Assembly: GCA_030641715.1 (NCBI GenBank)
Contig: DAOWGX010000018.1
Location: 35,752 to 99,751 of the forward strand
Reading direction: 5' to 3'
Source of the DNA: Nanobdellota archaeon
GTDB taxonomy: Archaea > Nanobdellota > Nanobdellia > Pacearchaeales > GW2011-AR1
Length of the DNA stretch: 64,000 bases
Within the stretch, counting starts at the first letter, position 1. Each line of letters begins with the position of its first letter. The notes under the pieces were generated by a model. The model did not search any database, had not been told where the DNA came from, and saw only the letters and a program-made list of their open reading frames with translations. The position numbers were made by a program, and so were the translations under genes. This document shows, in pieces, positions 1 to 64,000 of this stretch.

Positions 1-106
1 CATTTGAGAATAAAGAAACTTTCGTTTATTAATGTTATGAGATAAAATTCTTAAAGATTCTTGAACTAATTTGTCTTTGGTTTATAATAAAAAGATTATT
101 TAAGGT

Positions 107-475
107 TTACATCCTTCCAATATCAATTAAATATTTTCCTTCTTGTAACTTAAAGATAATTGGTCGTCGATTCATTAGTGAAACAATGTCAATTTCGAAT
201 TGTCCTGGTTTCAGAACACGAATACTTTCTAGGTCTAAAATCACTGGTTTCGATTCATCTTCAATATTCAAAATAGTTCTTACGTCTTCTTCAATTTTTT
301 CCTTATCTACAGTATCAAATTCGGGAATCAGCGTTTCTTTTGATTTTTTTATCTGTGCTACTTGTTCTTCACGAATATAGAAAAAAAAATTTCCGCTACA
401 ACTATTACATCCTTCAAGAATTTCTCTACTTCCAACTTCGATTATTTTTCCGCAGTGTACGCATTGGTGTGGCAT
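107..475 (-). CDS. Zn-ribbon protein (archaeal COG3364/DUF2072-like)
   Basis: 122-aa ORF; N-terminal CxxC..CxxC (QCVHCG..GCNSCSG) ribbon plus acidic linker; family assigned from memory. Confidence 0.55.
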   Translation of the reverse strand: MPHQCVHCGKIIEVGSREILEGCNSCSGNFFFYIREEQVAQIKKSKETLIPEFDTVDKEKIEEDVRTILNIEDESKPVILDLESIRVLKPGQFEIDIVSLMNRRPIIFKLQEGKYLIDIGRM

Positions 476-639
476 TTTATAATTTTAATAATTCTTCGGG
501 GTCTTTGGTCTGTAAAGTTTACAAATCTAAAACGAGGAAGTACTATTTATATGCAGGTACAAATCATAAGAAATTAATAAATGTTTGGATTAATAAAATC
601 TTGTTATTATCCAATTTAGATTCTGTGTTTTAGGTATCC

Positions 640-915
640 TTATCTCTTTTTGGCTTTAACGTTTTGAGTTTTTCGTTGAGCAATTGTAATAAACACAAAA
701 AGAGAGACTAAAAATACGATGCCAAATTTAAGCCAAGAATTTATGATGGGTTCACTAATTTGAAAGTAATTTGCAGCGAAAACATTTACTCCGATTAATA
801 AAGCTAAAGCAACCCATCCTTTCCAATTAATAGGTACCCAACCCCATTCGGAACTTTTCATCTCGATACATTTTTTGAACCAAACATTTTCACTAATCTT
901 CTTTTTCTTTACCAT
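640..915 (-). CDS. small membrane protein, unknown function
   Basis: 91-aa ORF with two hydrophobic spans and basic termini. Confidence 0.4.
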   Translation of the reverse strand: MVKKKKISENVWFKKCIEMKSSEWGWVPINWKGWVALALLIGVNVFAANYFQISEPIINSWLKFGIVFLVSLFVFITIAQRKTQNVKAKKR

Positions 916-1093
916 TAATAAGAATCTGCAAATTTTTAATTAGCAATGACAACTTCATTGCATAATCTCAACCTTTATCTACCTCCTCGGTTTCTCCTTT
1001 AAATGTTTTATTTATCATCACCCGCTTATTCCGTCTTCCATTCTGAATAATTTAAATCAACAACCTTTATAAAATTTCCTAATGGTTAATTAT

Positions 1094-1879
1094 ATGAAAA
1101 AAATTCCTCAAGATATAATCGGAGACATTGCAATCTTAAAATTTCCGAGACGAACGTTTTGGCTAATAAAAAAACTAAAGGCAAACAAGTTTTTAAGGGA
1201 ACATAAGGGTGTGAAAACGGTTTTGGAAAAAGTGGGGGGGTTTTCTGGGAAGTTTAGAATATTAAAGACGGATTATCTTGCAGGTGTTAAAACAAGGGAG
1301 GCAACTTATAGGGAGAACGATTGTATTTTTAAGTATAACGTCGATGAATCTTATTTTTCTCCGAGGCTATCGAATGAACGAAAGGTAATAGCCGACGAGG
1401 TGGTTAGGTTATCTAAGAGGGGGGGGACGAAAATTCTTGTTATGTTTGCGGGTATTTCTCCTTATCCTATTGTTATTGCGAAAAAATTGAAACAGGCGGG
1501 AAAAGTGGCGACGATAATTTCAAGTGAATTGAACAGGAATGCGAATATTGCTGGGAAGAGAAATATAATAATGAATAAATTTCAGAATAGTATAACTCTT
1601 GTCGGGGGGGATGTGAAAAAACTCCCAAGAAAATTAAAGGAAAAATTTGATATTATTTTAATGCCCCGGCCAAATCTTCAAGACACTTTTTTAAAAACTG
1701 CATTTAAACTTTCGAAGAAAGGGGGCACGATTTTTTATCATGGATTTGGGACGAAGGAAGAAGTTCTTGATAAGATAAAGAAGGAGGCTAAGAATATGGT
1801 TGGAAAAGTTTCGATAAGGAAGGCGGGAGATATTGGGCCGTATAGGTATCGTTGGCAGACGAGATTTAAGGTTGAATAG
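1094..1879 (+). CDS. trm5: tRNA (guanine37-N1)-methyltransferase, Trm5/Met-10+ family
   Basis: IGDIAILKF N-terminus, FSPRLSNER and class-I SAM MTase core (ILVMFAGISPY..ILMPRP). Start moved to ATG 1094 because the TATA (1065-1074) is centred 25 nt upstream. Confidence 0.7.
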   Translation: MKKIPQDIIGDIAILKFPRRTFWLIKKLKANKFLREHKGVKTVLEKVGGFSGKFRILKTDYLAGVKTREATYRENDCIFKYNVDESYFSPRLSNERKVIADEVVRLSKRGGTKILVMFAGISPYPIVIAKKLKQAGKVATIISSELNRNANIAGKRNIIMNKFQNSITLVGGDVKKLPRKLKEKFDIILMPRPNLQDTFLKTAFKLSKKGGTIFYHGFGTKEEVLDKIKKEAKNMVGKVSIRKAGDIGPYRYRWQTRFKVE

Positions 1880-2468
1880 AATCAGATAATCTAAGCCATT
1901 GATCCCCTTCAGAAATAACACCATACATCTCAGAACTAGAATCTTTGATCTCCTTGCATATCTTTTCGTACGCGTGTTGGATAAAAGGACAACCCCCTGC
2001 ACCAATCCGTATTCTTGAGAGACCATTAGATTTTGCATATAGGATAGTGGCCTTTTCGATAAAATAAGCCAATCCATTCTGTTGATATTGTTTATTAACT
2101 ACTGTAGAAAAAACATGCATATCCTTTCCACGCTTCTGAAAAGCATTATGACCTACAACCTCAGAATCATACTCTGCAATCAACATATCATATCCCACAG
2201 ACTTTAAACTATTAAACACCCTAAGTGTTGCATTTTCCACTTCCTTCCCCTTTTGACTACGTAATAAGGGAATTATTGACCCGAAATTTTTCTCAAAATT
2301 CTTACCAAACTCAGATCCTTTATCGTAATTGCGAAGAAAATGACTAAGATGACTTATTACTCTTTGATTATTTGACTGTTGTATCCTATTTGAAACAAGT
2401 GATAGATTAATTAGGTCGTAGACTTCCTTAGAGGATCTACCTGAATTAAGCTTTTCAACTAATCCCAT
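1866..2468 (-). CDS. GNAT-family N-acetyltransferase
   Basis: 200-aa ORF; C-terminal GNAT-like core (VVGHNAF..VVNKQYQQNGLAYFIEKA); converges on and overlaps the Trm5 3' end by 14 nt. Confidence 0.5.
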   Translation of the reverse strand: MGLVEKLNSGRSSKEVYDLINLSLVSNRIQQSNNQRVISHLSHFLRNYDKGSEFGKNFEKNFGSIIPLLRSQKGKEVENATLRVFNSLKSVGYDMLIAEYDSEVVGHNAFQKRGKDMHVFSTVVNKQYQQNGLAYFIEKATILYAKSNGLSRIRIGAGGCPFIQHAYEKICKEIKDSSSEMYGVISEGDQWLRLSDSIQP

Positions 2469-2619
2469 TTTAAAAATTAAATTCTCTCATTTTCATAAAA
2501 TTACTATTCTAAAGTAGCTTAAAAACCTTAACATATTCAAGATATCATTATTAAAATCTCAATATCAACCTATCCTCACAGAACAATAACCTTAAAACCT
2601 TAAATTTCTTTTTGTGAAT

Positions 2620-3342
2620 ATGGCATTTTATTTGATTGGGATGGGCCTTAACAGGAAATCGGTTTCAGCGGATGCCTTGAAGATTTTGAAAGGATGTGAT
2701 AAGAGATATCTGGAAAATTATACTGTAAGTTTCCCCTATTCTTTAGAGGAATTAGAGAATGAACTTGGATTAAAATTTGTTGAATTAAAAAGAGCTGCTG
2801 TGGAAGATGAGTCGATAATTAAAGAAGCGAAAAATCAAGACGTAGCACTTTTGGTGTATGGGGATTCTCTTTCTGCCACTACGCATATTCAACTAATTCT
2901 TGAATGTAAAAAACAGAAAATAGACTATCAGATTTTTCATAATGCTTCAATAATGACTGCAATTGCGGAAACAGGACTTCAGCTTTATAAGTTTGGAAAA
3001 ACAGCGTCGATGCCAGACTGGAAAGAGCATACTAATAAACCGACATCGTTTATGAATTATGTCAAGGAGAATCAGAGCATAAAGGCCCATACGTTAATTT
3101 TAATGGATATTGGACTTGGGATTGTAGACGCAATTAATCAATTAAAAGAAGCTTCGGGGAAAGAAGGAGTTGAAATTCCGGGGAAAATTATTGTGTGTTC
3201 AAATACTGGAACGTCGAATCAAAAAATATTTTATGATACTCTTGATAATTTAAAAGAAATCGAAATGCCCTTTTGCTTGATTGTTCCTGGTGAGATGCAT
3301 TTTCTCGAGGAAGAAGCTTTGAGAAAGTTAAAGTTTAGATAA
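2620..3342 (+). CDS. dphB: diphthine synthase
   Basis: AFYLIGMGL N-terminus and tetrapyrrole-methylase-like fold typical of Dph5/DphB; start at ATG 2620. Confidence 0.85.
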   Translation: MAFYLIGMGLNRKSVSADALKILKGCDKRYLENYTVSFPYSLEELENELGLKFVELKRAAVEDESIIKEAKNQDVALLVYGDSLSATTHIQLILECKKQKIDYQIFHNASIMTAIAETGLQLYKFGKTASMPDWKEHTNKPTSFMNYVKENQSIKAHTLILMDIGLGIVDAINQLKEASGKEGVEIPGKIIVCSNTGTSNQKIFYDTLDNLKEIEMPFCLIVPGEMHFLEEEALRKLKFR

Positions 3343-3966
3343 TCTTGCAAGTTCTAATCCAATCACCGTCCCCAAATCTGGAGTGCTCCAGTCCAATCTT
3401 TCAATATTAACTGTAACTTTAGAGCCATTAGTGTCCAAGTTTTCGTAATCGATTCCCATTAAGACTAAGGAGATATTCCTTTTTTCCACTTCATTGACTT
3501 TTTGGGCATAGTTAATTAAAGACATATTTATTGGGTTCATGGCTCCGAGGTTTCTATTTCCTTCTGCGTGCAAAACAACAACTTCATTTTGACTATATAG
3601 CCAATTAATATATTCTATTGTATCGCCAGTTGTTTTTTTCGCAATTTCCAAAGAGACCCTTCTTTTTTCTTTAGGTATTTGAAGTAAATCTCTCACTCGA
3701 GTAATTCTAATCCCCCCACCTTTTTCGAACCATTTAGGCAAATTAGATTTCATAACCCAATTAGCAGGACGATTAACATATTTTTTTAAAATGTAGCCTT
3801 CCAAAAGAATATCTTTCCATGTCTGATGTTTTGGAATAATCAGTGCGGGTCCTTCAAGAGGAATATTTTTATAACCCAAAACTTCTATTTTATGTTTAGA
3901 ACAAATATAACTATCGGTAAGAGTTCTGGCAATATTATAGAAAGTCTTATTCCTCTTTAATTTCAT
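3328..3966 (-). CDS. PlsC-like lysophospholipid acyltransferase
   Basis: HX4D motif (KHQTWKD) plus EGNR block (HAEGNRN), characteristic of glycerolipid acyltransferases. Confidence 0.6.
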   Translation of the reverse strand: MKLKRNKTFYNIARTLTDSYICSKHKIEVLGYKNIPLEGPALIIPKHQTWKDILLEGYILKKYVNRPANWVMKSNLPKWFEKGGGIRITRVRDLLQIPKEKRRVSLEIAKKTTGDTIEYINWLYSQNEVVVLHAEGNRNLGAMNPINMSLINYAQKVNEVEKRNISLVLMGIDYENLDTNGSKVTVNIERLDWSTPDLGTVIGLELARLSKL

Positions 3967-4006
3967 AGAGGACAGAAAAAATCATAGTTTTTAAGTATAT
4001 GATAAG

Positions 4007-4016
4007 TTTTAAATAT
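4007..4016 (+). promoter_or_regulatory. TATA box of ileS (leaderless)
   Basis: ttttaaatat centred 25.5 nt upstream of ATG 4037. Confidence 0.5.
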
Positions 4017-4036
4017 CATATTCCAACAGGTTAAAT

Positions 4037-6829
4037 ATGGCAAAAGAATTTAGCGAAGAAGAAATTTTGAAATTTTGGGAAGAGAACAAAATTTATGAAA
4101 AGTCCAAAAAGAAAAATATAAATGGAAAAAAATTCTATATGATGGATGGGCCTCCGTATGCTACGGGACACATTCATATGGGGACGGCTCTAAATAAAAT
4201 TTCTAAGGATATTGTTATGCGGGCGCAAAGACTTCAAGGAAAAAATGTATTTGATAGGTGTGGGTATGATACCCATGGGGTTCCGATTGAGTTTAAGGTA
4301 GAAAAAGAGATTGGGGCGAGAACTAAGCAAGATATTGAAAAATTCGGAGTGAAAAAATTCGTAGGAAAATGCAAGGAATATGCGACAAAATTCATAGGAA
4401 TAATGGGTCCGGAATTTAGGAATCTTGGAGTTTGGATGGACTTCGATAATCCTTATCTTACATTGGATACAAAATATGTAGAAACAATTTGGGATACTTT
4501 CAAAATTGCCGACGAGAAAAACCTTCTTTATTTGGGAAAGTATCCCGTACACAATTGTCCTCGTTGTGCGACTGCAGTTTCTTTTAATGAAATCGAATAT
4601 GCAAAACAAAAAGATACCTCTGTCTTTGTGAAATTTCCCCTGAAAGGTAAAAAAAATACTTATTTGATTATCTGGACTACAACTCCTTGGACTCTTCCGG
4701 GAAATACAGGGGTTATGGTAAATCCCAAAGTAGATTATCAACAAATAGAATTGTCTTCCGGAGAAAATTGGATTATTGCCAAGGAACTTGTATCTGAAAT
4801 TATGGCTAAACTAGAAATGGGTTTCACACCGAAAGAAGAATTCAAGGGAACTGAAATGGTCGGATGGACTTATGAAAATCCTTTATCAAAACATTTGAAG
4901 TTGAAGTTAAAGGATGCGTATCGGGTTGTTCCTTCGGCAAGATATGTAACAGTTGAGGAGGGAACGGGTCTTGTACATTGTGCACCAGGTCATGGGAAAG
5001 AAGATTATGATGTGGGAAAAGAGTTTGGTCTTGATGCACCTTGTCCTGTGGATATTAATGGATTGCTAACTGAGGAAACGGGGAAGTACGCTGGTAAAAA
5101 GGCGAGGATTGTGGACGCAGAAATCATTGGAGATTTGGAAGCAGATAATTTTCTCGTCTATAAATTCTCCTATACTCATGATTATCCGTTTTGCTGGAGA
5201 TGTAAATCTCCTCTCTTGATGATTTCACAACCGCAATGGTTTTTAAGGATTTCAGATATTCAAAAACAGATTCTTAAAGAAAATGAGAAGACTAATTGGA
5301 TTCCGAAATGGATGCAAATTAGAATGAAAGCGTGGTTGGAAGGAATTTCTGATTGGCCAATTTCAAGAAAAAGATATTGGGGAACCCCCTTGCCAATTTG
5401 GGTTTGTGATAAATGTGATGAGAAAAAAGTTGTAGGTTCGTTAAAGGAATTAGAAAAACTTTCTGGACAAAAAATCAAGGAGATTCATAAACCTGAGATT
5501 GATGATGTGGAAATAAAATGTTCTTGCGGAGGAAAAATGTCGAGGGTTAATGAAGTTTTGGATGTTTGGTTTGATTCGGGAGTTTCAAGTTGGGCGGCAT
5601 TAAATTACATGGAGGATAAAACACAATTCAAAAAATTCTGGCCAGCGAATATAAATCTTGAAGGAAAAGACCAGATCCGAGGCTGGTGGAATTCTCAATT
5701 TATTTTATCGCAGATAAAGTTTGATAAGAAACCGTTTGAGAATATCTTAGTCCACGGAATGGTTCTTGATGTGGGGAGGAAAAAAATGTCAAAATCCGAT
5801 GGAAATGTTGTTGCTCCTGCAGACGTTATTGAACAATATAACAGAGACTTTTTAAGATACTACTTTGCAAAAATTTCTAAGGGAGAAGATTTTTCATTCC
5901 AAGAAAGAGAATTTAAAGAGATAAGAAAAACATTCATGATCTTATCGAATATAACAAGATTTGTGGGCCAGCTGAAAGGGTCAAAAAGTAGACAAACTTT
6001 CGAGGATAAATGGATTATGTCAAGATTTAATAGAACCATTGAAGGGGTGATTTTTGCATATAATAGTTTTAATTTTCCGGAAGTTATAAGACTTCTTGAA
6101 GATTTTCTTGTGAATGATTTATCTAGGACTTATATTAAAATAATTAGGGAAAGGGCTGATGAAACAAAGGGATTGCTCGAAGAGATTTTAATCGGGGTTG
6201 TGAAACTTTTTGCACCAATAGCTCCGTTCGCTGTGGAGGAAATTTGGCAGAATCTTTTAGAAAGGAAGAATGTAAGCGAAGAATCTGTTCATCTATCTTT
6301 GCTTCCAAAGAAAGATAAAACGAAAGTAAACGATAAATTAGAAGCGGAATTCGATGAAACTATTAAACTAATTGAGGAAGGTTTGGCAAAAAGGGATAAG
6401 GTACAGATTGGATTGAAATGGCCTCTCGCAAAAGCGACGATTAAATCTCCGACAAAGTTTAACAGAGAATTGGATTTTATTATTAAAAACCAGTTAAATA
6501 TTAAGGAACTAATTTATGAAAAAAATGAAAGTTTTGAGATAATTCTTGATACCAAATTGACGCAGGAATTGGAGTCCGAAGGATTCGCTCGAGAGATTGC
6601 AAGAAAAATTCAAGCGGCGAGGAAAAAAGCAGAGCTGGTAACGACAGATGAGATTGAATTAGAAGTTCTTTCGGAGTTCAACGATAAATTAAGGGCTCAG
6701 TCGGATTTTATAAAAGAAAGGGTTGGAGCAAAGACCTTCTCGTTTAGTAAATCTGGGAAAAAGTTTAATTACTCTGAAGAAGGGAAAATTAAAGGAAAAA
6801 CTTTTCTGATCCAATTTGATAAGGTTTAA
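4037..6829 (+). CDS. ileS: isoleucine--tRNA ligase
   Basis: PPYATGHIHMGT (HIGH), KMSKS, DWPISRKRYWGTPLPIW; class Ia editing synthetase architecture. Confidence 0.9.
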   Translation: MAKEFSEEEILKFWEENKIYEKSKKKNINGKKFYMMDGPPYATGHIHMGTALNKISKDIVMRAQRLQGKNVFDRCGYDTHGVPIEFKVEKEIGARTKQDIEKFGVKKFVGKCKEYATKFIGIMGPEFRNLGVWMDFDNPYLTLDTKYVETIWDTFKIADEKNLLYLGKYPVHNCPRCATAVSFNEIEYAKQKDTSVFVKFPLKGKKNTYLIIWTTTPWTLPGNTGVMVNPKVDYQQIELSSGENWIIAKELVSEIMAKLEMGFTPKEEFKGTEMVGWTYENPLSKHLKLKLKDAYRVVPSARYVTVEEGTGLVHCAPGHGKEDYDVGKEFGLDAPCPVDINGLLTEETGKYAGKKARIVDAEIIGDLEADNFLVYKFSYTHDYPFCWRCKSPLLMISQPQWFLRISDIQKQILKENEKTNWIPKWMQIRMKAWLEGISDWPISRKRYWGTPLPIWVCDKCDEKKVVGSLKELEKLSGQKIKEIHKPEIDDVEIKCSCGGKMSRVNEVLDVWFDSGVSSWAALNYMEDKTQFKKFWPANINLEGKDQIRGWWNSQFILSQIKFDKKPFENILVHGMVLDVGRKKMSKSDGNVVAPADVIEQYNRDFLRYYFAKISKGEDFSFQEREFKEIRKTFMILSNITRFVGQLKGSKSRQTFEDKWIMSRFNRTIEGVIFAYNSFNFPEVIRLLEDFLVNDLSRTYIKIIRERADETKGLLEEILIGVVKLFAPIAPFAVEEIWQNLLERKNVSEESVHLSLLPKKDKTKVNDKLEAEFDETIKLIEEGLAKRDKVQIGLKWPLAKATIKSPTKFNRELDFIIKNQLNIKELIYEKNESFEIILDTKLTQELESEGFAREIARKIQAARKKAELVTTDEIELEVLSEFNDKLRAQSDFIKERVGAKTFSFSKSGKKFNYSEEGKIKGKTFLIQFDKV

Positions 6830-6915
6830 TTAGCGTCGAGAAAATCCTTTTTTCATACCTTTAGGTAGGGACAATTCAAAGAAACATTTAAATACTATTC
6901 TGTATTGGGACAGGT

Positions 6916-7722
6916 ATGATTGTCAAGGATGAATTTTTGAGTAGGCTGAGGAAAATATTTGACCTTAATTTGTATGAGGTAAAAGTTTGGACAGCACTTT
7001 TATCGAGGGGAACTTCCACCGCAGGCGAACTTTCCTCTATTTCGGATGTTCCACGTTCTCGAACTTATGATATTTTAGAATCCCTTGAGAAAAAAGGATT
7101 TATCGTGATGAAACTTGGTAAGCCTATCAAATTTATTGCATTGAAACCTGAAGAAGTAATTGAGCGGGTAAAAAAGAATCTGGTGGTTAACGCAAGGGAA
7201 AAGTCGCAGAGATTGGAAAAACTAAAAGGGGAGGATATTCTCGATGAACTAACGGGTATATTTTCTGACGGGATTAAATACGTTGAACCCACAGACCTAT
7301 CCGGAGCACTAAAAGGACGACAAAATATTTACAATCATCTTGATATGTTAATAATGGAAGCGCAAAAGACAATCACACTTGTAACGACTGCAGATGGTTT
7401 GAGTAGAAAATTAGAAATTCTTTTACCTAGTTTAGAAAAGGCAAAGAAGCGAGGGGTTGTAGTCAGAATTGCGGCACCGATAACTGCAGAGAATAAGCAG
7501 GTTGCGAAGGATTTTGCAAAAGTAGCGGAAGTTAGAGATACGAAAGATCTTCGAGCGAGATTTATGATAATCGATAGTGAACAATTGATGTTCATGCTTC
7601 TAAATGATGAAGAAGTTCATCCGAGTTATGATGTGGGAGTTTGGTTAAACACGGAATTTTTTGCTCAGGCTTTGGAACAACTTTTTGAAATTTCTTGGAA
7701 TAATTTTAAGGCTATTAAGTAA
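6916..7722 (+). CDS. TrmB-family transcriptional regulator
   Basis: N-terminal wHTH (LYEVKVWTALLSRGTSTAGELS..VPRSRTYDILESLEKKGF) plus TrmB-type C-terminal domain; TATA 6886-6895. Confidence 0.8.
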   Translation: MIVKDEFLSRLRKIFDLNLYEVKVWTALLSRGTSTAGELSSISDVPRSRTYDILESLEKKGFIVMKLGKPIKFIALKPEEVIERVKKNLVVNAREKSQRLEKLKGEDILDELTGIFSDGIKYVEPTDLSGALKGRQNIYNHLDMLIMEAQKTITLVTTADGLSRKLEILLPSLEKAKKRGVVVRIAAPITAENKQVAKDFAKVAEVRDTKDLRARFMIIDSEQLMFMLLNDEEVHPSYDVGVWLNTEFFAQALEQLFEISWNNFKAIK

Positions 7723-7734
7723 ATTTTGGCTTTG

Positions 7735-8301
7735 CTAAACGATGCCTTCAAGTAATCTAGCTTCTCTAAATAATCCGAGTGCCTTGTATGTTGAGAGTAA
7801 TTTCTTTTTTATCTCTGATTTCTCAACTTCTTCTAAATTCATTTTAATTAACTTCTCATAAAATTTTGCTGCGTGCGCACGCTTTTCTTTACGCTCCAAT
7901 TCATGTGCTGAGATAAGGTAGATATTCTTTCGGGCTAATTTTATTTTAGCTTTTTGTTCAGTATTTGCATCGCGTCCGGCTCGAATAAACATTTCATCAG
8001 CGTCGTCGACTTTTCCAGTTCTTGAGAATAATTCTGCAGAAGTTATGTAACTATCAATCTTATCTCTAAAAGAGACCTCAATCCTAGCCTTATTCGCCAT
8101 TGCCTTTGCCGCTCTCTCAAACATCTTCCGCTCCTCATACAACTCCGACAATTTAGACCATAAAAAACGCTTAATCTCAAAACTAAAACTCGTGACCTTC
8201 AACACAGATTCCAAATAATTAATCTTATTCAACGTAGTACTCATCTCTTCCAACTTACGCTCAATCTGTTCAATCGTCTCTTCACGTACTTGTATTACCA
8301 T
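7735..8301 (-). CDS. hypothetical helical (TPR-like?) protein
   Basis: 188-aa ORF, predicted all-helical, no recognised motif. Confidence 0.4.
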   Translation of the reverse strand: MVIQVREETIEQIERKLEEMSTTLNKINYLESVLKVTSFSFEIKRFLWSKLSELYEERKMFERAAKAMANKARIEVSFRDKIDSYITSAELFSRTGKVDDADEMFIRAGRDANTEQKAKIKLARKNIYLISAHELERKEKRAHAAKFYEKLIKMNLEEVEKSEIKKKLLSTYKALGLFREARLLEGIV

Positions 8302-8349
8302 AAAATAAAAGGCTTTGAAGAGTTTTTAATAATTGTTGTGATATACTTA

Positions 8350-8649
8350 TCAACAGGGTAAATTTAAAACAACTTCTTCAGGCAAACAACCAAGACACAT
8401 ATAATTGAATTCCCAACCATCTTGATTATTAAAGACAACTTTGGGATCAACTTCTTTTTGCTCCAAATCATAAAGTTTCTCTTCTAGCCCTAAACAATAC
8501 CTTGGCTCATCACCAGAATTAAAGGCGTAATTATAAGCCCTAAAACCTTGTCCAGGCCTTAATTTACCAGCTTCAAGATATTCGTAAAATTTCTCTGGAC
8601 CATGAAATAAACCCTCTCCAGATCTAAGAAATGTTGGTAACTCTGCCAT
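8350..8649 (-). CDS. hypothetical protein
   Basis: 99-aa ORF in the position where S10 usually follows EF-1alpha; it is not S10. Confidence 0.4.
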   Translation of the reverse strand: MAELPTFLRSGEGLFHGPEKFYEYLEAGKLRPGQGFRAYNYAFNSGDEPRYCLGLEEKLYDLEQKEVDPKVVFNNQDGWEFNYMCLGCLPEEVVLNLPC

Positions 8650-8710
8650 AGAAATAATCCTAAAAATAACCTTTTAAAAATTATTATACTCTTGTCTTAC
8701 TAATTACAAT

Positions 8711-8752
8711 TCAAAAAAATATTTTACCTTCAGAACGTTTCCGTCCTGAAGG
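8711..8752 (-). terminator. hairpin + U-tract terminator after EF-1alpha
   Basis: CCTTCAG(8727-8733)/CTGAAGG(8746-8752) 7-bp stem, followed on the minus strand by UAAAAUAUUUUUUU. Confidence 0.5.
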
Positions 8753-8791
8753 CTTTAATTATAAAAAAATAAAAAAGAGGTCTAATTGACC

Positions 8792-10078
8792 TTAAAGTTT
8801 CTTTTCAATAAGAGACTTGCAAACACCTGCTGCAACTGTAACACCCGCGTCTCGGATAGCGAATCGAGCCATATTTGGATTATCTCCAACTGCCTCAAGT
8901 ACTAAATTTCCGATCGGTTTGATTTTAACAATAGCAACGTCCCCATTTTTCAAAAAGTCCGGGTTCTCTTCCGCAACCTGTCCAGTAGCCGGATCCAACT
9001 TCGCCTTAATTTCAACGAACTGACATGGAACTTGAGCTGTGTGAACATGGAAAACTGGTGTGTAACCTTTAGCAATAACTGTTGGATGATTAATCACAGC
9101 AATCTGTGCTTCGAATTCTTCAACAAGTTTCGCAGGTTTAGCAGCGTCACAAATGACGTCCCCTCGAGCGATGTCTTTCTTAGCAACGCCTCGAATACTG
9201 ATGCCGACATTATCTCCAGCTTCACCTTCTTTTAACTGTTCGTGGTGAGCTTCAATACTTCGGACTTCTCCTTCGATTCCAGTTCCGGATCTACCTGGTA
9301 ATACGATAACCTTCTGACCGATTTTCATAATCCCTGTTTCAATCTTTCCAACTGGAACAGTTCCGATACCTGTAATATCATAAACATCCTGGATAGGCAT
9401 TCGCATAGGCAAACCTGTTGGCTTCTCTGGTGCAGGAAACTTATCAATCTGTTCTAAAACAGTTGGTCCCTTGTACCAAGACATTTTATCCGATTTATTC
9501 GCAATGTTATCGCCCATTAAAGCGGAACCTGCTAGAAACGGAACCTCGTCAGGTTTGTATCCTGCTTGTTTAATAACAGCAGAAACATCTTCCACGACTT
9601 TCTTGTATTTATCCTCGGCATAATCAACAGTATCCATCTTGTTAACCAAAACAGCGAGTGATTTTACTCCCATAGTTCGAAGCAACCAAACGTGCTCCTT
9701 AGTCTGAGGTTGAACACCACCGTCGGCAGAAACTGTTAAAAAAGCTGCATCCGCTTGCGAAGCACCCGTGATCATGTTCTTAACAAAATCCTTGTGACCT
9801 GGAGCGTCGATAACTGTAACTTCAAAATTTCTAGTCATAAGCTTCTTGTAAGACAAGTTAATAGTAACTCCTCTCTCTCGCTCTTCCTTCAAATTATCCA
9901 TCACATACGCAAACTCAAACCCTGCTTTACCATGCTTTGCTGCTTCTTCCTTGTACTTCTTCATTTCCTGTTCGGAAACGCTTCCACCGTCGTAGAATAG
10001 TCTTCCAACTGCGGTAGACTTTCCATGGTCAACGTGTCCAACGAAAACAACATTCATTATTGGTTTTTCTTTAGCCAT
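8792..10078 (-). CDS. tuf: translation elongation factor EF-1alpha
   Basis: [18 protein letters not shown] GTPase motifs; full-length aEF-1alpha. Confidence 0.97.
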
Positions 10079-10156
10079 ATTTCTTAATTTTAATTTAGTT
10101 AATTTAATCCATCTTCCATCGAAGATATATTATGGTGTAAATTTCGGTTTATAAGC

Positions 10157-12328
10157 CTATTGATTCTCTGCTAGACCTTTTCGATCCCTAATCTGCTTAA
10201 TAACCTTCGCCTGAAACTGATTAGGCAATCTCTTAAAAGTCTGACTAACCAACGACGAAACACCACGGCCTTCCGTCGCACTTCGTAAATCGTTAGTCCA
10301 TCCAATCATTTCCTGAACCGGAAGCTCGGCTCGAATTGTAGCTCCGGATTCATCCTGTCCGACATCAACTAAAGTTCCCCTTTTCGTCGAGACTAACGAA
10401 GTCACGGCAGCCATAAATTCTATAGGCACCTCAATCTGATGGACTTGAACAGGCTCGAAAATAGCCGGAGTTGCTTTCGCGAATGCTCCTTTAATTGCTT
10501 CTCGGACTGCAGGATAAACTTGTGCTGGTCCACGGTGAATCGCATCTTCATGCAATTTCATATCGACGACTGAAATCTTCATTTTGTGGCATGGTTCTCG
10601 AGCTAGAGGTCCAGCGTCGATAACTTGTTCGAAAGAATCTAAAAGTAGTTCGATAATCTCTCCGATTTGAACGATTCCTTTTGTTCTGTCTAAAAAGACA
10701 CAGCTTTTATACACATCCCTATACTGTTGAGCTTCATCTCGAGAGATTCCTAATCCAACTAGAGTTTCATCTAATGCTTTGTCTTTCTTTTTAATTCTCC
10801 CAGAAGGTAATTTTCCTTCAGCGATAGCTTCGACGATTGAATCTTCTAAAGGTTCAACGGTAATAAAAAAATCGTTGTGTTTGTTAGGGGAACGTCCAAT
10901 AGCAACATCACTTACTTTTACAACGGATTCTCTGAAGACAACAATCGGAGGTCCCATTTCAACCTCAAGACCTTTTTCTGTTTTAATTCTGTTTTCGATA
11001 ATTTCTAAATGCAACTCTCCCATTCCGGACATCAAAGACTCCCCAGTTTCTTCGTTAATTTCAATTCTTAAAGAGGGATCCTCTTTTCCAACCCGTCTTA
11101 AGACTTCGATCAGCTTCGGCAAATCTGCGGTTTTTTTTGCACTTATAGATTTTGTGACAACTGGTTCAAATAAGTGACTGATTGCTTCGAATGGTTCAAT
11201 AGGGTTCTTTGAAACGGTTTCACCGACGACGACATTTCTTAAGCCTACAATTCCAACGATATTTCCTGCAACGACTTCTTCAATTTGGAATCTTTGCGCA
11301 CCTTTGTAGATTGAAACTTGTTGAACCCGGACGGTTGTTCCGGCAATGTTCATGTATAACTCGTCTCCTTGCTTAATTGTTCCACTAAACAAACGACCAC
11401 AAGCGACTTCTCCTGCATGGGGATCAATAACAATTTTAATCGGGACAAATGCAACTTCACCGTCGATATTACATGCCATTAAATCTTTAGCAGCATCACT
11501 CTCCAAATCACCGTGCCAGATTTTAGGAATCCTATACTTCTGAGCTGTTACAGGGTCAGGATGATTGTTGATAACCATGTCTAAAACAACCTCATGGATA
11601 GGTGCTTTTTTTGCTAATTCTTTATAGGCATCACCACCAGCCTCGGAAGCATCAATAACTTCCTTAAAAGAAATATTCTTTTTCTTCATATAAGGAATGC
11701 TCAAAGCCCAATTATGAAAAGCCGAACCAAATGCAACAGAACCATCAGCGACGCTAACCTGCCATTTCTGCTTGTATTCTTCTTCAGCAATTTTAGCGAT
11801 TAACCCGTTGACATCGTTAATAATTTTAACAAATCTTTGTTGCATTTCTTCCGGCGTTAGCTTAACTTCTCTAATTAAACGGTCAACTTTATTAATAAAA
11901 AGAATCGGCTTAACTCTTTCTTTTAGTGCTTGTCGAAGAACGGTTTCAGTTTGGGGCATGATACCTTCGGAGGCACAGCATAAAACAATGGCGCCATCTA
12001 CAGCTCTCATGGCTCTTGTAACGTCGCCACCAAAATCAACATGTCCTGGTGTATCAATTAAATTGATTAAATAATCCTTACCCTCGACATTATGAATCAT
12101 AGACACCGACGCTGAATCAATTGTAATACCTCTTTCTGTTTCGTCTTCGTGAAAATCTAAAGTCCTTGCCTTCCCTGCCAAAGCCTGACTCATCATCCCC
12201 GCACCTGCTAGGAGATTATCGGAGAAGGTTGTTTTTCCGTGATCGATGTGCGCCGCGATTGCAATGTTACGAATCTGTTTAGGATTTTTTTGCAATTCTT
12301 TAATCTGTGTTGTTATATCTGCTGCCAT
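10157..12328 (-). CDS. fusA: translation elongation factor EF-2
   Basis: AHIDHGKTT, DTPGHVDF, NKVDR; five-domain EF-2 including the region carrying the diphthamide histidine. Confidence 0.97.
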   Translation of the reverse strand: MAADITTQIKELQKNPKQIRNIAIAAHIDHGKTTFSDNLLAGAGMMSQALAGKARTLDFHEDETERGITIDSASVSMIHNVEGKDYLINLIDTPGHVDFGGDVTRAMRAVDGAIVLCCASEGIMPQTETVLRQALKERVKPILFINKVDRLIREVKLTPEEMQQRFVKIINDVNGLIAKIAEEEYKQKWQVSVADGSVAFGSAFHNWALSIPYMKKKNISFKEVIDASEAGGDAYKELAKKAPIHEVVLDMVINNHPDPVTAQKYRIPKIWHGDLESDAAKDLMACNIDGEVAFVPIKIVIDPHAGEVACGRLFSGTIKQGDELYMNIAGTTVRVQQVSIYKGAQRFQIEEVVAGNIVGIVGLRNVVVGETVSKNPIEPFEAISHLFEPVVTKSISAKKTADLPKLIEVLRRVGKEDPSLRIEINEETGESLMSGMGELHLEIIENRIKTEKGLEVEMGPPIVVFRESVVKVSDVAIGRSPNKHNDFFITVEPLEDSIVEAIAEGKLPSGRIKKKDKALDETLVGLGISRDEAQQYRDVYKSCVFLDRTKGIVQIGEIIELLLDSFEQVIDAGPLAREPCHKMKISVVDMKLHEDAIHRGPAQVYPAVREAIKGAFAKATPAIFEPVQVHQIEVPIEFMAAVTSLVSTKRGTLVDVGQDESGATIRAELPVQEMIGWTNDLRSATEGRGVSSLVSQTFKRLPNQFQAKVIKQIRDRKGLAENQ

Positions 12329-12432
12329 ATATTACAGGTTGAAATTTGGTTTATAAAAGTTTGCATATCTGAAGATAAATTTCTCGACGCTGTTACTAAT
12401 CTATTTTGATTTCTACCAGATAGTGTCTCGGC

Positions 12433-12864
12433 TTATTTTTCAGCATCGTTCTTTTTAGAAACAGCATAATCTTCTAAAATCTTTTCTTTTACGCTTTCTA
12501 ACTCCCCCTTACCAAGATAACATGCCCCAATTATAAAAGAACACATAACACCAACCAGGCCTAAACCAAACCCAAGACGAGAGTGATAATTCCTTTTTTC
12601 ATAATCATGTATCTCAGTCCTAGATTTTTCATCAGAGACAATAGTATTATATTCCGTAGCCATTTCCAAGTCAATTGGATTATATTCTCCTCTCCCCATC
12701 TTGTTATAATCTGGAAATGCACGATGAATTTCTCCACTCAACTCGTGTACTTTTCGGACCAAGGGGGAAGGATTCGGAATCGAAGAAGAACTATATGCTC
12801 CATAACCAAAACTTAAAGTACCTACCAGCATCAACGATGCCCCCAAGTGTTTAAATTTCCCCAT
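12433..12864 (-). CDS. inserted two-TM membrane protein whose C-terminus derives from the S7 3' end
   Basis: 143-aa ORF between S7 and EF-2; ends ..DYAVSKKNDAEK, compared with the S7 end ..SYAVSKRNDAEKQADAAR. Confidence 0.6.
   Translation of the reverse strand: MGKFKHLGASLMLVGTLSFGYGAYSSSSIPNPSPLVRKVHELSGEIHRAFPDYNKMGRGEYNPIDLEMATEYNTIVSDEKSRTEIHDYEKRNYHSRLGFGLGLVGVMCSFIIGACYLGKGELESVKEKILEDYAVSKKNDAEK
12436..12469 (-). repeat. copy of rps7 3' end (29/34 nt identical to 12962-12995)
   Basis: hand alignment: tttttcagcatcgttctttttagaaacagcataa vs tttttcggcatcattcctttttgaaacagcgtaa. Confidence 0.75.
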
Positions 12865-12940
12865 AGTAAATTAAAATAATTTAACCTTATAAGAATAATT
12901 ATACTGGGGTGTATATTAAAATCTTCGACAAGAATTAAAA

Positions 12941-13534
12941 TTACCGAGCCGCGTCAGCCTGTTTTTCGGCATCATTCCTTTTTGAAACAGCGTAACTCTC
13001 TGAACTCCCTTCCGCTGCAGACATCAACTCTTTAGATAATGCTTCGACGATTGTCGCTTTTTTGTTGAATGCTTTATCGTAAGATCCATTAATTATATAC
13101 CGAAGAACTAAATTCAATCTTCTCCTTGGAGAGACATCAACAGTCTGAGGATATCTCGCACCACCATATTCAATCGTGGTCACGGTATCTCTTGGAGCTC
13201 CATTCTCAATGGCTTTGACCAAAATTTTCAAAGGATTCTCCCCTGTTTTCTTTTCGATTATTTTAAGTGCATCAATTACAATTTTAGTGCATTGTGCCTG
13301 CTTCCCTGTAATTCGTCCGGTAATGATTTTATGCTTCTTCCCTCGCGAACCAGGGACTTGTAGTAGATTTATCAGTCTCTCGATGACATTAACTTTTTCT
13401 CTCGCCGGGTCCCATTTAATTCTTCCGTGTGATTTCAACATTAACTTGGGATTTAGATTGATAACTTTTTTTAAACCGGGGTCTTCTACTCGAACTTCGG
13501 AGATGTCGAACAGACCGAAAACTTTCATTTCCAT
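12941..13534 (-). CDS. rps7: 30S ribosomal protein S7 (uS7)
   Basis: archaeal S7 sequence and operon position. Confidence 0.95.
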   Translation of the reverse strand: MEMKVFGLFDISEVRVEDPGLKKVINLNPKLMLKSHGRIKWDPAREKVNVIERLINLLQVPGSRGKKHKIITGRITGKQAQCTKIVIDALKIIEKKTGENPLKILVKAIENGAPRDTVTTIEYGGARYPQTVDVSPRRRLNLVLRYIINGSYDKAFNKKATIVEALSKELMSAAEGSSESYAVSKRNDAEKQADAAR

Positions 13535-13537
13535 TTT

Positions 13538-13744
13538 TTAAGATGAACCCTCCTTGTCTGATTCCATTTTAATTTTCTTTATCGCCTCGAAAATATCTCC
13601 CCCACCATAATCCTGGATTAACTGAGCATTTCTAGCTTTCACAACTGGATCATGAGGATTTACAGACTCATAATTAAATTCGTCATTATCATCACTTCCA
13701 ACATTATTCCTTCTATAACTCTCACGAATAGATCTCTCCATCAT
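13538..13744 (-). CDS. acidic 68-aa ORF wedged between S12 and S7
   Basis: ATGA overlap with the S12 stop; ends 3 nt before the S7 ATG; no recognisable family. Confidence 0.45.
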   Translation of the reverse strand: MMERSIRESYRRNNVGSDDNDEFNYESVNPHDPVVKARNAQLIQDYGGGDIFEAIKKIKMESDKEGSS

Positions 13745-14163
13745 CTCCGCCCCTTCTCAATCTTTCCAGACCAAAGTCTAGCCAAAGGCTGATCATTTAC
13801 TTTAATAACCTGAAACCTCACACCTGACAAATCTCCCTTCGTCCGTCCTTGCTTTCCGCCGATTCTTTCAATTACAACTTCATCATGCTCGTCGACAAAT
13901 TTCTGCGCTAAGTTTCCGGGAATAAAGGCTGTAACTTCTTTGCCGTTTTTTATTAATTGAACTCTGCAGCATTTCCTCATGGCTGAGTTAGGTTGCTTAG
14001 CTTCTTTCTGGATTTTTTTTATAACAATACCCTTAGCTTGTGCTGCCCGTCCAATCGGATCGAACTTCAAACTAATTCCAAGCCGCTTTTTTTTAGCAGG
14101 CAGTTTATTATCTCTAAACTTCTTTCTCGCGTTCTTTAATTTTAATGCATTCATTAATCCCAT
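13741..14163 (-). CDS. rps12: 30S ribosomal protein S12 (uS12)
   Basis: KQPNSAMRKCCRVQLIKNGKEVTAFIPG signature. Confidence 0.95.
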   Translation of the reverse strand: MGLMNALKLKNARKKFRDNKLPAKKKRLGISLKFDPIGRAAQAKGIVIKKIQKEAKQPNSAMRKCCRVQLIKNGKEVTAFIPGNLAQKFVDEHDEVVIERIGGKQGRTKGDLSGVRFQVIKVNDQPLARLWSGKIEKGRR

Positions 14164-14200
14164 TGTATAAATTAAGTGAAAGTTCCTTTTATAAATTTAC

Positions 14201-14653
14201 CTACACAATTCGTAGTTTGGTAATTTTAAAAAAATTTTTTAAAACTTCAGACAGTTCTTTTTCTCTTTGACGACCTCTTCCAATCAAAGCCGCTTTGTTT
14301 TGACGACCTGCGTTGATTACTGCAGAATTCTCTTTTATTTCAATTTTATTAAATTCAACAGGGCTGATAACCGCTTCAACAAATTTTCCAATTTCTTCAT
14401 TAAGGTTTTTGTCGTCGTGTTCCGAGGGAGTATTCGTTGGTGGCATTGCCACAACTCTGATTTTCTTGCCCAAAATATTATTGATTTTCTTGACATTTAC
14501 AGCGCCTCTTCCGATTGCCATCGAAACTTGTTGTTTAGGTACTGCAAAAACTATCTGATTATTATAAACAAAGCATTTTGTCGTCGGAATTCTAGTCACT
14601 TTTGCAAATAGATTAATGTATCTCATTAATTGCATATCAATAGTTCCGGCCAT
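14201..14653 (-). CDS. nusA: archaeal NusA-like (two KH domains) transcription termination/antitermination factor
   Basis: size, KH GxxG motifs (GRGAVN, GRGRQ) and conserved operon position. Confidence 0.85.
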   Translation of the reverse strand: MAGTIDMQLMRYINLFAKVTRIPTTKCFVYNNQIVFAVPKQQVSMAIGRGAVNVKKINNILGKKIRVVAMPPTNTPSEHDDKNLNEEIGKFVEAVISPVEFNKIEIKENSAVINAGRQNKAALIGRGRQREKELSEVLKNFFKITKLRIV

Positions 14654-14654
14654 C

Positions 14655-14924
14655 TTATTTTTTTATATTTGCGGGAGGTTCATTTTTGGACGCAATAGAG
14701 AAAACTTCGCATTCGAAATCGAGATTTAGTTCTTTCGCTAAATTCTCTTTAGACTTCAAAACCATAAATTCAATTCCTGCGTTATCAAGAGTTTCTACAG
14801 TTTCGTCTCTAACATCTTTAGCAATAAAAACATTGGATAATTTCTTTGAATGTTTTAAAGCTTGCCGAATTCCAAAATAAATCTTTCTTTGTTCTATTGC
14901 TTCTCTAAGTTCTTTTACTGACAT
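14655..14924 (-). CDS. rpl30e: 50S ribosomal protein L30e
   Basis: 89 aa, L7Ae/L30e-fold sequence, conserved position after rpoA. Confidence 0.85.
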   Translation of the reverse strand: MSVKELREAIEQRKIYFGIRQALKHSKKLSNVFIAKDVRDETVETLDNAGIEFMVLKSKENLAKELNLDFECEVFSIASKNEPPANIKK

Positions 14925-17900
14925 TGTTTAGCTCCCTTTGATTTTTCTCTTTCCGCTAAAGAACCCGTGATTTTTACTAACAATCCTGGGAGACCAGTTC
15001 CAACAGGGACAGGTTGATTCAAAATAATGTTTTCAATTACCGATGCTAGTTTGTCCCGCTTACCTGTTTTTGTTGCCTGAACAAACTGGGGGACTGGAGT
15101 CTCAAAAGAAGCTCTTGCTAAAATAGAATTCTTATCCGAGATGATGCCCATTCGAGTAATGCCTTTAACCGCACCTGAAGCTGTCATCGTATCTGCAACG
15201 AGCATTGCATGTTTTCCATCGATTGCAAGACCCTGAGAAGTAACAACTTTTTTAATTTCGTTAATTATTGCCTGTCGTGCAGCTTCGACACCGAGAATAT
15301 TCGAAATTTCGTGGATATCGTTTGTAATAATTTTATCTTTATTAATACCTTTGAATTTCAAGATTTCCTTTAGGTTTGAACCGGCAGTTAGAACAACATA
15401 ATCCTTCTCTCGTTTAACAACTAAAACTTGCGAAATATTTTTAACACCTGTCAAAATAACTTCCTTAATCTTTTCTTTAGTTTTGTAAATTGTTTTAAAA
15501 TCCTCTTTTGTCATATCAAGTATAAATCCGTCCGAGGATTTTTTGGTACTAAAACCTTTTTCATCCAGGACTTTAATAGCATTGTCAAGACTAATATGTG
15601 CTGCTTTCAATCCTTTAGCGTCAATACCAACCTTAATTTTCTTCGAACCAAAATCAATCGTGATATTTGAAATAATTTCTTTCAATTTGACTTCCTTAAT
15701 CTTTTCAGCGATAACTTTCGCGTCTTTTTCATTGTTATGTTCTTTATCTAAATAAACTTCCATCGAAGGAGTTTTGGGTAATTTTCTTGCATCTAAAATT
15801 TCAACAAGTCTTGGGAGACTCTGAGTAACCTGCATTTCAGCTACACCCGCCGCATGGAATACGTTAAGGACCATCTGCGTCGAGGCTTCACCGAAGGACT
15901 GTGCGGTTACAACGCCAATAGCTTCACCGGATGCGATTTTTCCATTTTTATGCTTAGCCGAAATATCAATGCCATCAAGACCGTAGACATATTGGACAAT
16001 ATTATTCGAAGCATCTCTTACAGTTCCGTCGTAAGCTATAACTAAATCCTGTAATGCGTTTGCTAATCTTCTGAACAGGTAACCAGACTTAGGTGTTCTA
16101 AGTGCAACGTCCATTAGACCGTCTCGTCCAGTCATCGCACCGAAGAACAATTCGTCAGGTTCGAAACCTTTCATTAGAGAATTATAAATAAAACCATGCG
16201 ATCGAGGAGATAGGTCGCCTCTTTTGAAAAATGGCAAGGTTCTTTCAGTGTAACCGAAATCAATTCTACGTCCGTGAAGAACTTGTTGTCCAACTGAGCA
16301 GGCAATTTGGGTGATATTTAGCAAACTTCCTCCGGCTCCTGAGCTAATCATTTTGTTTGCTAAATTGGACTTAGGAAACCCTTCCTTGACTGCATCGCCA
16401 ATCTCAGTTCTCGTTTCATTCAAGGCATGCAAAATTTTAGTCTCTCTAGTTTCTTCAGCAGTTTTCCCTGGCAAACACTCGAGACTCTTATCATAATAAC
16501 TCTCGATAATCTTCTGAGTCTTAATCTCCGCAGCTTCGATAATCTTCTGAGTCTTCTTCTTCACATCTTCAGAAACATTGAGATCATCTGCAGAAAGAGT
16601 GAATCCTGTTCGTGATAAAAAATTTGCACCTAACGAAAAAACTCTCTTCAAAAGTTTGATCGTTTCAGTTCGTCCAAATTTTTTATCAGTAATTCTTAAG
16701 ACGTCTCCGCCGCCACTTTTAAATTCTCGAGGATCAATATTTTTATTTGCGATTTCTTTGGAAATAAGTTTCATAAAGATGTCTTTTCCAGAATTATTTT
16801 TATTAAGATTTCCTATTTCAATATCGTTTTCATATAATAACTGAACAGCATCTTCTTTGCTTAGTTCAGATTCACCGAGGATAAAATTACCGCTGACAGC
16901 ATCTTTGACACAACCAATAAAATTCATGTTGTTTTTTGGCGAGAATAAATTGGCGTTGACATTTAACAAAATCTTTGCTTCAGCTCGTGCTTCTTCAGTT
17001 TGAGGGGCGTGGATATTCATTTCGTCACCATCGAAGTCCGCGCCATAGGGTGCACAAACTGCTGGATGAATTCTGAACGTTTTTCCTGGGAGAACTTTTA
17101 CGAAATGAGCCATAAGTGAAGCTCGATGTAGGGATGGATGTCGGTTAAATAAGACCACGTCTCCGTCGACAAGATGTCTTTCGACAGTATAACCCGGCTC
17201 AATTTCGTTTTGTAAATCTTCTCTTAATTCCTCGGTAATTCGTTTTCTTTTCTCGTCTGGTCGAATAATATAATTAGCTCCTGGATAGTTTTTGGCTGCA
17301 ACTAATTTTTTCATACGATTAATATTTATAGAAGTTACTTTTTCAGCGACGGTTAAAACGTTAGCAACAGCTAATGGAATACCTACTTCATTTAATTTTA
17401 AATTAGGATCTGGAGAAATTACCGTTCTTGCGGAATAATTAACTCTCTTTCCTGCTAGGTTTTTTCTAATTCTTCCTTCCTTCCCTTTAATTCTTTCTGT
17501 AATTGTCTTCAATGGCTGACCGCTTCGGTGTCTTGCTGGGGGAATCTTTGCAATGGAGTTATCAAAAAATGTAGTAATGTGATACTGTAGTAAATCCCAA
17601 AGGTCTTCAATAATAACTTCTGGAGCTCCGGCGTTTAAATTTTCCCAAAGCCTTTGATTAGATCGAATGATATCTGATAATTTATGGGTCAGGTCGTCTT
17701 CAGATCTTTCGCCTGTTTGCAAGGTGATTGAAGGACGAACAGCAACGGAGGGGACAAGTAATAGTGTTAATATGGCCCATTCAGGTCTTAAGGTTGCAGC
17801 GTTAATCCCTAAAATTTTCAAATCCTCGTCGGGAACATTAACCAATCTCTCACGAATCTCTGAAGGAAATAATCTTCTTCGTCCACTTCTAAAGGTGCAG

Positions 17901-18340
17901 GGTTTCTCAAGTTTGACTTTTTCTTGAATGATTCCACAATGAGGACATTTTTTCCCGTCTTTTGCTTTTTTAATTCTATCAATTAATTCTTTGTTCAAAT
18001 CTTTCTCTTCTTTAATTAAAACTTTTCCACAAGCCTCACAAGTTGATCTCAAAACTAAATCAATGATGGGCAGATATTTAATATGGACAATTGGTCGAGC
18101 TAACTCAATTATTCCCGGATGACCTAAACATTCTTTTAATCGTCCACCACAAGTTCTACATCGAACTCCCGGATCGATAGCTCCAAGTCGCAAGTCCATC
18201 AATCCTCCGTCGACAGGATAACCATCTACATCATAAAGCTCTGGAGTTACAATTTTCGCAACAGATAATTTTTTTATTTCTTCAGGACTAAGCAGATGAA
18301 AATTCATTCCACTAACTTGTTTTTTTACTGGTCTAACCAT
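14915..18340 (-). CDS. rpoA: DNA-directed RNA polymerase subunit A, A' and A'' regions fused in one ORF
   Basis: One 1141-aa ORF holds the Zn-clamp (CRTCGG), YGADFDGDEMN active site, bridge helix (GRDGLMDVALRTPKSGYLFRRL), trigger loop (GEAIGVVTAQSFGEASTQMVLNVFHAAGV) and the A'' C-terminal block (SILARASFE..NQPVPVGTG). Confidence 0.9.
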   Translation of the reverse strand: MVRPVKKQVSGMNFHLLSPEEIKKLSVAKIVTPELYDVDGYPVDGGLMDLRLGAIDPGVRCRTCGGRLKECLGHPGIIELARPIVHIKYLPIIDLVLRSTCEACGKVLIKEEKDLNKELIDRIKKAKDGKKCPHCGIIQEKVKLEKPCTFRSGRRRLFPSEIRERLVNVPDEDLKILGINAATLRPEWAILTLLLVPSVAVRPSITLQTGERSEDDLTHKLSDIIRSNQRLWENLNAGAPEVIIEDLWDLLQYHITTFFDNSIAKIPPARHRSGQPLKTITERIKGKEGRIRKNLAGKRVNYSARTVISPDPNLKLNEVGIPLAVANVLTVAEKVTSININRMKKLVAAKNYPGANYIIRPDEKRKRITEELREDLQNEIEPGYTVERHLVDGDVVLFNRHPSLHRASLMAHFVKVLPGKTFRIHPAVCAPYGADFDGDEMNIHAPQTEEARAEAKILLNVNANLFSPKNNMNFIGCVKDAVSGNFILGESELSKEDAVQLLYENDIEIGNLNKNNSGKDIFMKLISKEIANKNIDPREFKSGGGDVLRITDKKFGRTETIKLLKRVFSLGANFLSRTGFTLSADDLNVSEDVKKKTQKIIEAAEIKTQKIIESYYDKSLECLPGKTAEETRETKILHALNETRTEIGDAVKEGFPKSNLANKMISSGAGGSLLNITQIACSVGQQVLHGRRIDFGYTERTLPFFKRGDLSPRSHGFIYNSLMKGFEPDELFFGAMTGRDGLMDVALRTPKSGYLFRRLANALQDLVIAYDGTVRDASNNIVQYVYGLDGIDISAKHKNGKIASGEAIGVVTAQSFGEASTQMVLNVFHAAGVAEMQVTQSLPRLVEILDARKLPKTPSMEVYLDKEHNNEKDAKVIAEKIKEVKLKEIISNITIDFGSKKIKVGIDAKGLKAAHISLDNAIKVLDEKGFSTKKSSDGFILDMTKEDFKTIYKTKEKIKEVILTGVKNISQVLVVKREKDYVVLTAGSNLKEILKFKGINKDKIITNDIHEISNILGVEAARQAIINEIKKVVTSQGLAIDGKHAMLVADTMTASGAVKGITRMGIISDKNSILARASFETPVPQFVQATKTGKRDKLASVIENIILNQPVPVGTGLPGLLVKITGSLAEREKSKGAKQCQ
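16503..16555 (-). repeat. in-frame 33-nt tandem duplication inside rpoA
   Basis: tcgataatcttctgagtctt at 16503-16522 and 16536-16555 (20/20); encodes KTQKIIEAAEI|KTQKIIESYYD. Confidence 0.85.
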
Positions 18341-18342
18341 AT

Positions 18343-21300
18343 TTATTCGTATTTATTTTTTAGATGGAATTTAGTTAATATGTGTAGGCCTTGTAATTCT
18401 TCGATTAGCAACTTGAAAGCGTATGAGACCTCGACGGGTTCAATTTGATTTGAGTGACATAAACTACAAATTTTCTTATTATGAATTTTATCGTCGATAA
18501 CAAGACTTCCGCACTTCGAACAAATATGAACAAGAACTTTGTCTGAATCATAACGTTCTTTTAATAAAAGAGATGCTCCATGTCCTACAAGTGCCTCTTG
18601 TTCCATTTCACCGAGTCTTAAAGCCCCTCCGCGGGATCTTCCTTCAATAGGTTGTCTTGTTAACAGGGCAATTTTACCTGAGGCTCTTGCATGTAATCTA
18701 TCTGCGACCATATATTTTAACTTCAAATAAAACATATTTCCAATAAAAATTTTGACAGGCATTCTTTGTCCATTAATTCCGTTATACATAATCTCTTTAC
18801 CATTCTCTCTGAATCCGAGTTTTTTCAAATTGTTTTCTAATGTGTCGATAGTCTCTCCTGTGAATGCCGAGGCATCGATAATTTTTCCGGAAAGGGCAGC
18901 AACTTTTCCTCCAAGGATATCCATTAAAAAACTTACAGTCATACGAGAAGGAATACCATGGGGATTGAACATGATATCAGGTCGAATACCGTTAACAGTA
19001 AATGGAATATCTGCTTCGGGAGCAACCAATCCGACGATACCTTTCTGACTATGGGGATTTGAAAATTTATCTCCAATTTCTGGGATTCTTAGTTCTCTTG
19101 TTCTAACTTGAACTATTTTGTTACCTTCTTTGTCTTGAGTGATAAAAACAGCATCGACAATCCCCGTTTCTTCTTGACGAATTGCAGAGGAGACTTCCTT
19201 CTTTGTTTGAATAGAAATTTCACGAGCCTCACTTAAAAATTTAGGAGGGCTAAGTTTTCCAATTACTATCTCGCCAGAAACCATTTTGGCTTCGGGATAA
19301 ACGATACCATCGTCCTCTAAGAATCGATAACTTTCTTCTGTTCTATAACCTGAAACATCTTTGTCTGGAATAACAATTTCATCCTTAAGACCTCCTGCGT
19401 AATTTAGTTCTACGGAAACGTATGGTCTAAATCTTGAGCTTCTAGCAAGACCTCTGTCGACGGAACCTTGATTTAAAACGGTAGCATCTTCAATGTTGTA
19501 ACTTTCATAAGGAAGGATTCCAAGGATTACGTTTTGTCCGACGGGATGAACATCCAATGTGTCGTAGATAAAGGTTCGGACTAGAGGTTTTTGAGGATAG
19601 TGTAAAAGTGAAACGTCCGTGTCAATTCTTACTGGAAAATTTCCTGCATAGATACCAAGACCCTGACGGTAAGCTCTCGAACCACCCTTGACCATACGCG
19701 CAGGAGGACTATGGTTTCCGAAAGGGATTAGTGCGACACTAACACCTAAAAGGTCTACGGGGTCAATTTCAAGATGGGTATGTTCCTCGGTCAGATCACT
19801 TTCCTTAAGTGCAATATAGCAATCATCTTCCTCAGCAGCGTCGAGATATTCTAAAATTTTCTCTTTAAATAGACCTTCCCAAGTTAGATTTCCATTTTTA
19901 ACCAATTCTAGATGTTCAGTCTTTAATTTTGCAACACCGTTTTCAACAATAATTAATGGACGAATAACTCTTCCAATTTCAGAATTTATGAAAACTGTAT
20001 CCAAAAATTTATCAAATCTTATAGATATCTCAAGGGGTAATTTGCTTTCTCGACGAGCATTTTTAACATTACTAATAAATGATTTTATCTCTCCGGTAAC
20101 TCCAATAAATCTTCCGTTGTAAAAAATATCGATATCTCCTCCATCTCCTTCTTTTGCAAATTCTTTCAGAAGATTTAAAATTTCCTTGTAATCCATCGAA
20201 GTTCTGGTTGAAATTCTTGCGAGTAAAGCTAAGTTCTTTCTTAGACCAATTTCAGTTCCTTCGGGGGTTTCAATGGGACAGAATCGACCGTAATGAGTTG
20301 GATGAACTGTTCGTGCAGCCAGATTTTCCTGTTCACTTGGAAGAGTTGAAGTTACTCTTTTTAATTGAGCCATAATTGCAAACGAGTTATTCTTGTCCAT
20401 ATTCTGGGTCACGCCGTTTCTCTCGCCAATCCACGAGCCTGTTGCAATTGCACTTTCTATCCGATGCGTGAATAAAGTTGATTTTGCAATTGTCTTAATG
20501 GAAAAAAACTTACGTCTCTTTACAGTTTTTTGTAGAGTATGCTGGACTTCCCGAAGAAGAATGTTCATGTTTACTCTAAACAAATCAGATAGCAGGTCTC
20601 CGGAAAGCCTAACTCTCTTATTTGCATAATGATCTTTATCGGTCATTGAATCTTTTGGGTTTTCCTTTGTTGCGTAAAATTGTTTAATAAATTTGCAGAG
20701 AGTTTTAGCTTTTTCAAGTCGAGTTTCCTTGCTAAGTCCAATATGTGGTAAGAAATAGGAATCTATTCTTTGTTTAACTCTATCGAGCATTTCTTTATTA
20801 GTTCCTTGCAAAGAACTTTTCTCGGCAATCCACATCAGAGCATCATTGATATTTGCAACATCTGTGAATTCATAAAAATTAACAATCAAGCCGTCTGTTT
20901 GTTTCCTAACTAATTTGGCAATCTCTGCATCGCTGGTAAGACCAAGTGCTTTCAATAAAACCATTGCTGGAATGTCTCTAAATCTAGAAAAAGAAATTTC
21001 TAAAATTCCTTCTGGACTTTCGACTAATGAGATGGGAATTTTATAGGCATCCTTTTGAGAAAATAATCTCAACATTAATCTCTTCTTGGTTTTTTGCCAT
21101 TCAATGAAAGTTTGGTTTGATGCTAAGTCTTCTGCCATAACCATAACCCTTTCATTACCATTGATTAAGAAGTAACCTCCGGTGTCTTTGGGATCAATAT
21201 AATTTTTAACTAAATCTTCTTCATTCATTTTGTTAAGATTACAAATCCCGCTTTTAATCATAACAGGAATTCTTCCAAGTTCTACGTTTTCCGTCTCAAT

Positions 21301-21606
21301 TTGTCCTGCATAATTAATGGTCATTCCCATCCAGACGGGGGCTGAATAAGTCAGTTTTCTTAATCTAGCTTCGGCAGGAGTTATTAGTTTTGAAGAACCA
21401 TCGGATTCAACTATATTTGGTTTGCCTACAGAAATTTTTCCTAATTTAATCTCGAAGTCCTCATTAGGTAATGAGTCTGAAAGTTCTGTTATAACTTCTT
21501 GCATTCGAGTTTCAATAAAGTCGTTAAAAGATCTAATATTAGATTCTACTAACGAATGATTTTTTAGAAATTCTTTAACTAAAATATGATTATCCGTTGT
21601 AACCAT
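18343..21606 (-). CDS. rpoB: DNA-directed RNA polymerase subunit B (unsplit)
   Basis: full-length Rpb2-like sequence with C-terminal Zn motif (CSKCGS..CSLCHS); start set to ATG 21606 (MVTTDNH), 1 nt after the rpoH stop. Confidence 0.95.
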   Translation of the reverse strand: MVTTDNHILVKEFLKNHSLVESNIRSFNDFIETRMQEVITELSDSLPNEDFEIKLGKISVGKPNIVESDGSSKLITPAEARLRKLTYSAPVWMGMTINYAGQIETENVELGRIPVMIKSGICNLNKMNEEDLVKNYIDPKDTGGYFLINGNERVMVMAEDLASNQTFIEWQKTKKRLMLRLFSQKDAYKIPISLVESPEGILEISFSRFRDIPAMVLLKALGLTSDAEIAKLVRKQTDGLIVNFYEFTDVANINDALMWIAEKSSLQGTNKEMLDRVKQRIDSYFLPHIGLSKETRLEKAKTLCKFIKQFYATKENPKDSMTDKDHYANKRVRLSGDLLSDLFRVNMNILLREVQHTLQKTVKRRKFFSIKTIAKSTLFTHRIESAIATGSWIGERNGVTQNMDKNNSFAIMAQLKRVTSTLPSEQENLAARTVHPTHYGRFCPIETPEGTEIGLRKNLALLARISTRTSMDYKEILNLLKEFAKEGDGGDIDIFYNGRFIGVTGEIKSFISNVKNARRESKLPLEISIRFDKFLDTVFINSEIGRVIRPLIIVENGVAKLKTEHLELVKNGNLTWEGLFKEKILEYLDAAEEDDCYIALKESDLTEEHTHLEIDPVDLLGVSVALIPFGNHSPPARMVKGGSRAYRQGLGIYAGNFPVRIDTDVSLLHYPQKPLVRTFIYDTLDVHPVGQNVILGILPYESYNIEDATVLNQGSVDRGLARSSRFRPYVSVELNYAGGLKDEIVIPDKDVSGYRTEESYRFLEDDGIVYPEAKMVSGEIVIGKLSPPKFLSEAREISIQTKKEVSSAIRQEETGIVDAVFITQDKEGNKIVQVRTRELRIPEIGDKFSNPHSQKGIVGLVAPEADIPFTVNGIRPDIMFNPHGIPSRMTVSFLMDILGGKVAALSGKIIDASAFTGETIDTLENNLKKLGFRENGKEIMYNGINGQRMPVKIFIGNMFYLKLKYMVADRLHARASGKIALLTRQPIEGRSRGGALRLGEMEQEALVGHGASLLLKERYDSDKVLVHICSKCGSLVIDDKIHNKKICSLCHSNQIEPVEVSYAFKLLIEELQGLHILTKFHLKNKYE

Positions 21607-21607
21607 T

Positions 21608-21811
21608 TTAAATGACCACCCTAAAGTATATTTCAGCGACGTCACCTTTTCGCTCGATTTTTACAATATCTCCCGTCTCGCATCCTTCTGGAAGGGCAGG
21701 ATCTTTTTTAGAAATTTTAGGTAGTTGTGCTAACGCAATATTATGCTTCGCTAAAATTTCTTCGGTTTCGTCGGAGTTCAGCTTTGTGTGCTTCGGTTGG
21801 AGGGCGTGCAT
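21608..21811 (-). CDS. rpoH: DNA-directed RNA polymerase subunit H (Rpb5 C-domain)
   Basis: 67 aa; HxLVPKH-like N-terminus (HALQPKHTKL), GDIVKIER block; sits upstream of rpoB. Confidence 0.85.
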   Translation of the reverse strand: MHALQPKHTKLNSDETEEILAKHNIALAQLPKISKKDPALPEGCETGDIVKIERKGDVAEIYFRVVI

Positions 21812-21942
21812 TTCTACTTTTAGAATATAAATTTTTAGATAGAAAAAATATCAAAAATAGCTTTAAAAACTTTTTGCTTTTGCTATTTTAGAGTGGTTCG
21901 GGCAAATATGGGGATTATTATTTCTTTTCAAATCCACAAGTT

Positions 21943-21952
21943 TTTAAATGAA
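21943..21952 (+). promoter_or_regulatory. TATA box positioned for a TSS at 21973 (first base of the truncated tRNA-Lys copy)
   Basis: tttaaatgaa centred 25.5 nt upstream of 21973; no comparable TATA lies upstream of the full tRNA at 22048. Confidence 0.5.
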
Positions 21953-21970
21953 ATTATCCCAATTAAATTA

Positions 21971-21996
21971 ATGGCTCCGTAGCTCAGTCTGGTTAG
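21971..21996 (+). repeat. orphan copy of the tRNA-Lys 5' part (acceptor 5' strand to D-loop)
   Basis: atGGCTCCGTAGCTCAGtCTGGTTAG, 25/26 identical to 22046-22071; no matching 3' half follows. Confidence 0.8.
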
Positions 21997-22047
21997 TCGC
22001 TTCGCTCTCGAGCAAGCTCGAAACCAGCCGTGAGTTCTGTTGCTATA

Positions 22048-22122
22048 TGGCTCCGTAGCTCAGCCTGGTTAGAGCACTGGACTTTTAATCCAGGTGTCGG
22101 GGGTTCAAATCCCCTCGGGGCC
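22048..22122 (+). tRNA. tRNA-Lys (anticodon UUU)
   Basis: hand-folded cloverleaf: 7-bp acceptor, GCTC/GAGC D stem, CTGGA/TCCAG anticodon stem, loop CTTTTAA, GGGGG/CCCCT T stem, GTTCAAATC T loop; no encoded CCA. Confidence 0.93.
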
Positions 22123-22188
22123 ATTTGATTTGAAGTATAATTAACTGAGATTATATAGTTTTAAATAATCTAGTTTATGTTGTTTTTT

Positions 22189-22596
22189 ATGTCCTACAAA
22201 TTTTTAAACCACACGGCAGACGTGAAATTCAAAGTTGAAAGTTCAACCATCGAAGAGTTATTTAGTTTGGCAGTTGATGCCTTAAACGAAACTATTCGTG
22301 GGGATATTAAGATTCTGGAGCAAGGAGAGAAAAATTTTGAAGTTAAGGGAAAAGATTTAGAAGAACTACTTTATAATTTTTTAGAAGAGTTTTTATTTTT
22401 ATTAGACGCTGAAGATTTTCTGGCATCAAGAATCAAATCTCTTGAGATTAAGGATGATAATTTAAAATGTGTTGTCGTCGGAGATAAGGCCGAGAATTAT
22501 AAATTCACCAACGATGTTAAGGCTGTGACTTATAACGGGATGTTTGTTAGGGAAAAGGATGGTACTTTTGTTTGTGAGGTAGTTTTGGATGTATAA
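22189..22596 (+). CDS. archease (RtcB activator)
   Basis: MSYKFLNHTADVKFKV N-terminus typical of archease; start ATG 22189 fits the TATA at 22158-22167. Confidence 0.85.
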   Translation: MSYKFLNHTADVKFKVESSTIEELFSLAVDALNETIRGDIKILEQGEKNFEVKGKDLEELLYNFLEEFLFLLDAEDFLASRIKSLEIKDDNLKCVVVGDKAENYKFTNDVKAVTYNGMFVREKDGTFVCEVVLDV

Positions 22597-24007
22597 GGAA
22601 ATGTTAAGGAAAATATCTGAAACGGAATATGAATTGCCTAAAGTCGGCAAGATGAATGTTCCAGGGAGGTTGTTTTTGTCTGAGGAATTATTGAAGGATG
22701 TCGAGGAGAATTCTCTTAAGCAGGTCGCTAATGTTGCGATGTTACCAGGAATTTTGAAGTGTTCTATTGGACTTAGTGATATGCATTTGGGGTACGGTTT
22801 TCCTATTGGCGGCGTCGCTGCTTTCGATGTTGAAACGGGAATTATCAGTCCTGGTGGCGTTGGTTATGATATTAATTGTTCGGTTCGTTTGTTGAAGACG
22901 AATTTGAAAATTGGGGATTTGAAAGGAAGGGAAAGAGAAATTGCGCATTCTTTGTTTCGGGCGGTTCCTTCTGGCGTCGGTCGGGGCGGAAAGTTAAGTT
23001 TAAACAATAAAGAATTAGGGGAGGTTTTGATTAAGGGGGCGCAGTGGGCTGTTGAGAAAGGTTATGGTGGGAAGGAGGATTGTCTGCATATTGAGGAGAA
23101 CGGGAAGATGAAGAATGCTAATCCGTCGTCGGTGTCACAAAGAGCGAAGAGTCGAGGTATGCCCCAATTAGGCTCACTCGGTGCCGGTAACCATTTCTTA
23201 GATATATTAACCGTCGATGAAATTTTTGATGAAGGTGTTGCGAAAGTTTTTGGGCTGAAGAAAGGGCAGGTTGTGATTATGATTCATTGCGGTTCGCGAG
23301 GGCTTGGGCATCAGGTGGCGTCGGATTATATTAAGTTGATGGAGGAAGAATATGGGTATCCTGATTTTGACAGGGAGTTGGTGAATGCTCCGATTAAGTC
23401 GGAGCTTGGACAGAAGTATTTGTCAGCGATGGCATGTGCTGCGAATTTTGCGTTTGCGAATAAGCAGTTGATTACTCATTGGATTCGAGAAAACATGAAA
23501 CATTATTTTCCTAATTTCAAGGCGGAAGTTGTTTATGATATTTGTCACAATATTGCGAAGTTTGAGAAGCATGTTATCGACGGGAAAGAGAAGGAAGTTT
23601 TGGTTATGAGGAAGGGGGCGACGAGGTCGTTTGGTCCTGGTCGGGAAGAAATTTCGGAAGATTATAGGGGGGTTGGTCAGCCAGTTTTGATTCCGGGTTC
23701 GATGGGGACTGCGAGTTATGTTTTGTGCGGGACGAAAAAGGCAGAAGAGATTTCGTTTGGCTCGACGGCACATGGTGCTGGTCGAGTAAAAAGTCGAACT
23801 CAAGCACATAAGGATATGACTTTTGACGAGGCGAAGAAGGATATGGAACAGCGAGGGGTTTTTGTGGAGTTCGGCGGGAAGAAGGGTTTGGTCGAGGAGT
23901 CACCGTTTTCTTATAAGAATATTGAAGAGGTTGTTCGGGTCTCTCACGAGGCGGGGATTGGGAAAAGGGTTGCAAAGTTGAAACCTGTTTTGGTTGTTAT
24001 TGGATAG
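22589..24007 (+). CDS. rtcB: RNA-splicing ligase RtcB
   Basis: conserved blocks GYDINCSVR, GAGNHF, HCGSRGLGHQ, HGAGR; overlaps the archease stop. Confidence 0.95.
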   Translation: MYKEMLRKISETEYELPKVGKMNVPGRLFLSEELLKDVEENSLKQVANVAMLPGILKCSIGLSDMHLGYGFPIGGVAAFDVETGIISPGGVGYDINCSVRLLKTNLKIGDLKGREREIAHSLFRAVPSGVGRGGKLSLNNKELGEVLIKGAQWAVEKGYGGKEDCLHIEENGKMKNANPSSVSQRAKSRGMPQLGSLGAGNHFLDILTVDEIFDEGVAKVFGLKKGQVVIMIHCGSRGLGHQVASDYIKLMEEEYGYPDFDRELVNAPIKSELGQKYLSAMACAANFAFANKQLITHWIRENMKHYFPNFKAEVVYDICHNIAKFEKHVIDGKEKEVLVMRKGATRSFGPGREEISEDYRGVGQPVLIPGSMGTASYVLCGTKKAEEISFGSTAHGAGRVKSRTQAHKDMTFDEAKKDMEQRGVFVEFGGKKGLVEESPFSYKNIEEVVRVSHEAGIGKRVAKLKPVLVVIG

Positions 24008-24127
24008 TTTTTTAATTAAGATTGGAGGTTTTTTTACGGAAAGATCTATATGGCTCGGGGGATATTCTATTGTGAATGAAATCGTTTGAGAGACAATATT
24101 TATAAAGTTGTTTTCTTGTTACAAAGT

Positions 24128-25942
24128 ATGAAAAAAGGGATGTTAGTTTTAATTGTTGGGATTTTGATGATTGGGGTTGTTAGTGCATCTGTAAATATGG
24201 TGCAGCAATCAGGGACTACAGAGACGTGTACTTATACAACTGCTTCGGGGGGGACTGCTAGTGTTTTAGGAAATTGTGCTAAAACATCTGATGGGAATTT
24301 TGGAACTTATTATGGAGTTGAGCACGAATATATCAACCATGATGGTACTGGTGCATGTTCATTAACGGGTGAATATCTGTGGGGCAGTGTTGAAAAAATA
24401 AATAATATAGAATTTAAGGTTTATAGTCGTGCTCTTCCAGATGGAAATTATGCATGGTCAAAGATTACGTTAGTCGTTTATGTTAAACAAGGAGGTAGCT
24501 GGAATCAAGTTTATACTGATACTATTAATGGGGGTAATTGGGAAGATGGGAGTTGGCTTGACAGAACGATACAGCAAAGTTTAACTAGTGGATGGGAAGG
24601 CGTTAGTGGTGTAAAGATAGATTGTTCTGCTGGTGCCTATAGTTATGAGGGAAATGGTTATCAAGGAACTAAATGTTATATTTATGAACTCCAGGCTTGG
24701 ACACCTCCTTGTGAGTGTTCATTAGGAACTTGTTGCTCCGATGGATGCAACTACGATGCTGCCGGGACGGTCTGTGACGATACGGACCATTGTTCGGGAG
24801 AGACTTGGTATACAGGGTATGGCTGTGATGGTGCAGGATCGTGTACAACAGATTATGGTTCTCAAGACAAAGATAACGACGAGAGTTATTGTATTTCTAT
24901 TGCAAGTGGTTGTACCCCTAGAGGATGGGCGTTAGGTGGAGAGGTTGCACAAACGACTTGCTGTGGTGACGATGCTGGAGAATTTCAGGATGGCGCAGGA
25001 AGTTGCGATGGGACACATGCTTGTTGTGATTCGGTTTCGGATGTTGTCAAGGGAGGGGATTGTGTTTCGGAGTGTATCAACCTCCAATGGGAGAATTTAG
25101 ACGGTGAGGGGATAACTTCTGCAAATTTAGGAGATACTATAAGATTGGTTTTAAATGGTGAGGAGTCTGTAGATTTTAGTATCTACGAGGAAGATGAGCT
25201 TCTTAATCCTGATGATTATATTAGGACTATGAATAGTACAGAAGAAGACGGTGAAGTCGTGGCTTACTGGACGATAACTGAAGAAGATTTAGAACTAACA
25301 GAGGATTATGATGATTTTTATTTTGAAGTTGATAGTGGAAAGAAAAGCGGTTCTTTGAGTATTTCGAAAAGCTATAGTAATACACCTATGGCGGTTCAAA
25401 TTAGTTCGCCTATCTGTGGTGAATATTTTAATGCAGGTTCTGGCGAAGTTAATATCGTTGTTAGTGCTACGGATGCCGATGATTTTATTGAGGGATACTT
25501 AAGTGTTAATGGTCTCCAGATTACAACTTTTGGAAATCAAGGTGTGACGGCAGGTTATGTTTTCTCTGAGGGGGGTAATTATAAGATTGTCGCTGAGGGG
25601 ATAAATAGTCGAGGTCAGAAGAAAAGAGTTATTTCGAATGTGATGGTAATCGATACGACTGTCGACGGTGAGTATGTTGCGGCGTGTATCTTGAAACCAA
25701 AGGATTATAGTGATATCCCTACAAGTTATGTTGAGTTTGATGCGTCGAATAGTCGAGGGATTAGATATAGCACGGCGACGGGAATTTCGGAAATTGATCC
25801 GAGCGATTTAAGTTTTGATTGGTTTTTCAGCGACGGCAGAACGAATCCGTATCCTTCTGGAAATGAATTGTCGTATCGTTTTTTCAAAAACTTTTATTCT
25901 GTAGGAAATAATTGGGCAACATTGCAAGTGTCTATGATTTAA
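24128..25942 (+). CDS. secreted Cys-rich surface protein with Ig/PKD-like C-terminal repeats
   Basis: signal/anchor MKKGMLVLIVGILMIGVVSASV; Cys-rich central module (~aa 210-320 of the ORF); PKD-like FDASNSRG..FDWFFSDG. Start ATG 24128 fits the TATA at 24098-24107. Confidence 0.6.
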   Translation: MKKGMLVLIVGILMIGVVSASVNMVQQSGTTETCTYTTASGGTASVLGNCAKTSDGNFGTYYGVEHEYINHDGTGACSLTGEYLWGSVEKINNIEFKVYSRALPDGNYAWSKITLVVYVKQGGSWNQVYTDTINGGNWEDGSWLDRTIQQSLTSGWEGVSGVKIDCSAGAYSYEGNGYQGTKCYIYELQAWTPPCECSLGTCCSDGCNYDAAGTVCDDTDHCSGETWYTGYGCDGAGSCTTDYGSQDKDNDESYCISIASGCTPRGWALGGEVAQTTCCGDDAGEFQDGAGSCDGTHACCDSVSDVVKGGDCVSECINLQWENLDGEGITSANLGDTIRLVLNGEESVDFSIYEEDELLNPDDYIRTMNSTEEDGEVVAYWTITEEDLELTEDYDDFYFEVDSGKKSGSLSISKSYSNTPMAVQISSPICGEYFNAGSGEVNIVVSATDADDFIEGYLSVNGLQITTFGNQGVTAGYVFSEGGNYKIVAEGINSRGQKKRVISNVMVIDTTVDGEYVAACILKPKDYSDIPTSYVEFDASNSRGIRYSTATGISEIDPSDLSFDWFFSDGRTNPYPSGNELSYRFFKNFYSVGNNWATLQVSMI

Positions 25943-25957
25943 TATTGGTAGGGGTAG

Positions 25958-25967
25958 ATTTATAAAT
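25958..25967 (+). promoter_or_regulatory. TATA box of pilin gene 1
   Basis: atttataaat centred 25.5 nt upstream of ATG 25988. Confidence 0.5.
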
Positions 25968-25987
25968 TCTAATTGTGAAATAAGACT

Positions 25988-26449
25988 ATGAAAAAGAGAG
26001 GATTATCCCCTGTGATTGCTACCGTTTTTTTAATTTTGTTGGTGCTTGTTTTGGCAGCTTTGATTTTTTTATGGGCTAGGGGTTTTATTAGTGAACAAAT
26101 TGAAAAGTTTGGACAACCGGTTGATAATCTTTGTAAGCAGGTTGATTTCGAGGTACAGGTGGTTTCGGGGGATATTGGCGAAGATGCATTAGAGGTTGTT
26201 AATAGGGGGGATATAGATATTTTCTATTTAGATATCAAAATGTTCAAGGAAGGTAATTCTGAGATTAGTAGGTTTAAATTTAAAATTGATGCTGGACAAT
26301 CAATAAAGAAAGATCTTTATTTGAAGATGGAGGATGGAAGTCTTCCTGAGAAGATTGAAATTTATCCGGCGCTGTTAGGGAGTGTTAAAGGGAAAGATTC
26401 AAATAAGGTCTTTACATGTAAAGATGTAAGTAAGATTATACAAATGTAA
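25988..26449 (+). CDS. archaeal type IV pilin-like protein (class III signal peptide, Pilin_N/DUF1628-like)
   Basis: MKKRGLSPVIATVFLILLVLVLAALIF N-terminus. Confidence 0.7.
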   Translation: MKKRGLSPVIATVFLILLVLVLAALIFLWARGFISEQIEKFGQPVDNLCKQVDFEVQVVSGDIGEDALEVVNRGDIDIFYLDIKMFKEGNSEISRFKFKIDAGQSIKKDLYLKMEDGSLPEKIEIYPALLGSVKGKDSNKVFTCKDVSKIIQM

Positions 26450-26497
26450 TTTGGTTAATTAGTGATACTAAATATCATTGAAAGGGGGTTAAAATAT

Positions 26498-26989
26498 ATG
26501 AATAATAAAATGAATAAAAAGGGTATAAGTGCTGTTGTTGCTACGGTTTTAATAATTTTGATTACTGTCGCTGCGATTACTATTGTTTGGGCAGCTATTA
26601 TCCCTATGATTAATAATCAACTTGACCAGGGAACTCTTTGTTTGGATGCAGTTTCACAGCTATCTATTATGGACGAAGGTTGGACTTGTGTTGATACTCC
26701 AAACAATGAGCTTTCATTACAGATTAAAAAAGGTCCTAAGAATTTTGAATTGGCGGATATACAAGTTTTGATCTCTTCTGGAGGAAATGTTGAATCTGTT
26801 AGTCTATTAGATACATACACTTTAGCTGATCTTCCAGGTTCTAATGAAGAAAAAGTATTTGTTCTAGATGTAACTGCAATCTTAGCAGCTGGAACTATAG
26901 ATAGTGTCAGGATTGCACCTATCTTAAAAATTGGAAATACTGAAGAATCTTGTAGTGTCTCTTCAACAAAAACATTATTAGAATGTTAG
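26498..26989 (+). CDS. archaeal type IV pilin-like protein
   Basis: MNNKMNKKGISAVVATVLIILITVAAITIVW; start 26498 fits the TATA near 26467-26476. Confidence 0.7.
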   Translation: MNNKMNKKGISAVVATVLIILITVAAITIVWAAIIPMINNQLDQGTLCLDAVSQLSIMDEGWTCVDTPNNELSLQIKKGPKNFELADIQVLISSGGNVESVSLLDTYTLADLPGSNEEKVFVLDVTAILAAGTIDSVRIAPILKIGNTEESCSVSSTKTLLEC

Positions 26990-27005
26990 TTTAGTTTATT
27001 TTTCT

Positions 27006-27033
27006 CGGCTCTTCGGGGCCGTTTAGTTTTTTT
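27006..27033 (+). terminator. UUCG-capped hairpin + T-tract
   Basis: CGGCTC-TTCG-GGGCCG (27006-27021) followed by tttagttttttt. Confidence 0.5.
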
Positions 27034-27075
27034 ATCAATGGGTAGATATATAAAGAATATTTTTGTTTTATCTAT

Positions 27076-27606
27076 ATGAGGCGATTGATTAGTAAACGTG
27101 GACAGATTTGGGTTGAGACTGTGATTTATACGTTGATTGGTCTTGCGATAATTGGAATTGTTTTGGCGGCTGCGAAACCGAAGATTGATGCGAAGAAGGA
27201 TGAGATTATTATTGAGCAGGCGATTGAATCATTAGGAAATATTAACGATAAAATCTATGAGGTTCAACGAGCTGCAGGAAACCGTCGTGGCGTTCAGTTA
27301 ACTGTTGGAAAGGGGAAGTTTATTGTTGATATGTCGGGAGATAAAATTTCTTGGGTGCTTGAATCAAGTTTTGAATATAGTGAAAAGGATGTTGTTGTAT
27401 CGTTGGGAAGCCTAGAAGTTTTGACGAGGGAGTCTACACCGTGGGAAGTTACGCTTGAGGAGGACTATGCGGTGGATATTCAGTTTGAAGGACAGAATAC
27501 CGGGACAAGGGAATTAGATGTCGCAGCGACTCCGTATGAGCTAATTATCGAAAACAAAGGTATGGATTCCGAGGGGAATCTTGTTGTTGATTTGAGTGTA
27601 GCTTAG
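27076..27606 (+). CDS. pilin-like protein with class III signal peptide
   Basis: MRRLISKRGQ/IWVETVIYTLIGLAIIGIVLAA (KRGQ-type prepilin cleavage context); TATA 27045-27054. Confidence 0.6.
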   Translation: MRRLISKRGQIWVETVIYTLIGLAIIGIVLAAAKPKIDAKKDEIIIEQAIESLGNINDKIYEVQRAAGNRRGVQLTVGKGKFIVDMSGDKISWVLESSFEYSEKDVVVSLGSLEVLTRESTPWEVTLEEDYAVDIQFEGQNTGTRELDVAATPYELIIENKGMDSEGNLVVDLSVA

Positions 27607-27650
27607 TTTTTCTCATAACATTAATAAATGAAAGTTTCTTTGTTCGGGGT

Positions 27651-28889
27651 ATGGGTATGAAAAGTATTTTAGAAAAAGAGCTTGTGGCGATTTCTCTTTC
27701 TCGTGAGGAGATTTTAAATTTGGAGAAAATTTCTAAGGAGTTTATTAAACAGCTTAACTCTAGGAATATTAAGGCTTATGTTGGGGGGAGTTTGGCGAAG
27801 GGGACCTTGGTTAGGAAGGCAGGTTTGCAAGATATTGATATTTTTGTTGTGTTTGATTGTAGCGAGGATATCTTGAAGCTCGAGAGTATTTTGAAGAAGA
27901 TTAGGTTGCCGGGCAAGTTGAAGAAGGTTCACGGGTCGCGGGATTATTTTCAGATTGTTTGTGGTAGTGTTTTACTGGAGATTGTTCCTGTTGTTAAGAA
28001 TAAGTATCCTGAGTTGGCGGAGAATGTGACGGATGTTTCGTTGAGGCACGTTAAGTATGTTAGGGGTGTGGTGAAAAAGAATTCAAGGATTAGCGACGAG
28101 ATTAAGTTGGCGAAGGCGTTTTGTTGGGCTAATAGATGTTACGGGGCGGAGAGTTATGTTCGAGGTTTTAGTGGGTATTCGTTGGAAGTGTTGGTGATTT
28201 ATTTCGGGGGTTTTGTTAAGTTTTTGAGAGGTGTTTCTCGACGACGAGTTATTGATCCTCTGAAACACTTTAGAAGTGAGCGGGAGGTTTTAGGGGAGTT
28301 GAATACGTCAAAGCTGACTGGACCGATTGTTTTGATTGATCCAACTTATAAGTATAGGAATGTTACGGCGGGACTTGGTGAGGAGACTTTTGAGAAGTTT
28401 AATATTGTTGCTAGTAAATTTTTGAAATCTCCGTCGTTGAAGTTTTTCGAATGGCAGTCGATTGATGGTGAGGGTTTGAAGAATCTTGCTGATAGAAAGA
28501 AGGTCCGGTTCGTCGAGGTTGGTTTGAAGACGGATAGGCAGGAGGGAGATATTGCGGGAACGAAGATGAGGAAATTTTTTGATTTTTTTGTTAGTGAGCT
28601 TAAGAGGGAACAGCAAAAAGTTTTGGCGAAGGAGTTTGATTATTCTGGCGAGGGGAAGAGAGCTACGGGGTATTTGGTTGTCGAGGAGAAAAAGGAGATT
28701 GAGGTTCGAGGTCCCTCTGTTGGGATGGTCGAGGCTGTTAAGAGTTTTAGGAAGGCGAAGGGGATGAAGGCGTTTAGGAAGAAGGGTTATTGGTGGTTTA
28801 GGAAGGCGGTTAGTGTTAAGGATGTTTTTAAGTTGATTAGGAAGGTTGAGAGTGAGATGGGTGTTAGTGGGAAGTTAAATAATTTCTAG
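27651..28889 (+). CDS. cca: archaeal (class I) CCA-adding tRNA nucleotidyltransferase
   Basis: GGSLAKGTLVRKAGLQDIDIFVVF nucleotidyltransferase signature; size typical of archaeal CCA enzymes. Confidence 0.8.
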   Translation: MGMKSILEKELVAISLSREEILNLEKISKEFIKQLNSRNIKAYVGGSLAKGTLVRKAGLQDIDIFVVFDCSEDILKLESILKKIRLPGKLKKVHGSRDYFQIVCGSVLLEIVPVVKNKYPELAENVTDVSLRHVKYVRGVVKKNSRISDEIKLAKAFCWANRCYGAESYVRGFSGYSLEVLVIYFGGFVKFLRGVSRRRVIDPLKHFRSEREVLGELNTSKLTGPIVLIDPTYKYRNVTAGLGEETFEKFNIVASKFLKSPSLKFFEWQSIDGEGLKNLADRKKVRFVEVGLKTDRQEGDIAGTKMRKFFDFFVSELKREQQKVLAKEFDYSGEGKRATGYLVVEEKKEIEVRGPSVGMVEAVKSFRKAKGMKAFRKKGYWWFRKAVSVKDVFKLIRKVESEMGVSGKLNNF

Positions 28890-29258
28890 GTTCTTTTTGT
28901 TTCGAATTGTTAGAATTTTATTGGGGACTCTGTCTTTCAGATTTTTATCTAGCGTCGCCAAAATGATTTGTTTTCCGGAAATATAGTTTACAATTTTAAT
29001 GTCTATGTTAGGGTTGTTTCCTTTGAGTTTTATAATTTCTGGGTTGATTGTTTGTAATATTTCGAAGCTTAGTTTGGCAGAATTTTTATCTTTGATTTTG
29101 ATATTTTTTTTATCTTTTAGATTTCCTAATTCGTTTAAAACATCTCGGGGGACAATCCATTTGATTGGTTCGTCGAGGAGGTTATTTACGATACTATTAA
29201 AATCTATTTTTTGTTTTACACAGGTCAGGATGAAGTTTGTGTCGAGTAATATTTTCAT
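28875..29258 (-). CDS. PIN-domain protein (Fcf1/VapC-like)
   Basis: MKILLDTNFIL.. acidic PIN N-terminus; start ATG 29258 is 25.5 nt from the symmetric TATA at 29279-29288. Confidence 0.65.
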   Translation of the reverse strand: MKILLDTNFILTCVKQKIDFNSIVNNLLDEPIKWIVPRDVLNELGNLKDKKNIKIKDKNSAKLSFEILQTINPEIIKLKGNNPNIDIKIVNYISGKQIILATLDKNLKDRVPNKILTIRNKKNLEII

Positions 29259-29278
29259 GTTATTGGGAACTTGAGAAG

Positions 29279-29288
29279 ATTTATATAA
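29279..29288. promoter_or_regulatory. shared near-palindromic TATA for divergent leaderless genes
   Basis: atttatataa is centred 25.5 nt from both ATG 29258 (minus) and ATG 29309 (plus). Confidence 0.5.
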
Positions 29289-29308
29289 CTTCTCTTCTTG
29301 ATATGCAA

Positions 29309-29869
29309 ATGAAAGAGGTCGGAAATGTTTTGCGAATTCTGCGAGAGACAAAGAAATTTATCGAGGAGGATAATCCTCATGAGATAAAAGTGTTGTCGAA
29401 TCAGACGATTCATTCTGCGGCGATTTCTCAGGATGCGGATAATATTATTGTGGCTGTTTTGGTTTATTCTTTGAGCAAGATTTTTGAACGGAAGCATTAT
29501 CGGGATATGGAAGGTTGGCAGGAATTTTGTGATGCTATGATTAAGAATCTTGCGTCGGCGATTAAGGCACTTGAGAAAGAGGATATTGAGAAAACGAGGG
29601 TTTGTCTTGGGAGGATTCGGAATTCGTTGAATGAGATTTCGGGTGATTTGGGTCGGTATGTTAAGGATATTTTTAGGAAGGCGGAGATTAATAAGGCGTT
29701 TAAACTTTATGAGCATGGTTTGTCGTCGGAGCAGACGGCGGAGCTTCTTGGTGTGAGTTTGTGGGATTTGGCGTCGTACATTGGGCAGTCGCATATTGGT
29801 GATGCGAAGTTTGCGATTTCTATGCCGGTTAAGGAGAGGGTGAGGATTGCGGAGGAGATTTTTGGATGA
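29309..29869 (+). CDS. hypothetical protein with C-terminal HTH
   Basis: LSSEQTAELLGVSLWDLASYIG HTH-like segment; start chosen by TATA spacing (ATG 29303 also possible). Confidence 0.4.
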   Translation: MKEVGNVLRILRETKKFIEEDNPHEIKVLSNQTIHSAAISQDADNIIVAVLVYSLSKIFERKHYRDMEGWQEFCDAMIKNLASAIKALEKEDIEKTRVCLGRIRNSLNEISGDLGRYVKDIFRKAEINKAFKLYEHGLSSEQTAELLGVSLWDLASYIGQSHIGDAKFAISMPVKERVRIAEEIFG

Positions 29870-30270
29870 AATTGACTATGGAAGATAAGGAATTAATTGA
29901 AGAAGCAAAACAAGTTATTTTAAAATCTAAACAAATAAAACTTGTTGATACTGCGTCAATGGGGTCCTCTTTATTAACGTCAAATGGAAATTTATTTAGT
30001 GGTGTTTGTATGGGTTTCTATTGCGGGATTGGTTCTTGTGCAGAATATCAGGCAATTGGATCAATGGTTTCTAATGGTGAGAATGAAATAAAAATTATTG
30101 TTGCAATAAGTGAAAATGGGAATATTCATCCTCCTTGCGGAAAATGTAGGGAGATGATAAATCAAGTTTGTAAAGGGAATAAAGATACATTTGTGATAGT
30201 TTCTAAAAATAAAAAAATTAAATTAAAAGAACTACTTCCTTTGGCATGGGAATGTTCAATAGAAAAATGA
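29866..30270 (+). CDS. cdd: cytidine/blasticidin-S deaminase family protein
   Basis: Zn-ligand motifs CAEYQA and PPCGKCREMI. Confidence 0.75.
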   Translation: MKLTMEDKELIEEAKQVILKSKQIKLVDTASMGSSLLTSNGNLFSGVCMGFYCGIGSCAEYQAIGSMVSNGENEIKIIVAISENGNIHPPCGKCREMINQVCKGNKDTFVIVSKNKKIKLKELLPLAWECSIEK

Positions 30271-30351
30271 AGTACCTAATCTTAGGTGATAGTCCAGTTA
30301 GAAACCAAAACAAATATAAACCTGATTGCATACATGATTCTACTTTAAGTC

Positions 30352-30392
30352 CCCGGTATCTCTTCGGACATGCCGGGCTTTATCTCCTTTTT
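30352..30392 (+). promoter_or_regulatory. UUCG-capped 11-position hairpin + T-tract (leader attenuator or small RNA)
   Basis: CCCGGTATCTC-TTCG-GACATGCCGGG (one mismatch) then ctttatctcctttttt; TATA 30311-30320 predicts a TSS near 30341. Confidence 0.45.
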
Positions 30393-30405
30393 TCGAGGTA
30401 TTTTT

Positions 30406-31038
30406 ATGAGTAAAAAAGCTATTATTTTTATTGATGCAAATAATTGGTATCATAATCTTAAGTATTCTTTAAAGCCAAGCAGTATTGATATAAAAAAACT
30501 TTCGAGTTTGGTTGCAGGAAATTTTGATTTAGAAATATTAGAAATTAGATGGTATGCTTCGATGCCGAGTAGAAAAGATGATGAATTGATGTATAAAAGG
30601 CAGAGGGCTTTTTTGGGGCATTTGCAAAAGCAAGGAGTTAAGATAATTACTCGGAAATTGCAAAAACTTTCCACTAAAGAGTTAAAAAGGAAAAGACAGG
30701 AGCTCGTGGAGTCTTGGGATTTATGTGGGGTTTGTAAGCCGATTGTTGACGAGGCTTTTTTGGACATTGCGGATAATCAGAAGAAAGAAAAGGGGATTGA
30801 CGTGTGGATTGCTATAGATATGGTTAAGGAAGCAATACAGAAAAATGTGGATTGTTGTGTTTTGGTTTCTGGCGACGCTGATTTTGTTCCTGCGTTTAAT
30901 TTGATTAAAGAAGTTGGAAAGGATGTTTTGAGTGTTTCTGTTTCGAGGGGTTATTCGAATGAGTTGAGGCAGAAGTTTCCTTATTTTGTTTTGAAAAAAG
31001 AAGAATTAAATAATTGCTTGAAGGAGTATGGAAGATGA
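30406..31038 (+). CDS. NYN-domain (LabA-like) predicted RNase
   Basis: AIIFIDANNWYHN, GIDVWIAIDM, VLVSGDADFVPA acidic NYN motifs. Confidence 0.75.
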   Translation: MSKKAIIFIDANNWYHNLKYSLKPSSIDIKKLSSLVAGNFDLEILEIRWYASMPSRKDDELMYKRQRAFLGHLQKQGVKIITRKLQKLSTKELKRKRQELVESWDLCGVCKPIVDEAFLDIADNQKKEKGIDVWIAIDMVKEAIQKNVDCCVLVSGDADFVPAFNLIKEVGKDVLSVSVSRGYSNELRQKFPYFVLKKEELNNCLKEYGR

Positions 31039-31709
31039 AATACTTAATCTTCGATGCAGGACCAATAATTTCCCTGACTATGAATGGGATGTTGTATGTG
31101 ATTGAAAAGTTGAGAAAAGATTTTGATGGAGAGTTTATTCTGACGCCTCAAGTGAAGAAGGAGGTTGTTGATAGGCCGATGAAGATTAAGAAGTATAAGC
31201 TCGAGGCGATTCAGGTTAGGGATATGATTGAGAGGGGCGTTTTTAAGATGTCGTCGGAGATTGTCCAAGATAAGAAATTGAACGAAGAGGTTAAGAGGGT
31301 TTTGAAGGTTACGGGAGGAGTTTTAAGGACGGTGCAAACTGGAGAGAAGATTAAGATTATCCATGAGGGTGAGGTGGCGTGTCTCGCGTTTTCGAATTTG
31401 TGCGGGGTGGATAATGTGATTGTTATTGATGAGAGGACGACGAGGATGTTGACGGAAGCACCGCAGGGTTTGAAGGAGATGATGGAGAGGAAGTTGCATA
31501 CACCACTTAAAGCAGAACTGTCGTTGCTGGATGAGTTGAAGGATTTTAAGTTTATTCGTTCGGCGGAGCTTCTTTTTGTTGCTTATAAAAAAGGGTTGAT
31601 ACCGATTAAGAAGAGTAAGGATTTGCTTGATGCGTTGCTTTATGGGGTTAAGTTTAAGGGTACGGCGATTTCCTCTGTTGAGATTGAAGAGATGAAGAAG
31701 TTGGTTTAG
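31035..31709 (+). CDS. PIN-like nucleic-acid-binding protein (COG2405/DUF3368-like)
   Basis: LIFDAGPIISL, HEGEVACLA, VIDERTTR; ATGA overlap with the NYN gene. Confidence 0.5.
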   Translation: MKYLIFDAGPIISLTMNGMLYVIEKLRKDFDGEFILTPQVKKEVVDRPMKIKKYKLEAIQVRDMIERGVFKMSSEIVQDKKLNEEVKRVLKVTGGVLRTVQTGEKIKIIHEGEVACLAFSNLCGVDNVIVIDERTTRMLTEAPQGLKEMMERKLHTPLKAELSLLDELKDFKFIRSAELLFVAYKKGLIPIKKSKDLLDALLYGVKFKGTAISSVEIEEMKKLV

Positions 31710-31728
31710 ATATCCTGTGTTTTGTTAT

Positions 31729-32001
31729 CTATCTGTAAACTAAATGTTTCTTGTACTTGCCGTTAAAAGGGTTACTTGTGCATCTGTTACATATCCTACT
31801 TACGTCGTATTGGGATTTATCTTGATATGCTAAACACGTTCTTGATTGTTGACCTATTAGGTCTTGTTGTACTCTTACATACTTGAGGGTTTTCGTTTCT
31901 AAGCGTTCTTTCCTCCCATTTCTTCCTGCTCGGGCTATTTGTCCGAAGAGGCTTTTACCTTTATCGCAATAGTGTTTTGCTTTTAAGTTATTGTTTGCCA
32001 T
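31729..32001 (-). CDS. hypothetical basic Cys-containing protein
   Basis: 90-aa ORF; no recognised family. Confidence 0.3.
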   Translation of the reverse strand: MANNNLKAKHYCDKGKSLFGQIARAGRNGRKERLETKTLKYVRVQQDLIGQQSRTCLAYQDKSQYDVSRICNRCTSNPFNGKYKKHLVYR

Positions 32002-32235
32002 TTTTTTGATGGTATCTGTAAGGATTTGAGGTTTATAAGTCTTTCTATTTGTTGTTTCTTAAGCGTAGTAACAAATATAGATTGATAGGCTAGGTTGTAG
32101 TTTAATTAGATTTAAAAGCGAAGGGTTCTAGATTATTTTAGGTTATTTGGGGTGCATCGGATAATGATAGTCTACTCGGCTCCAAAACTTTTTAGAGGTA
32201 CGAATATTTAAATAGTCTATGTTCAAATTGATAAT

Positions 32236-32712
32236 ATGAAATGGACGAATAGGGAAGAGATGGAATTGAAAGAAAAGTATTCTTCTTGTGCTAGTCTTAG
32301 AGAACTTGGGACTTATTTGAATAGAAGTATCCGTTCAATAAAACAAAAAGCTGCAAGACTTGGATTGTCGCGAGGACTAGCGCCGGTCAACAAACCGAAA
32401 AATAAAAGACATAGAAATATTTCAGATAAACAATATTATGAAGATAATAAAAAGAAGATCCAGCATACTAAAACGAAACGGTTGAAAAGGATAAAAATTG
32501 AAATGATAAATCTTCTAGGGGGGAGATGTTCTAAATGTGGATATAATCATTGTTGGGCGGCTTTAGAATTTCATCACAATACTTCTGATAAGGAAGGAAA
32601 TATGGCGCATATAATTAAAAATAAGTCTAGAGAGAAGGCTTTAAAAGAAGGAAAGAAATGCATATTATTATGTGCGAATTGCCATAGGGAATTGCATAAT
32701 CAGGGTTCATAG
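32236..32712 (+). CDS. HNH endonuclease with N-terminal SANT/Myb-like HTH
   Basis: CSKCG..EFHH..CANCHRELH HNH motif; W..EE..L..RS..IKQKAARLGL N-domain; own TATA at 32205-32214. Confidence 0.75.
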   Translation: MKWTNREEMELKEKYSSCASLRELGTYLNRSIRSIKQKAARLGLSRGLAPVNKPKNKRHRNISDKQYYEDNKKKIQHTKTKRLKRIKIEMINLLGGRCSKCGYNHCWAALEFHHNTSDKEGNMAHIIKNKSREKALKEGKKCILLCANCHRELHNQGS

Positions 32713-32773
32713 TTCAAAGGTAGAATATCGGTCTCCAGAACCGAGGATGCGGGTTCGATTCCTGCTGAGCCCA
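32703..32773 (+). tRNA. tRNA-Trp (anticodon CCA)
   Basis: hand-folded cloverleaf: GGGTTCA/TGAGCCC acceptor, TCGGT/ACCGA anticodon stem, loop CTCCAGA, GCGGG/CCTGC T stem, TTCGATT loop; no intron. Confidence 0.9.
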
Positions 32774-32820
32774 TTTTATGTTCCCAATACTTTTATAAAT
32801 AAAGCCCTCTTGGTTTTGAT

Positions 32821-33282
32821 ATGGTAAAAGGGGCGGTAAAGAAGTCGGTTAGTAAGGGTGTTGATGATGAGAGTCTTGAGGGAGTTGTTGTGGGGGGGCG
32901 TGATTCTAAGAAGGTTGAGAAGGAAGGTCCTGTCAAAAAGAAGATGACAGCGAAGGAGCGTGAGGAACTTTTGATTGAAAATTTTGTGGGATTGCAACAT
33001 GCGATGACGAATCTTTCTATTAAATTTGGGGCTTTGTCAGATAATATTACGAAGTTGCTTCAGGTTTTTGAAGAGTCAGCGAAGAGCTTTGTTTCCGGGG
33101 GGAAGATTGAAGACGATTCTATGTTGAAGAAAATCGATTCGTTGTTGGATCAAAATAAAACTATTGCGAAGGGTTTGATTTTAATGGAAGGAAGTTTAAG
33201 GAATCGTTCCGAGGCTGTTGGACAAGCACCCGTTTATTCTGAGATGCCGTATTCAAAACCCAAGCCGTTTCCGAGCACATGA
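32821..33282 (+). CDS. hypothetical coiled-coil protein
   Basis: 153-aa ORF; TATA 32791-32800; ATGA-coupled to the next ORF. Confidence 0.4.
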   Translation: MVKGAVKKSVSKGVDDESLEGVVVGGRDSKKVEKEGPVKKKMTAKEREELLIENFVGLQHAMTNLSIKFGALSDNITKLLQVFEESAKSFVSGGKIEDDSMLKKIDSLLDQNKTIAKGLILMEGSLRNRSEAVGQAPVYSEMPYSKPKPFPST

Positions 33283-34055
33283 GTTCTGAAGATGTTTCTG
33301 TAATTGCGTTGGAGCCTTTTATTAGTAGGTTTGTTTTTACGATAATTCAAAATATTCGATCGCATGATTTTTCTTATGAGGAAAGGCAGGTTGTTCATGC
33401 AGATTTGGTGCCGAAAGTTTCGGAAAAAGTTATGATGTCTTCTTTGAAGGAGAAAGAACTTCCGCTTATGAGAAGGGAGATGGATGAGTTGGTGATTCCT
33501 ATGAATAGATCTATTATGGAAACATCTGTCAAGATTCCTGTTAGAAAGCCGAGGTCTGTTATTAATAAACCTGTTATGGAACGGCTTGTTAGAGCTCCGG
33601 TTAGAAAGCCGATGCCCGTTCTTTTGCCCCCTCCGCAACCTAAAAGGGTGCAAATGTCTTCGCCATCTGTAGTGCCTCCACAAATACAATCTGTATCTCC
33701 AAAGGTTATGACTCCGAGTGTTTCTGTAAGTGTGGAATCTGATCAAGATTATGGGAGGATTACTCCGCTGTTGGGTGATCCTGTTATTTCTTTGATTGAG
33801 TGTCAGGGTGCGGGGAAACCTTTAATGATTATTCGAGCAGGTCAGAGGCAGATTACACGGATTACCTTGAGTCCTATGGAGATCAAAGAGGTTTTGGAGA
33901 AGATCTCTGAGGGGGCGCATATCCCGTTGCTGGAAGGTGTTTTTCGGGCGGCTGTTGGTAATTTTTCTATTAATGCGATTATTTCTGAGATGGTTGGGTC
34001 GAGGTTTGTGATTCGAAAGCAGACTCCGTATTCGTTGCTTGAGAGACAGGTTTAA
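33279..34055 (+). CDS. Pro-rich protein ending in a FlaI/VirB11-type ATPase N-terminal-like domain (no ATPase core)
   Basis: C-terminal ..LLGDPVISLIECQG..PLMIIRAG..ITL..EIKEVLEKIS....SRFVIRK resembles the N-domain of secretion ATPases; the ORF stops before any Walker A. Confidence 0.45.
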   Translation: MSSEDVSVIALEPFISRFVFTIIQNIRSHDFSYEERQVVHADLVPKVSEKVMMSSLKEKELPLMRREMDELVIPMNRSIMETSVKIPVRKPRSVINKPVMERLVRAPVRKPMPVLLPPPQPKRVQMSSPSVVPPQIQSVSPKVMTPSVSVSVESDQDYGRITPLLGDPVISLIECQGAGKPLMIIRAGQRQITRITLSPMEIKEVLEKISEGAHIPLLEGVFRAAVGNFSINAIISEMVGSRFVIRKQTPYSLLERQV

Positions 34056-34082
34056 ATAACTTTTAGGTTTTGTTTTGGTATG
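34003..34082 (+). repeat. 80-nt unit T, copy 1 (3' end of ORF 33279-34055 + TATA + ATG)
   Basis: 75/80 identical to copy 2; contains TATA gtttaaataa (34050-34059) centred 25.5 nt upstream of ATG 34080. Confidence 0.9.
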
Positions 34083-34652
34083 CAAAAGCATACTACACTT
34101 TTTGATGATTTAAAAAAAGCGTATGACCCAAGTAGGACATTGGGGAGATTAGATATCCATAGTTATAGCTCGAATGATTATGGTAATATATCGAATGATG
34201 CAAGAGAGTTAATTATTAATGCAGATGATAATGTAACTCTATTTATTAATAGTCCTCTTTCTAAATTCCTGATATTCAATTCTGATAAAGTAATAAGGGC
34301 TGTTTCTGAAGTTTCAGATTTGGTAAAGGTTAGGATTTTATTGAAACGAAGCAGAGGTTCTGAAGAAGTTAATGATTTAATAGAGAGGCTTCATTATACT
34401 GGTTATCGAAAAGGGAATGATAAAATAGAGATTTTAGATAAGGAGGTAATTGAAGACCAACGTCTTCGGGATGATTACTTTATTGTAGCTGATAGACGAA
34501 ATGTTTTTTGGAAAAAATCTATTCATAAAGTTTCGCAGTTTATTTATGATGTTCCTTGGATTGGGGAGAACCTAGAATCCCAGGTTAGGCTCTTGGAAGC
34601 TAAACATAAGGACAATATAAGGTATAAAGATATACCTGGCATAGGTTTGTAA
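34080..34652 (+). CDS. 190-aa cassette protein, paralog A (unknown function)
   Basis: ORF; roughly 65% aa identity to paralog B by eye; AT-rich; promoter, ATG and stop all lie in T copies. Confidence 0.6.
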   Translation: MQKHTTLFDDLKKAYDPSRTLGRLDIHSYSSNDYGNISNDARELIINADDNVTLFINSPLSKFLIFNSDKVIRAVSEVSDLVKVRILLKRSRGSEEVNDLIERLHYTGYRKGNDKIEILDKEVIEDQRLRDDYFIVADRRNVFWKKSIHKVSQFIYDVPWIGENLESQVRLLEAKHKDNIRYKDIPGIGL

Positions 34653-34723
34653 TTCGTAAACAGACTCCGTATTCTTTGCTTGAGAGACAGGTTTAAATAA
34701 CTTTTAGGTTTTGTTTTGATATG
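34644..34723 (+). repeat. 80-nt unit T, copy 2
   Basis: hand alignment, 75/80 to copy 1 and 74/80 to copy 3. Confidence 0.9.
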
Positions 34724-35293
34724 CAAAAGTGTACTACATTTTTTGATTATCTAAAAAAAACGTGTGACCCAAAGATTGCATATGGGAGATTAGATACACA
34801 TAGTTATCGCCCTAATGATTACGGCAATATATCGAATGAGGCAAGGGAGTTAATCATTAGTGCAGAGGAGAATGTAACTCTGTTTATCAGTGACCCCCTT
34901 CCTAGGTTTTTGATATATGATTCTGATAAAGTCATAAGGGCTATTTCTGAAGTTTCAGATTTTGTGAATGTTAAGATTCTATTAAAAAGAAGCGAGGATT
35001 CCAAAGAAGTAGATGATTTAATAAAGAGGCTCAATGACGCTGGTTACCAGAATAAGAATGGTCAAATAGGGGTTTTAGATAAGAGTGCAATTGGAAATGA
35101 TCGTCTCAGAGAAGATTACTTTATTGTAACTGATAGCCGAAATGTTTTTTGGAAAAAATCTATTTATGATATTGCGGAATTTATTTATGATGTGCCTTTG
35201 CTTGGGGAGAAACTGGAATCCCAAGTTGGGCTCTTGGAAGCTAAATATAAGGACAATGTAGGGTATAAAAATATATCTGGTATGAGTTTGTAA
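34721..35293 (+). CDS. 190-aa cassette protein, paralog B
   Basis: tandem paralog of 34080-34652. Confidence 0.6.
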   Translation: MQKCTTFFDYLKKTCDPKIAYGRLDTHSYRPNDYGNISNEARELIISAEENVTLFISDPLPRFLIYDSDKVIRAISEVSDFVNVKILLKRSEDSKEVDDLIKRLNDAGYQNKNGQIGVLDKSAIGNDRLREDYFIVTDSRNVFWKKSIYDIAEFIYDVPLLGEKLESQVGLLEAKYKDNVGYKNISGMSL

Positions 35294-35364
35294 TTCGTAA
35301 ACAGACTCCATATTCTTTGCTTGAGGGGCAGGTTTAAATAACTTTTAGGTTTGGTTTTGGTATG
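35285..35364 (+). repeat. 80-nt unit T, copy 3 (supplies promoter and ATG of the DUF357 gene)
   Basis: 74/80 identical to copy 2. Confidence 0.9.
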
Positions 35365-35643
35365 AAGAATGAGATTAGTGCTGAGAAGTTAAGGAAGTAT
35401 TTTGATTTGACTGAGGAGGCGTTTGTCGAGGTGAAGAAGAATATTTTTGAGGGAAAGGAAGTTGAGGCGAAGGAGATTATTGAGATGGTTGGGAATTATG
35501 TTTCGGATGCGCATCATTTTGAGGCGAAGGGTGATTGGGTTAATGCTTTTGCGGCGTTGAATTATGCGCATGGTTGGTTGGATTGTGGGGTGAAGACGAG
35601 GGTTTTTGATGTTGGGGATGATAGGTTGTTTACTGTTTGTTGA
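35362..35643 (+). CDS. DUF357-family archaeal protein
   Basis: ..HHFEAKGDWVNAFAALNYAHGWLDCG.. matches the remembered DUF357 pattern. Confidence 0.6.
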   Translation: MKNEISAEKLRKYFDLTEEAFVEVKKNIFEGKEVEAKEIIEMVGNYVSDAHHFEAKGDWVNAFAALNYAHGWLDCGVKTRVFDVGDDRLFTVC

Positions 35644-35844
35644 TTCGATAGATATATAAATTGAGAGTGCTTTTTTAATTTATGGCGATAAGAAAGGAAG
35701 GTCCTGGGAAATGAATTTTGATAATACCGGTATAGCCTTATAAGGTTCCAAAATCTATATGAATCAAAATTACTTATTTGGTCTATGAATTTAAATAAAG
35801 ATGGTCCAGCTATTTGAGAAACCTATAGTAGGTTTTTGAAAATG

Positions 35845-35874
35845 GATTCAATAAATATATAAAGCTAAATTACT
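35845..35874 (+). repeat. orphan copy of the pyrH promoter region
   Basis: gattcaataaatatataaagctaaattact, 28/30 identical to 36414-36443. Confidence 0.8.
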
Positions 35875-35883
35875 TGTTTAATT

Positions 35884-36078
35884 TTAAAGAAGATTATTGC
35901 CTAGTTCGGATAGTTTTGCGGTCGGATACATCTTATCAAAATTAAAGCCATGTTCAATCAATCCAATAAGTGTAAATCTGTCTAGAACAGTTTTATCTGA
36001 TTCTTCAATTCTTTTTCTTGTTTTATACTTTGTTAAAACTTCTGTTTCGTATTTTTCAAAAATGGGTCTTTGCTTCAT
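35884..36078 (-). CDS. hypothetical 64-aa protein (cassette gene 2)
   Basis: ORF overlapping the upstream 92-aa ORF by 4 nt. Confidence 0.4.
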   Translation of the reverse strand: MKQRPIFEKYETEVLTKYKTRKRIEESDKTVLDRFTLIGLIEHGFNFDKMYPTAKLSELGNNLL

Positions 36079-36353
36079 ATTATTATTTCCTGTTTTAAAA
36101 TATACAATTGTTTTAATTTTATATCCAGTTCTCTCACGTACTCTCCATATAAGGAACTTTTCAAATTTTTTATCTTATCCGCATATTGTATTCTTATTTC
36201 ATCATAAGGTCTATTAAATTTTTTTTGGAGAACATTTTTTATTTCATCATTTAATACTCTACTCATATTTGCTTTACTCTCTTTAAATTCATGAATCGTT
36301 TCGTCTATTTCTGATTCGCGGGTAAGTAATTGTCTTAGGTCTTTTTTGCTCAT
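36075..36353 (-). CDS. hypothetical 92-aa protein (cassette gene 1)
   Basis: ORF; two-gene minus-strand unit bracketed by the 30-nt repeats. Confidence 0.4.
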   Translation of the reverse strand: MSKKDLRQLLTRESEIDETIHEFKESKANMSRVLNDEIKNVLQKKFNRPYDEIRIQYADKIKNLKSSLYGEYVRELDIKLKQLYILKQEIII

Positions 36354-36413
36354 TTGTTTTTAAGAACATCTTTGCTTATATGTTTTTCTAAGGGCTAATT
36401 TGGGAGGGTTATT

Positions 36414-36443
36414 GATTCAATAAATATATAAATCTAAATTGCT
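36414..36443 (+). promoter_or_regulatory. pyrH promoter (functional copy of the 30-nt repeat)
   Basis: TATA atatataaat (36424-36433) centred 25.5 nt upstream of ATG 36454. Confidence 0.6.
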
Positions 36444-36453
36444 CATTCAGTAT

Positions 36454-37137
36454 ATGGAAAAAGTTTGGGTGATTTCACTTGGTGGTTCGAGGATTGTTCC
36501 CGACGAGGTTGATGAGAAATTCCTCTTGAGATTTAAAAAGCTGATTGATTCGCATCCTTCTCATAAGTTTGTTGGTGTTACTGGGGGTGGTTCTACTGCT
36601 CGGAGGTATATTTCAGCGTTGAGGAAGCTGGGGAAGACGACGAAGTCGCAGTCTGTTTCGGGGATTGCGATTACGAGGCTTCATGCAGAATTTATGGCGA
36701 AGTTTTTTGGGAAGAGTGCGAATGAGGTTATTCCGAAGAGTATGAAGGATGTTAAGAATTTGCTTGGTAAGAACCAGATTGTTTTTTGCGGGGCTTTGAG
36801 GTATAGGGAGGGGAATACTTCGGATGGGACTTCTGCGAAAATTTCGGCTTATCTTGGGTGCCCTTTTGTGAATCTTACGAATGTGAAGGGGTTGTATACT
36901 TCTGATCCTGGGAAGGATAAGGGTGCGAAGTTTATTAAGGAGATAACGTGGAAGGATTTTGAGGAGATAACGAGGAAGATGAAATTTAAGGCGGGGCAGC
37001 ATTTTGTTCTCGATCAGTCTGCGGCGAAGGTGATTTTGAGGGAGAAGATTCCGACTTATATTGTTGGCTCTTTGGCGGCGATTGATAAGATTTTGAAGGG
37101 GAAGAAGGATTTCGGGGGGACGTTGATTTCGGGATGA
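36454..37137 (+). CDS. pyrH: UMP kinase (archaeal type)
   Basis: VISLGGS..VTGGGSTAR.. amino-acid-kinase fold typical of archaeal PyrH. Confidence 0.85.
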   Translation: MEKVWVISLGGSRIVPDEVDEKFLLRFKKLIDSHPSHKFVGVTGGGSTARRYISALRKLGKTTKSQSVSGIAITRLHAEFMAKFFGKSANEVIPKSMKDVKNLLGKNQIVFCGALRYREGNTSDGTSAKISAYLGCPFVNLTNVKGLYTSDPGKDKGAKFIKEITWKDFEEITRKMKFKAGQHFVLDQSAAKVILREKIPTYIVGSLAAIDKILKGKKDFGGTLISG

Positions 37138-37192
37138 AAGGTGATTTTATTTAAAACAGAACATTTATATATAAGTTTATATAGGAGTATAT

Positions 37193-37462
37193 ATGAGATT
37201 ATCTAATTTGAAAATAATTCATTATCCAAATTTGAAGACTATTTTAGCGATTGAAAAAGTTCTGAAGGATGCAGAGTTGGTGATTAGTCGGGAAGAAATT
37301 AAGAGACGGCTTCCGATGAAAATAATGCACCAGACTTTGAATTTGATACTTGATTATTTCGAAGAAAGAAATATGATTGTCGACGGGCATAAAGGGATTT
37401 TATGGATAAAAAACGATAGTCCTAAGTTAAGGGAAGCGATTAGAAAGGGGACTGAAATTTAA
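37193..37462 (+). CDS. putative antitoxin / small DNA-binding protein
   Basis: 89-aa ORF overlapping (TAATG) the downstream RelE/ParE-like gene. Confidence 0.4.
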   Translation: MRLSNLKIIHYPNLKTILAIEKVLKDAELVISREEIKRRLPMKIMHQTLNLILDYFEERNMIVDGHKGILWIKNDSPKLREAIRKGTEI

Positions 37463-37827
37463 TGAATAAAGAAGTAGAAATAATTTTGTCGGAAGAGGTG
37501 AGTAAGCAGTATGAAGAATTGAATAGGATTGTCGGCGAGGAAATAGAGAAAGGGGTTGAGTCTTCTTTTCACCAATCTCTTTTGAGGGCGATAAATCGAA
37601 TTAAGGAACTGTTAAGACAAAATCCTTTTTTGGGAAATCAGGTACATAAAAGATTGATTCCGAGAGAATACTTAAATAAGTATGGGGTGGATAATTTATG
37701 GAGAGTTGAGTTGCCGAATCGGTGGAGGCTATTGTATAGTGTGTATGGTGGGAAGCTAAAGATAACTAATTTCGTGTTGGATTTTTTTGACCACAAGAAA
37801 TATAATAAGCTATTCAAATATAATTAA
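37462..37827 (+). CDS. RelE/ParE-superfamily toxin-like protein
   Basis: ..NLWRVELPNRWRLLYSV..ILDFFDHKKY resembles the RelE/ParE core. Confidence 0.55.
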   Translation: MNKEVEIILSEEVSKQYEELNRIVGEEIEKGVESSFHQSLLRAINRIKELLRQNPFLGNQVHKRLIPREYLNKYGVDNLWRVELPNRWRLLYSVYGGKLKITNFVLDFFDHKKYNKLFKYN

Positions 37828-37828
37828 C

Positions 37829-38389
37829 ATGGAAGATATAAATTTATTTCGGAAGAAAGATTTTATTTTTTTAAAGAAGATAAAATCAAGGTCGGAGGTT
37901 TTGGAGAGAGATGATTGTGATGGATATTTGATTGAGGCTTCGGAGAGTGAGGTGAGGAAAATTATTGCATCTCTTAAAGGTAAAAATAAAATTATTGCGG
38001 TTGTTGGTGGTGATAATGTGTTTAATCGTCGGGCTGTTGAAACATTGAAAATAGATTATTTGGTTTCTCCTGAGCGAGGTTTGAAAAAAGATAGCTTGAA
38101 GCAGAGGGACTCCGGGTTGAATCATGTTGTGGCGAAGGAAGTAGCGAAGAGAGGAGTGGTTATTGTTATTGATTTTGGTGAGGTGTCGAGGCTGGTTGGG
38201 AAGGCGAAGGCGTTGCGGTTGGAGAGGATTATTCAGAATATTAAGGTTTGTCGGAAGGCGAAGTGTTTGATTAAGATTGCGAGTTTTGCTGAGACGAAAA
38301 AAAATGTTGTTGATGAGAAGGGTTTGAGTTCTTTTGGAATTAGTCTTGGGATGTCGAGTGAGCAGGGTCGGGATGCGGTTCGGTTTTGA
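37829..38389 (+). CDS. rnp3: RNase P protein component 3 (Rpp30-like)
   Basis: TIM-barrel-like pattern ..NRRAVE..IDYLVSPE..DSGLNHVVAKEVAKRGVVI..; assignment from memory. Confidence 0.6.
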   Translation: MEDINLFRKKDFIFLKKIKSRSEVLERDDCDGYLIEASESEVRKIIASLKGKNKIIAVVGGDNVFNRRAVETLKIDYLVSPERGLKKDSLKQRDSGLNHVVAKEVAKRGVVIVIDFGEVSRLVGKAKALRLERIIQNIKVCRKAKCLIKIASFAETKKNVVDEKGLSSFGISLGMSSEQGRDAVRF

Positions 38390-38427
38390 TTCACTAAACC
38401 TTAAAAAGATAAAATCTATGAACTATT

Positions 38428-39966
38428 ATGGATGAAAAATTGCTCGTGAAGTTTTTGTCTCCGATTGAAAGGGCGACGCTTCCTAAGTTGGGTCTAGATT
38501 TCTCCGATTTGGAGGATGTTGCAAAGAAGACCTCTCAGGATAGGACGACGGTGCTTAGGGCGGTTGGGTTTTTGAAGAATAAGGGTTTGATTGAAATGGA
38601 GAGTTCTGAGAAGGAAGTTGTTAGTTTGGGGATTCTGGGGATTTATTATTTGAGGAAGGCTTTGCCGGAGAGGGTGCTTTTGAATAAGCTTGTGGAAAAG
38701 AAGGCGATTTTGATTAGTGAGATTAGGAATGTTTGCGGGTTGAATGATAATGAGGCGAAGATTGCGTTGGGGACGTTGAAGAGGAAAGCACTTGTGAGTA
38801 TTGCTAGTGGGAAGTTGAGTCTTAGTGCGAAGCCGACCGAGGTTACGAATAAGATGCTTGAGGAGTTATTTCTTGAGAAGTTGCCGCTTGAACTTGATTT
38901 GTTGGAGGCGCAGGATAAGTTGGCGTTGCAGAATCTGAAGTCGCGGAAAGATATTGTTAGTGTTGAGAATCAAAAGAAGATTGGTGTTAGGTTGACTAAG
39001 TTGGGTGAGAAGATTTCGTCGATGAATTTGAGGAAGGATTTGGTTGAGCAGTTGACTCCGAAAATGATAAAGCAGAATAGTTGGAAGGGGAAGGAGTTTA
39101 GGAGGTACGATTTGTCGTTGCCGGTTCCGAAGGTTTACGGGGGGAAGAGGCATTTTGTGAATCAGGCGATTGATTATGCGAAGTCTATTTGGTTGGAGAT
39201 GGGGTTTAAGGAGATGACTGGGAGCAAGATTGATACGGGTTTTTGGGTTTTTGATACGTTGTTTACTGCGCAGGATCATCCGGTGAGGGAGATGCAGGAT
39301 ACGTTTTATCTTAAGGGTATGGAAGGGAAGTTGCCGACGAGGTGTAAGAAAAAAGAGGATTGTATTTTGTTTAAGACGCAACAGTCGCATGAGGGGGGAA
39401 TTGATGGGAGTAAAGGTTGGCAGTATAAATGGGATGAGGAGAGCGCGAAGAAGGTTTTGATGAGAACGCATACGACGTCGCTGTCGGCGAGAAAGCTTCG
39501 GGAGATTAGGGATACGAAGGAATTTCCTGCGAAGTATTTTGCGATTGGGAAGTGTTTTCGGAATGAGACTGTTGATTGGTCGCATGGGTTTGAGTTCAAT
39601 CAGACTGAGGGGATTGTCGTCGATGAGAATGCGAATTTCAGGCAGTTGCTTGGGTATTTGATTCAGTTTTATAAGAAGATGGGGTACGAGAAGATTAGAA
39701 TTAGACCTGCGTATTTTGCGTATACCGAGCCGTCGTTGGAGGTTGATGTTTTTCATCCGGTGCATAAGAAATGGGTCGAGCTTGGGGGCGCGGGGATGTT
39801 TCGACCAGAGGTTACGATTCCGATGTTTGGGAGGCACGTTCCGGTTTTGGCGTGGGGGCAAGGATTTGACAGGATTATTACGGAGTTTTTTGGGATTAAT
39901 GATTTGCGGGAAGTTTACAAGAATGATATAAATAAATTGAGAGAGATGAAGTTTTGGAGGAAATGA
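38428..39966 (+). CDS. pheS: phenylalanine--tRNA ligase alpha subunit
   Basis: HPVREMQDTFY, FRNETVDWSHGFEFNQTEG class II motifs; archaeal/eukaryal length. Confidence 0.93.
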   Translation: MDEKLLVKFLSPIERATLPKLGLDFSDLEDVAKKTSQDRTTVLRAVGFLKNKGLIEMESSEKEVVSLGILGIYYLRKALPERVLLNKLVEKKAILISEIRNVCGLNDNEAKIALGTLKRKALVSIASGKLSLSAKPTEVTNKMLEELFLEKLPLELDLLEAQDKLALQNLKSRKDIVSVENQKKIGVRLTKLGEKISSMNLRKDLVEQLTPKMIKQNSWKGKEFRRYDLSLPVPKVYGGKRHFVNQAIDYAKSIWLEMGFKEMTGSKIDTGFWVFDTLFTAQDHPVREMQDTFYLKGMEGKLPTRCKKKEDCILFKTQQSHEGGIDGSKGWQYKWDEESAKKVLMRTHTTSLSARKLREIRDTKEFPAKYFAIGKCFRNETVDWSHGFEFNQTEGIVVDENANFRQLLGYLIQFYKKMGYEKIRIRPAYFAYTEPSLEVDVFHPVHKKWVELGGAGMFRPEVTIPMFGRHVPVLAWGQGFDRIITEFFGINDLREVYKNDINKLREMKFWRK

Positions 39967-39978
39967 AATTTGTATAAA

Positions 39979-40812
39979 ATGAAAACATTGTCGATAAAAC
40001 AACCGTGGGCAGAACTAATTTTACAAGGAAGAAAAAAAATAGAAATTAGAAAGTGGAACACTAATTTTAGAGGAGAATTTTTAATCCATAGTTCACAAAT
40101 TCCAGATAAAGAATCTATGGAAAAATTTGGATTTAGGAACCTTCCTCTTGGGTTTATTGTTGGAAAGGTAAAATTGATTAATGTAAAAATATATGAGAAT
40201 GATGAAGAGTTTTTAGGGGATGAGAATTTGCATTTAGCGGGAAAAGGATGGGGAAACAAAGGATTTATATTAAAGGACCCTCAAAGGATAAAGAAAATTA
40301 AAGCCAAAGGGAATCTTGGTTTTTGGGAATTTGGTGAAAAAACAACCCTAGAACAACAGGTAAAATTAGCAAGTTCTTCTGAAGAGATTGTAGAAATCTA
40401 TAAATATATCAAACCATTTAATCTGGATTATCCTGATTATGACGAGTGGGTTGAGAAATGTAAAAAAGAATTAGAATCCGATTATAAAAAAGCCTATTAT
40501 GTTAAAAAAGGTTCTGATATATCAGGGGTTATTATCTTTCAACCATATAAAAAGGGAGGAGATATGTTAGAAATAAAAAATTTTAGGGTTTCTTTAGCAG
40601 ATAAAAAAGAAGGTATTGGATCATTGTTATATAATTCATTAGAACTGTATGCTAAAAAACAAAATTTTAAAATAATCCAAGTAGATACCCATAGTGATGG
40701 GATGGTTGAGTTTCTTTTAAAGAAAGGTTTCAATATTATCAAAAAAGAAACATTATATTCTCCTTCACAAATGGAAACGATTTTGCAAAAAAATATTGGA
40801 GATAAAAAATGA
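39979..40812 (+). CDS. ASCH domain - GNAT acetyltransferase fusion protein
   Basis: N-terminal MKTLSIKQPWAELILQGRKKIEIR (ASCH); C-terminal IKNFRVSLADKKEGIGSLLYN..LLKKGF (GNAT motif A). Confidence 0.7.
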   Translation: MKTLSIKQPWAELILQGRKKIEIRKWNTNFRGEFLIHSSQIPDKESMEKFGFRNLPLGFIVGKVKLINVKIYENDEEFLGDENLHLAGKGWGNKGFILKDPQRIKKIKAKGNLGFWEFGEKTTLEQQVKLASSSEEIVEIYKYIKPFNLDYPDYDEWVEKCKKELESDYKKAYYVKKGSDISGVIIFQPYKKGGDMLEIKNFRVSLADKKEGIGSLLYNSLELYAKKQNFKIIQVDTHSDGMVEFLLKKGFNIIKKETLYSPSQMETILQKNIGDKK

Positions 40813-41243
40813 CAAGATTAACTATTAGGAAGGTTGGGAAAAAGAAAGAGAAGGTTTTGGAGAAAATTGTAAAAATGAAAGTTAAAATTGAAAGTATAAA
40901 TAAGGGTCCTTTTAGAAGTAAGTTTACTTTTGGAAAGAGTTGGGAGGTTGTCGATGCTATTGATAATATCTTGGAAAAAGTAGGGCTTCTTGATACTCAG
41001 AGTCATGGATTAAGGGATGAAATAATATATGGTTGTGAACCTGGACCTCAGATAGAGATTAGTAAGTTTGTTGATGAAGTTTATAATCTAGGAATGTATG
41101 ATTTAGAGAATGGAGTTTATTTTATCGATGTCTTTTTAGGGAGAAAAAAAATAATTTTAATTGTAAGGACAAAGGAAGATAAACAAAAGGAAATTTCTGA
41201 AGCTGTGTTTGAATTTGCGGATTTTGAGGGAGAGTTAATGTGA
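40809..41243 (+). CDS. hypothetical protein
   Basis: 144-aa ORF; its stop TGA lies inside the first pheT-start remnant (aatGTGAcaatact). Confidence 0.4.
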   Translation: MTRLTIRKVGKKKEKVLEKIVKMKVKIESINKGPFRSKFTFGKSWEVVDAIDNILEKVGLLDTQSHGLRDEIIYGCEPGPQIEISKFVDEVYNLGMYDLENGVYFIDVFLGRKKIILIVRTKEDKQKEISEAVFEFADFEGELM

Positions 41244-41295
41244 CAATACTAACATTAAATAAAAAAGAATTGGAAAAGAAAGTTGGAAAGATTAC
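41240..41295 (+). repeat. remnant copy 1 of the pheT 5' end
   Basis: 49/55 nt identical to 42445-42499; start codon changed ATG to GTG; would encode VTILTLNKKELEKKVGKIT.. Confidence 0.9.
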
Positions 41296-41349
41296 TACAT
41301 TTAAGTTGCTAGATGATTTTTACCTTTATGAAATCATGAAAGGAGGTAG

Positions 41350-41359
41350 GTTTAAATAT
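41350..41359 (+). promoter_or_regulatory. TATA box of the RelE-type TA operon
   Basis: gtttaaatat centred 25.5 nt upstream of ATG 41380. Confidence 0.5.
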
Positions 41360-41379
41360 CTTTAAGACATTGATAAAAA

Positions 41380-41577
41380 ATGGAACAAGTAACTCTCGAG
41401 AGTGTTAATAGGAATGTTATAGCTTTGCGTGAAGCTGTCGAAAAAATGAGAGAGGTTTTGTTGGAGGATAGTTTGGAGCTTAGTGATGAAGTGGTCGAGG
41501 AGATTGAGAGGTCGCGAAGTGCACCTAAAAGTGATTTTATTTCTCAGGAAGATGTTGAGGCTGAATTTCTTAAATGA
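41380..41577 (+). CDS. putative antitoxin
   Basis: 65-aa acidic ORF overlapping the RelE-like gene by 4 nt. Confidence 0.5.
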   Translation: MEQVTLESVNRNVIALREAVEKMREVLLEDSLELSDEVVEEIERSRSAPKSDFISQEDVEAEFLK

Positions 41578-41828
41578 TGATTAGAATTGTTTGGTATAAG
41601 GAAGCACTTGATTTTTTAAAAAAGTTAGATAATAATATTTCTGAAAGGATTGTGAAAAAGATAAAGGATGTAAGATTAAATCTTGAGAGATATGTTTTTT
41701 CTCTGGTGGATATGGGTGTATCAAAAATTAGGGTCGGAGATTATAGGCTTTTTGTAAATTATTATCAAGAGAATGAGGAGCTTGTTATTCATTCAATTAA
41801 ACATAGGAAAAACGCTTATAAAAAATGA
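41574..41828 (+). CDS. RelE/ParE-family toxin
   Basis: ..IRVGDYRLFVNY..VIHSIKHRKNAY typical RelE/ParE C-terminus; stop TGA lies in pheT-start remnant 2. Confidence 0.7.
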   Translation: MMIRIVWYKEALDFLKKLDNNISERIVKKIKDVRLNLERYVFSLVDMGVSKIRVGDYRLFVNYYQENEELVIHSIKHRKNAYKK

Positions 41829-41856
41829 CGATACTTGCTGTTGATAAAAAAGAATT
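41825..41856 (+). repeat. remnant copy 2 of the pheT 5' end
   Basis: ATGACGATACTTGCTGTTGATAAAAAAGAATT, 27/31 identical to 42444-42474. Confidence 0.8.
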
Positions 41857-41880
41857 AAATTTGATGAAGCCTTGGAGGGA

Positions 41881-42447
41881 ATGATGGAAATTGAAGCTGT
41901 ATTATTTGATATTGGGGGGGTTTTGTTGGAGGATCCTAGGCTTGGGGATTTTTGGAAAGGGAGTGATGAATCCAGGATCTTAAGGGAAAGATTTGGGACA
42001 GGTAAGATTTCTGAAGAAGATTTTGTTAAGGAAGGTTCTAAAATTTTGGATGTTTCTCCAGAAGAATTTAGGGAGGGTTATGAGGATGCTTATTCTGTTG
42101 GGGCTATTGAGGATTCCTTAAGAGTTTATGATTCTGTGAATGTGCCGAGGTATATATTTTCTGATACAAATCCTATTCATGCTAAGTATATCTGGGAAAG
42201 ATTTAAACCTATGTTTGAGAAATCAAAAGGAATTTATTTTTCTTATGAGATTGGCATTCGGAAGAGTGATCCCGAGAGTTTTAAGATTGCTCTTAAGGGG
42301 ATGGATGTGCCTGCAGGGTCGGTGCTCTTTATTGATAATAAATTGGCTTTATTGGATGTTGCGAAGTCTGTTGGGATGAAGGCGTTGCTATATCGAAATT
42401 CGGAACAGTTGAGGATGGATTTAGAAGAAAGGGGGTTGATTAAATGA
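41881..42447 (+). CDS. HAD-superfamily hydrolase
   Basis: motif I AVLFDIGGVLL; ..LFIDNK.. motif-IV-like; ATGA overlap with pheT. Confidence 0.7.
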   Translation: MMEIEAVLFDIGGVLLEDPRLGDFWKGSDESRILRERFGTGKISEEDFVKEGSKILDVSPEEFREGYEDAYSVGAIEDSLRVYDSVNVPRYIFSDTNPIHAKYIWERFKPMFEKSKGIYFSYEIGIRKSDPESFKIALKGMDVPAGSVLFIDNKLALLDVAKSVGMKALLYRNSEQLRMDLEERGLIK

Positions 42448-44153
42448 CAATACTTACTGTTAATAGAAAAGAATTGGAAAAGAAAGTTGGGAAGATTACG
42501 GAGGGGATGGAAGATAAGATTACTGAAATGGGGACGCCGATTGAAGAAGTTACCGAGGACGAATTGTCGGTTGAGGTTTTTCCGAACAGGCCGGATTTGT
42601 TGTCGCTTGGAAATTTTGCTAGAGCTGTTAATCAGTTTAATGGCAAGGGAAAGATTGCGAATTTTAAAGTCAATAAGCCGGAGAAGGATTATGTTGTTAC
42701 GATTGATAGTTCTGTGAAGGTTGTTAGACCTCATACTGTTTGTGCGATTGTAAAGGGTTTGAAGTTTACCGACGAGAAGATTAAGGAGATAGTTGATATT
42801 CAGGAGAAGTTGCATAATTCTATTGGGAGGAAGAGGAAAAAGTTGGCGATTGGGATTTACCCTCTTGACAAGATTGCGTTGCCGATTCGGTTCGTGGCGA
42901 AAAAACCGGAGGAGATAAAATTTTTGCCGTTGGAAGCTAGTCGGGAGATGACTGGAATGCAGATTCTTCGAGGGCATCCGGCAGGGAGGGAGTATGCACA
43001 TTTGCTCGAGAGTGAGAACGTTTTTCCGATTTTTGTCGATGCTGAGGATAAGGTTTTGAGTATGCCACCAATTATTAATTCTCATGAGACTGGAAGGATT
43101 GACGAAAAGACGCGTGAGATTTTTATTGAGTGTTCGGGGCATAATTTGGCTTATTTGAAAAAGTGTTTGAATATTATTCTTGCTACGATTTATGAGATGG
43201 GTGGCAAGATTTATGAGATGAATATTAGGGATTCGAGAGATGGGAATTTTGTTTCTCCGAATATGACTTGTGAGGAATTGAGTTTTGAAATTAAAAATAT
43301 CGAGAGGACACTAGGTATAAAACTGGGTGAGAAGGATGTTAGGAGTTATTTGGGTCGGATGGGTATTGGTTATGAAAATCGGGCACGTAATAGTGTACCT
43401 TCTAAATTAGGAAATAGATTTCCATCTTCATCGGGCAAGGGGAAGTCGGTTGCATTGATCCCTGCTTATCGGGCAGACATTTTGCATTGGATTGATTTGA
43501 CGGAGGAGATTGCGATTGCTTATGGTTACGAAAATTTTGAACCTGAGATTCCAGATATTTCGACGATTGCGTTTGAAGATTCTGTCGGGAAGACGAAGCG
43601 GATTATTGGAGAAATTCTTGCAGGGCTTGGGTTTTTAGAGACGTCGTCATTTCATTTGACGACGAAGAAAGATGTCAGGAAGATGCATTTTGATTATAAT
43701 GATTTTATTGAAGTCGAGGATTCGAAGACGGGGCGGGATGTTCTTCGGATGGATATGTTGACGAATCTTTTGCAGATTTTGTCGGAGAATTCAGATGCAG
43801 GGTATCCTCAGAAGATTTTTGAAATGGGTCAGGTTTTTTCGAGAAGTGGTTCGGAAAATTCAGGGACTGGTGTCGATGAGATTGAGAGGTTGGCTGTTGT
43901 GTTGATTAATGAGAAGGCGAATTTTACTGAATTGAAACAGGCTGTTGATTATTTGTTTAAGATGCTTGGGAAAGAGTATGCTCTTGAGAATGTTGAGAAT
44001 TCAAATTATATTATTGGACGGTGCGGGAAGGTTGTTGTCTACGGGAAGAGTGTTGGATTTATCGGTGAAGTTGCTCCGAGAGTTTTGAAGAATTGGAAAA
44101 TTAAAATGCCGACGGTTGCGATGGAAATTGATTTGGGGTTTTTGTTTCAATAA
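42444..44153 (+). CDS. pheT: phenylalanine--tRNA ligase beta subunit
   Basis: archaeal PheT B3_4/B5 architecture (FPNRPDLLS, RPHTVCAIV, PPIINSHETG). Confidence 0.93.
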   Translation: MTILTVNRKELEKKVGKITEGMEDKITEMGTPIEEVTEDELSVEVFPNRPDLLSLGNFARAVNQFNGKGKIANFKVNKPEKDYVVTIDSSVKVVRPHTVCAIVKGLKFTDEKIKEIVDIQEKLHNSIGRKRKKLAIGIYPLDKIALPIRFVAKKPEEIKFLPLEASREMTGMQILRGHPAGREYAHLLESENVFPIFVDAEDKVLSMPPIINSHETGRIDEKTREIFIECSGHNLAYLKKCLNIILATIYEMGGKIYEMNIRDSRDGNFVSPNMTCEELSFEIKNIERTLGIKLGEKDVRSYLGRMGIGYENRARNSVPSKLGNRFPSSSGKGKSVALIPAYRADILHWIDLTEEIAIAYGYENFEPEIPDISTIAFEDSVGKTKRIIGEILAGLGFLETSSFHLTTKKDVRKMHFDYNDFIEVEDSKTGRDVLRMDMLTNLLQILSENSDAGYPQKIFEMGQVFSRSGSENSGTGVDEIERLAVVLINEKANFTELKQAVDYLFKMLGKEYALENVENSNYIIGRCGKVVVYGKSVGFIGEVAPRVLKNWKIKMPTVAMEIDLGFLFQ

Positions 44154-44212
44154 ACTTATAAACTTCTTAGCTTAGTTAAGTAAATGATACATAGAATATC
44201 TGAAGTAGGTTT

Positions 44213-44797
44213 TTGATAATGGTGAAGGTGTCGCATGTTGTTTTTGGGATTATGGTTGTTTTGGTGATTCTTTTTGGGTTGCTTTTTGTTTTTGGGGATG
44301 AGGTTTTGCGAGTTGTAGATGATGTAATGTCTTCGGGGGGTAGCTCTAGTTCGGAAAATATTGTAGATGATGGAGACGTGGGAGTGGTTAGTGAAGCTGG
44401 AGGAGTTGAAGGTTCGGATGTTGGTGGGAGTGAGTCTGGAGATGTGGGGGAAGTAGCTGATTGTAGGATGCAACAAGTCCAATATTCTTTAAAGAATTTC
44501 AAAAATAGCGTCGAGTGTACGGATATGGGAGAGGTCGGATGTACTAGAGTTGTTGTGAGTTGTTCTATGGAAGTTTATAGTTTCTATGATGGCGTCGGTG
44601 TTTTCGGGATAAGGTACGCTTTGGTTGATTCTGATGATGAAGAGTTGGATTTTGAGTTGATTGAAAAAGAAGTTGAATTTGGGACGCCGGTGGTTTTTTC
44701 GACAGAGTTTGTCAGGAGTGATATGTCTGGTGTTGATGAGGATTTGAGTTGTCCGTTTACTGTTGAGACGGTTCCTCTAAGAGAAGTTTGTAACTAG
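44213..44797 (+). CDS. membrane-anchored secreted protein with Gly/Ser/Asp-rich linker
   Basis: N-terminal TM (VVFGIMVVLVILFGLLFVF), low-complexity linker, Cys-containing C-domain. Confidence 0.45.
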   Translation: MIMVKVSHVVFGIMVVLVILFGLLFVFGDEVLRVVDDVMSSGGSSSSENIVDDGDVGVVSEAGGVEGSDVGGSESGDVGEVADCRMQQVQYSLKNFKNSVECTDMGEVGCTRVVVSCSMEVYSFYDGVGVFGIRYALVDSDDEELDFELIEKEVEFGTPVVFSTEFVRSDMSGVDEDLSCPFTVETVPLREVCN

Positions 44798-44804
44798 GAT
44801 GTTA

Positions 44805-45284
44805 TTAGCCGAAGTAGCCACGTTCTTTTGAACTATTGTCTTCTTCAATGTTTTCATCGAATTTTTCGATAATATTGTAAATTATTTTTTTCAAGTCTTG
44901 CCATTCGTTAAAAGAATTCTCAATGAATTCTGTTTCTGCTTGTTCGGAATAAATCGTGTCTAGCTTTATAGCTTTAATTTGTAACTTTGAAAGTTTTTTG
45001 TAAACTTCTTTGATTTTCTTTTTGTTGTCTTCGTCGATTCCTCTCAGGATGGAGAACATAAACATCGGGGTTGCTGTTGGATTGAGAAGTGTTTCAAATA
45101 GATGGGTATATGCCGAAAGTTTTTCGTTGATTGTTCTTCGGATTTCTCTGATTAGGAAGAGAGATTCTTTGTCTATTGTTTTTTCGATATCGAAATCTTC
45201 CGATAATTCTTTGAAGTCGGGCAACTCGTATTTTTGTTTAAGTTTGTCGTAAGTTACGGCGAGATCGAAGTCTTTATTTTCCAT
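44805..45284 (-). CDS. hypothetical acidic protein
   Basis: 159-aa ORF; ATG 45284 is 25.5 nt from the symmetric TATA at 45305-45314. Confidence 0.45.
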   Translation of the reverse strand: MENKDFDLAVTYDKLKQKYELPDFKELSEDFDIEKTIDKESLFLIREIRRTINEKLSAYTHLFETLLNPTATPMFMFSILRGIDEDNKKKIKEVYKKLSKLQIKAIKLDTIYSEQAETEFIENSFNEWQDLKKIIYNIIEKFDENIEEDNSSKERGYFG

Positions 45285-45304
45285 GGTTAATTCACCAGGA
45301 GAGC

Positions 45305-45314
45305 ATTTATAAAT
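45305..45314. promoter_or_regulatory. palindromic TATA shared by minus gene 44805-45284 and tRNA-Thr
   Basis: atttataaat; exact 25.5-nt spacing to ATG 45284; predicts a plus-strand TSS about 7 nt before the tRNA. Confidence 0.5.
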
Positions 45315-45341
45315 TTAGGGGGTGGGAGATTAGTGTGCTAT

Positions 45342-45414
45342 GCCTGATTAGCTCAGTTGGTAGAGCGTCGCATTGGTAATGCGGAGGTCGTGGGTTCAAT
45401 CCCCATGTCAGGCT
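45342..45414 (+). tRNA. tRNA-Thr (anticodon GGU)
   Basis: hand-folded cloverleaf: GCCTGAT/GTCAGGC acceptor, GCTC/GAGC D stem, loop TTGGTAA, GTGGG/CCCAT T stem, TTCAATC loop. Confidence 0.92.
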
Positions 45415-45512
45415 TTATAGAACACACGACAGTTGTGGGCGAAAGATTTGCTTTGAACAAAAATGATCTAAATTTTGTATATTTTATTTTTGAGAGATGC
45501 AAACTGTGAGTA

Positions 45513-45527
45513 AATCCCCATGTCAGG
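45513..45527 (+). repeat. second copy of the tRNA-Thr 3' 15 nt (att-like)
   Basis: aatccccatgtcagg identical to 45398-45412, 115 nt downstream. Confidence 0.6.
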
Positions 45528-45606
45528 ATTGATCGAACCCAGGGTTCTACTTGTGTTTAGGTCTGTAAGTATTTTAGAATTTGTTCAGACCTAAATAATA
45601 TCTTCC

Positions 45607-48135
45607 TCAAGGATAAACAATATCCTCTTCGGTAATAAGCTTAATTTCAACGTCGTCTATCAACAACTCAGGAACCATTCCAGGTACCCCTCCTGTGTGG
45701 GCTTCAAATCTAACCCACCCCGAAGAGAGAGTGTTTGTAGTATCTTTATGTTTTATTATAAGTTCATCGTTTACGTAAACATTAATAATATCATCATAAC
45801 CTCTTATTTCAAGAGTGTGCCAACCATCATCAAGTCTAAAATCAACTTCCTCGAGTTTTCGCCAGTCCTCGCCAATTTGTTTGTTTAAATTATATACTCC
45901 TACATAATTCATACCAACTAAGTATCTCCTTGCACCGTCTGCATAACCCTCACTTCGTCTAAAATCAACATGTACAGAACCATCTATCATTTTAAATCTA
46001 AATTTGAAAAGATAATTATCCCATATCTTATGAACGTTTGCTCGCTCAACACCAACCAATTTTAGAACTGTATTACCATTTTCTACTACTTCACTTCCAG
46101 CCCCTTCACTGGAAAAAGTCCATTTTTCTAAACCATTTTCAAAATCATCAAAGAAATGGCATTCCTCTTTTAACATATCATTCTTACTAGTACAAACTTC
46201 CCATGGAAATATCTCTGCTAACTCTAAGCACATCTTTTTTATGTCATCCTCAGTTATTTTCTCACATATGCTGATATCTTTTGTAAACTCCGCAGCCTTA
46301 ACATAACATTTGTTTCTTCTGGATTCATCGGAAGTTATTCTTTTACATACGCTGCTGTCCCCAGTCATCTCTGCAACACGAACATAGCAGTCCTCTTTTT
46401 CTTTAACGTCATCTATGTCTTCGCATTTTTCATCAGGCAATATACATCCTTTATACACCTCGCAGTTTTTACCTTCGGGGTGGGGGTCGGTTTGCAATCT
46501 ACCCGCCTTATTTTTACACTTGTTTCCTTTTTTCTCGTCCTCGTCGGTGCAATATTCCCATGGTCGTTCTGGCGGTGCACTAGGGATATCGTTTTTTGTC
46601 AGTTCAAGCTCGGAAGGGTATTTTTTAAGATAAGCATCTGCTATATCTTCTGGTAATGGAAGATGTCTTTCATTTAGAGGTCCTACACCGACTGCAATAA
46701 GATACGCATTATTTATCCATGCCACTATCTGGCCGTTATTGTCTCCAAAAACTTTCTCATCTCCATATTCCTTAAAAATAATATTCCTCTCTTTTGCTAT
46801 TAGCCATTTGACCGAATTGGTTACGTCTTCTTTGTTATCATACGGGCAGAATAGGACTCCATGTTCTACATCTTCTTCATCTTTGTATACTGCAGCGCAA
46901 CATTTTATTGTACCTATATGCTCGCCGTCTTCCGAATATAACGGAGCTTGTGTCTGTTCTTTTATATGTCCGCCCTCGCCATACAGAGATTTTTCATATT
47001 CATATTCCCCAATATTTTTTTCAATCAACAGTTTAGAACACACTTTTTCCATTGGTTCATCTTCGTCTTCTTCTCCGCCAAATAATTTCCTAAACCATTT
47101 AAGAATCTTTTTTATTAAACCCTCGCCGACACATTCTCCTGAAACACAAATATTACTTTTACATTCAAAGTTGTTTTCACAAACTTTTTCATTTTGCTTG
47201 ACGAACTCATAATCCTCGGAACAATAATTCCCTTCTTTCCGGTAGCCCATCGGGTAGCATTTATCTTCGAGTTCACAGCCATTGCATTTGTAAAATATTT
47301 TGTCTTCCGGAATCGCTTTGACTTCTTCTGCCTCTTCTTCAGGGACGCAGTTTCCCATTCCGCATGGAACTGGTTTTTCTTTTTCTTTTCTTTTGATTTC
47401 AATTATTGCGGTGTTTTCGACAAGAGGGCATCCAGAAACTTTAGTTGACATCTTAAATTTATTCTTGCCAAATCGTGAAGGTTCGTTTACATTTATTTTA
47501 TCTCGATGTGTTCTAGAACCCCCACTTCCGGTTTTGTCTTGTCCGATTTCTTTCCATACCCCATTTTCATAGTCGTATACTTGAATATGAAAAGAATAAT
47601 GCGGGAGACTGTTTCCTTGCTCATCGAGGATTTCCATTATAACTTTGAATTCTTCTCCAACAAAATAACTATTTTTGTCAAAAGTTATTTTCAGCTTCGC
47701 TGCGCACGTTTTAGGTTCGACTCCAATATCTGGGCAATCGTTTTCAATAGATTCTTTACATACCCATCCCCACTCGTCGCACGTACACTCGGGAATTTTT
47801 GTTCCGTCCGGGCATTCATAATATTTTACCATCCCTTCCGCGCATTGTTTTCCTATTGGGGGTTCTGGTACGACAGCGATACATTCGCAACCGCAACTTC
47901 CCTGCACAGCTCCTGCCGGACATTCCAAGGTACAAAAAGCCTCACAGCAATCAATATCGCACGTTTCACTTTCTTGGCAAATTCCATCCCCGCAAATTTC
48001 TTCTTCTATTTCTGATGTATCTGTATCTTCAATAGTTTCATTAACAGCTTCGGTATCATTAGATTCAGCAATTACCGAGCCGACGGAGATTAACATTAAA
48101 ATTATTAGTAAACCAGACATCCCCTCTTTTTTCAT
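45607..48135 (-). CDS. large secreted Cys-rich protein with C-terminal LamG/concanavalin-like domain
   Basis: signal peptide MKKEGMSGLLIILMLISVGSVIA; many Cys modules, including repeated C..I..D......CY...AE.T.D...C units; C-terminal jelly-roll-like ~200 aa. Confidence 0.6.
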   Translation of the reverse strand: MKKEGMSGLLIILMLISVGSVIAESNDTEAVNETIEDTDTSEIEEEICGDGICQESETCDIDCCEAFCTLECPAGAVQGSCGCECIAVVPEPPIGKQCAEGMVKYYECPDGTKIPECTCDEWGWVCKESIENDCPDIGVEPKTCAAKLKITFDKNSYFVGEEFKVIMEILDEQGNSLPHYSFHIQVYDYENGVWKEIGQDKTGSGGSRTHRDKINVNEPSRFGKNKFKMSTKVSGCPLVENTAIIEIKRKEKEKPVPCGMGNCVPEEEAEEVKAIPEDKIFYKCNGCELEDKCYPMGYRKEGNYCSEDYEFVKQNEKVCENNFECKSNICVSGECVGEGLIKKILKWFRKLFGGEEDEDEPMEKVCSKLLIEKNIGEYEYEKSLYGEGGHIKEQTQAPLYSEDGEHIGTIKCCAAVYKDEEDVEHGVLFCPYDNKEDVTNSVKWLIAKERNIIFKEYGDEKVFGDNNGQIVAWINNAYLIAVGVGPLNERHLPLPEDIADAYLKKYPSELELTKNDIPSAPPERPWEYCTDEDEKKGNKCKNKAGRLQTDPHPEGKNCEVYKGCILPDEKCEDIDDVKEKEDCYVRVAEMTGDSSVCKRITSDESRRNKCYVKAAEFTKDISICEKITEDDIKKMCLELAEIFPWEVCTSKNDMLKEECHFFDDFENGLEKWTFSSEGAGSEVVENGNTVLKLVGVERANVHKIWDNYLFKFRFKMIDGSVHVDFRRSEGYADGARRYLVGMNYVGVYNLNKQIGEDWRKLEEVDFRLDDGWHTLEIRGYDDIINVYVNDELIIKHKDTTNTLSSGWVRFEAHTGGVPGMVPELLIDDVEIKLITEEDIVYP

Positions 48136-48263
48136 AGGATTATTAACAATTAAATGTATTTAAATTTAATGTTGGGGTTAAAAAAGAAATTATTTTTATA
48201 TTCTGTATAGTGCTTGAATCCTTGGGATATTATCAGGTCCTAATGTTCTTTTGTCCCCTTAGT

Positions 48264-48584
48264 TTATCTCTTTAACTTATCTTCGTCAGAATTATTAATT
48301 TTAATGGCGTTGCCGACTAAGTTTACTGTATCTTTTCCGATGTCAAGGAGTTTCCCCGTCGTTTCCCCAATCCATCCGAAGTAGATATAGGTTGCTTGGA
48401 CGATGCCTCGTGGCGAGGTTATGTCTACTTGTTCTGAGGAAAAAATTCCCATCATTGAAAAGTAAAGTAAGAAGCCGATGATGGCTATGATGGCTATTTT
48501 AACTATCCGGACATGATGGTCCATTCTTAAAAGTGCAAATAGGATTAGTATGAATACTCCCAATATAATCCATTGGATTACCAT
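48264..48584 (-). CDS. small membrane protein
   Basis: start trimmed to ATG 48584 (MVIQWIILGVFILILF..); the longer ORF overlaps the plus-strand phosphatase gene. Confidence 0.4.
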   Translation of the reverse strand: MVIQWIILGVFILILFALLRMDHHVRIVKIAIIAIIGFLLYFSMMGIFSSEQVDITSPRGIVQATYIYFGWIGETTGKLLDIGKDTVNLVGNAIKINNSDEDKLKR

Positions 48585-48644
48585 ACATTTTGAAGGGATG
48601 TCTCTTATAAAAATGTTTTTATATTGATAAAACTTGGATAGCTT

Positions 48645-49229
48645 ATGGAAAAGGGGGGGTTTAAAATTTATTTGTTTAGGCATGGACAGACGACGTTTAA
48701 TCGGGATGGGAGGTTTACAGGGGAGCTGAACGCGAGGTTGACGGAAAAGGGAAGACGGCATGCGGATAAAGTTGCAAAGAAGCTCGAGAATAAAAAATTT
48801 CAAGTTGCGATTCAGACGCATCTTTCGCGTTCTAGGGATACGTTGAAATCGGTTTTGAAGTATCATCCTGAATGTAAGTTGGTTCTCGAGGACGATAGGA
48901 TGATTGAAAGGAGTTATGGTAGTTTATCTGGAAAATTTCATCAAGAGATAATTGGAAAGTATGGACAGGCTCAGTATGATATGTGGCACCGAGGATATGG
49001 AGTCGAGAATCGTCCGCCGAGGGGAGAATGTTTTGCGGATGTTGAGAAAAGGGTTAAGGAGTTTGTTAAAGATTTGGAGAAATTCATGAGGAAGAATGAA
49101 GTTAATGTTGCGATTTCGGCGCATGGGAATTCGATTAGGTTGTTTAGGAAGATTATGGAAAGAGCGTCGAAGAAGGACGTCGTGAGTTGGTTTATTCCTT
49201 ATGATGGGGTGTTTGAATATCTTGTTTAA
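48645..49229 (+). CDS. histidine phosphatase (phosphoglycerate mutase family)
   Basis: YLFRHGQTTFN (RHG motif) ..SAHGNSIR. Confidence 0.8.
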   Translation: MEKGGFKIYLFRHGQTTFNRDGRFTGELNARLTEKGRRHADKVAKKLENKKFQVAIQTHLSRSRDTLKSVLKYHPECKLVLEDDRMIERSYGSLSGKFHQEIIGKYGQAQYDMWHRGYGVENRPPRGECFADVEKRVKEFVKDLEKFMRKNEVNVAISAHGNSIRLFRKIMERASKKDVVSWFIPYDGVFEYLV

Positions 49230-49271
49230 GTAGTTCATAAAGTTTAAATAGTGAGTTGGTTGTTAGGTTCT

Positions 49272-50198
49272 ATGAAGTGGTCATGTTGGTTTTTAATGGT
49301 GTTCTTGCTAGTTGGAACGCTTGGATTTGTAGTGGCTGATGAAGGTTCTGAGGAAGTTGAAATTCCAGAAGCTAGGGAAGTAGGTTTTTTTGAGGATGTT
49401 TTTGACAGGGTAGGATTTGCTTTTATCTTTAATCGGGAACGGAAAATTGAGCGGGCTTTGGAGTTAGCGGAGAAGAGACTGGCTGAAGCTGAAGCGTTTG
49501 CCGAGGAAGATCCTGAAAAGGCTGAGAGAGCTCAGGAGAGGTACGATGCTTTTGTTGCTAAGGCCGAAGAGGTTTTGGAAAAGATTGAGGCGCAGAAATC
49601 AAATGATTGGAATCGTTCGATAAGAGATATGGAGATGATAGCGCGGATTCAGAATAAGTTTGAGAGACATAGGGAACATACTGATGAAATCTATGTTCGT
49701 GCTCTTGAGAGATTTAGAGAGAACAATGCCAGCGAGGAGAAAATTGAAAGGTTCGAGAATTTTTATGAAAGAGCTTTGAATCGTAGTGATAGAATGGAGG
49801 CAAGGATTCTCCAGAAGAGGGAAGCTGCTATTGAGAGGCATAAAGTTATAGCTGGAAAATCTGACGAAGAACTTGAAGAAATTTTAGAGGAAATTGAATC
49901 TGAAGAGGGTTTAATAGAATCTCGTGAAAAAAGACTTGAGAGAGTAGAAGTTAGGGCTGAAAGATTTATTGCCGTTCATGAGGTGAGGCTCGAGAATGCT
50001 CAAGTTCGTTTGAATGGTTCTAATTTATCGGATGAACAAAAAGCTAGGATACAGTCTCATCTTGGTAAGTTGGATCAGAGGCTGGATGCTTTTAGAGTGA
50101 AGTCTGTTGAGAGGATTGAAGTTGCACAAGAGAGGCTTGGAGAAGCTGTGGTTTCTGAAGAGGTTACGAGTAGCGTGGCTGTTATGGCTTGGGAGTAA
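49272..50198 (+). CDS. secreted coiled-coil protein
   Basis: signal/TM MKWSCWFLMVFLLVGTLGFVVA followed by Glu/Arg-rich helical repeats. Confidence 0.4.
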   Translation: MKWSCWFLMVFLLVGTLGFVVADEGSEEVEIPEAREVGFFEDVFDRVGFAFIFNRERKIERALELAEKRLAEAEAFAEEDPEKAERAQERYDAFVAKAEEVLEKIEAQKSNDWNRSIRDMEMIARIQNKFERHREHTDEIYVRALERFRENNASEEKIERFENFYERALNRSDRMEARILQKREAAIERHKVIAGKSDEELEEILEEIESEEGLIESREKRLERVEVRAERFIAVHEVRLENAQVRLNGSNLSDEQKARIQSHLGKLDQRLDAFRVKSVERIEVAQERLGEAVVSEEVTSSVAVMAWE

Positions 50199-50335
50199 GT
50201 AATTTTTTATACCCTTGGGGGCTTTTGTTTTTTAACTATTGGAAATACAAAAGCTTTTATAATTAGATAAGTTTTCTTATGATAATAAAAGAGGTAGAAT
50301 AATGTTCTTTTCGAAGGGCATACTAGAAAACAAAA

Positions 50336-51241
50336 ATGATGAAATTTGAGGTGGTTAGTTTTGGAAGTGCTGTTGTCGACGCTTTTGTAGATACCGAGTT
50401 TAATAAGAAGAGCAATTCGTTTAGTTATCCTGCTGGTTCTAAGATTCTCGTCGATGATTTGAAATTTGATATAGGTGGCGGGGCGACAAATGTGGCGGTT
50501 GCTTTTGCTCGTTTGGGATTGGCGACGGGTTGTGTTTGTAAGGTTGGCGACGATAATAATGGGGTGGATGTTTTGGATATGTTGGGGAAGGAGAATGTGA
50601 AATTTCTTGGTTCGAAGACGAAGGGTAAGACTGGATATTCTATTGTTCTCGACAGCAAGGACAGAAGTAGGACTATCTTGACGTTTAAGGGTCCGGGGAA
50701 TGATATAAAATTGGATGAGGTTCCGAAGTTTAAGACTGATTGGTTGTATTTCTCTTCGGTGCTTGGGATGAGTTTTCGGACGCAGGAGAAACTTGCGAGG
50801 AAGTTAAAAAAGGAAGGCACGAGGTTGGCGTTTAATCCTAGCGGGTATTTGATTAAGCGGGAAGATTTGAGGTCGATTTTAAAGTTGTGCGATGTTTTGA
50901 TTTTGAATAAAGAGGAGGCGGAAATGTTGTGTAGAAAGTATAAGAAGAGGGGAGATTTAATGGTTTGTTTAAGGGGGTTGGGACCGAGGATTGTTGTTAT
51001 AACTGATAAGAATAAGTTGATAAGTTGCAGCGACGGGAATAAGGAATATTTTTTGAAGCCAAATAAGGTTAAGGTTGTCGAGAGAACTGGGGCGGGGGAT
51101 GCGTTTGCTTCGGGATTTGTTGCGGGAGTGATTGCGGGGAAGACGATTCCCGAGAGTTTGAGGTTGGGTTTGAGGGAGAGTGAATCTGTGATTAGATATT
51201 TTGGGGCGAAGAATAAATTGTTGAGGTTTAAGTTGAAATGA
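50336..51241 (+). CDS. PfkB-family sugar kinase
   Basis: ribokinase-like GG motif (DIGGGATN) and C-terminal TGAGDAFASGF. Confidence 0.8.
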   Translation: MMKFEVVSFGSAVVDAFVDTEFNKKSNSFSYPAGSKILVDDLKFDIGGGATNVAVAFARLGLATGCVCKVGDDNNGVDVLDMLGKENVKFLGSKTKGKTGYSIVLDSKDRSRTILTFKGPGNDIKLDEVPKFKTDWLYFSSVLGMSFRTQEKLARKLKKEGTRLAFNPSGYLIKREDLRSILKLCDVLILNKEEAEMLCRKYKKRGDLMVCLRGLGPRIVVITDKNKLISCSDGNKEYFLKPNKVKVVERTGAGDAFASGFVAGVIAGKTIPESLRLGLRESESVIRYFGAKNKLLRFKLK

Positions 51242-51429
51242 AAATAGAAAAGTTTGCGTCGAAAGTTGATATGTTAGGTATTTTAGGTTTCATGTATATA
51301 ATTATTTATTCTATTATTGTTTTAAGAGGGGAGTTTAGGGTTATAAGTTTGATATTGTTATTAATTGGAATTGGAGGTTTCTGTGTTGATTTTTTTATTG
51401 TTTATAATTCTTATAGAAAATGGAAGTAA
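51238..51429 (+). CDS. small two-TM protein
   Basis: 63-aa hydrophobic ORF, ATGA-coupled to the PfkB gene. Confidence 0.35.
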   Translation: MKIEKFASKVDMLGILGFMYIIIYSIIVLRGEFRVISLILLLIGIGGFCVDFFIVYNSYRKWK

Positions 51430-52172
51430 AATTAAATAAAATTCTCAGAAAAGGCAAGGTGTTGTTTTTAGCTTATGACCAGGGGTTGGAACATGGACCG
51501 ACGGATTTTAATGATAAGAATGTTGATCCTGCGTATATTATAAAGATTGCAAAAGAAGGAAGGTATACCGGACTTGTTTTTCAGAAAGGGATAGCGGAAA
51601 AATATAATGAGGAGATAAGATTGAGTAAGGTTCCTTTGATTGTTAAGCTTAATGGAAAAACGAATTTGGTCGGGGGTGAGCCTGTTTCGGGACAGCTTTG
51701 TACTGTTGATGAAGCTATTGGGTTGGGTGCGGTTGCCGTGGGGTATACCATTTATATCGGGAGTGAACATGAGGAAGAAATGTTGTCTGAGTTTGAGGAT
51801 ATTCAGAGGAAGGCGCATAAGAAAGGTTTGCCAGTGGTTTGTTGGATTTATCCTCGGGGGAAAGGGGTTTCGGGGAAGAAGAAAAAAGATTTGATGGCTT
51901 ATGCTACTCGGGTCGGGTTGGAGATTGGTGCGGATGTTATTAAGATTCAATCGAATGGGAAGAAAGATGATTTGGCTTGGGCGGTGAAGAGTGCAGGGAA
52001 GACTCGGGTCGTGATTGCTGGGGGGAAGAAGAAGGATGAGGGAGATTTGATTTGGGAGATGCGGGATGCGATAGATGTTGGGTGTGCGGGGTTTGCTATT
52101 GGGCGGAATGTTTGGCAGAGTAAAAATCCTTTGAGGATTTCGGAAAAGATAAGGAAGGTGATTTGGAGATGA
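51420..52172 (+). CDS. fba: class I fructose-bisphosphate aldolase (DhnA/FbaB archaeal type)
   Basis: LFLAYDQGLEHGP, ADVIKIQ (putative Schiff-base Lys), GFAIGRNVWQ. Confidence 0.8.
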   Translation: MEVKLNKILRKGKVLFLAYDQGLEHGPTDFNDKNVDPAYIIKIAKEGRYTGLVFQKGIAEKYNEEIRLSKVPLIVKLNGKTNLVGGEPVSGQLCTVDEAIGLGAVAVGYTIYIGSEHEEEMLSEFEDIQRKAHKKGLPVVCWIYPRGKGVSGKKKKDLMAYATRVGLEIGADVIKIQSNGKKDDLAWAVKSAGKTRVVIAGGKKKDEGDLIWEMRDAIDVGCAGFAIGRNVWQSKNPLRISEKIRKVIWR

Positions 52173-53176
52173 AGATTGGGTTTTTCGAAGTAGAAGACTG
52201 GGAAGAGGAATATCTTAAAGCTAAGTTGAAGAATCATAATTTGGTTTTTTTTAAGGACGTTTTGGATGATAAAAATGCGAGTTCTGTTGAAGATGTCGAC
52301 GCTGTCTCGGTTTTTATTTACTCTAAAGTTGATAAGGAAATTTTAAAGAAATTTAAAAGATTAAAGGCTGTGATTACTCGGTCTACGGGTTTTGATCATA
52401 TAGATGTTAAGGAGTGTGGGAAAAATAATATTTCTGTTTTGAATGTTCCTTATTATGGGGAGAATACCGTCGCTGAACATACCTTCGCGTTGATTCTTTC
52501 TTTGTCAAGGAAGATTCATAAGTCTTACGAGAGAACTGTGAGGGGGAATTTTTCCTTGGAGGGATTGAGAGGTTTTGATTTGAAAGGGAAGACTATTGGG
52601 ATTGTTGGGTTGGGGCATATCGGAAAACATGTGGCACGGATTGCGAGAGGGTTTTATATGAATATTCTAGTTTATGATTTGCATAGAGACAAGGGGGCTG
52701 AAAGGAAATTTGGTTTGAAATATGTTTCTTTGAAAAATTTGTTGAAAAATTCGGACATAATAAGTTTGCATTGTCCTTATAATAAAAAGACTCGTCATTT
52801 AATAAATGGTAAAAATATGAAATTAATTAAAAAGGGCGCGTACATTATCAACACAGCAAGGGGAGGACTTATTGAAACAAAAGCTCTTGTAAAAACTCTG
52901 GCTAAGGGAGATTTGGGAGGAGTAGCCTTGGATGTTTTAGAAGAGGAATCGTTGATTAAAGAAGAAATGCAATTGTTGTCTAAGAATTTTCCAAAAGAGA
53001 ATCTTCAGAATTTACTTGAGAATCATTTGTTGTTGACTTTTGATAATGTAATTATAACACCTCATAACGCGTTTAATAGTCAGGAAGCGTTGCAAAGGAT
53101 TTTGGATGTTACGATTGAGAATGTCGAGGGTGTTGCAGGAAAAATTAAATGTAAAAATATTGTGAAAAATGATTGA
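52163..53176 (+). CDS. D-isomer-specific 2-hydroxyacid dehydrogenase
   Basis: GIVGLGHIGKHVA NAD-binding loop, NTARGGLI, ITPHNA. Confidence 0.85.
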   Translation: MEMKIGFFEVEDWEEEYLKAKLKNHNLVFFKDVLDDKNASSVEDVDAVSVFIYSKVDKEILKKFKRLKAVITRSTGFDHIDVKECGKNNISVLNVPYYGENTVAEHTFALILSLSRKIHKSYERTVRGNFSLEGLRGFDLKGKTIGIVGLGHIGKHVARIARGFYMNILVYDLHRDKGAERKFGLKYVSLKNLLKNSDIISLHCPYNKKTRHLINGKNMKLIKKGAYIINTARGGLIETKALVKTLAKGDLGGVALDVLEEESLIKEEMQLLSKNFPKENLQNLLENHLLLTFDNVIITPHNAFNSQEALQRILDVTIENVEGVAGKIKCKNIVKND

Positions 53177-53606
53177 AGTAGATTATAAAAATTTGAAAAA
53201 GTTGTGCGATAGGAAGATGATGAGGAAGTATATTGATATGAAAGATAGATTTAAATCTGAGATTAAAGGAAATCCCCTAGTTTATACCGTTTATATTAAA
53301 GATTTCGGAAGTTTTGAAACGGGTTTAACTGTGATTGAATCTGGGAAAGTTGGAAAGGAATATTTTATGACTAGGGGACACAGGCATAAGAATCCTATCG
53401 AGGAGGTTTATATGTTGATTAGAGGAAGTGGAAGAATTCTAATTAAAGAAAAAAAAAGTGTTAAAAAAATAAATATGAAAAAGGGTAAAATTTATCTTAT
53501 TCCCGGCAGGTCCGGGCATAGACTTATCAACGTCGGGAAAAATCGTTTAGAAGTTTTTACAGTTTATAGCAAAGATGGGGGGTATGATTATGGTTTCGAA
53601 TTCTAA
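53169..53606 (+). CDS. pgiA: cupin-type glucose-6-phosphate isomerase
   Basis: EYFMTRGHRHKNPIEEVY..GHRLIN cupin metal motifs, as in archaeal cPGI. Confidence 0.7.
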   Translation: MIEVDYKNLKKLCDRKMMRKYIDMKDRFKSEIKGNPLVYTVYIKDFGSFETGLTVIESGKVGKEYFMTRGHRHKNPIEEVYMLIRGSGRILIKEKKSVKKINMKKGKIYLIPGRSGHRLINVGKNRLEVFTVYSKDGGYDYGFEF

Positions 53607-54768
53607 AAATTCGAAGAGGAAGGTAGACTTGTTAGAAAAGAGTGAGGAAGTAATTAAATCTTTGCAGTTAAAAAATGGAGGTATACTTGCAACTCCGAAA
53701 GATGCGGCCTATCCTTATATTTATACGAGGGATAGTGTGATTATTAGTAAAGCATTAAACAGGATAGGAATGGTTGACGCGTCTGAAAAATTTTATTATT
53801 TTATGAAAAAGGCTGTTAAAATAGAAAATTATAAAGAGGTTTTTCAGAGGTATACTTCTTCGGGATTTCCTTCGGTAACGAGAAAAGTGCAAAATGATAA
53901 TGAGGGATTGTTGTTGCATGGGATATATGATACTTATTTGCATAATAAAAAAGAAACTTTTATTGAAAATATGTGGATTACGGTAGAGATGGTCGTCGGG
54001 CTTATCTTTTCTTATTCTGGTACTGGGTTGGTTAAAACTAATTCGAGTATTCATGAATATAAGAAGCTCGAAAAGGGTTATGATCTCTGGGTAAATTGTG
54101 CTTGTTATCGAGGGTTGAAGGATGCATCGAAGATTGCGGAGATATTGAATCACAAAAAAGAAAGCAAGGATTGGGATAAGAGGGCGGAGAAGATAAAAAG
54201 GAATATTGAGAAGAAATTATTTGATAAGAAACTTAAAGTTTTTATTAAGAATAAGAGATTTCCTGATTCTCCGGATATTTCTCAGTTAGCTCCGTTTTAT
54301 TTTGATGTCGTCGATGATAAGAAAATTTTGAGAAGTACTTTGGCCTATTTGCGGAAACGGATATGGGATGGCGAGATTGGAGGGTTTAGAAGGTTTAGAA
54401 AGTTTGAAGTTTGTGACGATTGGCATTGGTATACTGGAGGTTCTGGGAGTTGGTGTGCTCTCACTGCGATTGCGGCTAGATTTTATAAAAAGTTGAACAA
54501 TAAAAAGGGTTATGACGAATGTGTTAAATGGTTGAGGGAAGTTTCTTTTTTCTCTGACGGATTTTTGCCGGAGCATATTGCGACGAAGGAGGAGTATGAT
54601 GATTGGAAGTCTCATGAGATTGAGTTTAATTCGAGGATTTTGAATGAGATGAAAAAAGCTGAGAAGTCTGTTAAGAATTTTAGGGCGAGGAAGATGGTTT
54701 ATTGGGCGAATCCGTTGGGTTGGAGTCATGCGGAATATATTTTGTTAAGGAAAGGAGATTTGAAATGA
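53575..54768 (+). CDS. glycoside hydrolase family 15 (glucoamylase-like)
   Basis: GGILATP..YPYIYTRDS, (alpha/alpha)6-type repeats, WANPLGWSHAEYIL. Confidence 0.7.
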   Translation: MGGMIMVSNSKNSKRKVDLLEKSEEVIKSLQLKNGGILATPKDAAYPYIYTRDSVIISKALNRIGMVDASEKFYYFMKKAVKIENYKEVFQRYTSSGFPSVTRKVQNDNEGLLLHGIYDTYLHNKKETFIENMWITVEMVVGLIFSYSGTGLVKTNSSIHEYKKLEKGYDLWVNCACYRGLKDASKIAEILNHKKESKDWDKRAEKIKRNIEKKLFDKKLKVFIKNKRFPDSPDISQLAPFYFDVVDDKKILRSTLAYLRKRIWDGEIGGFRRFRKFEVCDDWHWYTGGSGSWCALTAIAARFYKKLNNKKGYDECVKWLREVSFFSDGFLPEHIATKEEYDDWKSHEIEFNSRILNEMKKAEKSVKNFRARKMVYWANPLGWSHAEYILLRKGDLK

Positions 54769-55394
54769 AACCGATTGTTATTGTGAATTTTAAAACGTAT
54801 AAACAAGGTAGGGACGCTGTTGATTTAGCTAAGCAGGTTGAAAAAGTTGATAAGGAAATCCTCGTCGGTGTTCAGGCAAGTGATATCTATGAAATTGTTA
54901 GAAAGACTAAATTAAAAGTTTATAGTCAGCATGTTGATTTTTTAGAAAAGGGACGGGCGACGGGATTTGTTCTTCCCGAGGCTGTTAAGGGTGATAAGGC
55001 TGTTGGAAGTTTTTTGAATCATTCCGAACATAAATTAAAATTAGATGTTTTGAAAAAGACTATGAAGAGGTGTGGTGAGGTTGGATTGAAGACGGTAGTT
55101 TTTGCTTCTTCGTTGGCGGAAGCTCTGAAGATTGAAAAGTTGAAACCTGATTATTTGATAATAGAACCTCCGGAACTTGTTGGTGGGAAGGTTTCTGTTT
55201 CTAAGTCTAAGCCCGGGTTGATTGAAGGGATAAAGAAGAAATTGAAGATGAAGTTTCTCGTCGGTGCGGGGATTCACTCTTCGGAGGATTTGAGGATTGC
55301 GATGAAACTTGGGGCTTCGGGGATTGCGGTTAGTTCGGCTATTTGTAATGCTAAAAATCCTGAAAAGAAATTGCGAGACTTGGTAAGAGGATGA
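54765..55394 (+). CDS. tpiA: triosephosphate isomerase (archaeal short form)
   Basis: IVNFKTY, LNHSEHK, IIEPPELVG; ATGA overlap with the GH15 gene. Confidence 0.85.
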   Translation: MKPIVIVNFKTYKQGRDAVDLAKQVEKVDKEILVGVQASDIYEIVRKTKLKVYSQHVDFLEKGRATGFVLPEAVKGDKAVGSFLNHSEHKLKLDVLKKTMKRCGEVGLKTVVFASSLAEALKIEKLKPDYLIIEPPELVGGKVSVSKSKPGLIEGIKKKLKMKFLVGAGIHSSEDLRIAMKLGASGIAVSSAICNAKNPEKKLRDLVRG

Positions 55395-55816
55395 AAGAAA
55401 AAATACTTTTGAATATATTGCATGAAGTGCAAGATAGGGAGGGTTATCTTTCTGAAAAAAGTTTAAAAGAGATTAGTAAAAAATATGATATTCCTATTTC
55501 AAAGCTTTACAGCGTCGCTACATTTTATACGATGTTGAGAATTAAAGAACAGGGGAAATATGTTATAGAGTTATGCGGGTCTCCGAGTTGTGTTTTAAAT
55601 AAAAGTAGGGAGATAGAGAAATTTTTAGAGAAGGAATTAAAAATCGAAATTGGAGAAACTAGTAAGGATGGATTATTTTCAGTTTACAAGACTTCGTGTA
55701 TCGGGTGTTGCGATGAAGCTCCAGCGATGCTGATTAATGGAGAACCTTATACGAAACTGACGGTTAAACGAGTTAAGGAAATTTTAGGGGAGTTGAGAAA
55801 AAATGCAAATACTTAG
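55391..55816 (+). CDS. NuoE/HydC-like [2Fe-2S] thioredoxin-fold subunit
   Basis: CGSPSC..CIGCC four-Cys pattern; ATGA overlap with tpiA. Confidence 0.8.
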   Translation: MKEKILLNILHEVQDREGYLSEKSLKEISKKYDIPISKLYSVATFYTMLRIKEQGKYVIELCGSPSCVLNKSREIEKFLEKELKIEIGETSKDGLFSVYKTSCIGCCDEAPAMLINGEPYTKLTVKRVKEILGELRKNANT

Positions 55817-56918
55817 GGAGACGAAGTTGGAAGGGTTGAAGTTGGCTAGGAAAATTGGGAGGGAGAGGGTTCTTGAGGTTTTATCTGAGAAGAGATTGAT
55901 TGGTCGAGGAGGTGCGGGTTTTTCTGTTGCGAAGAAGTGGGAGATAGCGTTGGGTGTGAAAGCAAAAGAAAGATATGTTATATGTAATGCCGACGAGGGC
56001 GAGCCCGGGACTTTTAAGGATAAGTTTATTTTGAAGAATAATTCGGAGACGATGATTGAGGGGTTGTTGATTGCTGCTTATGTTTTAGGGGCTAAGAGAT
56101 GTTTTATTTATCTTCGAGGAGAGTACGATTATTTGAGGGGGGAGCTCGAGGAAAAAGTAAGGGAGGTTTTGAAGGAGTCTAAGATGAAAGTTTCGATTGA
56201 AATTGTCCGGGGTGCGGGAGCGTATATTTGTGGAGAGGAAACGGCGATTTTGCAGTCGATGATGGGGAATCGGGGTAATGCGATGTATAAGCCTCCGCGT
56301 CCAACTGTTTCAGGGTTATGGGGTAAGCCGACTGTTTTGAATAATGTCGAGACGTTAACATGTGTTCCTCAGGCGTTGGTATACGAGGATTGGAATCCCG
56401 ATTATAGGCTGTTTTCTATTTCTGGGGATGTGAGTCATCCAGGGGTTTACGAATGGGAATTGGGGATTAAAATGTCGACGATTTTGGAGGTTGTTAAGCC
56501 GAAGGAGAAACTTAAAGCGATGTCTTTTGGTTGTTTTGGAGGGATTATGCCTGTTAAGAAAAATTTGTCTATTTCTCAGGATACCCTATGTAAAAATGAT
56601 TGTCAGCATGGGGCGTTTAGTATTATTTTTATCGGGGAGAGGCATAACGTCGTCGATATTTGTTTGAGTATTGCGAAATTTTATACTTATGAATCTTGTG
56701 GGAAATGTACCCCGTGCAGGGAGGGGACAATAAGGTTGGTTAATTTGTTGAAAAAAATAAAAAACAGGGATGCTGACGAGGGTGATGTGAAATTGTTGAA
56801 AGAGTTTGCGGAGCATATTCAGGAAACGAGTTTGTGCGGATTGGGGCAGTCTTGCGGGAATCATATTTTGACGAGTCTTAAACATTTTAGGAAAGATTAT
56901 AGGGAGTATATAAAATGA
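55803..56918 (+). CDS. NuoF/HydB-like NAD(H)- and FMN-binding subunit (short form)
   Basis: GRGGAGF, CNADEGEPGTFKD, SCGKCTPCREG..LCGLGQS. Confidence 0.85.
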   Translation: MQILRETKLEGLKLARKIGRERVLEVLSEKRLIGRGGAGFSVAKKWEIALGVKAKERYVICNADEGEPGTFKDKFILKNNSETMIEGLLIAAYVLGAKRCFIYLRGEYDYLRGELEEKVREVLKESKMKVSIEIVRGAGAYICGEETAILQSMMGNRGNAMYKPPRPTVSGLWGKPTVLNNVETLTCVPQALVYEDWNPDYRLFSISGDVSHPGVYEWELGIKMSTILEVVKPKEKLKAMSFGCFGGIMPVKKNLSISQDTLCKNDCQHGAFSIIFIGERHNVVDICLSIAKFYTYESCGKCTPCREGTIRLVNLLKKIKNRDADEGDVKLLKEFAEHIQETSLCGLGQSCGNHILTSLKHFRKDYREYIK

Positions 56919-58582
56919 GAATTAGCGTCGACGGGAAACGATTGGAGGTTGATGGGGAGAAGACTATCCTGGAGATTTGCAAGGGGTTAGGTATTAAGAT
57001 TCCGACGCTATGTTATCATAAAAGTTTGTTTCCAGAGGCCAGGTGTAGGTTGTGTCTTGTTGACCTCGACGGTAAATTGGTGACTGCGTGTTCGACTAAG
57101 GCGGGGGAGGGTTCTGAAATTATTACAGATTCTAAGAGGGTTTTGAAAGCGAGGAGGAGGAATATGGAGTTGATGAATCCTGGGGCGAATATTAGTGAGT
57201 TGTCGGATGATTTTGAGGCGAGGGAAATTTATGAGCAGGTTGGTTTGGACAACGAGAGGTTTAAGCCGATTAAGAATTATCTTCCGGAACTTGGTGCGGC
57301 ACTTGTGAGGGATAATAATAAGTGTATTAATTGCGGGCGGTGTGTTCAAGTTTGTGAAAAGATTCAGGCTATCTCGGCGGTGGATTTTGCGAGCCGGGCT
57401 CATAATGAACATGTGACTCCTTATAATGAAAAGCATTTGTCCGAGATTGCGTGTATAAAATGCGGGCAGTGTTTGATTAATTGTCCTGTCGGGGCCATCT
57501 CTGAGAGGTCGCATTTGAAAGAGGTCATCAAGGCGTTGGAGAATCCTAAGAAGCATGTTGTTGCACAGACGGCACCGTCGATAAGGGCGGCGTTGGGGGA
57601 ACTTTTCGATATGGAAGCTGGGACTTTGGTGACGGGGAAAATGGTTACAGCGTTGAGGAAGTGCGGTTTTGATAAGGTGTTCGACGTGGATTTGGGTGCA
57701 GACATTACGATAATGGAAGAGTCTGCAGAGTTGTTGAAAAGGATAAAGAAAGGAGGACCTTTTCCAATGATTACGACGTGTTGTCCTAGCTGGATTTTAA
57801 TGATGGAACATTTTTATCCTGAATTGATTCCTAATATGTCGACGTGTAAGAGTCCGCATGAGATGTTGGGGATGCTTATTAAAACGTATTATGCGGAGAA
57901 GGCGAAGGTGAATCCGAAGGATATTGTCGTCGTGAGTATAATGCCTTGTGTTGCGAAAAAGTTTGAGTCGACGCGTCCTGAGTTGAATACAGAGGTTGAT
58001 TATGTTCTCACGACGAGGGAGTTGGGGAGGTTGATTAAGCAGAAGAAAATTGATTTTGTGAATCTCGAGGAGCAGGATTTTGACCCGACTCTTGGGATTG
58101 CGAGCGGGGCTGGGGATATTTTTGGGAATGCCGGGGGAGTGATGGAGGCAGCGTTGAGGACGGGTTATGAGGTTGCTACAGGGAAAAGATTGAAGAGCGT
58201 TGAGTTTGGTAGTCTTCGGAATTTTGAGGGGATAAAAACAGGTTCGATAAAATTGGGTGATAAGACTATTAGGTATGCTTGTGCGAATGGCGGGGCGAAT
58301 ATTCGGAAGTTATTGAAGGATAAGGATAAGTATCATTTTATGGAGATGATGGTTTGCCCTGGAGGGTGTGTCGGAGGAGGAGGACAGCCGATTTATTTTG
58401 ACGAGGATGTTTTGAAGTTGAGGAGTAAGGCGTTGTATGAGCAGGATTCGAAGAAGGAATTGAGGAGGTCGCATGAGAATCCGATTGTTAAGGAAATTTA
58501 TAAGAAGTATTTGGGGAAACCGTTGAGTCGGAAGGCGGAGAGGTTGTTGCATACGAGGTATCGGAAGAGGGATGGGTTTTGA
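56915..58582 (+). CDS. hydA: [FeFe]-hydrogenase catalytic subunit
   Basis: H-cluster motifs TTCCPSW (L1), MPCVAKKFE (L2), EMMVCPGGCVGGGGQP (L3); N-terminal 2Fe-2S domain; two CxxCxxCxxxCP ferredoxin motifs. Confidence 0.9.
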   Translation: MRISVDGKRLEVDGEKTILEICKGLGIKIPTLCYHKSLFPEARCRLCLVDLDGKLVTACSTKAGEGSEIITDSKRVLKARRRNMELMNPGANISELSDDFEAREIYEQVGLDNERFKPIKNYLPELGAALVRDNNKCINCGRCVQVCEKIQAISAVDFASRAHNEHVTPYNEKHLSEIACIKCGQCLINCPVGAISERSHLKEVIKALENPKKHVVAQTAPSIRAALGELFDMEAGTLVTGKMVTALRKCGFDKVFDVDLGADITIMEESAELLKRIKKGGPFPMITTCCPSWILMMEHFYPELIPNMSTCKSPHEMLGMLIKTYYAEKAKVNPKDIVVVSIMPCVAKKFESTRPELNTEVDYVLTTRELGRLIKQKKIDFVNLEEQDFDPTLGIASGAGDIFGNAGGVMEAALRTGYEVATGKRLKSVEFGSLRNFEGIKTGSIKLGDKTIRYACANGGANIRKLLKDKDKYHFMEMMVCPGGCVGGGGQPIYFDEDVLKLRSKALYEQDSKKELRRSHENPIVKEIYKKYLGKPLSRKAERLLHTRYRKRDGF

Positions 58583-58687
58583 GGGGGTGTGCGGTAACTG
58601 TTAATTTTTCTTCTAAATCTCCCTTTATTAATTATTAAATAGTAACGTTATAGGGATCTTTATAAATTATATATTTCTGAAAAATGT

Positions 58688-59641
58688 ATGGAAAAGATTA
58701 AACTAGGAGGGGGAACAATAGAGTCCCATTTTGGAGAAAGTATAGACAAAACACCAGAACTTTTAGCAAGGTATGACAAAGGTGAAGGAGTTATTCTTTC
58801 GGAAGCAGATATTAGACTTTTAGGTATTAGAAATTTTAGGGACGTATCAATTATAGCAAATAATGAATGGATTACTTCAACACTCTTAGCAGCAAAAGGG
58901 GAAACTATGAAAGTTATTTTACCTTATGAAATTGGAAGTAGAGAACTAACAGAATCTGCAAGATTTGGTTTAGGTTTAATTAATCCTAATGAAGATTTAG
59001 TTAATTATGAGGTAAACTTGGATGTTGATGGTAGATGGGAGAAGCTAGAAGGGAATGGAGTTTATACTTTACAAAGAAGAGATCTAGTTTTTAATAAAAG
59101 TTTGACAGAAGCTCAAGCCATGAAGCATGGGTTACTTCTGACAAAGTTGGGACACCCAGATTATGTTGATTCTAAATTTGCAAGGTCTAAAGACGAAGTT
59201 GCAGAAATTATTGGAAAAACTTTTGAATTAAGAAAAAGTGAACGTGGTTATGATACAATGATGGCCCAGTATATGCCTGATGTTAGTGATAAAGGAATTT
59301 TGAAAACGTGGCGTGTTGGTAATCTCAACGAGGGGGCTATATCGAATGCGAGGGTGTGGTTCGTCCAGGACTATGGGCGGTTCGCCTTTGATAGCGTCGG
59401 AGACACTAAAATATACTCCGAAAGCGTTGAAGTAGATAAAGCAAGAGCTCAACTTCAAAGTTTAGAAGGAATGTTGCAAACTGGCCAAATTGACAAAATT
59501 AGAAGTGCTTTAGATGAAAGAGATAGATTGAGAGATAATGTATTAACAACTGACCAAATTTATTCTGCAATTGGGGGCTATATTGGTTCTGCTAATGAAG
59601 GTGACGTGAGAAAAGTTATTGATAAGTTGACGAGTCAATAG
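58688..59641 (+). CDS. hypothetical protein
   Basis: 317-aa AT-rich ORF; TATA 58658-58667 at exact leaderless spacing. Confidence 0.45.
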   Translation: MEKIKLGGGTIESHFGESIDKTPELLARYDKGEGVILSEADIRLLGIRNFRDVSIIANNEWITSTLLAAKGETMKVILPYEIGSRELTESARFGLGLINPNEDLVNYEVNLDVDGRWEKLEGNGVYTLQRRDLVFNKSLTEAQAMKHGLLLTKLGHPDYVDSKFARSKDEVAEIIGKTFELRKSERGYDTMMAQYMPDVSDKGILKTWRVGNLNEGAISNARVWFVQDYGRFAFDSVGDTKIYSESVEVDKARAQLQSLEGMLQTGQIDKIRSALDERDRLRDNVLTTDQIYSAIGGYIGSANEGDVRKVIDKLTSQ

Positions 59642-59692
59642 ATTTATTATTTTGATAAATAGTTTTTTAAACATCCGAAGTCTTTTATCTCC

Positions 59693-60523
59693 ATGAAAGT
59701 TTCTAGAGGTGGTAAGATTGTAGCGGTTGATTTGGGTGGGACGAATATACGAGTTGCTCTTATTAAAAATAAAAAAATTCTAAAATATCATAAGGAAAAA
59801 ACTCCGAAGACTTCGAAGGAAATTAAGGCTAAAATCTTTGAACTCGTTGGGAGTTATATGTCTGGTGATGTGAAAGGCATCGCTGTTGCGGTTCCTGGAT
59901 CGTTAAAAGATGGGATAGTAAAAGTTATACCGAACTTACCTTTGAGAAATTATAATTTGAAAGAAGCGTTGCAGAATAAATTCAAGGTTCCGGTGGTTGT
60001 TAAGAATGATGCTGATTGTGTTGCTTTTGCGGAATTAAAACTTGGTTGTAGGAAGAAGAATTTTATTATTTTGACTCTTGGGACGGGGATAGGGGGAGGT
60101 GTTGTTATCGACGGTAAACTTTATAGAGGAGAGGGATACGGTGGGGAGTTGGGACATATTGTATTGGATGATGGTAAGGATTTTGAGAGTTTAGCGGCTT
60201 CGAAGAGGTTGCGGAGGGTGACGAGGGAAGTTTTTGGGGAGTCGAAATTGTTTAGTGAGTTGATGAAGATGGGGGATGTGAGGGCTCGGAGAATATTGGA
60301 AGAGTTTACGAAATATTACGGGCAGGGGATTGCGTCTATTGTGAATTGTTTTGATCCGGAGGTTGTTATTTTAGCTGGGGGGGTGAGTGAGTGTGGGGAT
60401 GGATTTTTGAAGATGGTGAGGAAACATTCGGTGAGGTATTTTCATTTTCCGAAGAGGACTCCGATTTTGTGGAGTGGGTTGAAGCATCCGGGAGTGTTGG
60501 GGGCGAGTTTGTATTTTGAGTGA
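59693..60523 (+). CDS. ROK-family glucokinase
   Basis: VAVDLGGTNIRVAL, GTGIGGGVV..GGELGHI. Confidence 0.8.
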   Translation: MKVSRGGKIVAVDLGGTNIRVALIKNKKILKYHKEKTPKTSKEIKAKIFELVGSYMSGDVKGIAVAVPGSLKDGIVKVIPNLPLRNYNLKEALQNKFKVPVVVKNDADCVAFAELKLGCRKKNFIILTLGTGIGGGVVIDGKLYRGEGYGGELGHIVLDDGKDFESLAASKRLRRVTREVFGESKLFSELMKMGDVRARRILEEFTKYYGQGIASIVNCFDPEVVILAGGVSECGDGFLKMVRKHSVRYFHFPKRTPILWSGLKHPGVLGASLYFE

Positions 60524-60603
60524 GAGATTGATTCTAATTGACTTCAGAGTTTTTATGACTACTTAATCGGAATATTTATAAATAATGTAGTCATAAAGAT
60601 TGG

Positions 60604-61500
60604 ATGGTTCACACAGAGATACAGGAGAAGAATGGGAGGAAATATTATTATAGGGTTAAGTCTGTAAGAGAGCGGGAGAAGGTGAGGAAAGAAAGAATTT
60701 ATCTCGGAGTTAATTTAAGAAGAGAAGAATTGAAAATGAAAGAGAAGGGAGCTGATAAAAAATTAAATATTTTTGATGTTTTGTTAACGGAAGATGAAGA
60801 GAAATTTTTAGGGCAGATTAAAAGAGATTTTTCAAGAGAGCCTAAGGAAAATTACGAGAATAGGTATGAGGTTTTTTGTTCTTTGTTTGCTTATGACTCT
60901 ACGGGTATCGAGGGGAATACGATGACGTTTTCGGAAACATCTCATTTATTGTTTGATGGAATCGTTCCACGGGCGAAATCGTTGAGAGAGGTTCATGAGG
61001 TTTTGAATCATAAAAAAGCATTTGATTACATGTTGGAATATAGCGGAGATTTAACCGGGCAGTTTGTTTTAAATTTGCATACTTTGGTCGTTGCAAATAC
61101 CTTGAGAGAAGATTTGGTTCCTCAGGTTGGGAGATACAGGAATGTTCAAGTTTTTGTCGGAAGGTCTGTTCCTCCCAAGCCTTTTGAAGTTCCAAAAAAG
61201 ATGGCTACACTTTTGAGGTGGTATTCTAAAAATAAAAAAATTCTTCATCCAGTAGTTTTAGCATCATATTTTCATACTGAATTTGAAAAAATTCATCCTT
61301 TTGTCGACGGGAATGGGAGAGTGGGGAGATTATTGATGAATTTTATTTTGCATAAGAATAAGTATCCTATGATAAATATTCCTAAAAAAAGAAAATTTAA
61401 ATATTATGAGGTTTTGCAAAGTGCTCAGTATAAGGGAAATTTAGGGTCTTTTGTTAGATATTTGATAAGTATTTTAAAGAAGGATATGTTGAGGTTTTAA
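60604..61500 (+). CDS. Fic-domain protein
   Basis: HPFVDGNGRVGR Fic motif; TATA 60574-60583. Confidence 0.85.
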   Translation: MVHTEIQEKNGRKYYYRVKSVREREKVRKERIYLGVNLRREELKMKEKGADKKLNIFDVLLTEDEEKFLGQIKRDFSREPKENYENRYEVFCSLFAYDSTGIEGNTMTFSETSHLLFDGIVPRAKSLREVHEVLNHKKAFDYMLEYSGDLTGQFVLNLHTLVVANTLREDLVPQVGRYRNVQVFVGRSVPPKPFEVPKKMATLLRWYSKNKKILHPVVLASYFHTEFEKIHPFVDGNGRVGRLLMNFILHKNKYPMINIPKKRKFKYYEVLQSAQYKGNLGSFVRYLISILKKDMLRF

Positions 61501-61545
61501 GGTTTTGGATAAGTGAACAAATGATTTATAAATATTGATTGTTGG

Positions 61546-62088
61546 ATTAGTGAGAGGTTAAAGATAGGGAAGACTGAAGAAAATCTAAAGGTTGCGTTTG
61601 CTGGTGAGAGTCAGGCGAGGAATAAGTATACTTATTTTGCGAAGGTTGCGAGGAAGGAGGGTTATCATTATGTTGCTAAGATTTTTGAGGAGACTGCGGA
61701 GAACGAGGGGCAGCACGCGAAGGACGAGTTTAAGTTGTTGAAGGGTATCGGGGACACCAAGGCGAATTTGAAGGCTGCGGTTGAGGGGGAACGTTATGAG
61801 ACTGAAGAGATGTATCCGAAGTTTGCGAAGGAGGCTCGGGAAGAGGGCGAGGAGGGGGCAGCGATGTTGTTTGAACAGATTGCGAAGGTTGAGAAGGGGC
61901 ATGAGGAGGGGTATAGGAAGCTTCTGGAGAAGGTTGAGAAGGGGACGGTTTTTAAGAGGGATAAGCCGATAAGGTGGAAATGCAGTAAGTGTGGGCATAT
62001 TCATGAGGGGATGGAGCCTCCTGGGACGTGTCCGTCGTGTAAGCATCCGAGGGAGTATTTTGAGCCTGAGTGTATGTGTTTTGAATAA
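61546..62088 (+). CDS. rbr: rubrerythrin (5' boundary unresolved: no ATG/GTG/TTG upstream of the conserved N-terminus)
   Basis: in-frame KTEENLKVAFAGESQARNKY..EENEGQHA..EGERYE..EKGHE di-iron helices plus C-terminal rubredoxin CSKCG..CPSC; the first in-frame ATG is at 61735. Confidence 0.75.
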   Translation: MSERLKIGKTEENLKVAFAGESQARNKYTYFAKVARKEGYHYVAKIFEETAENEGQHAKDEFKLLKGIGDTKANLKAAVEGERYETEEMYPKFAKEAREEGEEGAAMLFEQIAKVEKGHEEGYRKLLEKVEKGTVFKRDKPIRWKCSKCGHIHEGMEPPGTCPSCKHPREYFEPECMCFE

Positions 62089-62144
62089 GAGTTTGACTTG
62101 TTAATCTGAGAGAATATTTAAATATTGATAGAATATCTGTTTTT

Positions 62145-62519
62145 ATGGATAACAATATTATTTGGCAACCGTGTAGCATTTATCAACCAGGTTATAGTTT
62201 TGGTATTCTGCTAGATAAGGAATTCGCGAAAGAAATGTTTAATTCGAAATTATCTCCTGAAAATTATCAAAGAATGCAATGTCTACCGAAAGAGTTAATG
62301 GGATTTACAAACCCTGAACCTTATAGATTTCATGGGGATACTTGTTTTGTAAGACAAATTAATCTTCATGTTGGGGATGGGAAGTTTTTATCTTTGGAAA
62401 ATGCGTGTGGTGGTGCGAAACCTAATTTTGATTATAGAACCTCTTCTTCAGATGTGTTGACATTGATGGGATTGTTTGATTTATGGGTGGAATTTTCTGA
62501 ATGCATAAGAGATAAGTGA
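62145..62519 (+). CDS. hypothetical protein
   Basis: 124-aa ORF; TATA 62115-62124 at leaderless spacing. Confidence 0.4.
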   Translation: MDNNIIWQPCSIYQPGYSFGILLDKEFAKEMFNSKLSPENYQRMQCLPKELMGFTNPEPYRFHGDTCFVRQINLHVGDGKFLSLENACGGAKPNFDYRTSSSDVLTLMGLFDLWVEFSECIRDK

Positions 62520-62530
62520 AGGATTTATTT

Positions 62531-62694
62531 CCCCGAACTTTTCCTCTGGAGCGTAATGGAATGAAGCGATGAGCTGAAAAGTGAGAGTGTAGCGGAGTAC
62601 AACGGAGTGGAGTTTTAATCGCTGTTAAATTCCCCGAACAGAACGAAGTGGGGTGAGAATGCAATGTGGTCGACCGAAGGGAGAAGTTCGGGGC
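62531..62694. ncRNA. candidate structured RNA (unclassified)
   Basis: 15-bp long-range helix 62531-62545/62679-62693, inner helix AGCGAT/ATCGCT (62565-70/62618-23), duplicated TTCCCCGAAC competing for a single GTTCGGGG; no convincing ORF. Confidence 0.3.
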
Positions 62695-62809
62695 TCGCTG
62701 AAAATTCGTTATTATCGTAGTTGTTGAAAGATAGTTATTAACTTTCAAGTGGTAAATAATGGAAAGATTTATAAATGTAAGCATCACACCATCTTTAAGG
62801 AGGAGCAAA

Positions 62810-63052
62810 ATGACACGTGAAAATAAATATCAAGACCTAACAAAAGAAGATCAGAGATTATATGATGTCTCGATTAGTGCAGCTCAAGAAGGATATCAAT
62901 TTGGTGAAGCTGGAGCAATCGAGGCTGTCCGAAGATTTGCAGTTGGTCTCGAACACTATAGAAACCCTGGTGTTTTAATGGCAATTAGAGATGCAAATCC
63001 AGAAAGAAGAGGTTATAATCCTAGAAGATTAGTTAATGATGCATCAAAATAA
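62810..63052 (+). CDS. hypothetical 80-aa protein
   Basis: start ATG 62810 preceded by AAGGAGG; the TATA at 62767-62776 predicts a short leader. Confidence 0.4.
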   Translation: MTRENKYQDLTKEDQRLYDVSISAAQEGYQFGEAGAIEAVRRFAVGLEHYRNPGVLMAIRDANPERRGYNPRRLVNDASK

Positions 63053-63193
63053 TAAATCTTTCTATATAATTATTTTTTATTTTTCAACAATTTCGTTAAA
63101 ATTTTGTGAGAGTTTTCTTTTATGATTTTAACGAAGATAATAACATTAGAATTTTCGGTTTTAACCCCTGTGGAGGCGAGCCTCGAATTGAGT

Positions 63194-63517
63194 TTAACAA
63201 CTTTTAACCGCAGTCCCATATGCAAGCATTTCAGAAGCTCCTGCCATTACCATTGAGGTTGTAAATCTAACGCCGATGATTGCGTCAGCTTTTAAATTTA
63301 AGGCTTCGTTGACCATTCTATTGTATGCTTCATCTCTTGAATTTTTTGTCATGTCGGTGTATGTTTTAATTTCTCCTCCGATGATGTTTTTAAATCCAGC
63401 TCCAATATCTCTTCCGATATTTCTTGCTCTTACAGTGCTTCCCTTGACAACTCCGAGGACTTTAACGATCTTTTTCCCAGGAACTTCATTTCCAGTTGTA
63501 ACTATTATATTTGTCAT
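63194..63517 (-). CDS. YbjQ/UPF0145-family protein
   Basis: IVTTGNEVPGKKI..GVVKGS.VRARNIGRDI.AGFKNIIGGE..Y, typical UPF0145. Confidence 0.85.
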   Translation of the reverse strand: MTNIIVTTGNEVPGKKIVKVLGVVKGSTVRARNIGRDIGAGFKNIIGGEIKTYTDMTKNSRDEAYNRMVNEALNLKADAIIGVRFTTSMVMAGASEMLAYGTAVKSC

Positions 63518-63711
63518 TTATTTTTACCTCCTTTTGATTCAGTTTTTATTTCTTCAATTTGGTCTTCTTTTTTATTAAAGAGAATTAAAATTCCTATAAT
63601 AAAAATAGGGATGCCATAGATTAATACTGGGAGTGCAAAAAAACTAACTGCTATTAAAATTAATCCTAAGATGATTGCAAGAGTTCCGGTTATCGTTCTG
63701 CTTAGGTTCAT
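63514..63711 (-). CDS. small two-TM protein
   Basis: 65-aa hydrophobic ORF coupled to the YbjQ-like gene. Confidence 0.4.
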   Translation of the reverse strand: MNLSRTITGTLAIILGLILIAVSFFALPVLIYGIPIFIIGILILFNKKEDQIEEIKTESKGGKNK

Positions 63712-63870
63712 AGAGTAATTATATAATTGAACTTAATAAATGTTTATTTGATTAGGATTTTGAATAAAGTTATCATAACATAGCTTTTTAAACTGATAAA
63801 AACTTTTAAGAGTGAGTATTATTGAATGTATTTCTTTAGTATTCTATGGATTGAAAGGAGTAAAAGTAAT

Positions 63871-64000
63871 ATGGAAGGAAGAAGATTTAACAACAATAAC
63901 AGAAACAGTGGTAGAGGTAACTTTGGTGGTGGAAGAAACAACTTCGATAGAGGACCTCGGGAAATGCATAAGGCAATTTGTGCTGAGTGTAAGAAAGAAT
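63871..64000 (+). CDS. RGG/Asn-rich protein with CxxC (partial; runs off the window)
   Basis: ATG 63871 preceded by AAAGGAG; MEGRRFNNNNRNSGRGNFGGGRNNFDRGPREMHKAICAECKKE.. Confidence 0.4.
   Translation, partial: MEGRRFNNNNRNSGRGNFGGGRNNFDRGPREMHKAICAECKKE

Follow-up and report, generated by a model that had tools for sequence, protein, structure and literature searches.

Cassettes stacked at core-gene junctions of a DPANN chromosome look like gene capture through ordinary recombination

We analyzed a 64-kb stretch (the window) of a DPANN, Pacearchaeota/Woesearchaeota-like chromosome. In this window and in relatives, small accessory genes are stacked at the joints between conserved and syntenic core genes, with short leftover core-gene ends between them. 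The question is whether these repeated ends are attachment sites of an enzyme or traces of another process. A sequence-only reading had listed six repeats in which a core-gene or tRNA end brackets an insert, and had proposed that small circles bringing along their own target copy integrate site-specifically (attP = attB), or that cassettes are captured in an integron-like way. All six are present where it placed them, far above chance, and we add a third pyrH-promoter copy and two degenerate loci (pyrH-g200, 37134-37159; deaminase-g224, 30266-30285). Significant direct repeats (E<0.001) in the 64-kb self-comparison are all local, with <1.3 kb between copies, and the single significant inverted repeat spans 27.6 kb. 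Cassettes in the window include toxin-antitoxin pairs, HAD, GNAT and NYN proteins and ORFans; those in relatives include MazG, NUDIX, PNPOx and alpha/beta hydrolase proteins. The inserts are indeed richer in AT than the core genes (GC averages 0.33 vs 0.41, Mann-Whitney p 1.4e-4), although the initial estimate of 25% against 43% overstated the gap. Features are on the forward strand unless noted.

Between pheS (38428-39966; 46-90% amino acid identity in relatives) and pheT (42444-44153; PF17759, PF03484, PF03483) we found four cassettes, where three had been claimed. The last ~45 nt of pheS (S; profile match 39919-39964, E 1e-13) recur within cassette arrays, and the first ~59 nt of pheT are the live copy (T3; nhmmer E 2e-16) of a second repeated sequence, T. 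Cassette 1 (39979-40812, GC 0.29) encodes ASCH and GNAT acetyltransferase proteins (PF04266, PF00583) and is not at this junction in any of 80 relatives; its stop overlaps the following ATG (ATGA). Cassette 2 (40809-41243) encodes u144, an uncharacterized 144-aa protein with same-junction homologues in genomes L003 (76%) and L005. The first ~19 nt of this cassette (ATGACAAGATTAACTATTA) resemble a pheT start that has decayed, judging from a weak profile match at 40809-40827 (E 0.42). The u144 stop codon is provided by T1 (41240-41298), a copy of about 58 nt of the pheT 5' end (nhmmer E 1.6e-14) in which positions 41241-41295 match 42445-42499 over 55 nt at 89% (E 1e-12; blastn-short, 64-kb self-comparison). 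T1 is closer to the L003 pheT start (2/56 differences) than to the window's own (7/56). Cassette 3 (41299-41828) is a toxin-antitoxin module that brings its own upstream region (TTTAAATA box). It pairs a 65-aa antitoxin-like ORF at 41380-41577 with a ParE/RelE toxin at 41574-41828 (PF05016, PHROG RelE-like); module and upstream region also occur at the L003 pheS-pheT junction, and part of them in L015. T2 (41825-41856), which repeats 32 nt of the pheT 5' end (nhmmer E 2.6e-4; 41823-41856 vs 42442-42475, 34 nt, 88%, E 5e-4 in the self-comparison), provides the ParE stop. Fused directly to T2 is a 28-nt stretch of pheS 3'-end sequence (41857-41884; nhmmer E 0.021), whose TGA overlaps the ATG of cassette 4 (41881-42447), a HAD-family hydrolase (PF00702) ending within the pheT ATGA. 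The stop of u144, ParE and HAD is in each case the TGA of the (A/G)TGA pheT start, and the proposal that inserted ORFs terminate inside the repeat holds for these three as well as for p190 and a 143-aa ORF (see below).

Composite internal junctions of this kind, overlooked in the sequence-only reading, bear on how the arrays arose. A pheT 5' fragment stands directly before one from the pheS 3' end in the window (32 nt of T, 28 nt of S), in L003 with the same breakpoints, in L005 (T25/S37 and T33/degenerate S) and in L011 (T42/S14). The window linker is gapless and colinear with L003 positions 4197-4254, including an identical 5-nt deletion. Direct repeats around an insert could also be read as target duplication at a staggered cut; this is excluded because T precedes S in all five composite linkers. 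The T-S linker marks where whole flank-cassette-flank units are joined head to tail, and the repeats are the scars of such units, each composed of the upstream-gene 3' end, a cassette and the downstream-gene 5' end. MazG in L001 and PNPOx in L002 have native flanks, and these cassettes bear the corresponding S or T scar where they lie inside an array in another genome (L003, L005). One and the same linker has varying neighbours: in the window ParE and HAD, in L003 u144 and MazG, in L005 hydrolase and HAD2.

The lengths of the duplicated ends bear on the enzymatic explanation. Independent events at the pheS-pheT junction left pheT fragments of 13, 25, 32, 41, 42, 56, 93 and 102 nt, and two joins lie within pheT-pheS microhomology (TAAATAAA in L005; GAGAAGAAGGTTGG against GAGATGAAGTTTTGG in L011). 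Repeat edges fall at gene boundaries, with a start codon ≤8 nt from the edge in 12 of the 13 repeats that contain one. The earlier observation of cassette arrays without a recombinase nearby was borne out: Pfam detected no recombinase, transposase, RT or Cas1 among the 43 ORFs scanned, a subset of those in the window. This absence speaks against capture by an integrase or integron-like enzyme, as do the variable breakpoints (13-102 nt), a repeat that differs at each locus, linkers lacking an attC-like fold or hairpin (z -0.6 to +1.2), and inserts lacking terminal inverted repeats. The best explanation rejects the repeats as attachment sites of an element-encoded enzyme. It is possible that an enzyme acts in trans from elsewhere in the genome, since the window covers 64 kb only. 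The notion of a small circle carrying a target copy survives in part: Campbell-type integration by host homologous recombination is one compatible route, so the geometric intuition was right, but a dedicated site-specific enzyme is not supported.

The locus between orf258 and DUF357 is in part a plain tandem duplication. The conserved core gene orf258 (33279-34055) has orthologues 28-37 nt upstream of DUF357 in relatives, which is the empty site. Its last 52 nt open an 84-86-nt unit that continues with a TATA-like box and ATGCAAAA, a DUF357-type start as in L005. Copies lie at 34002-34087, 34643-34728 (94% identity to the first) and, in the native position ahead of DUF357 (35362-35643; PF04010), at 35284-35369; the 84-nt alignments, starting at 34004, 34645 and 35286, show 94% and 88% identity. 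Between them lie the ORFan cassette p190a (34080-34652), which starts at the unit's ATG, and its tandem paralogue p190b (34721-35293; 66% amino acid identity, 80% nucleotide identity over the ORF body, dN/dS 0.47); p190 stops lie 6-8 nt inside the next unit. The full 641-nt unit is tandemly duplicated (722 nt at 83%), and a search of 5.8e9 proteins found no p190a homologue besides itself and its paralogue. Repeat copies diverge by 6-12% and cassette bodies by dS 0.40, a contrast that fits recombination between conserved flanks, or gene conversion. Here the unit model needs a first insertion of an ORFan body with an 85-nt duplication (orf258 end, promoter, ATGCAAAA), and it explains the origin of that first unit only through an 8-nt microhomology join.

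Downstream, a DUF357-stop and pyrH-promoter unit (TGATTCGATAGATATATAAAT...ATGG) occurs three times, once more than first reported, at 35637-35685, 35840-35888 and, in the native position ahead of pyrH (36454-37137; PF00696), 36409-36457; the best pair is copies 2 and 3 (27 nt, 96%, E 3e-5). Native DUF357-pyrH junctions for comparison are those of L003, L009 and L016. Copies 1 and 2 enclose about 150 nt without a convincing ORF (X1, 35686-35839). Insert X2 (35884-36353, reverse strand) has two small overlapping ORFs (64 and 92 aa; GC 0.26-0.30) with no Pfam or PHROG match, whose layout looks toxin-antitoxin-like; it is missing from those relatives in which the DUF357-pyrH gap is 22-33 nt. Directly at the pyrH stop is a duplicate of the g200 5' end that has decayed (ATGAAAGGTGATTTTATTTAAAACAG, 37134-37159), called by eye against the native pyrH-g200 junctions (GGATGAAAGATATAAATTT...) of L003, L005, L006 and L009. 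The overlapping pair g89 and g121 (37193-37827, with its own promoter) separates it from the live g200 start at 37829; the pair is missing in those four genomes, where pyrH and g200 overlap. A weak copy of the g224 5' end at the deaminase stop (AAAATGAAGTACCTAATCTT, 30266-30285, vs 31032-31051; 17/20 matches, z 3.1) precedes an NYN-domain cassette (30370-31038; PF01936) ending within the g224 ATGA. In L005, the g224 5' end is duplicated around an insert (23 nt, 100%).

On the reverse strand, the last ~47 nt of ribosomal protein S7 (12941-13534; PF00177), about 12944-12990, recur at 12428-12474, a longer copy than first reported (nhmmer E 1.1e-9 with a profile of S7 3' ends; z 10.7-12.6 vs shuffles). 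Between S7 and EF2, a 143-aa ORF (12433-12864, reverse strand) takes its last 11 codons and stop from this copy, ending in YAVSKKNDAEK where S7 ends in YAVSKRNDAEKQADAAR. It has no homologue at the corresponding loci of 80 relatives, in which the S7-EF2 gap ranges from 5 nt to 2.5 kb. The 68-aa ORF x68 (13538-13744, reverse strand) is wedged in between S12 and S7, where stops and starts overlap or abut; we detected no flank copy there and no tblastn match to x68 anywhere. The S12-S7 gap is 5-9 nt in many relatives. Different cassettes occupy it in L120 and L123, although the S7 3' and EF2 5' ends of these two genomes match and their S12/S7 gene edges are nearly identical.

The matching sites in sister genomes are empty, which upholds the claim that these are genuine inserted cassettes. 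The pheS-pheT, orf258-DUF357, DUF357-pyrH, pyrH-g200, S12-S7 and S7-EF2 junctions are empty (0-37 nt) or hold other small cassettes in relatives; they are true insertion hot spots. For example, pheS overlaps pheT or ends 1-6 nt before it in L006, L007, L009, L013, L018 and others, and 0.3-2.8 kb of differing genes lie between the two in L001-L005, L008, L010-L012, L014-L017, L019 and L022. All relatives are metagenome-assembled, and some 100%-identical repeats that were scaffolding artefacts flanking N runs were removed. In 1.28 Mb of relatives, 86 local repeats are direct vs 8 inverted, and 15 have both copies at a gene terminus vs 1.6 expected. Flank copies were found at 15/109 occupied junctions vs 0 in reverse-complement controls. 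With scars at only ~14% of occupied junctions, perhaps just a minority of insertions take the additive route; either most insertions are scarless or scars decay. Of 94 pairs of homologous cassettes from different genomes, 93 share a junction type, a fidelity also expected from vertical inheritance. In 11/56 pairs, similarity is higher for the cassette than for either pheS or pheT (for PNPOx of L002 vs L048, 70% against 54% and 49%), which points to transfer, but could instead reflect slow evolution of small proteins.

Our best reading, to which we give a probability of roughly 0.55, is additive, homology-anchored recombination without a recombinase, together with tandem duplication, a route that we infer from its end products. 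A cassette would travel as a unit carrying the edges of its core neighbours, S upstream and T downstream, and units added side by side, head to tail, would leave T, S or composite T-S linkers between cassettes. DNA from a relative with another cassette at the same junction, presumably imported, or a sister chromosome copy would pair through the conserved flanks. A double crossover would simply replace the cassette. If one side were resolved by an illegitimate or microhomology join, or if a circularized fragment entered by a single (Campbell-type) crossover, the incoming unit would be added, duplicating a stretch of core-gene terminus and leaving both essential genes intact. The same type of join within one genome would yield tandem paralogues such as p190a and p190b. 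Homologous recombination at the flanks and the 25-60-nt linkers could afterwards shuffle or replace neighbours, and deletion and streamlining could erode scars or turn them into start, stop or promoter signals for cassette ORFs, perhaps under selection for translational coupling. To our knowledge, homologous recombination on linkers of 25-60 nt has no demonstration in DPANN archaea. The 'minimal mobile elements' of Neisseria are alike in homology-anchored cassette replacement but differ from the present case, in which cassettes are stacked.

The tRNA repeats probably reflect a related but local process with a direct-inverted-direct layout, and their supposed cassettes proved to be non-coding spacers of 50-86 nt. 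A 26-nt copy of the tRNA-Lys 5' end and a 50-nt spacer (21971-22046; 25/26, E 1e-4 in the self-comparison) precede the live tRNA-Lys(UUU) (22048-22124; ARAGORN, Rfam). This spacer holds an inverted D-arm copy (AACCAGCCGTGAG; match p 0.23 here, p 0.01 in L118), and copy and spacer fold as a long hairpin with z just -0.6. The live tRNA-Thr(GGU) (45342-45414; ARAGORN, Rfam) is followed by a trailer, an 86-nt spacer that opens with an inverted T-arm copy (match p 0.006), and a second tRNA-Thr 3' end (45513-45541; whole region 45415-45541). The presence of inverted tRNA fragments in these spacers suggests fold-back or template-switch repair. The tRNA-Thr 3' repeat reaches 26-29 nt at 86-88%, which is weak alone but recurrent in relatives, the structure being homologous in L003 and analogous in L008, L044 and L002.

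The sequence-only reading had described six loci at which a copy of a housekeeping-gene end or promoter lies on either side of an insert, and a self-comparison of the window (blastn-short, with a profile for S7) recovered all six repeats. The pheT 5′ end, whose live start lies at 42444 and whose copies lie at 41240-41298 (T1) and 41825-41856 (T2), gave alignments of 55 nt at 89% (E 1e-12) and 34 nt at 88% (E 5e-4). Between the core gene orf258 and the DUF357 gene, a 641-nt unit at 34002-35364 aligned over 722 nt at 83%, and a 79-84-nt unit occurred in three copies. The doubling of the pyrH promoter was real (27 nt at 96%, E 3e-5), but the promoter occurs three times rather than twice, with the extra copy at 35637. 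The tRNA-Lys 5′ end matched at 25 of 26 positions (E 1e-4) and the tRNA-Thr 3′ end over 26 nt at 88%. The S7 3′-end copy (~47 nt) was missed by blastn and detected with a profile of S7 3′ ends (E 1e-9; z 10.7-12.6 vs shuffles). All significant direct repeats in the window are local, with E-values down to 1e-23 and beyond, and the copies have diverged to 75-94% identity. The same layout also occurs at the pyrH–g200 and deaminase–g224 junctions (g200 and g224 are core genes).

The ORF sequences bear out that inserted ORFs take their stop codons from the repeats and, between orf258 and DUF357, their ATG and promoter box as well. The AT-richness noticed in samples of the inserts holds throughout: they average 33% GC, compared with 41% in the flanking core genes (p 1.4e-4). 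Their products comprise only ASCH-GNAT, a ParE module, HAD, NYN and ORFans. The arrays can be parsed by locus. The orf258 3′ end, promoter and ATGCAAAA precede a 190-codon ORF (p190a, then p190b) twice before DUF357; the DUF357 stop and promoter precede an insert twice before pyrH; and S7 is followed by an insert and an S7 3′ end. T1 differs from the pheT start of a relative, contig L003, at 2 of 56 positions and from the window's own pheT start at 7 of 56. For so short and conserved a region this closeness is suggestive, and it would fit either an ancestral snapshot or an imported flank.

We compared the core junctions with 80 pheS loci from genomes and 80 S7 loci from metagenomes, all of these comparisons being with metagenome assemblies (contigs of relatives are numbered with the prefix L). 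The best relatives by pheS and S7 were Pacearchaeota, Woesearchaeota and Nanoarchaeota MAGs. Among them the order of genes is strongly conserved, and the joints between core genes vary. In many genomes pheS and pheT overlap or are separated by just 1-6 nt; in others they are 0.3-2.8 kb apart and enclose one to six small genes, including MazG-like, PNPOx-like, NUDIX, u144 (a 144-aa protein), alpha/beta hydrolase and HAD cassettes and a toxin-antitoxin (TA) pair. The orf258–DUF357 gap is 28-37 nt in the seven relatives checked (L003, L004, L005, L009, L013, L014 and L016), so the p190 genes are unique to the window. The DUF357–pyrH gap is 22-33 nt in L003, L009 and L016, and pyrH overlaps g200 in L003, L005, L006 and L009. 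Across the relatives, the S7–EF2 gap ranges from 5 nt to 2.5 kb and the S12–S7 gap from 5 nt to 0.7 kb. The inserts occupy sites that are empty in sister genomes and are real insertions, as the sequence-only reading had supposed; the sites are hot spots.

The observation is confirmed and extends to a lineage-wide pattern. Extra DNA of 250-6000 nt is present in 109 of the 274 core junctions with well-defined ends. Copies of the junction's own terminus were found in 15 of these 109 occupied junctions (~14% with detectable scars, i.e., leftover core-gene ends) and in none of the reverse-complement controls. Local repeats in the relatives were direct in 86 cases and inverted in 8, a count that excludes N-gap artefacts and long tandem or paralogue alignments. 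Both repeat copies lay at gene termini in 15 cases, where 1.6 were expected.

Two further junctions deserve separate mention. A 68-aa ORF (x68, 13538-13744, minus strand) lies between S12 and S7, with stops and starts overlapping or abutting; it has no homologue in the 80 loci of relatives, many of which have a gap of 5-9 nt between S12 and S7, and it is an insertion without a detectable flank copy. In L148 (2437-2583), the last 25 nt of the S7 gene occur three more times downstream with a 61-nt period, forming a short tandem array from a core-gene terminus.

Homologous cassettes occupy the same junction type in 93 of 94 between-genome pairs, a result that vertical descent would give too. In 11 of 56 pairs, cassette similarity exceeds that of both neighbouring aaRS subunits: PNPOx is 70% identical between L002 and L048 (flanking subunits 54% and 49%), and MazG 81% between L001 and L016 (72% and 61%). 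Two contigs, L120 and L123, agree at the S7 3′ and EF2 5′ ends and are near-identical at the S12 and S7 gene edges, with different cassettes between S12 and S7. PMC3082526, quoting the definition of Saunders & Snyder 2002 and Snyder et al. 2007, describes the minimal mobile elements (MMEs) of Neisseria as conserved flanking genes with alternative whole-gene cassettes and no mobility genes, attributes their exchange to homologous recombination in the flanks, and lists pheS/pheT itself as a variable locus in meningococci. The present junctions resemble MMEs in that conserved genes flank differing whole-gene cassettes, or none, no mobility gene is associated with them, pheS/pheT is variable in both, and replacement polymorphism is seen between L120 and L123. 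This polymorphism, the shared junction types and the cassettes more similar than their flanks would lend indirect support to exchange by flank recombination following DNA uptake. The junctions differ in that MMEs are described as replacement sites with one alternative cassette set per site, whereas the arrays here hold up to 6 genes and are additive, and core-gene termini are duplicated here, flank-derived repeats being atypical for MMEs. A further difference lies in the host, a DPANN archaeon, for which we know of no competence system.

We read the pheS–pheT arrays of the window, L003, L005 and L011 side by side. Their internal junctions hold more than pheT starts alone. In the window, the first 32 nt of pheT (41825-41856) are fused directly to 41857-41884, a copy of the last ~33 nt of pheS with a 5-nt deletion, whose TGA overlaps the ATG of HAD. 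We name such composite linkers by the lengths in nt of the pheT (T) and pheS (S) fragments, in this case T32–S28. The same linker, gap-free and colinear, is present in L003 with u144 before it and MazG after it, and a decayed version in L005 precedes another HAD-family gene; in all, it occurs in three MAGs of different records (window, JAYEHV01 and JAGLIS01). L005 also has an independent T25–S37 linker, with PNPOx before and a hydrolase after, as well as S-only and T-only scars, and the linker of L011 is T42–S14. All five composite linkers have the pheT fragment first and the pheS fragment second, and two of the joins lie in microhomology common to the pheT start and the pheS end. Cassettes with native flanks are found as pheS-MazG-pheT in L001 and pheS-PNPOx-pheT in L002, and the same cassettes bear the matching scar inside arrays (S-MazG in L003 and L005, PNPOx-T25 in L005). 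Given the shared linkers and matching scars, the arrays resolve into S–cassette–T units concatenated head to tail. The length of the pheT fragment varies by event and genome (13, 25, 32, 41, 42, 56, 93 or 102 nt). A start codon lies within 8 nt of a repeat edge in 12 of the 13 repeats that contain one, so one duplication boundary is a gene boundary, as expected if incoming cassettes already abut a core gene.

Every genome considered is a metagenome assembly, and chance similarity or an assembly artefact (strain-mixture chimeras, collapsed repeats) could be suspected, the more so as several 100% repeats in relatives flank N runs. The within-window E-values, the diverged copies (assembly artefacts give none), the recurrence of T32–S28 in three MAGs, the reverse-complement controls (0 vs 15) and the excess of direct repeats reject this explanation, which we regard as largely refuted and barely credible. 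L081, the only other contig with these loci, was discarded as independent confirmation: it matches the window at 100% over 12.85 kb and therefore comes from the same assembly or population. Perfect direct repeats flanking N runs (L044 3958-4167 and 9375-9692; L049 815-1024; L003 7440-7793) are scaffolding or gap-closing artefacts and need filtering before repeats are counted in these MAGs.

The linkers also bear on a transposition-like insertion with a long target-site duplication, in which a transposase, casposase, Cas1-like enzyme or chance nicks would cut 25-100 nt apart, the cassette would be ligated and the gaps filled. Cas1-Cas2 duplication of the CRISPR repeat makes ~30-nt duplications enzymatically possible, and single inserts with one duplicated flank (pheS–pheT in L049, the orf258–DUF357 and S7–EF2 loci of the window, and L055) have the appropriate form. 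However, the arrays read insert, T–S, insert, whereas a staggered cut predicts an S–T join on both sides of the insert. Free-floating cuts do not predict the start codon seen close to a repeat edge in 12 of 13 cases, and the cassettes do not recur at different junctions. Duplicated lengths are highly variable (13-102 nt), with neither a fixed att core nor a target-site duplication of fixed length. The insert ends have no terminal inverted repeats, only 71-79% low-complexity matches, and no transposase, casposase or Cas1 was found in the window. We consider this explanation very improbable. L049, whose pheS–pheT junction holds an inserted NYN cassette, carries two copies of a 31-nt hairpin-forming repeat, CCCCAGTGATCCTACGGGGTCGCTGGATGA, upstream of that cassette (11569-11599 and 11674-11704, 105 nt apart); the repeat is a candidate operator, small RNA or miniature element.

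The sequence-only reading had proposed capture of small circles by a dedicated site-specific or integron-like system, with the circle carrying a copy of its target (attP equal to attB). We considered the version in which a tyrosine or serine recombinase or integron-like integrase is encoded elsewhere in the genome, of which 64 kb were inspected. The geometry of the repeats resembles attL/attR, the arrays look like those of integrons, and the cassettes, all in one orientation, each consist of a single ORF without a promoter. The repeats also include tRNA 3′ ends, which are classical integrase targets, with tRNA-Thr hit in several relatives. This system is nevertheless unsupported. Each locus has an unrelated repeat, the only common motif being a short TGATTCRA seen by eye at the orf258–DUF357 and DUF357–pyrH loci. 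Boundaries differ among independent events at one locus, and joins of a pheT fragment to a pheS fragment are unexplained by any single att core. The linkers are direct copies of pheT, pheS, orf258 and S7 termini rather than imperfect palindromes, and they fold no better than shuffles when searched for an attC-like structure (z -0.6 to +1.2). In agreement with the sequence-only reading, Pfam detected no Phage_integrase or other recombinase domain, transposase, RT or Cas1 in 43 window ORFs. The window inserts hold no integrase or integrase remnant by domain content, those at the tRNA loci being non-coding and 50-86 nt long, and an unsystematic look at ORF content noticed no integrase in the relatives' inserts. 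We therefore judge such a system improbable. A PHROGs scan of ten cassette proteins matched only a RelE-like toxin, and thus gives no sign of viral origin.

Integron cassette arrays with IntI, attI and attC have reportedly been found in Archaea. The likeness to the present arrays lies in cassettes of one gene each, mostly without promoters and in one orientation, with short recurring linkers between them, in a cassette order that is shuffled among relatives and in the frequency of toxin-antitoxin cassettes. The differences are that the linkers here are copies of core-gene ends with variable breakpoints and that there are many hot spots, each with its own linker. Within the window, neither IntI with attI and Pc nor attC was found. 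Archaeal tyrosine-recombinase integrative elements insert at tRNA genes (PMC8371274), and the tycheposons of Prochlorococcus form additive genomic islands at tRNA genes (bioRxiv 10.1101/2020.12.28.424599). As in Campbell-type integration, a direct duplication of the target brackets the insert here, successive insertions lead to arrays with partial target copies, and tRNA-Thr and tRNA-Lys ends are repeated in the window and in relatives. Here, however, the window has no integrase, the targets are mostly protein-gene termini or promoters, the units measure 0.05-1.3 kb, and what lies at the tRNA ends is a 50-90-nt spacer containing inverted tRNA fragments rather than an element. A diversity-generating retroelement with a template and a variable repeat was rejected as well. 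There is no RT in 43 window ORFs, and the role of variable copy would fall to the start of an essential gene. Nor are the mismatches, taken together, specific to A: although 5 of the 7 differences between T1 and the live pheT start fall at A in T1, the other repeat families show mixed substitutions.

Tandem duplication clearly takes place at these junctions. The p190a and p190b genes (34080-35293) are a 641-nt tandem duplicate. Both keep 190-codon ORFs, with a dN/dS of 0.47 and a dS of 0.40 between their bodies. L005 has two u144 paralogues with a pheS-end copy between them, and L021, L023 and L024 have tandem paralogue arrays. In L017 (4270-4600), a 102-nt, 99% identical pheT-start duplicate lies 197 nt upstream of the live start; the ~95 nt between the copies hold G-rich GGTGKTAGG motifs and a short pheS-end-like remnant and no cassette, and the duplicate looks like a fresh "empty" unit. 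A purely intragenomic origin, in which a junction with a vertically inherited cassette is duplicated in tandem and the copies diverge, are lost or are replaced, with no addition coupled to import, accounts for these cases, and the join point that such a duplication leaves is exactly a T–S join. Such join points are known from bacterial duplication-amplification and from the "genomic accordions" of poxviruses. The likeness is formal for the T–S linker, a head-to-tail join sometimes at microhomology, and true for p190a/b and the two u144 genes of L005, which together with some joins in relatives have homologous units on both sides. However, most adjoining units carry unrelated genes (TA, HAD, MazG, PNPOx and hydrolase, with TA–HAD and u144–MazG among the joins), and the join points persist over long divergence and are common to genomes with different neighbours. 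Single inserts flanked by T-type copies at otherwise empty junctions (L049; pyrH–g200 and deaminase–g224 in the window) need more than duplication, as do replacement between near-identical strains and cassettes more similar than their flanks. The repeat copies are also much less diverged than the adjoining cassette bodies: those at the orf258–DUF357 locus differ by 6-12%, far less than the p190 bodies, as expected if conserved flanks keep recombining or converting while cassettes diverge. We consider an exclusively intragenomic origin unlikely, though better placed than a dedicated enzyme system.

Among 5.8 billion proteins, p190a and p190b have no homologue except each other, which gives no lead on their origin. 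Their first 8 nt (ATGCAAAA) equal the DUF357 start of L005, and p190 may be a gene of recent origin or rapid evolution that acquired its start and promoter by fusion.

The same 8 nt, common to the p190 start and a DUF357-type start, and the microhomology at two T–S joins would also suit template switching of the FoSTeS/MMBIR kind. A stalled nascent strand would jump by microhomology to the complementary strand, a sister copy or another DNA molecule, copy from it and return upstream of its exit, so that the terminus is duplicated around a templated insert; local and foreign inserts would then fall under one mechanism. The tRNA loci bear on this proposal most directly. Their inserts (50-86 nt in the window) are non-coding, unlike the gene cassettes. 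The layout recurs in relatives: in L092 the tRNA-Lys 5′ end is present as three 25-nt copies that are 100% identical, L118 and L149 have 13-14-nt copies, 3′ copies occur in L129 and L084, and tRNA-Thr 3′ copies occur in L003, L008, L044 and L002. In inverted-orientation matching, the spacers tend to hold an inverted copy of the adjoining tRNA arm (p 0.006-0.016 in four of those tested). The individual matches are short, and those in the window tRNA-Lys (p 0.23) and L092b (p 0.49) are not significant. The resulting direct-inverted-direct layout is typical of fold-back or template-switch repair, and functional leader or trailer hairpins would be an alternative source. At protein-gene loci, template switching looks the same as break-join illegitimate recombination, and we know of no documentation of a FoSTeS/MMBIR-like pathway in archaea. 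We regard it as an unlikely sole explanation, on a par with purely intragenomic duplication.

In L092 (1549-1795), the tRNA-Lys 5′ copies are identical and the two spacers between them have diverged, with a compensatory pair change in the spacer hairpins (GCGAT..ATCGC vs GAGAT..ATCTC). The pattern points to gene conversion among the tRNA fragments, to selection for the hairpin, or to the two combined. A reading of the upstream tRNA-Lys copy in the window as a BHB intron or split tRNA was dropped, as no bulge-helix-bulge pairing could be drawn by eye; Rfam and ARAGORN detected only the complete tRNA at this locus.

The best-supported reading is that of MME-like hot spots growing by duplicative joins. 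We hold its structural part, flank-bearing units joined head to tail with no dedicated recombinase, with moderate to good confidence. Judging from these sequence comparisons, we conclude that the structures probably reflect recombinase-independent, homology-anchored recombination that is sometimes resolved additively. Additive resolution could proceed by a single crossover of a circularised fragment, by unequal illegitimate exchange between chromosomes with different cassettes, or by template switching, and our confidence in any specific molecular route is low. The closest mechanistic precedents are Campbell integration and homology-facilitated illegitimate recombination (HFIR), which reportedly occurs in laboratory transformation of naturally competent bacteria. 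HFIR integrates foreign DNA by a homologous anchor on one side and a microhomology join on the other, involves no element-encoded enzyme and predicts variable breakpoints near the anchor. It differs in that duplication of the gene terminus on the anchor side is not part of its usual description, and to our knowledge it has not been presented as a lineage-wide architect of cassette arrays. A literature search of incomplete coverage found no earlier account of such an architecture for the DPANN.

Although the genomes of DPANN archaea are tiny and streamlined, with few recognisable mobile elements and supposedly minimal machinery for recombination and mobile elements, their accessory genes vary greatly. 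The present data place this variation at core-gene junctions, where the scars (T, S and T–S linkers) record the addition of cassettes. If the homology-anchored additive route is true, gene flow in these lineages would be channelled by the conservation of core-gene termini and not by the enzymes of mobile elements. This route would account for locus-faithful cassettes, the accumulation of toxin-antitoxin genes and sites of ORFan birth, and the linkers would make gene gain countable directly in metagenomes. A wider proposal, to which we give a probability of roughly 0.3, is that throughout one DPANN lineage the ends of essential core genes serve as portable homology arms, that flank-cassette-flank units circulate between genomes, and that the T–S linkers then become sites of recombination for further cassette gain, loss and shuffling. 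Such a system would be the functional counterpart of an integron, working by homology and without a recombinase, at many hot spots per genome. Annotation pipelines will call chimeric ORFs at these junctions, with starts or ends borrowed from essential genes.

Several other features of the window were recorded. Coding strands throughout have a very strong excess of G over C (skew of 0.3-0.6 per kb and up to 0.7 per gene), which results in long spurious antisense ORFs (e.g., 378 aa antisense to pheS) and makes same-strand sequences more alike than chance models assume. In the window (22048-22124), L094 and L135, the tRNA-Lys gene that lies upstream of rpoB has the opposite orientation to rpoB, and in most relatives (e.g., L084, L087 and L089) the two are co-oriented, which is a small local inversion polymorphism at a site that also bears partial tRNA copies. 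The ORF at 107-475 (minus strand) encodes the origin-associated protein OapC (Pfam PF09845, E 5e-25), and a replication origin may therefore be near the window start. A 39-nt inverted repeat (92%, E 1e-8) pairs positions 8-46 with 27607-27645, 27.6 kb apart.

Follow-up and report, generated by a model that had tools for sequence, protein, structure and literature searches.

The window analysed here is a 64,000-nt stretch (C4:35752-99751) of a metagenome-assembled bin that comprises 731 kb in 30 contigs and is 84% complete. The host is a tiny DPANN archaeon, Pacearchaeota-like. The locus of interest, the junction between the genes for ribosomal protein uS7 (hereafter S7) and elongation factor EF-2, lies on a 104-kb contig with normal synteny on both flanks. 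Its parts, in the direction of transcription, are as follows.

13741-14163, minus strand: S12 gene, assigned by Pfam
13538-13744, minus strand: ORF68 (68 aa), without a Pfam match
12941-13534, minus strand: intact S7 gene (PF00177, E=1.2e-35) with the native tail ...SESYAVSKRNDAEKQADAAR followed by its stop
12954-13012 (core 12959-13003), minus strand: T1, the native 3' coding segment of S7 and source of the duplicate, delimited by repeat search, codon alignment and identity profile
12918-12943, minus strand: first 26 nt of a palindromic element, HP, starting from the S7 TAA (TAATTTTAATTCTTGTCGAAGATTTT) and matching the HP 5' arm in relatives; the remainder of the element is absent here
12885-12904, minus strand: cassette promoter P1 (GTATAATTATTCTTATAAGG), with its TATA core at -31 to -24 from the ORF143 ATG
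12433-12864, minus strand: ORF143, an orphan predicted membrane protein of 143 aa without a Pfam match
12428-12486 (core 12427-12471), minus strand: T2, a partial and diverged duplicate of the 3' end of S7, supported by repeat search, alignments, shuffles and blastn
12403-12419, minus strand: probable last 17 nt of HP (CTGGTAGAAATCAAAAT), 7-11 nt past T2, resembling the HP 3' arm GCTAAGAATCAAAAT
12329-12395, minus strand: EF-2 upstream block (TAACAGCGTCG...), collinear with cassette-less relatives
12348-12364, minus strand: EF-2 promoter GCAAACTTTTATAAACC, conserved in the genus, its position fitting the genome consensus
10157-12328, minus strand: EF-2 gene (Pfam GTP_EFTU, EFG_III, EFG_IV, EFG_C)

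EF-1alpha is listed after EF-2 in the gene order of this minus-strand region. The insert amounts to ~526 nt, and ORF143 is the sole gene inside it. The S7 protein encoded here is 74-96% identical to S7 proteins of the same genus.

A preliminary description of this DNA, made from the sequence alone, had reported that positions 12436-12469 match positions 12962-12995 at 29 of 34 nucleotides, on the same strand and in the same frame, and that the last 11 residues of ORF143 (YAVSKKNDAEK, followed by the stop) repeat the S7 tail. A recount returned the same figure, and the in-frame codon alignment (EDYAVSKKNDAEK, stop, AE in ORF143 against ESYAVSKRNDAEKQAD in S7) bore out the shared peptide. In the repeat search, the ungapped repeat reached 59 nt at 75% identity (12428-12486 versus 12954-13012). 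Counted from the ORF143 stop, identity was 28/33 for the interval -33 to 0, 34/45 for -36 to +9, and 17/42 for -78 to -36; outside -78 to +9 it was at background. Judged from these alignments, 45 nt of the repeat are certain, and it may perhaps extend to ~60-80 nt. Pairwise alignment with statistics gave a local score of 22, compared with a maximum of 12 for shuffled sequences, and blastn of the repeat against the locus set gave E=9e-8. Pairs with at least 29/34 matches at a spacing of 100-3000 nt were found at only four loci in the window and at none in three Markov-shuffled windows.

The distal copy had also been credited with the 3' coding end and the stop of ORF143. It does supply the last ~13 codons and the site of the stop, T2 coding for (D)YAVSKKNDAEK, then a stop, then 6 more nt; the stop, however, is a TAA that aligns with a Gln codon of S7 (CAG here, CAA in most relatives), not with the S7 stop. 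At its 3' end, T2 falls 12 nt short of the S7-stop position, and the native GCGGCTCGGTAA comes after T1 and not after T2. The scheme proposed earlier, S7 with its tail, the insert, a second tail and EF-2, is therefore right as to the presence of the distal copy, but it misses the fact that this copy stops 12 nt short without the native S7 end behind it, and it omits a 111-nt palindrome whose two ends bracket the insert together with T2.

Several simple derivations of this arrangement could be ruled out. ORF143 is not a decayed S7 duplicate: identity upstream of the repeat is at or below background, and ORF143 has no Pfam match, and hence none to uS7 (PF00177), only its residues 121-143 aligning to the S7 tail. 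Nor was the unit from T1 to T2 duplicated in tandem, as nothing past T2 repeats the cassette. A simple staggered-cut target-site duplication is excluded by the position of the native S7 end, which comes after T1.

The direction of copying can be read from the distribution of the two sequences. All ~45 relatives in the genus and order carry an S7 tail of the form ...[YF]A[VI]SK[KR]N[DE]xEKQADAAR, followed by the stop, while a genome-wide six-frame tblastn search with ORF143 returned only ORF143 itself and the S7 tail (aligned residues 121-143), and thus no paralogue in its own genome. Since the S7 tail is conserved in relatives and ORF143 is without homologue or paralogue, copying went from S7 to ORF143. 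Within the 33-nt core, T1 and T2 differ at five positions, four of them synonymous and one exchanging Lys and Arg. The T2 peptide YAVSKKNDAEK is identical to that of the S7 alleles of three relatives (G013, G068, and G071), and the T2 core differs from the G013 S7 gene by three substitutions, all synonymous. T2 matches the G013 S7 tail at 37/45 positions and its own T1 at 34/45; no foreign S7 tail is significantly nearer to it than its own. Differences that are nearly all synonymous would fit descent of T1 and T2 from two S7 alleles; the numbers are too small for proof. Sliding identity of the S7 gene to those of G013 and G008 was flat, with no mosaic breakpoint.

ORF143 looks like a real gene, judging by a well-placed promoter and gene-like codon usage. 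The TATA element CTTATAAG occupies the position at which the genome-wide consensus AAnnTTTAnAAA peaks (~-29), and this consensus distance predicts that the ORF143 mRNA should be leaderless. The codon-usage score of ORF143 was 0.313 (0.266 for the part not derived from S7), compared with 0.294 +/- 0.096 for fragments of long genes and ~-0.9 for wrong frames. In a Kyte-Doolittle profile, one transmembrane segment stood out strongly (about residues 93-122), and residues 7-25 formed a weak hydrophobic segment of signal-like character. Of the "two-TM" topology ascribed to the ORF earlier, one clear transmembrane helix was thus recovered, but the second segment is only weak and amounts to a signal-like N-terminus. 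The predicted layout is an N-terminal signal-like helix, a helical region of ~65 aa, the transmembrane segment 93-122 and a 21-aa tail, of which the last 11-13 residues are, by alignment, S7-derived. An AF2 single-sequence model was all-helical, with a mean pLDDT of 81 and one helix (79-142) running through the transmembrane segment and the S7-derived tail.

No homologue of ORF143 was found among ~60 relatives searched in six frames, in a word-index search of 5.8e9 proteins, or in scans of metagenome and genome contigs. A full HMMER search against 1.84e9 representatives likewise yielded no homologue. The sole match in all these searches was a spurious repeat protein, P0002. An exact-sequence contig lookup returned no match.

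The promoter of ORF143 belongs to a motif, P1 (GTATAATwATTyTTATAAAG), that also stands ahead of seven other, unrelated cassettes at the same junction in relatives, sometimes at the second cassette of an array. A search of the genus gave 35 P1 hits in 16 of 49 genomes and a single hit for the reversed control; a looser form of the motif has only five matches in the genome studied here. P1 lies 10-14 nt past the S7 stop in relatives without HP, and 36 nt past it here, behind the HP remnant.

HP is a hairpin of ~111 nt, whose first triplet, in many relatives, is the TAA stop of S7. RNAalifold predicted 38 base pairs, 18 of them with compensatory changes. No Rfam family corresponds to HP, a match to mir-315 being spurious. 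Scanning with a covariance model (R1) revealed that HP is dispersed, at 0-39 copies per genome across the genus, and 17 of 20 copies inspected start with TAA directly after the upstream coding region. In being multi-copy and non-coding, with terminal inverted repeats and a variable copy number, HP resembles a MITE; no target-site duplication or transposase was identified for it. As far as could be found, both the HP palindrome family and the P1 promoter are undescribed. The genome studied here retains one intact and one interrupted copy, whereas relatives have up to 39, and so HP decay is the rule for this lineage. The 39-nt insertion in the interrupted copy (contig C28) is itself single-copy and belongs to no repeat family.

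At the S7 locus, the two HP remnants were recognized by direct comparison and by motif rarity, the short 3' remnant having been found by eye. The 5' arm at the S7 stop matches HP copies in seven relatives (G005, G008, G019, G003, G015, G022, and G033), and a 14-mer within it, TAATTTTAATTCTT, is unique in the genome. In 1.46 Mb, the degenerate motif for the HP 3' arm has 43 occurrences, which gives an estimated p of ~0.002 for the 60-nt stretch in question. The covariance model applied to the split halves at this locus gave no significant match. Behind the 3' remnant, the stretch from the TAACAGCGTCG block to the EF-2 promoter is 80% identical over 56 nt to the cassette-less locus of G008 (E=4e-10).

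Comparison of the S7-EF2 region in relatives confirmed that a lineage-specific gene splits the two genes here. The gene order S12-S7-EF2, which the preliminary description took to be conserved and interrupted, is indeed interrupted by a lineage-specific ORF, but it is not rigidly conserved in the genus. Spacer length between S7 and EF-2 varies from 2 to 1279 nt (~1.3 kb) among ~40 genomes of the genus. No fewer than 10 unrelated small ORFs occupy these spacers, and in some genomes S7 and EF-2 are no longer neighbours. At one extreme, in G064, the S7 stop is followed by AC and the EF-2 start (TAA-AC-ATG, a 2-nt spacer), and the two genes are presumably co-transcribed. EF-2 retains its own conserved promoter. 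The same two conserved flanks thus hold different cassettes from genome to genome, as in hotspots of the minimal-mobile-element type, and by these comparisons the junction is a hypervariable cassette hotspot in the genus. The commonest cassette is a two-TM family of 84-98 aa (alignment A2) present in 6-7 genomes, and hhalign detected no relationship between it and ORF143. A microhomology of 8-9 nt, GTTATGCTG, shared by S7 tails and the G005 cassette at its 3' end, is a candidate for the left junction of T2; it is suggestive and not significant.

A copy of the S7 tail was found in the spacer of none of the other ~40 same-genus genomes; the copy thus appears to be a scar that arose once, and cassette insertion does not require it. 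Pieces of the other flanking gene are duplicated elsewhere: in G009, the EF-2 start recurs as a 23-nt copy that lies 54 nt upstream of the authentic one, and G012 has an EF-2-start relic just after the S7 stop, followed by a 930-nt insert. Duplication of flank ends is therefore a recurrent, non-obligatory by-product of insertions at S7-EF2.

The preliminary description held that the same logic operates at other places in this genome, and flank-end duplication of the same kind does recur: at no fewer than six other loci, one copy of a 30-77-nt direct repeat forms the 3' end of a gene including its stop, and the other copy lies 0.3-2.9 kb downstream. Genome-wide blastn gave 31 local direct-repeat hits, and in a protein-level scan of such events the S7 case ranked fifth. 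Direct repeats were seen at pheS/pheT, at pyrH and in a 641-bp tandem unit, and a 59-nt pair was seen at a tRNA/Fic island.

With a staggered cut, a decayed duplicate and a tandem duplication excluded, one-sided recombination between alleles is the most economical account of the locus. We give a probability of about one half to the reading that ORF143 is a species-specific, independently transcribed gene whose chimeric 3' end arose in one illegitimate, one-sided recombination of the HFIR (homology-facilitated illegitimate recombination) type; T2, the partial copy of the S7 end, would then most likely be a recombination scar taken into the new gene. Both the order of events and the inter-allelic, HFIR-like mechanism are what we infer from the layout of the locus. 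Its left part has the arrangement of a cassette-bearing allele (T1, the native last 12 nt, TAA, HP 5' arm, P1, ORF body). Its right part has that of a cassette-less allele starting inside the S7 tail (T2, HP 3' arm, TAACAGCGTCG block, EF-2 promoter), and these four elements are collinear with the G008 locus, as a displaced 3' fragment would be.

Under this scenario, the incoming DNA would have been a cassette-bearing allele consisting of an S7 end, an HP hairpin remnant, P1, and a cassette ORF, and the resident locus would have been cassette-less, with an S7 end, HP, and the EF-2 promoter. On the left side, homologous recombination would have taken place in or upstream of S7, and the right end of the incoming DNA would have formed an illegitimate joint inside the resident S7 tail. 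This joint would have pushed the former S7 ending of the resident to a place downstream of the cassette, where it continued the truncated cassette ORF in frame. Small later deletions in the displaced copy would have taken out the final codons of S7 with its stop and the greater part of HP; a Gln codon position in that copy now reads TAA. The S7-derived tail would be a passenger and not a selected feature. For the model to work, the displaced copy must have undergone at least one additional deletion, of ~95 nt, and a further ~35 nt must have been lost before the EF-2 block; deletions in the displaced stop-HP unit are plausible, since the lineage has lost nearly all of its HP copies. The model must also accommodate a flat S7 identity profile, a T2 that is not closer to a foreign S7 tail, and an HP 3' remnant that is short and was missed by the covariance model. 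A donor allele, that is, ORF143 with a different native C-terminus, was found neither in databases nor in relatives nor in contig scans.

Two further routes to the same structure have to be set against this one. Palindromes are known break sites, and the HP hairpin behind S7 could have suffered a double-strand break whose repair, by end joining or template switching, captured a foreign fragment of promoter and ORF and, in the same complex event, a templated copy of ~45-60 nt of the S7 tail. The geometry agrees with such a break: HP ends flank the insert and T2 on both sides, T2 and the HP 3' arm are within ~10 nt of each other, the distance from the HP 5' end to the T2 source is 12-70 nt, and HP copies have been purged from this very genome. 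We nevertheless consider break repair unlikely, since the two retained HP arms are only loosely complementary and need not derive from one HP, and P1 occupies the same place relative to S7 in relatives without HP, which suggests that the proximal part is an ordinary cassette-bearing allele; moreover, we know of no documented templated insertions of such size in archaea. Site-specific or Campbell-type integration is, in our judgement, improbable. Here, a small circle with an att-like S7 end would have recombined within the tail, T1 and T2 being the equivalents of attL and attR, and the recombinase would have acted in trans, as either XerA or an enzyme missing from the assembly. Direct repeats do flank a single-gene insert, junction duplications of 30-85 nt exist at several further loci of the genome, and the mini-circles of PeSL elements provide a precedent for circular cassette intermediates (PMC2839356). 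The insert is, however, without an integrase, and XerA is the sole tyrosine recombinase found in a genome that is 84% complete, so that a recombinase could have been missed. The single PF00589 hit in this genome (G000) passes the XerA equivalog cut-off (227.9 versus 220) and falls below the integron-integrase cut-off (199.6 versus 265). The sequences duplicated at different loci are unrelated and have no common att core, T2 is not followed by the native S7 downstream sequence expected after an attR, and the S7-tail copy is present in 0 of ~40 other genomes with hotspot cassettes. An integrative element targeting 3' ends would carry, or be associated with, a recombinase of its own, and it would leave native S7 downstream sequence after T2; neither was seen.

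The resemblance between the two tails might also be trivial, or it might be maintained for a reason of its own. Both C-termini are rich in Lys and Glu, charged and AT-rich, and the genome is a metagenome-assembled bin; chance or convergent likeness, or an assembly artefact, is nonetheless so improbable as to be nearly negligible, since the likeness holds at the nucleotide level far above shuffles, the tail peptide has no further copy in the genome, and the longest exact match between T1 and T2 (<13 nt) is too short to mislead a k-mer assembler; the normal synteny on both sides within a 104-kb contig speaks against misassembly as well. A separate proposal concerns retention and not origin: the S7-like tail may have been kept by selection or gene conversion for a function in the membrane protein, where, for example, a cytoplasmic helix imitating the C-terminus of uS7 could make contact with an S7 partner. 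Within the 11-codon core, four of the five differences from the own S7 gene and all three from G013 S7 are synonymous, identity falls sharply outside the core (from 28/33 to 17/42), and in the AF2 model the tail is predicted to continue as a helix beyond the transmembrane segment. Yet descent of T1 and T2 from two alleles explains the synonymous bias equally well, the bias itself is statistically weak (p ~0.05-0.2 on five sites), and the sharp drop may simply be the true boundary of the repeat; in addition, the most conserved part of the S7 end (QADAAR) is not kept in ORF143, and as an orphan in one genome the protein offers no comparative test. We regard a selected tail as very unlikely.

The locus represents a clean, datable case of an accessory gene that entered a minimal archaeal genome's most conserved operon and left it undisrupted, and the probable recombination scar, taken from an essential gene to become the C-terminus of an orphan protein, is an instance of chimeric gene birth. 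Taken with the junction duplications seen elsewhere in this genome and in its relatives, the locus suggests that DPANN genomes gain cassettes mainly by illegitimate recombination between alleles, a route that would need no dedicated mobile-element enzyme and for which HP and P1 could be markers or substrates. The recombination scar is in itself an event of a known kind, and the greater novelty lies in two side observations, the HP and P1 repeat families.

The closest parallel is with the Rhs, CDI, and T6SS effector-immunity arrays, for whose displaced orphan 3' regions HFIR has been proposed (PMC5361080; PMC3240628). As in those arrays, a module appears to have entered beside a conserved gene through one homologous anchor and one illegitimate joint, both of which are reconstructed here, and the resident 3' end, pushed downstream, survives as a fragment containing a piece of the conserved gene. 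In contrast to them, the conserved gene is one for a ribosomal protein, not a polymorphic toxin, and the host is a DPANN archaeon; the fragment is only ~45-59 nt long and is fused in frame to the incoming ORF, so that no separate orphan exists. A second parallel is with the minimal mobile elements of Neisseria, as they are defined in PMC3082526, which cites Saunders & Snyder 2002 and Snyder et al. 2007. Like the flanks in that definition, S7 and EF-2 hold different whole-gene cassettes depending on the genome, presumably swapped via flanking homology. The Neisseria elements leave no flank duplications, whereas at the present locus, as in G009 and G012, parts of the flanking genes occur twice, a sign of illegitimate joints.

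Integron cassettes, including those of archaeal integrons (PMC9668308), share with the present locus the combination of single-gene cassettes with imperfect palindromes of ~60-140 nt. Unlike integrons, the genome encodes no IntI, only XerA, and ORF143 and the other cassettes bring their own promoters, with P1 at the consensus distance, whereas integron cassettes are promoterless ORFs, each with an attC behind it, in an array that is expressed from Pc; HP follows ordinary core genes genome-wide, and there is no attI or array structure. The PeSL (promoter-early stem-loop) elements of T4-type phages are mobile regulatory cassettes (PMC2839356, PMC4122927) with which the likeness is of another sort. 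As in those phages, small orphan ORFs occupy a hyperplastic region, each led by a near-identical strong promoter, here P1, which is common to eight hotspot cassettes, and a repeated stem-loop, here the dispersed HP, comes after stop codons. Unlike PeSL, the setting is an archaeal chromosome and not a phage, P1 and HP form no fixed composite and yielded no recombinant junctions within either motif, the mini-circles are a precedent from PeSL only, and recombination at P1 or HP alone does not explain the S7-tail copy. By analogy with PeSL, it may be suggested, with considerable doubt, that the genus runs a recombinase-free modular shuffling in which P1, as a portable strong promoter, and HP, as a terminator-like palindrome, carry small orphan genes for membrane or secreted proteins into the junctions of essential genes. 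Were this the case, flank-end duplications of 20-100 nt would be its signature, and the S7 locus would be an example of such a scar recruited as coding sequence, giving a membrane protein a cytoplasmic tail that copies a ribosomal C-terminus.

A second insertion is present in the same operon as ORF143, the orphan membrane-protein gene that separates S7 from EF-2 and ends in a copy of the S7 tail. This insertion, ORF68, sits in the S12–S7 interval, and its coding score is good (0.41). A tblastn search (E<=1e-3) did not detect ORF68 at any of the ~50 relatives' loci examined, and in several of these the S12 stop codon overlaps the S7 start codon (TAATG). The start of ORF68 corresponds to the position of this ancestral overlap (AGATGATGGAGAGAT versus AGATAATGGTAGAGAT). 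The insertion possibly also duplicated a short stretch at the start of S7. An SD-like GGAGGG precedes S7.

Window features in the S12–S7–EF-2 region
13538-13744, minus strand, ORF68, between S12 and S7
12885-12904, minus strand, promoter motif P1 at ORF143

At the S7-EF2 hotspot, the spacer that holds differing cassette ORFs across the genus, the EF-2 start region is duplicated in relatives G009 and G012. In G009 (L007:1381-1457), a 23-nt copy of the EF-2 start precedes the genuine one by 54 nt. In the G012 spacer (L010) a relic of the EF-2 start, AAAAGGCAACGAAAGAAAAA, is found right behind the S7 stop codon, upstream of a 930-nt insert with an opposite-strand ORF of 267 aa. Eight unrelated cassette ORFs of the hotspot are preceded by P1, a near-identical promoter (GTATAATwATTyTTATAAAG), which was found in relatives' spacers L008, L016, L063, L066, L070, L076, and L079. 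P1 is enriched in the genus (35 matches vs 1 control); it could represent a portable promoter for cassettes.

The genome that contains the window has additional direct repeats, 30-77 nt long, with one copy forming the 3' end of a gene, including its stop codon, and the other located 0.3-2.9 kb downstream. The pattern is the same as in the S7 case, and the identity is higher.

Gene-3'-end direct repeats (first copy / second copy)
C4:17400-17476 / 20255-20331
C14:15656 / 16016
C14:33548 / 34564
C17:1251 / 2819
C6:891 / 1629
C12:237 / 855

Two neighbouring genes on one strand of contig C2, coding for 151 and 437 aa, also have repeated ends (11392-11465 / 12668-12741), with a common ~25-aa terminal tail, VPEFGF.VGMLTILSA.V.F.VVRK, that resembles a sorting signal of the PEF/PGF-CTERM type. 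The tail is a functional domain common to both genes rather than an insertion scar (a flank-end duplication left at an insertion joint), and therefore does not belong in a tally of scars.

A family of palindromic hairpin repeats, HP (~111 nt), is present at 0-39 copies per genome across the genus.

HP copies
L006:2092-2202
L008:2089-2199
L014:1390-1500
L015:2092-2204
L016:1389-1500
C26:17783-17893, own genome
C28:17769-17884, own genome, second copy, interrupted

The 3' arm of the C28 copy is split by a 39-nt insertion, CGCCGTCCCGGCACACCCCAAATACATAGGGGCGAAAAC, which is unique, occurring once in the genome. Inspection of 20 HP copies revealed that the element nearly always begins at the upstream gene's stop codon, a TAA. 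The predicted fold contains 38 pairs, 18 of which show compensatory changes. No Rfam match to HP was found; the element is likely terminator-like or MITE-like.

Follow-up and report, generated by a model that had tools for sequence, protein, structure and literature searches.

The largest RNA polymerase subunit of this DPANN archaeon of the phylum Nanobdellota is encoded by one gene, rpoA, in which the A' and A'' parts of the archaeal enzyme are joined. We consider it highly probable (roughly 0.93) that this gene specifies a functional single-gene largest subunit, and that it goes back to one derived re-fusion at the base of the order Pacearchaeales. The fusion was identified in a 64,000-nt stretch of contig DAOWGX010000018.1 (the whole of the DNA analysed, hereafter the window). 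It was already known: 'a secondary fusion in Pacearchaeota' was stated by Da Cunha et al. (2017, PLoS Genet; PMC5484517, text and S29 Fig) in one sentence, covering two genomes (AR1 and AR19). The window genome belongs to the same group, and its rpoA represents the same phenomenon, i.e. a lineage marker rather than a discovery. Apart from this sentence, we found nothing in the literature on rpoA fusion in DPANN. The present study extends it with the fixation of the fused state (147 of 151 genomes), the extent of the deletion at the seam (~60 aa) and the apparent re-joining of rpoB in most of the order. The initial annotation of the window, made from the sequence alone, had remarked that the fusion would lose novelty if it were the normal state of the lineage, and this is indeed the case.

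The rpoA gene is a single ATG-to-stop ORF without internal stop codons (ORF listing and translation), and it is the sole copy in the 731-kb assembly. The gene and its main elements are as follows.

14915..18340, minus strand: rpoA, RNA polymerase subunit A (A'+A'' fused), 1141 aa (ORF, translation, Pfam, NCBIfam)
17015..17047, minus strand: catalytic Mg-binding motif YGADFDGDEMN, aa 432-442 (motif position)
16052..16141, minus strand: bridge helix, aa 734-763 (motif position, structure alignments, AF2 helices)
15929..15973, minus strand: rpoA seam, aa ~790-804, site of the missing A' tail and A'' head (gap accounting, junction alignment, AF2)
15842..15928, minus strand: N-terminal block of the trigger loop, GEAIGVVTAQSFGEASTQMVLNVFHAAGV, aa 805-833 (motif position, alignments)

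This one uninterrupted ORF contains the complete set of elements that archaeal RNA polymerase has in A' and A''. A Pfam scan detected Rpb1 domains 1-5, in order, within the single protein, with domain 5 spanning aa 725-1072. The clamp contains Zn-binding Cys pairs at aa 61-66, 101-105 and 132-136, and these cysteines, as well as the D residues of the YGADFDGDEMN motif, were invariant in an alignment of 42 sequences of relatives. The bridge helix aligned with residues 807-880 of yeast Rpb1 and 811-888 of Thermococcus kodakarensis A', while the trigger-loop block, which starts with GEAIGVV... at aa 805, matched archaeal A'' from residue ~53 onward and Rpb1 1049-1120. The trigger loop, jaw and C-terminal clamp-core elements of A'' are all retained, and the motifs SILARASFE and NQPVPVGTG occupy aa 1072-1080 and 1108-1116, respectively. 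The presence of both parts in a 1141-aa ORF, proposed in the initial annotation, was thus corroborated by ORF, Pfam and NCBIfam analyses; the motif positions also held, with the bridge helix placed at aa 734-763 (738-760 originally).

In the NCBIfam comparison, the score of rpoA against the A' model NF006336 (1015.6 bits) exceeded the cut-off of 819, and that against TIGR02390 (984.8 bits) was slightly under the cut-off of 1042.55, a shortfall consistent with internal deletions at aa ~117 and ~528. The A'' model TIGR02389 matched residues 793-1117 with 367.5 bits, under the cut-off of 420.65, and the match started at model position 32 of 367. Since the A'' head has been deleted, the protein falls short of a full-length A'' defined with its N-terminal head. 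Residues 793-1125 aligned with residues 50-389 of A'' in solved structures (E ~1e-75).

Gap accounting against five split pairs, together with the junction alignment, localized a ~60-aa deletion at aa ~797. As judged from the raw A' ends and A'' starts of split relatives, the lost segment comprises the final ~12 aa of A' and the initial ~45 aa of A''. The same ~60 aa were absent at aa 797 in every sampled Pacearchaeales sequence. The resulting spacer between the bridge helix and the trigger loop is ~41 aa long (initially put at ~45 aa). Overall, rpoA falls ~129 aa short of the textbook length of 880+390 aa, in agreement with the earlier figure of ~130 aa, and ~95-105 aa short of the split pairs found in the sister order (857-860 + 376-390 aa). 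Only ~60 of the ~100-130 missing residues are located at the junction, which adjusts the earlier description; relative to the split pairs, the remainder consists of 19 aa deleted at aa ~117 and of ~19 aa at aa ~528 (13 + 6 alignment columns).

Comparison with canonical Rpo1N and Rpo1C (T. kodakarensis 4QIW chains A/C; Sulfolobus shibatae 2WAQ chains A/C; Pyrococcus furiosus 8CRO chain A for Rpo1N and 36RO/8CRO chain C for Rpo1C) revealed strong similarity throughout the catalytic core (E 1e-239 for A', 1e-75 for A'') and a shared operon context. In contrast to these proteins, which are encoded by two genes and form two chains, rpoA has no stop or start between the bridge helix and the trigger loop. 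The solved A' chains aligned with it only until 18-24 residues before their ends, and the A'' chains only from residue ~50-53, so that the final 18-24 residues of A' and the initial ~50 of A'' have no equivalent in the window. Yeast Pol II Rpb1 (1I3Q chain A) is a contiguous largest subunit, as in the window, and its bridge helix and trigger loop aligned in two segments (807-880 and 1049-1120). However, Rpb1 carries a ~170-aa foot and a C-terminal repeat domain, whereas rpoA has essentially nothing at the foot position (Rpb1 ~881-1048 is without counterpart) and no CTD. The segment missing at the seam is the archaeal counterpart of the Rpb1 'foot' (Rpb1 ~881-1048). Both sets of comparisons, with split relatives and with the solved archaeal and yeast polymerases, bear out the original view that the boundary between the two genes was lost together with the C-terminus of A' and the N-terminus of A''.

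An AF2 model of rpoA alone, which was mediocre overall (mean pLDDT 67.9, pTM 0.51) and was used for local confidence at the seam only, gave pLDDT values of 82-85 for residues 781-800, leading into a predicted helix at 808-829; in the bridge-helix region it predicted helices 728-744 and 750-763.

We investigated the distribution of the fused state in two samples, in which all compared genomes were metagenome bins. In the order sample the 140-codon seam from bridge helix to trigger loop was stop-free in 147 of 151 species genomes (82 of 84 genera). The match was a single stretch of 411-429 nt, in nearly every case 420 or 423 nt, and it was situated within a frame of ~1130-1220 aa wherever the contig contained the whole gene. 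In the class sample (401 genomes), one full-length seam match was observed in each of the 94 same-order genomes that gave a match. Outside the order, ~300 genomes gave a match; all but 4 of these yielded at least two partial matches, and among the matches listed for the ~300 genomes none was full-length. The RpoA fusion is fixed in Pacearchaeales, the order name being that inferred from NCBI titles (the nearest records that carry a name are Candidatus Pacearchaeota, or Nanoarchaeota/'Woesearchaeota' bins in the same clade).

Several genomes with long frames were rejected as further cases of fusion. Six of them (G221, G128, G058, G184, G170 and G059; frames >1200 aa) were found by ORF analysis to have A', a stop and A'' in the same frame, and are split. 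G186 (frame of 1263 aa) is also split, with A'' in a different frame. The single TGA recorded inside the G019 sequence was merely the terminal stop region. In the split lineage G059 the A'' head is already short (22 aa), which indicates that shrinkage can come before fusion.

The origin of the fused state was analysed on an RpoA tree (quick search, LG+G4, seam columns removed, SH-aLRT support), which was rooted solely through the position of the other DPANN and Bathyarchaeota sequences. The 48 fused Pacearchaeales sequences were monophyletic (SH-aLRT 100), with 31 split Woesearchaeota as their sister group (100), and the fused and split states required 4 changes on the tree, compared with 29.6 in shuffles. 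With split Woesearchaeota as the sister group of the fused clade, and with the remaining orders of the class split as well, the fusion is derived from split ancestors.

The opposite polarity would imply that Pacearchaeales retained a primitive unsplit ('A-type') RpoA, as in Thaumarchaeota, Korarchaeota and Bathyarchaeota, and that their neighbours split later. In A-type RpoA the A' and A'' parts likewise reside on one polypeptide, a condition usually read as ancestral or as a separate state. Unsplit RpoA is known from other archaeal phyla (PMC5484517), and the Bathyarchaeota sequence on our tree (L080, 1281 aa) is of this type. However, L080 branches far from the window clade and retains the complete linker module of ~75 aa between bridge helix and trigger loop, which is absent in the window gene and in Pacearchaeales generally. 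Moreover, the fused clade branches next to split Woesearchaeota and has further split DPANN outside it, and every other order of the class is split where Euryarchaeota and Crenarchaeota are, so that many identical splits would be required. Single-gene RpoA with a shortened seam also occurs in other DPANN (L078, L082 and L084, from Micrarchaeota, Altiarchaeota and Aenigmatarchaeota lineages), which could speak for retention, but these fusions have separate origins on the tree and their seam sequences differ from that of the window. We regard retention as very improbable, and strongly favour a derived, basal re-fusion.

The source genome is an 84%-complete metagenome bin of 30 contigs, in which an A'/A'' stop or frameshift might have been lost during assembly or binning, or a chimeric contig formed. 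Such an artefact is effectively refuted by the order and class surveys, because 147 species genomes, obtained independently in many studies and with many assemblers, share the seam. It is stop-free and nearly always 420 or 423 nt long, it shares conserved residues (e.g. H797, G805, E806 and G809), and a single base error could not yield the loss of ~60 codons. Scarcely credible, too, is the idea that one chain is translated and then cleaved into A'-like and A''-like pieces, leaving a mature enzyme that is still split, since the seam comprises just a few residues and is predicted to be ordered, the termini normally borne by the split subunits are deleted, and protease-site-like or intein-like elements are absent, whereas true inteins in relatives are readily visible (L092).

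The re-fused rpoA lies in a canonical operon, in which the following neighbours were recognized.

21608..21811, minus strand: putative rpoH, 67 aa, first gene of the rpoH-rpoB-rpoA operon (ORF; position and sequence reading)
18343..21645, minus strand: rpoB, 1100 aa, B''+B' in one ORF, 2 nt upstream of rpoA (ORF, Pfam)
20116..20163, minus strand: rpoB seam, aa ~495-510, ...KEFAKEGDGGDIDIFYNGRF..., site of the B'' stop and B' start of relatives (comparison of B'' ends and B' starts)
14655-14924, minus strand: L30e-like gene, downstream of rpoA (Pfam scan)
14201-14653, minus strand: KH-domain NusA-like gene, downstream of rpoA (Pfam scan)

Genes for S12, S7, EF-2 and EF-1alpha were detected farther downstream by the Pfam scan, and the resulting order (rpoH-rpoB-rpoA-L30e-NusA-S12-S7-EF2-EF1a) is the canonical archaeal one.

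The rpoB gene is itself a single ORF, whose product contains Rpb2 domains 1-7 (Pfam scan). Members of the sister order, as well as basal families of Pacearchaeales, have rpoB split into B'' and B' at query aa ~500-506. Within Pacearchaeales, families f1, f2, f8 and f9 have a single rpoB, as do parts of f4 and f5; it is split in f3, f6, f7, the rest of f4 and one f5 genome. This distribution suggests that the single rpoB ORF reflects a later, second re-fusion; we found no paper describing such a step in Pacearchaeota. A tentative scenario, to which we assign somewhat less than even odds, is that a four-gene core (B'', B', A', A'') was reduced to a two-gene one (B, A), first by the basal rpoA fusion with complete loss of the foot equivalent, and later by fusion of rpoB'' and rpoB' through stop loss, possibly several times. 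One apparent rpoB-rpoA mega-fusion of 1973 aa (L058) was discarded, as its join consists of an N/X run and represents a masking or scaffolding artefact.

As to the mechanism of the rpoA fusion, we infer that the ancestor carried the usual adjacent rpoA' and rpoA'' genes, and that at the base of the order one in-frame deletion of ~180 nt would have taken out the end of A' (~12 codons), the stop and start codons between the genes, and the beginning of A'' (~45 codons). Loss of the stop codon followed by deletion would have led to the same result, and the two routes are indistinguishable here. The strand following the bridge helix now continues straight into the first trigger-loop helix. The lost piece is the small helical module enlarged to the 'foot' domain in eukaryotic Rpb1. 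As this module protrudes from the surface with its two ends near each other, it could be removed with the catalytic core kept intact. Conservation suggests that the fused enzyme is active. The driver may have been protein and genome streamlining, which is typical of such genomes of 0.5-1 Mb. Compensation for a lost latch subunit (RpoK/Rpb6) was rejected as a cause of the fusion, since PF01192 was found in all 31 relatives tested (above the family cut-off in 30 of them).

Whether RpoA is split or unsplit has been invoked as a rare genomic change in arguments over where the archaeal tree is rooted and where Asgard archaea belong in it (PMC5484517 versus PMC5875740), and RpoA split and fusion events are commoner than once assumed (PMC5875740); a 2024 survey of archaeal gene fusion and fission (PMC11237513) does not mention RNA polymerase. 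The rpoA fusion leaves current understanding unchanged, and its value is therefore that of a lineage marker. For annotation, it explains the sub-cut-off scores of TIGR02390 (the A' equivalog) and TIGR02389 (A'') in such genomes. A cellular RNA polymerase would seem able to dispense with the small module between A' and A'', from which the Rpb1 foot of eukaryotes arose by expansion. The order-wide secondary fusion of rpoA confirms that the split character is reversible, as does the apparent re-joining of rpoB in the same order. If the two-step reading of the B and A genes is true, the split and fused states of both large subunits are labile, and would carry less weight for rooting the archaeal tree.

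The initial annotation had placed A' and A'' of the RNA polymerase in one uninterrupted 1141-aa ORF, with their characteristic motifs at defined positions. Both statements were borne out, as the following features show.

14915-18340, minus strand: rpoA, 1141 aa, single ORF from ATG to stop
RpoA aa 432-442: NADFDGD motif (YGADFDGDEMN in this sequence)
RpoA aa 734-763: bridge helix
RpoA from aa 805: trigger-loop block
RpoA C-terminal part: SILARASFE and NQPVPVGTG motifs

Pfam analysis identified Rpb1 domains 1, 2, 3, 4 and 5 in sequential order. The protein also matched the NCBIfam models of both subunits: A' (NF006336) with 1015.6 bits, above the cut-off, and A'' (TIGR02389) with 367.5 bits over residues 793-1117, from model position 32 and without reaching the cut-off of 420.65. 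The assembly (731 kb, 30 contigs) contains only one rpoA copy, which lies within the canonical archaeal operon rpoH-rpoB-rpoA-L30e-NusA-S12-S7-EF2-EF1a. These data confirm the observation and support its interpretation as a fused subunit, which, judging from conservation, is presumably active as a single chain. The gene also carries a 33-nt repeat (16503-16555, minus strand; RpoA aa ~596-613) encoding KTQKIIE twice. The two closest relatives (L002, L003) have this repeat as well, and it does not lengthen the protein relative to homologues, so it is not a recent insertion here.

Aligned with five split A'/A'' pairs from the sister order (857-860 + 376-390 aa), the fused protein lacks (i) ~60 aa at residue ~797, (ii) 19 aa of the clamp head at residue ~117, and (iii) ~19 aa at residue ~528, where the gap occupies 13 + 6 alignment columns. 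In the raw sequences, the A' tail (...INIKQIIQDVVEG, followed by the stop) and the helical A'' head (MQELKKEYKDLLPEKIIQEIEDSLPEKVSKTQLKEIFKRVLEEYENS) of split relatives are lost, and '...YGLDGIDISAKHKNG' is directly joined to 'KIASGEAIGVV...'. The alignment of solved archaeal A' chains ends 18-24 residues short of their C-terminus, and that of A'' chains starts only at residue ~50-53. Alignment to split relatives and to solved archaeal and yeast polymerases agrees with the earlier claim that the A' C-terminus, the A'' N-terminus and the gene boundary are gone. Yeast Rpb1 aligns only at 807-880 and then at 1049-1120, which places the seam at the position of the Rpb1 foot domain, with domain boundaries as reportedly given by Cramer et al. 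(2001). The unsplit Bathyarchaeota RpoA in the alignment retains the whole linker module, which the fused protein lacks. With 41 relatives as input, AF2 gave a model of mediocre overall quality (pLDDT 67.9), in which residues 781-800 reach pLDDT 82-85 and are followed by the trigger helix (808-829). The site at aa ~528-545 is a plain loop in Woesearchaeota, a deletion in the window's genus and a Cys-rich insert in some Pacearchaeales (L022 and L055, e.g. KACKGKDCKYFEKCLKEKCPYNAY), where it may form an extra metal site.

Full-length searches of the genomes, all of them metagenome bins, detected one rpoA frame of ~1130-1200 aa in all genomes of the same genus and order, versus A' frames of ~840-930 aa in other orders of the class. 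Longer 'open frames' in six class-level cases were rejected as fusions, because A', a stop and A'' occupy the same frame. A 140-aa probe spanning the bridge helix to the trigger loop gave a single stop-free match, nearly always of 420 or 423 nt, in 147 of the 151 genomes searched from the order; of the 84 genera that these represent, 82 had a match. Within a class sample of 401 genomes, a single full-length match was found in 94/94 same-order genomes with a match and two partial matches in nearly all of the ~300 other-order genomes; none of the matches listed from another order was full-length. By its named records the fused clade is Candidatus Pacearchaeota; many of its bins carry the label Nanoarchaeota or Woesearchaeota. 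In two Pacearchaeales bins the rpoA frame is broken outside the seam, by an in-frame stop at about query aa 490 (L034:4440-4444) in one and a frameshift at about aa 225 (L060:~3560-3569) in the other, probably reflecting sequence errors or pseudogenes. The 1973-aa rpoB-rpoA frame of L058 (1-5919) was dismissed as an artefact, caused by a stretch of N that separates the two genes.

A 'secondary fusion in Pacearchaeota' was named by Da Cunha et al. (2017; S29 Fig, PMC5484517), who called such events rare and whose alignments included Pacearchaea AR1 and AR19; RpoA split and fusion events were later considered commoner than formerly assumed (Spang et al. 2018, PMC5875740). The window fusion is therefore already known, and represents the same lineage-wide state. 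Single-gene rpoA is the normal, published state of Pacearchaeales; the initial annotation had named a lineage-wide fusion as an outcome that would lower the novelty of its observation but not the accuracy.

In an RpoA tree of 91 sequences (quick search, seam columns removed), the 48 fused Pacearchaeales proteins formed one clade (SH-aLRT 100), sister to 31 split Woesearchaeota (support 100), with other split DPANN outside both. Only 4 changes of state were needed, versus 29.6 in shuffles. Together with the linker kept in Bathyarchaeota, this sequence-based topology indicates that the fused rpoA is derived and goes back to one re-fusion at the base of the order. Among the split relatives, several have A'' directly after the A' stop, in frame. 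In L017 (G059:C28), from a split lineage of another order, A' ends shortly past the bridge helix (junction at locus ~2718-2722, minus strand) and an in-frame TGA precedes an A'' with a head of just 22 aa; this locus resembles a transitional state from the split to the short fused form. Such arrangements would offer an easy route for joining A' and A'', either by a deletion that keeps the frame or by loss of the stop together with shrinkage. Compensation for a lost latch subunit was rejected, because RpoK/Rpb6 is kept in each of 31 relatives examined.

Single-gene, short-seam RpoA also occurs in bins labelled as other DPANN or as Altiarchaeota (L078:1004-4516, 1171 aa; L082:2985-6368, 1128 aa; L084:2974-6435, 1154 aa), whose separate tree positions point to independent fusions. 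In one Woesearchaeota lineage (L096:2187-6324, L102:1-4005; two bins from different studies, proteins 90-94% identical) rpoA'' lies upstream of rpoA', giving rpoB'-A''-A', the reverse of the universal order. The A'' ORFs of L092:2895-5444 and L094:5558-8164 (850-869 aa) carry a ~455-aa insert within the trigger-loop motif (GEPSTQM / ... LAEGN ... THN / TLNTFHFAGV), a putative intein by its intein-like boundary residues.

The gene adjoining rpoA is likewise undivided.

18343-21645, minus strand: rpoB, 1100 aa, single ORF with Rpb2 domains 1-7
~20116-20163, minus strand: rpoB seam, the B''/B' boundary of relatives

In each of the 26 split-rpoA loci whose flanks were long enough, rpoB is split into B'' and B' at query aa ~500-506, and so it is in the basal Pacearchaeales L049, L052 and L056. 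Across the families of the order (f1-f9), our survey found single rpoB in f1 (all ~105 genomes), f2, f8, f9 and parts of f4 and f5, and split rpoB in the basal families f3, f6, f7 and much of f4, as in the sister order, and also in one f5 genome; in some f4 genomes nothing but an in-frame stop separates the halves. A literature search found no published account of rpoB re-fusion in Pacearchaeales. This pattern, from a survey rather than a rooted reconstruction, suggests that rpoB was re-joined after rpoA, perhaps repeatedly, via stop-codon loss, which, like the definition of the rpoA seam, is a modest addition to the known rpoA fusion.
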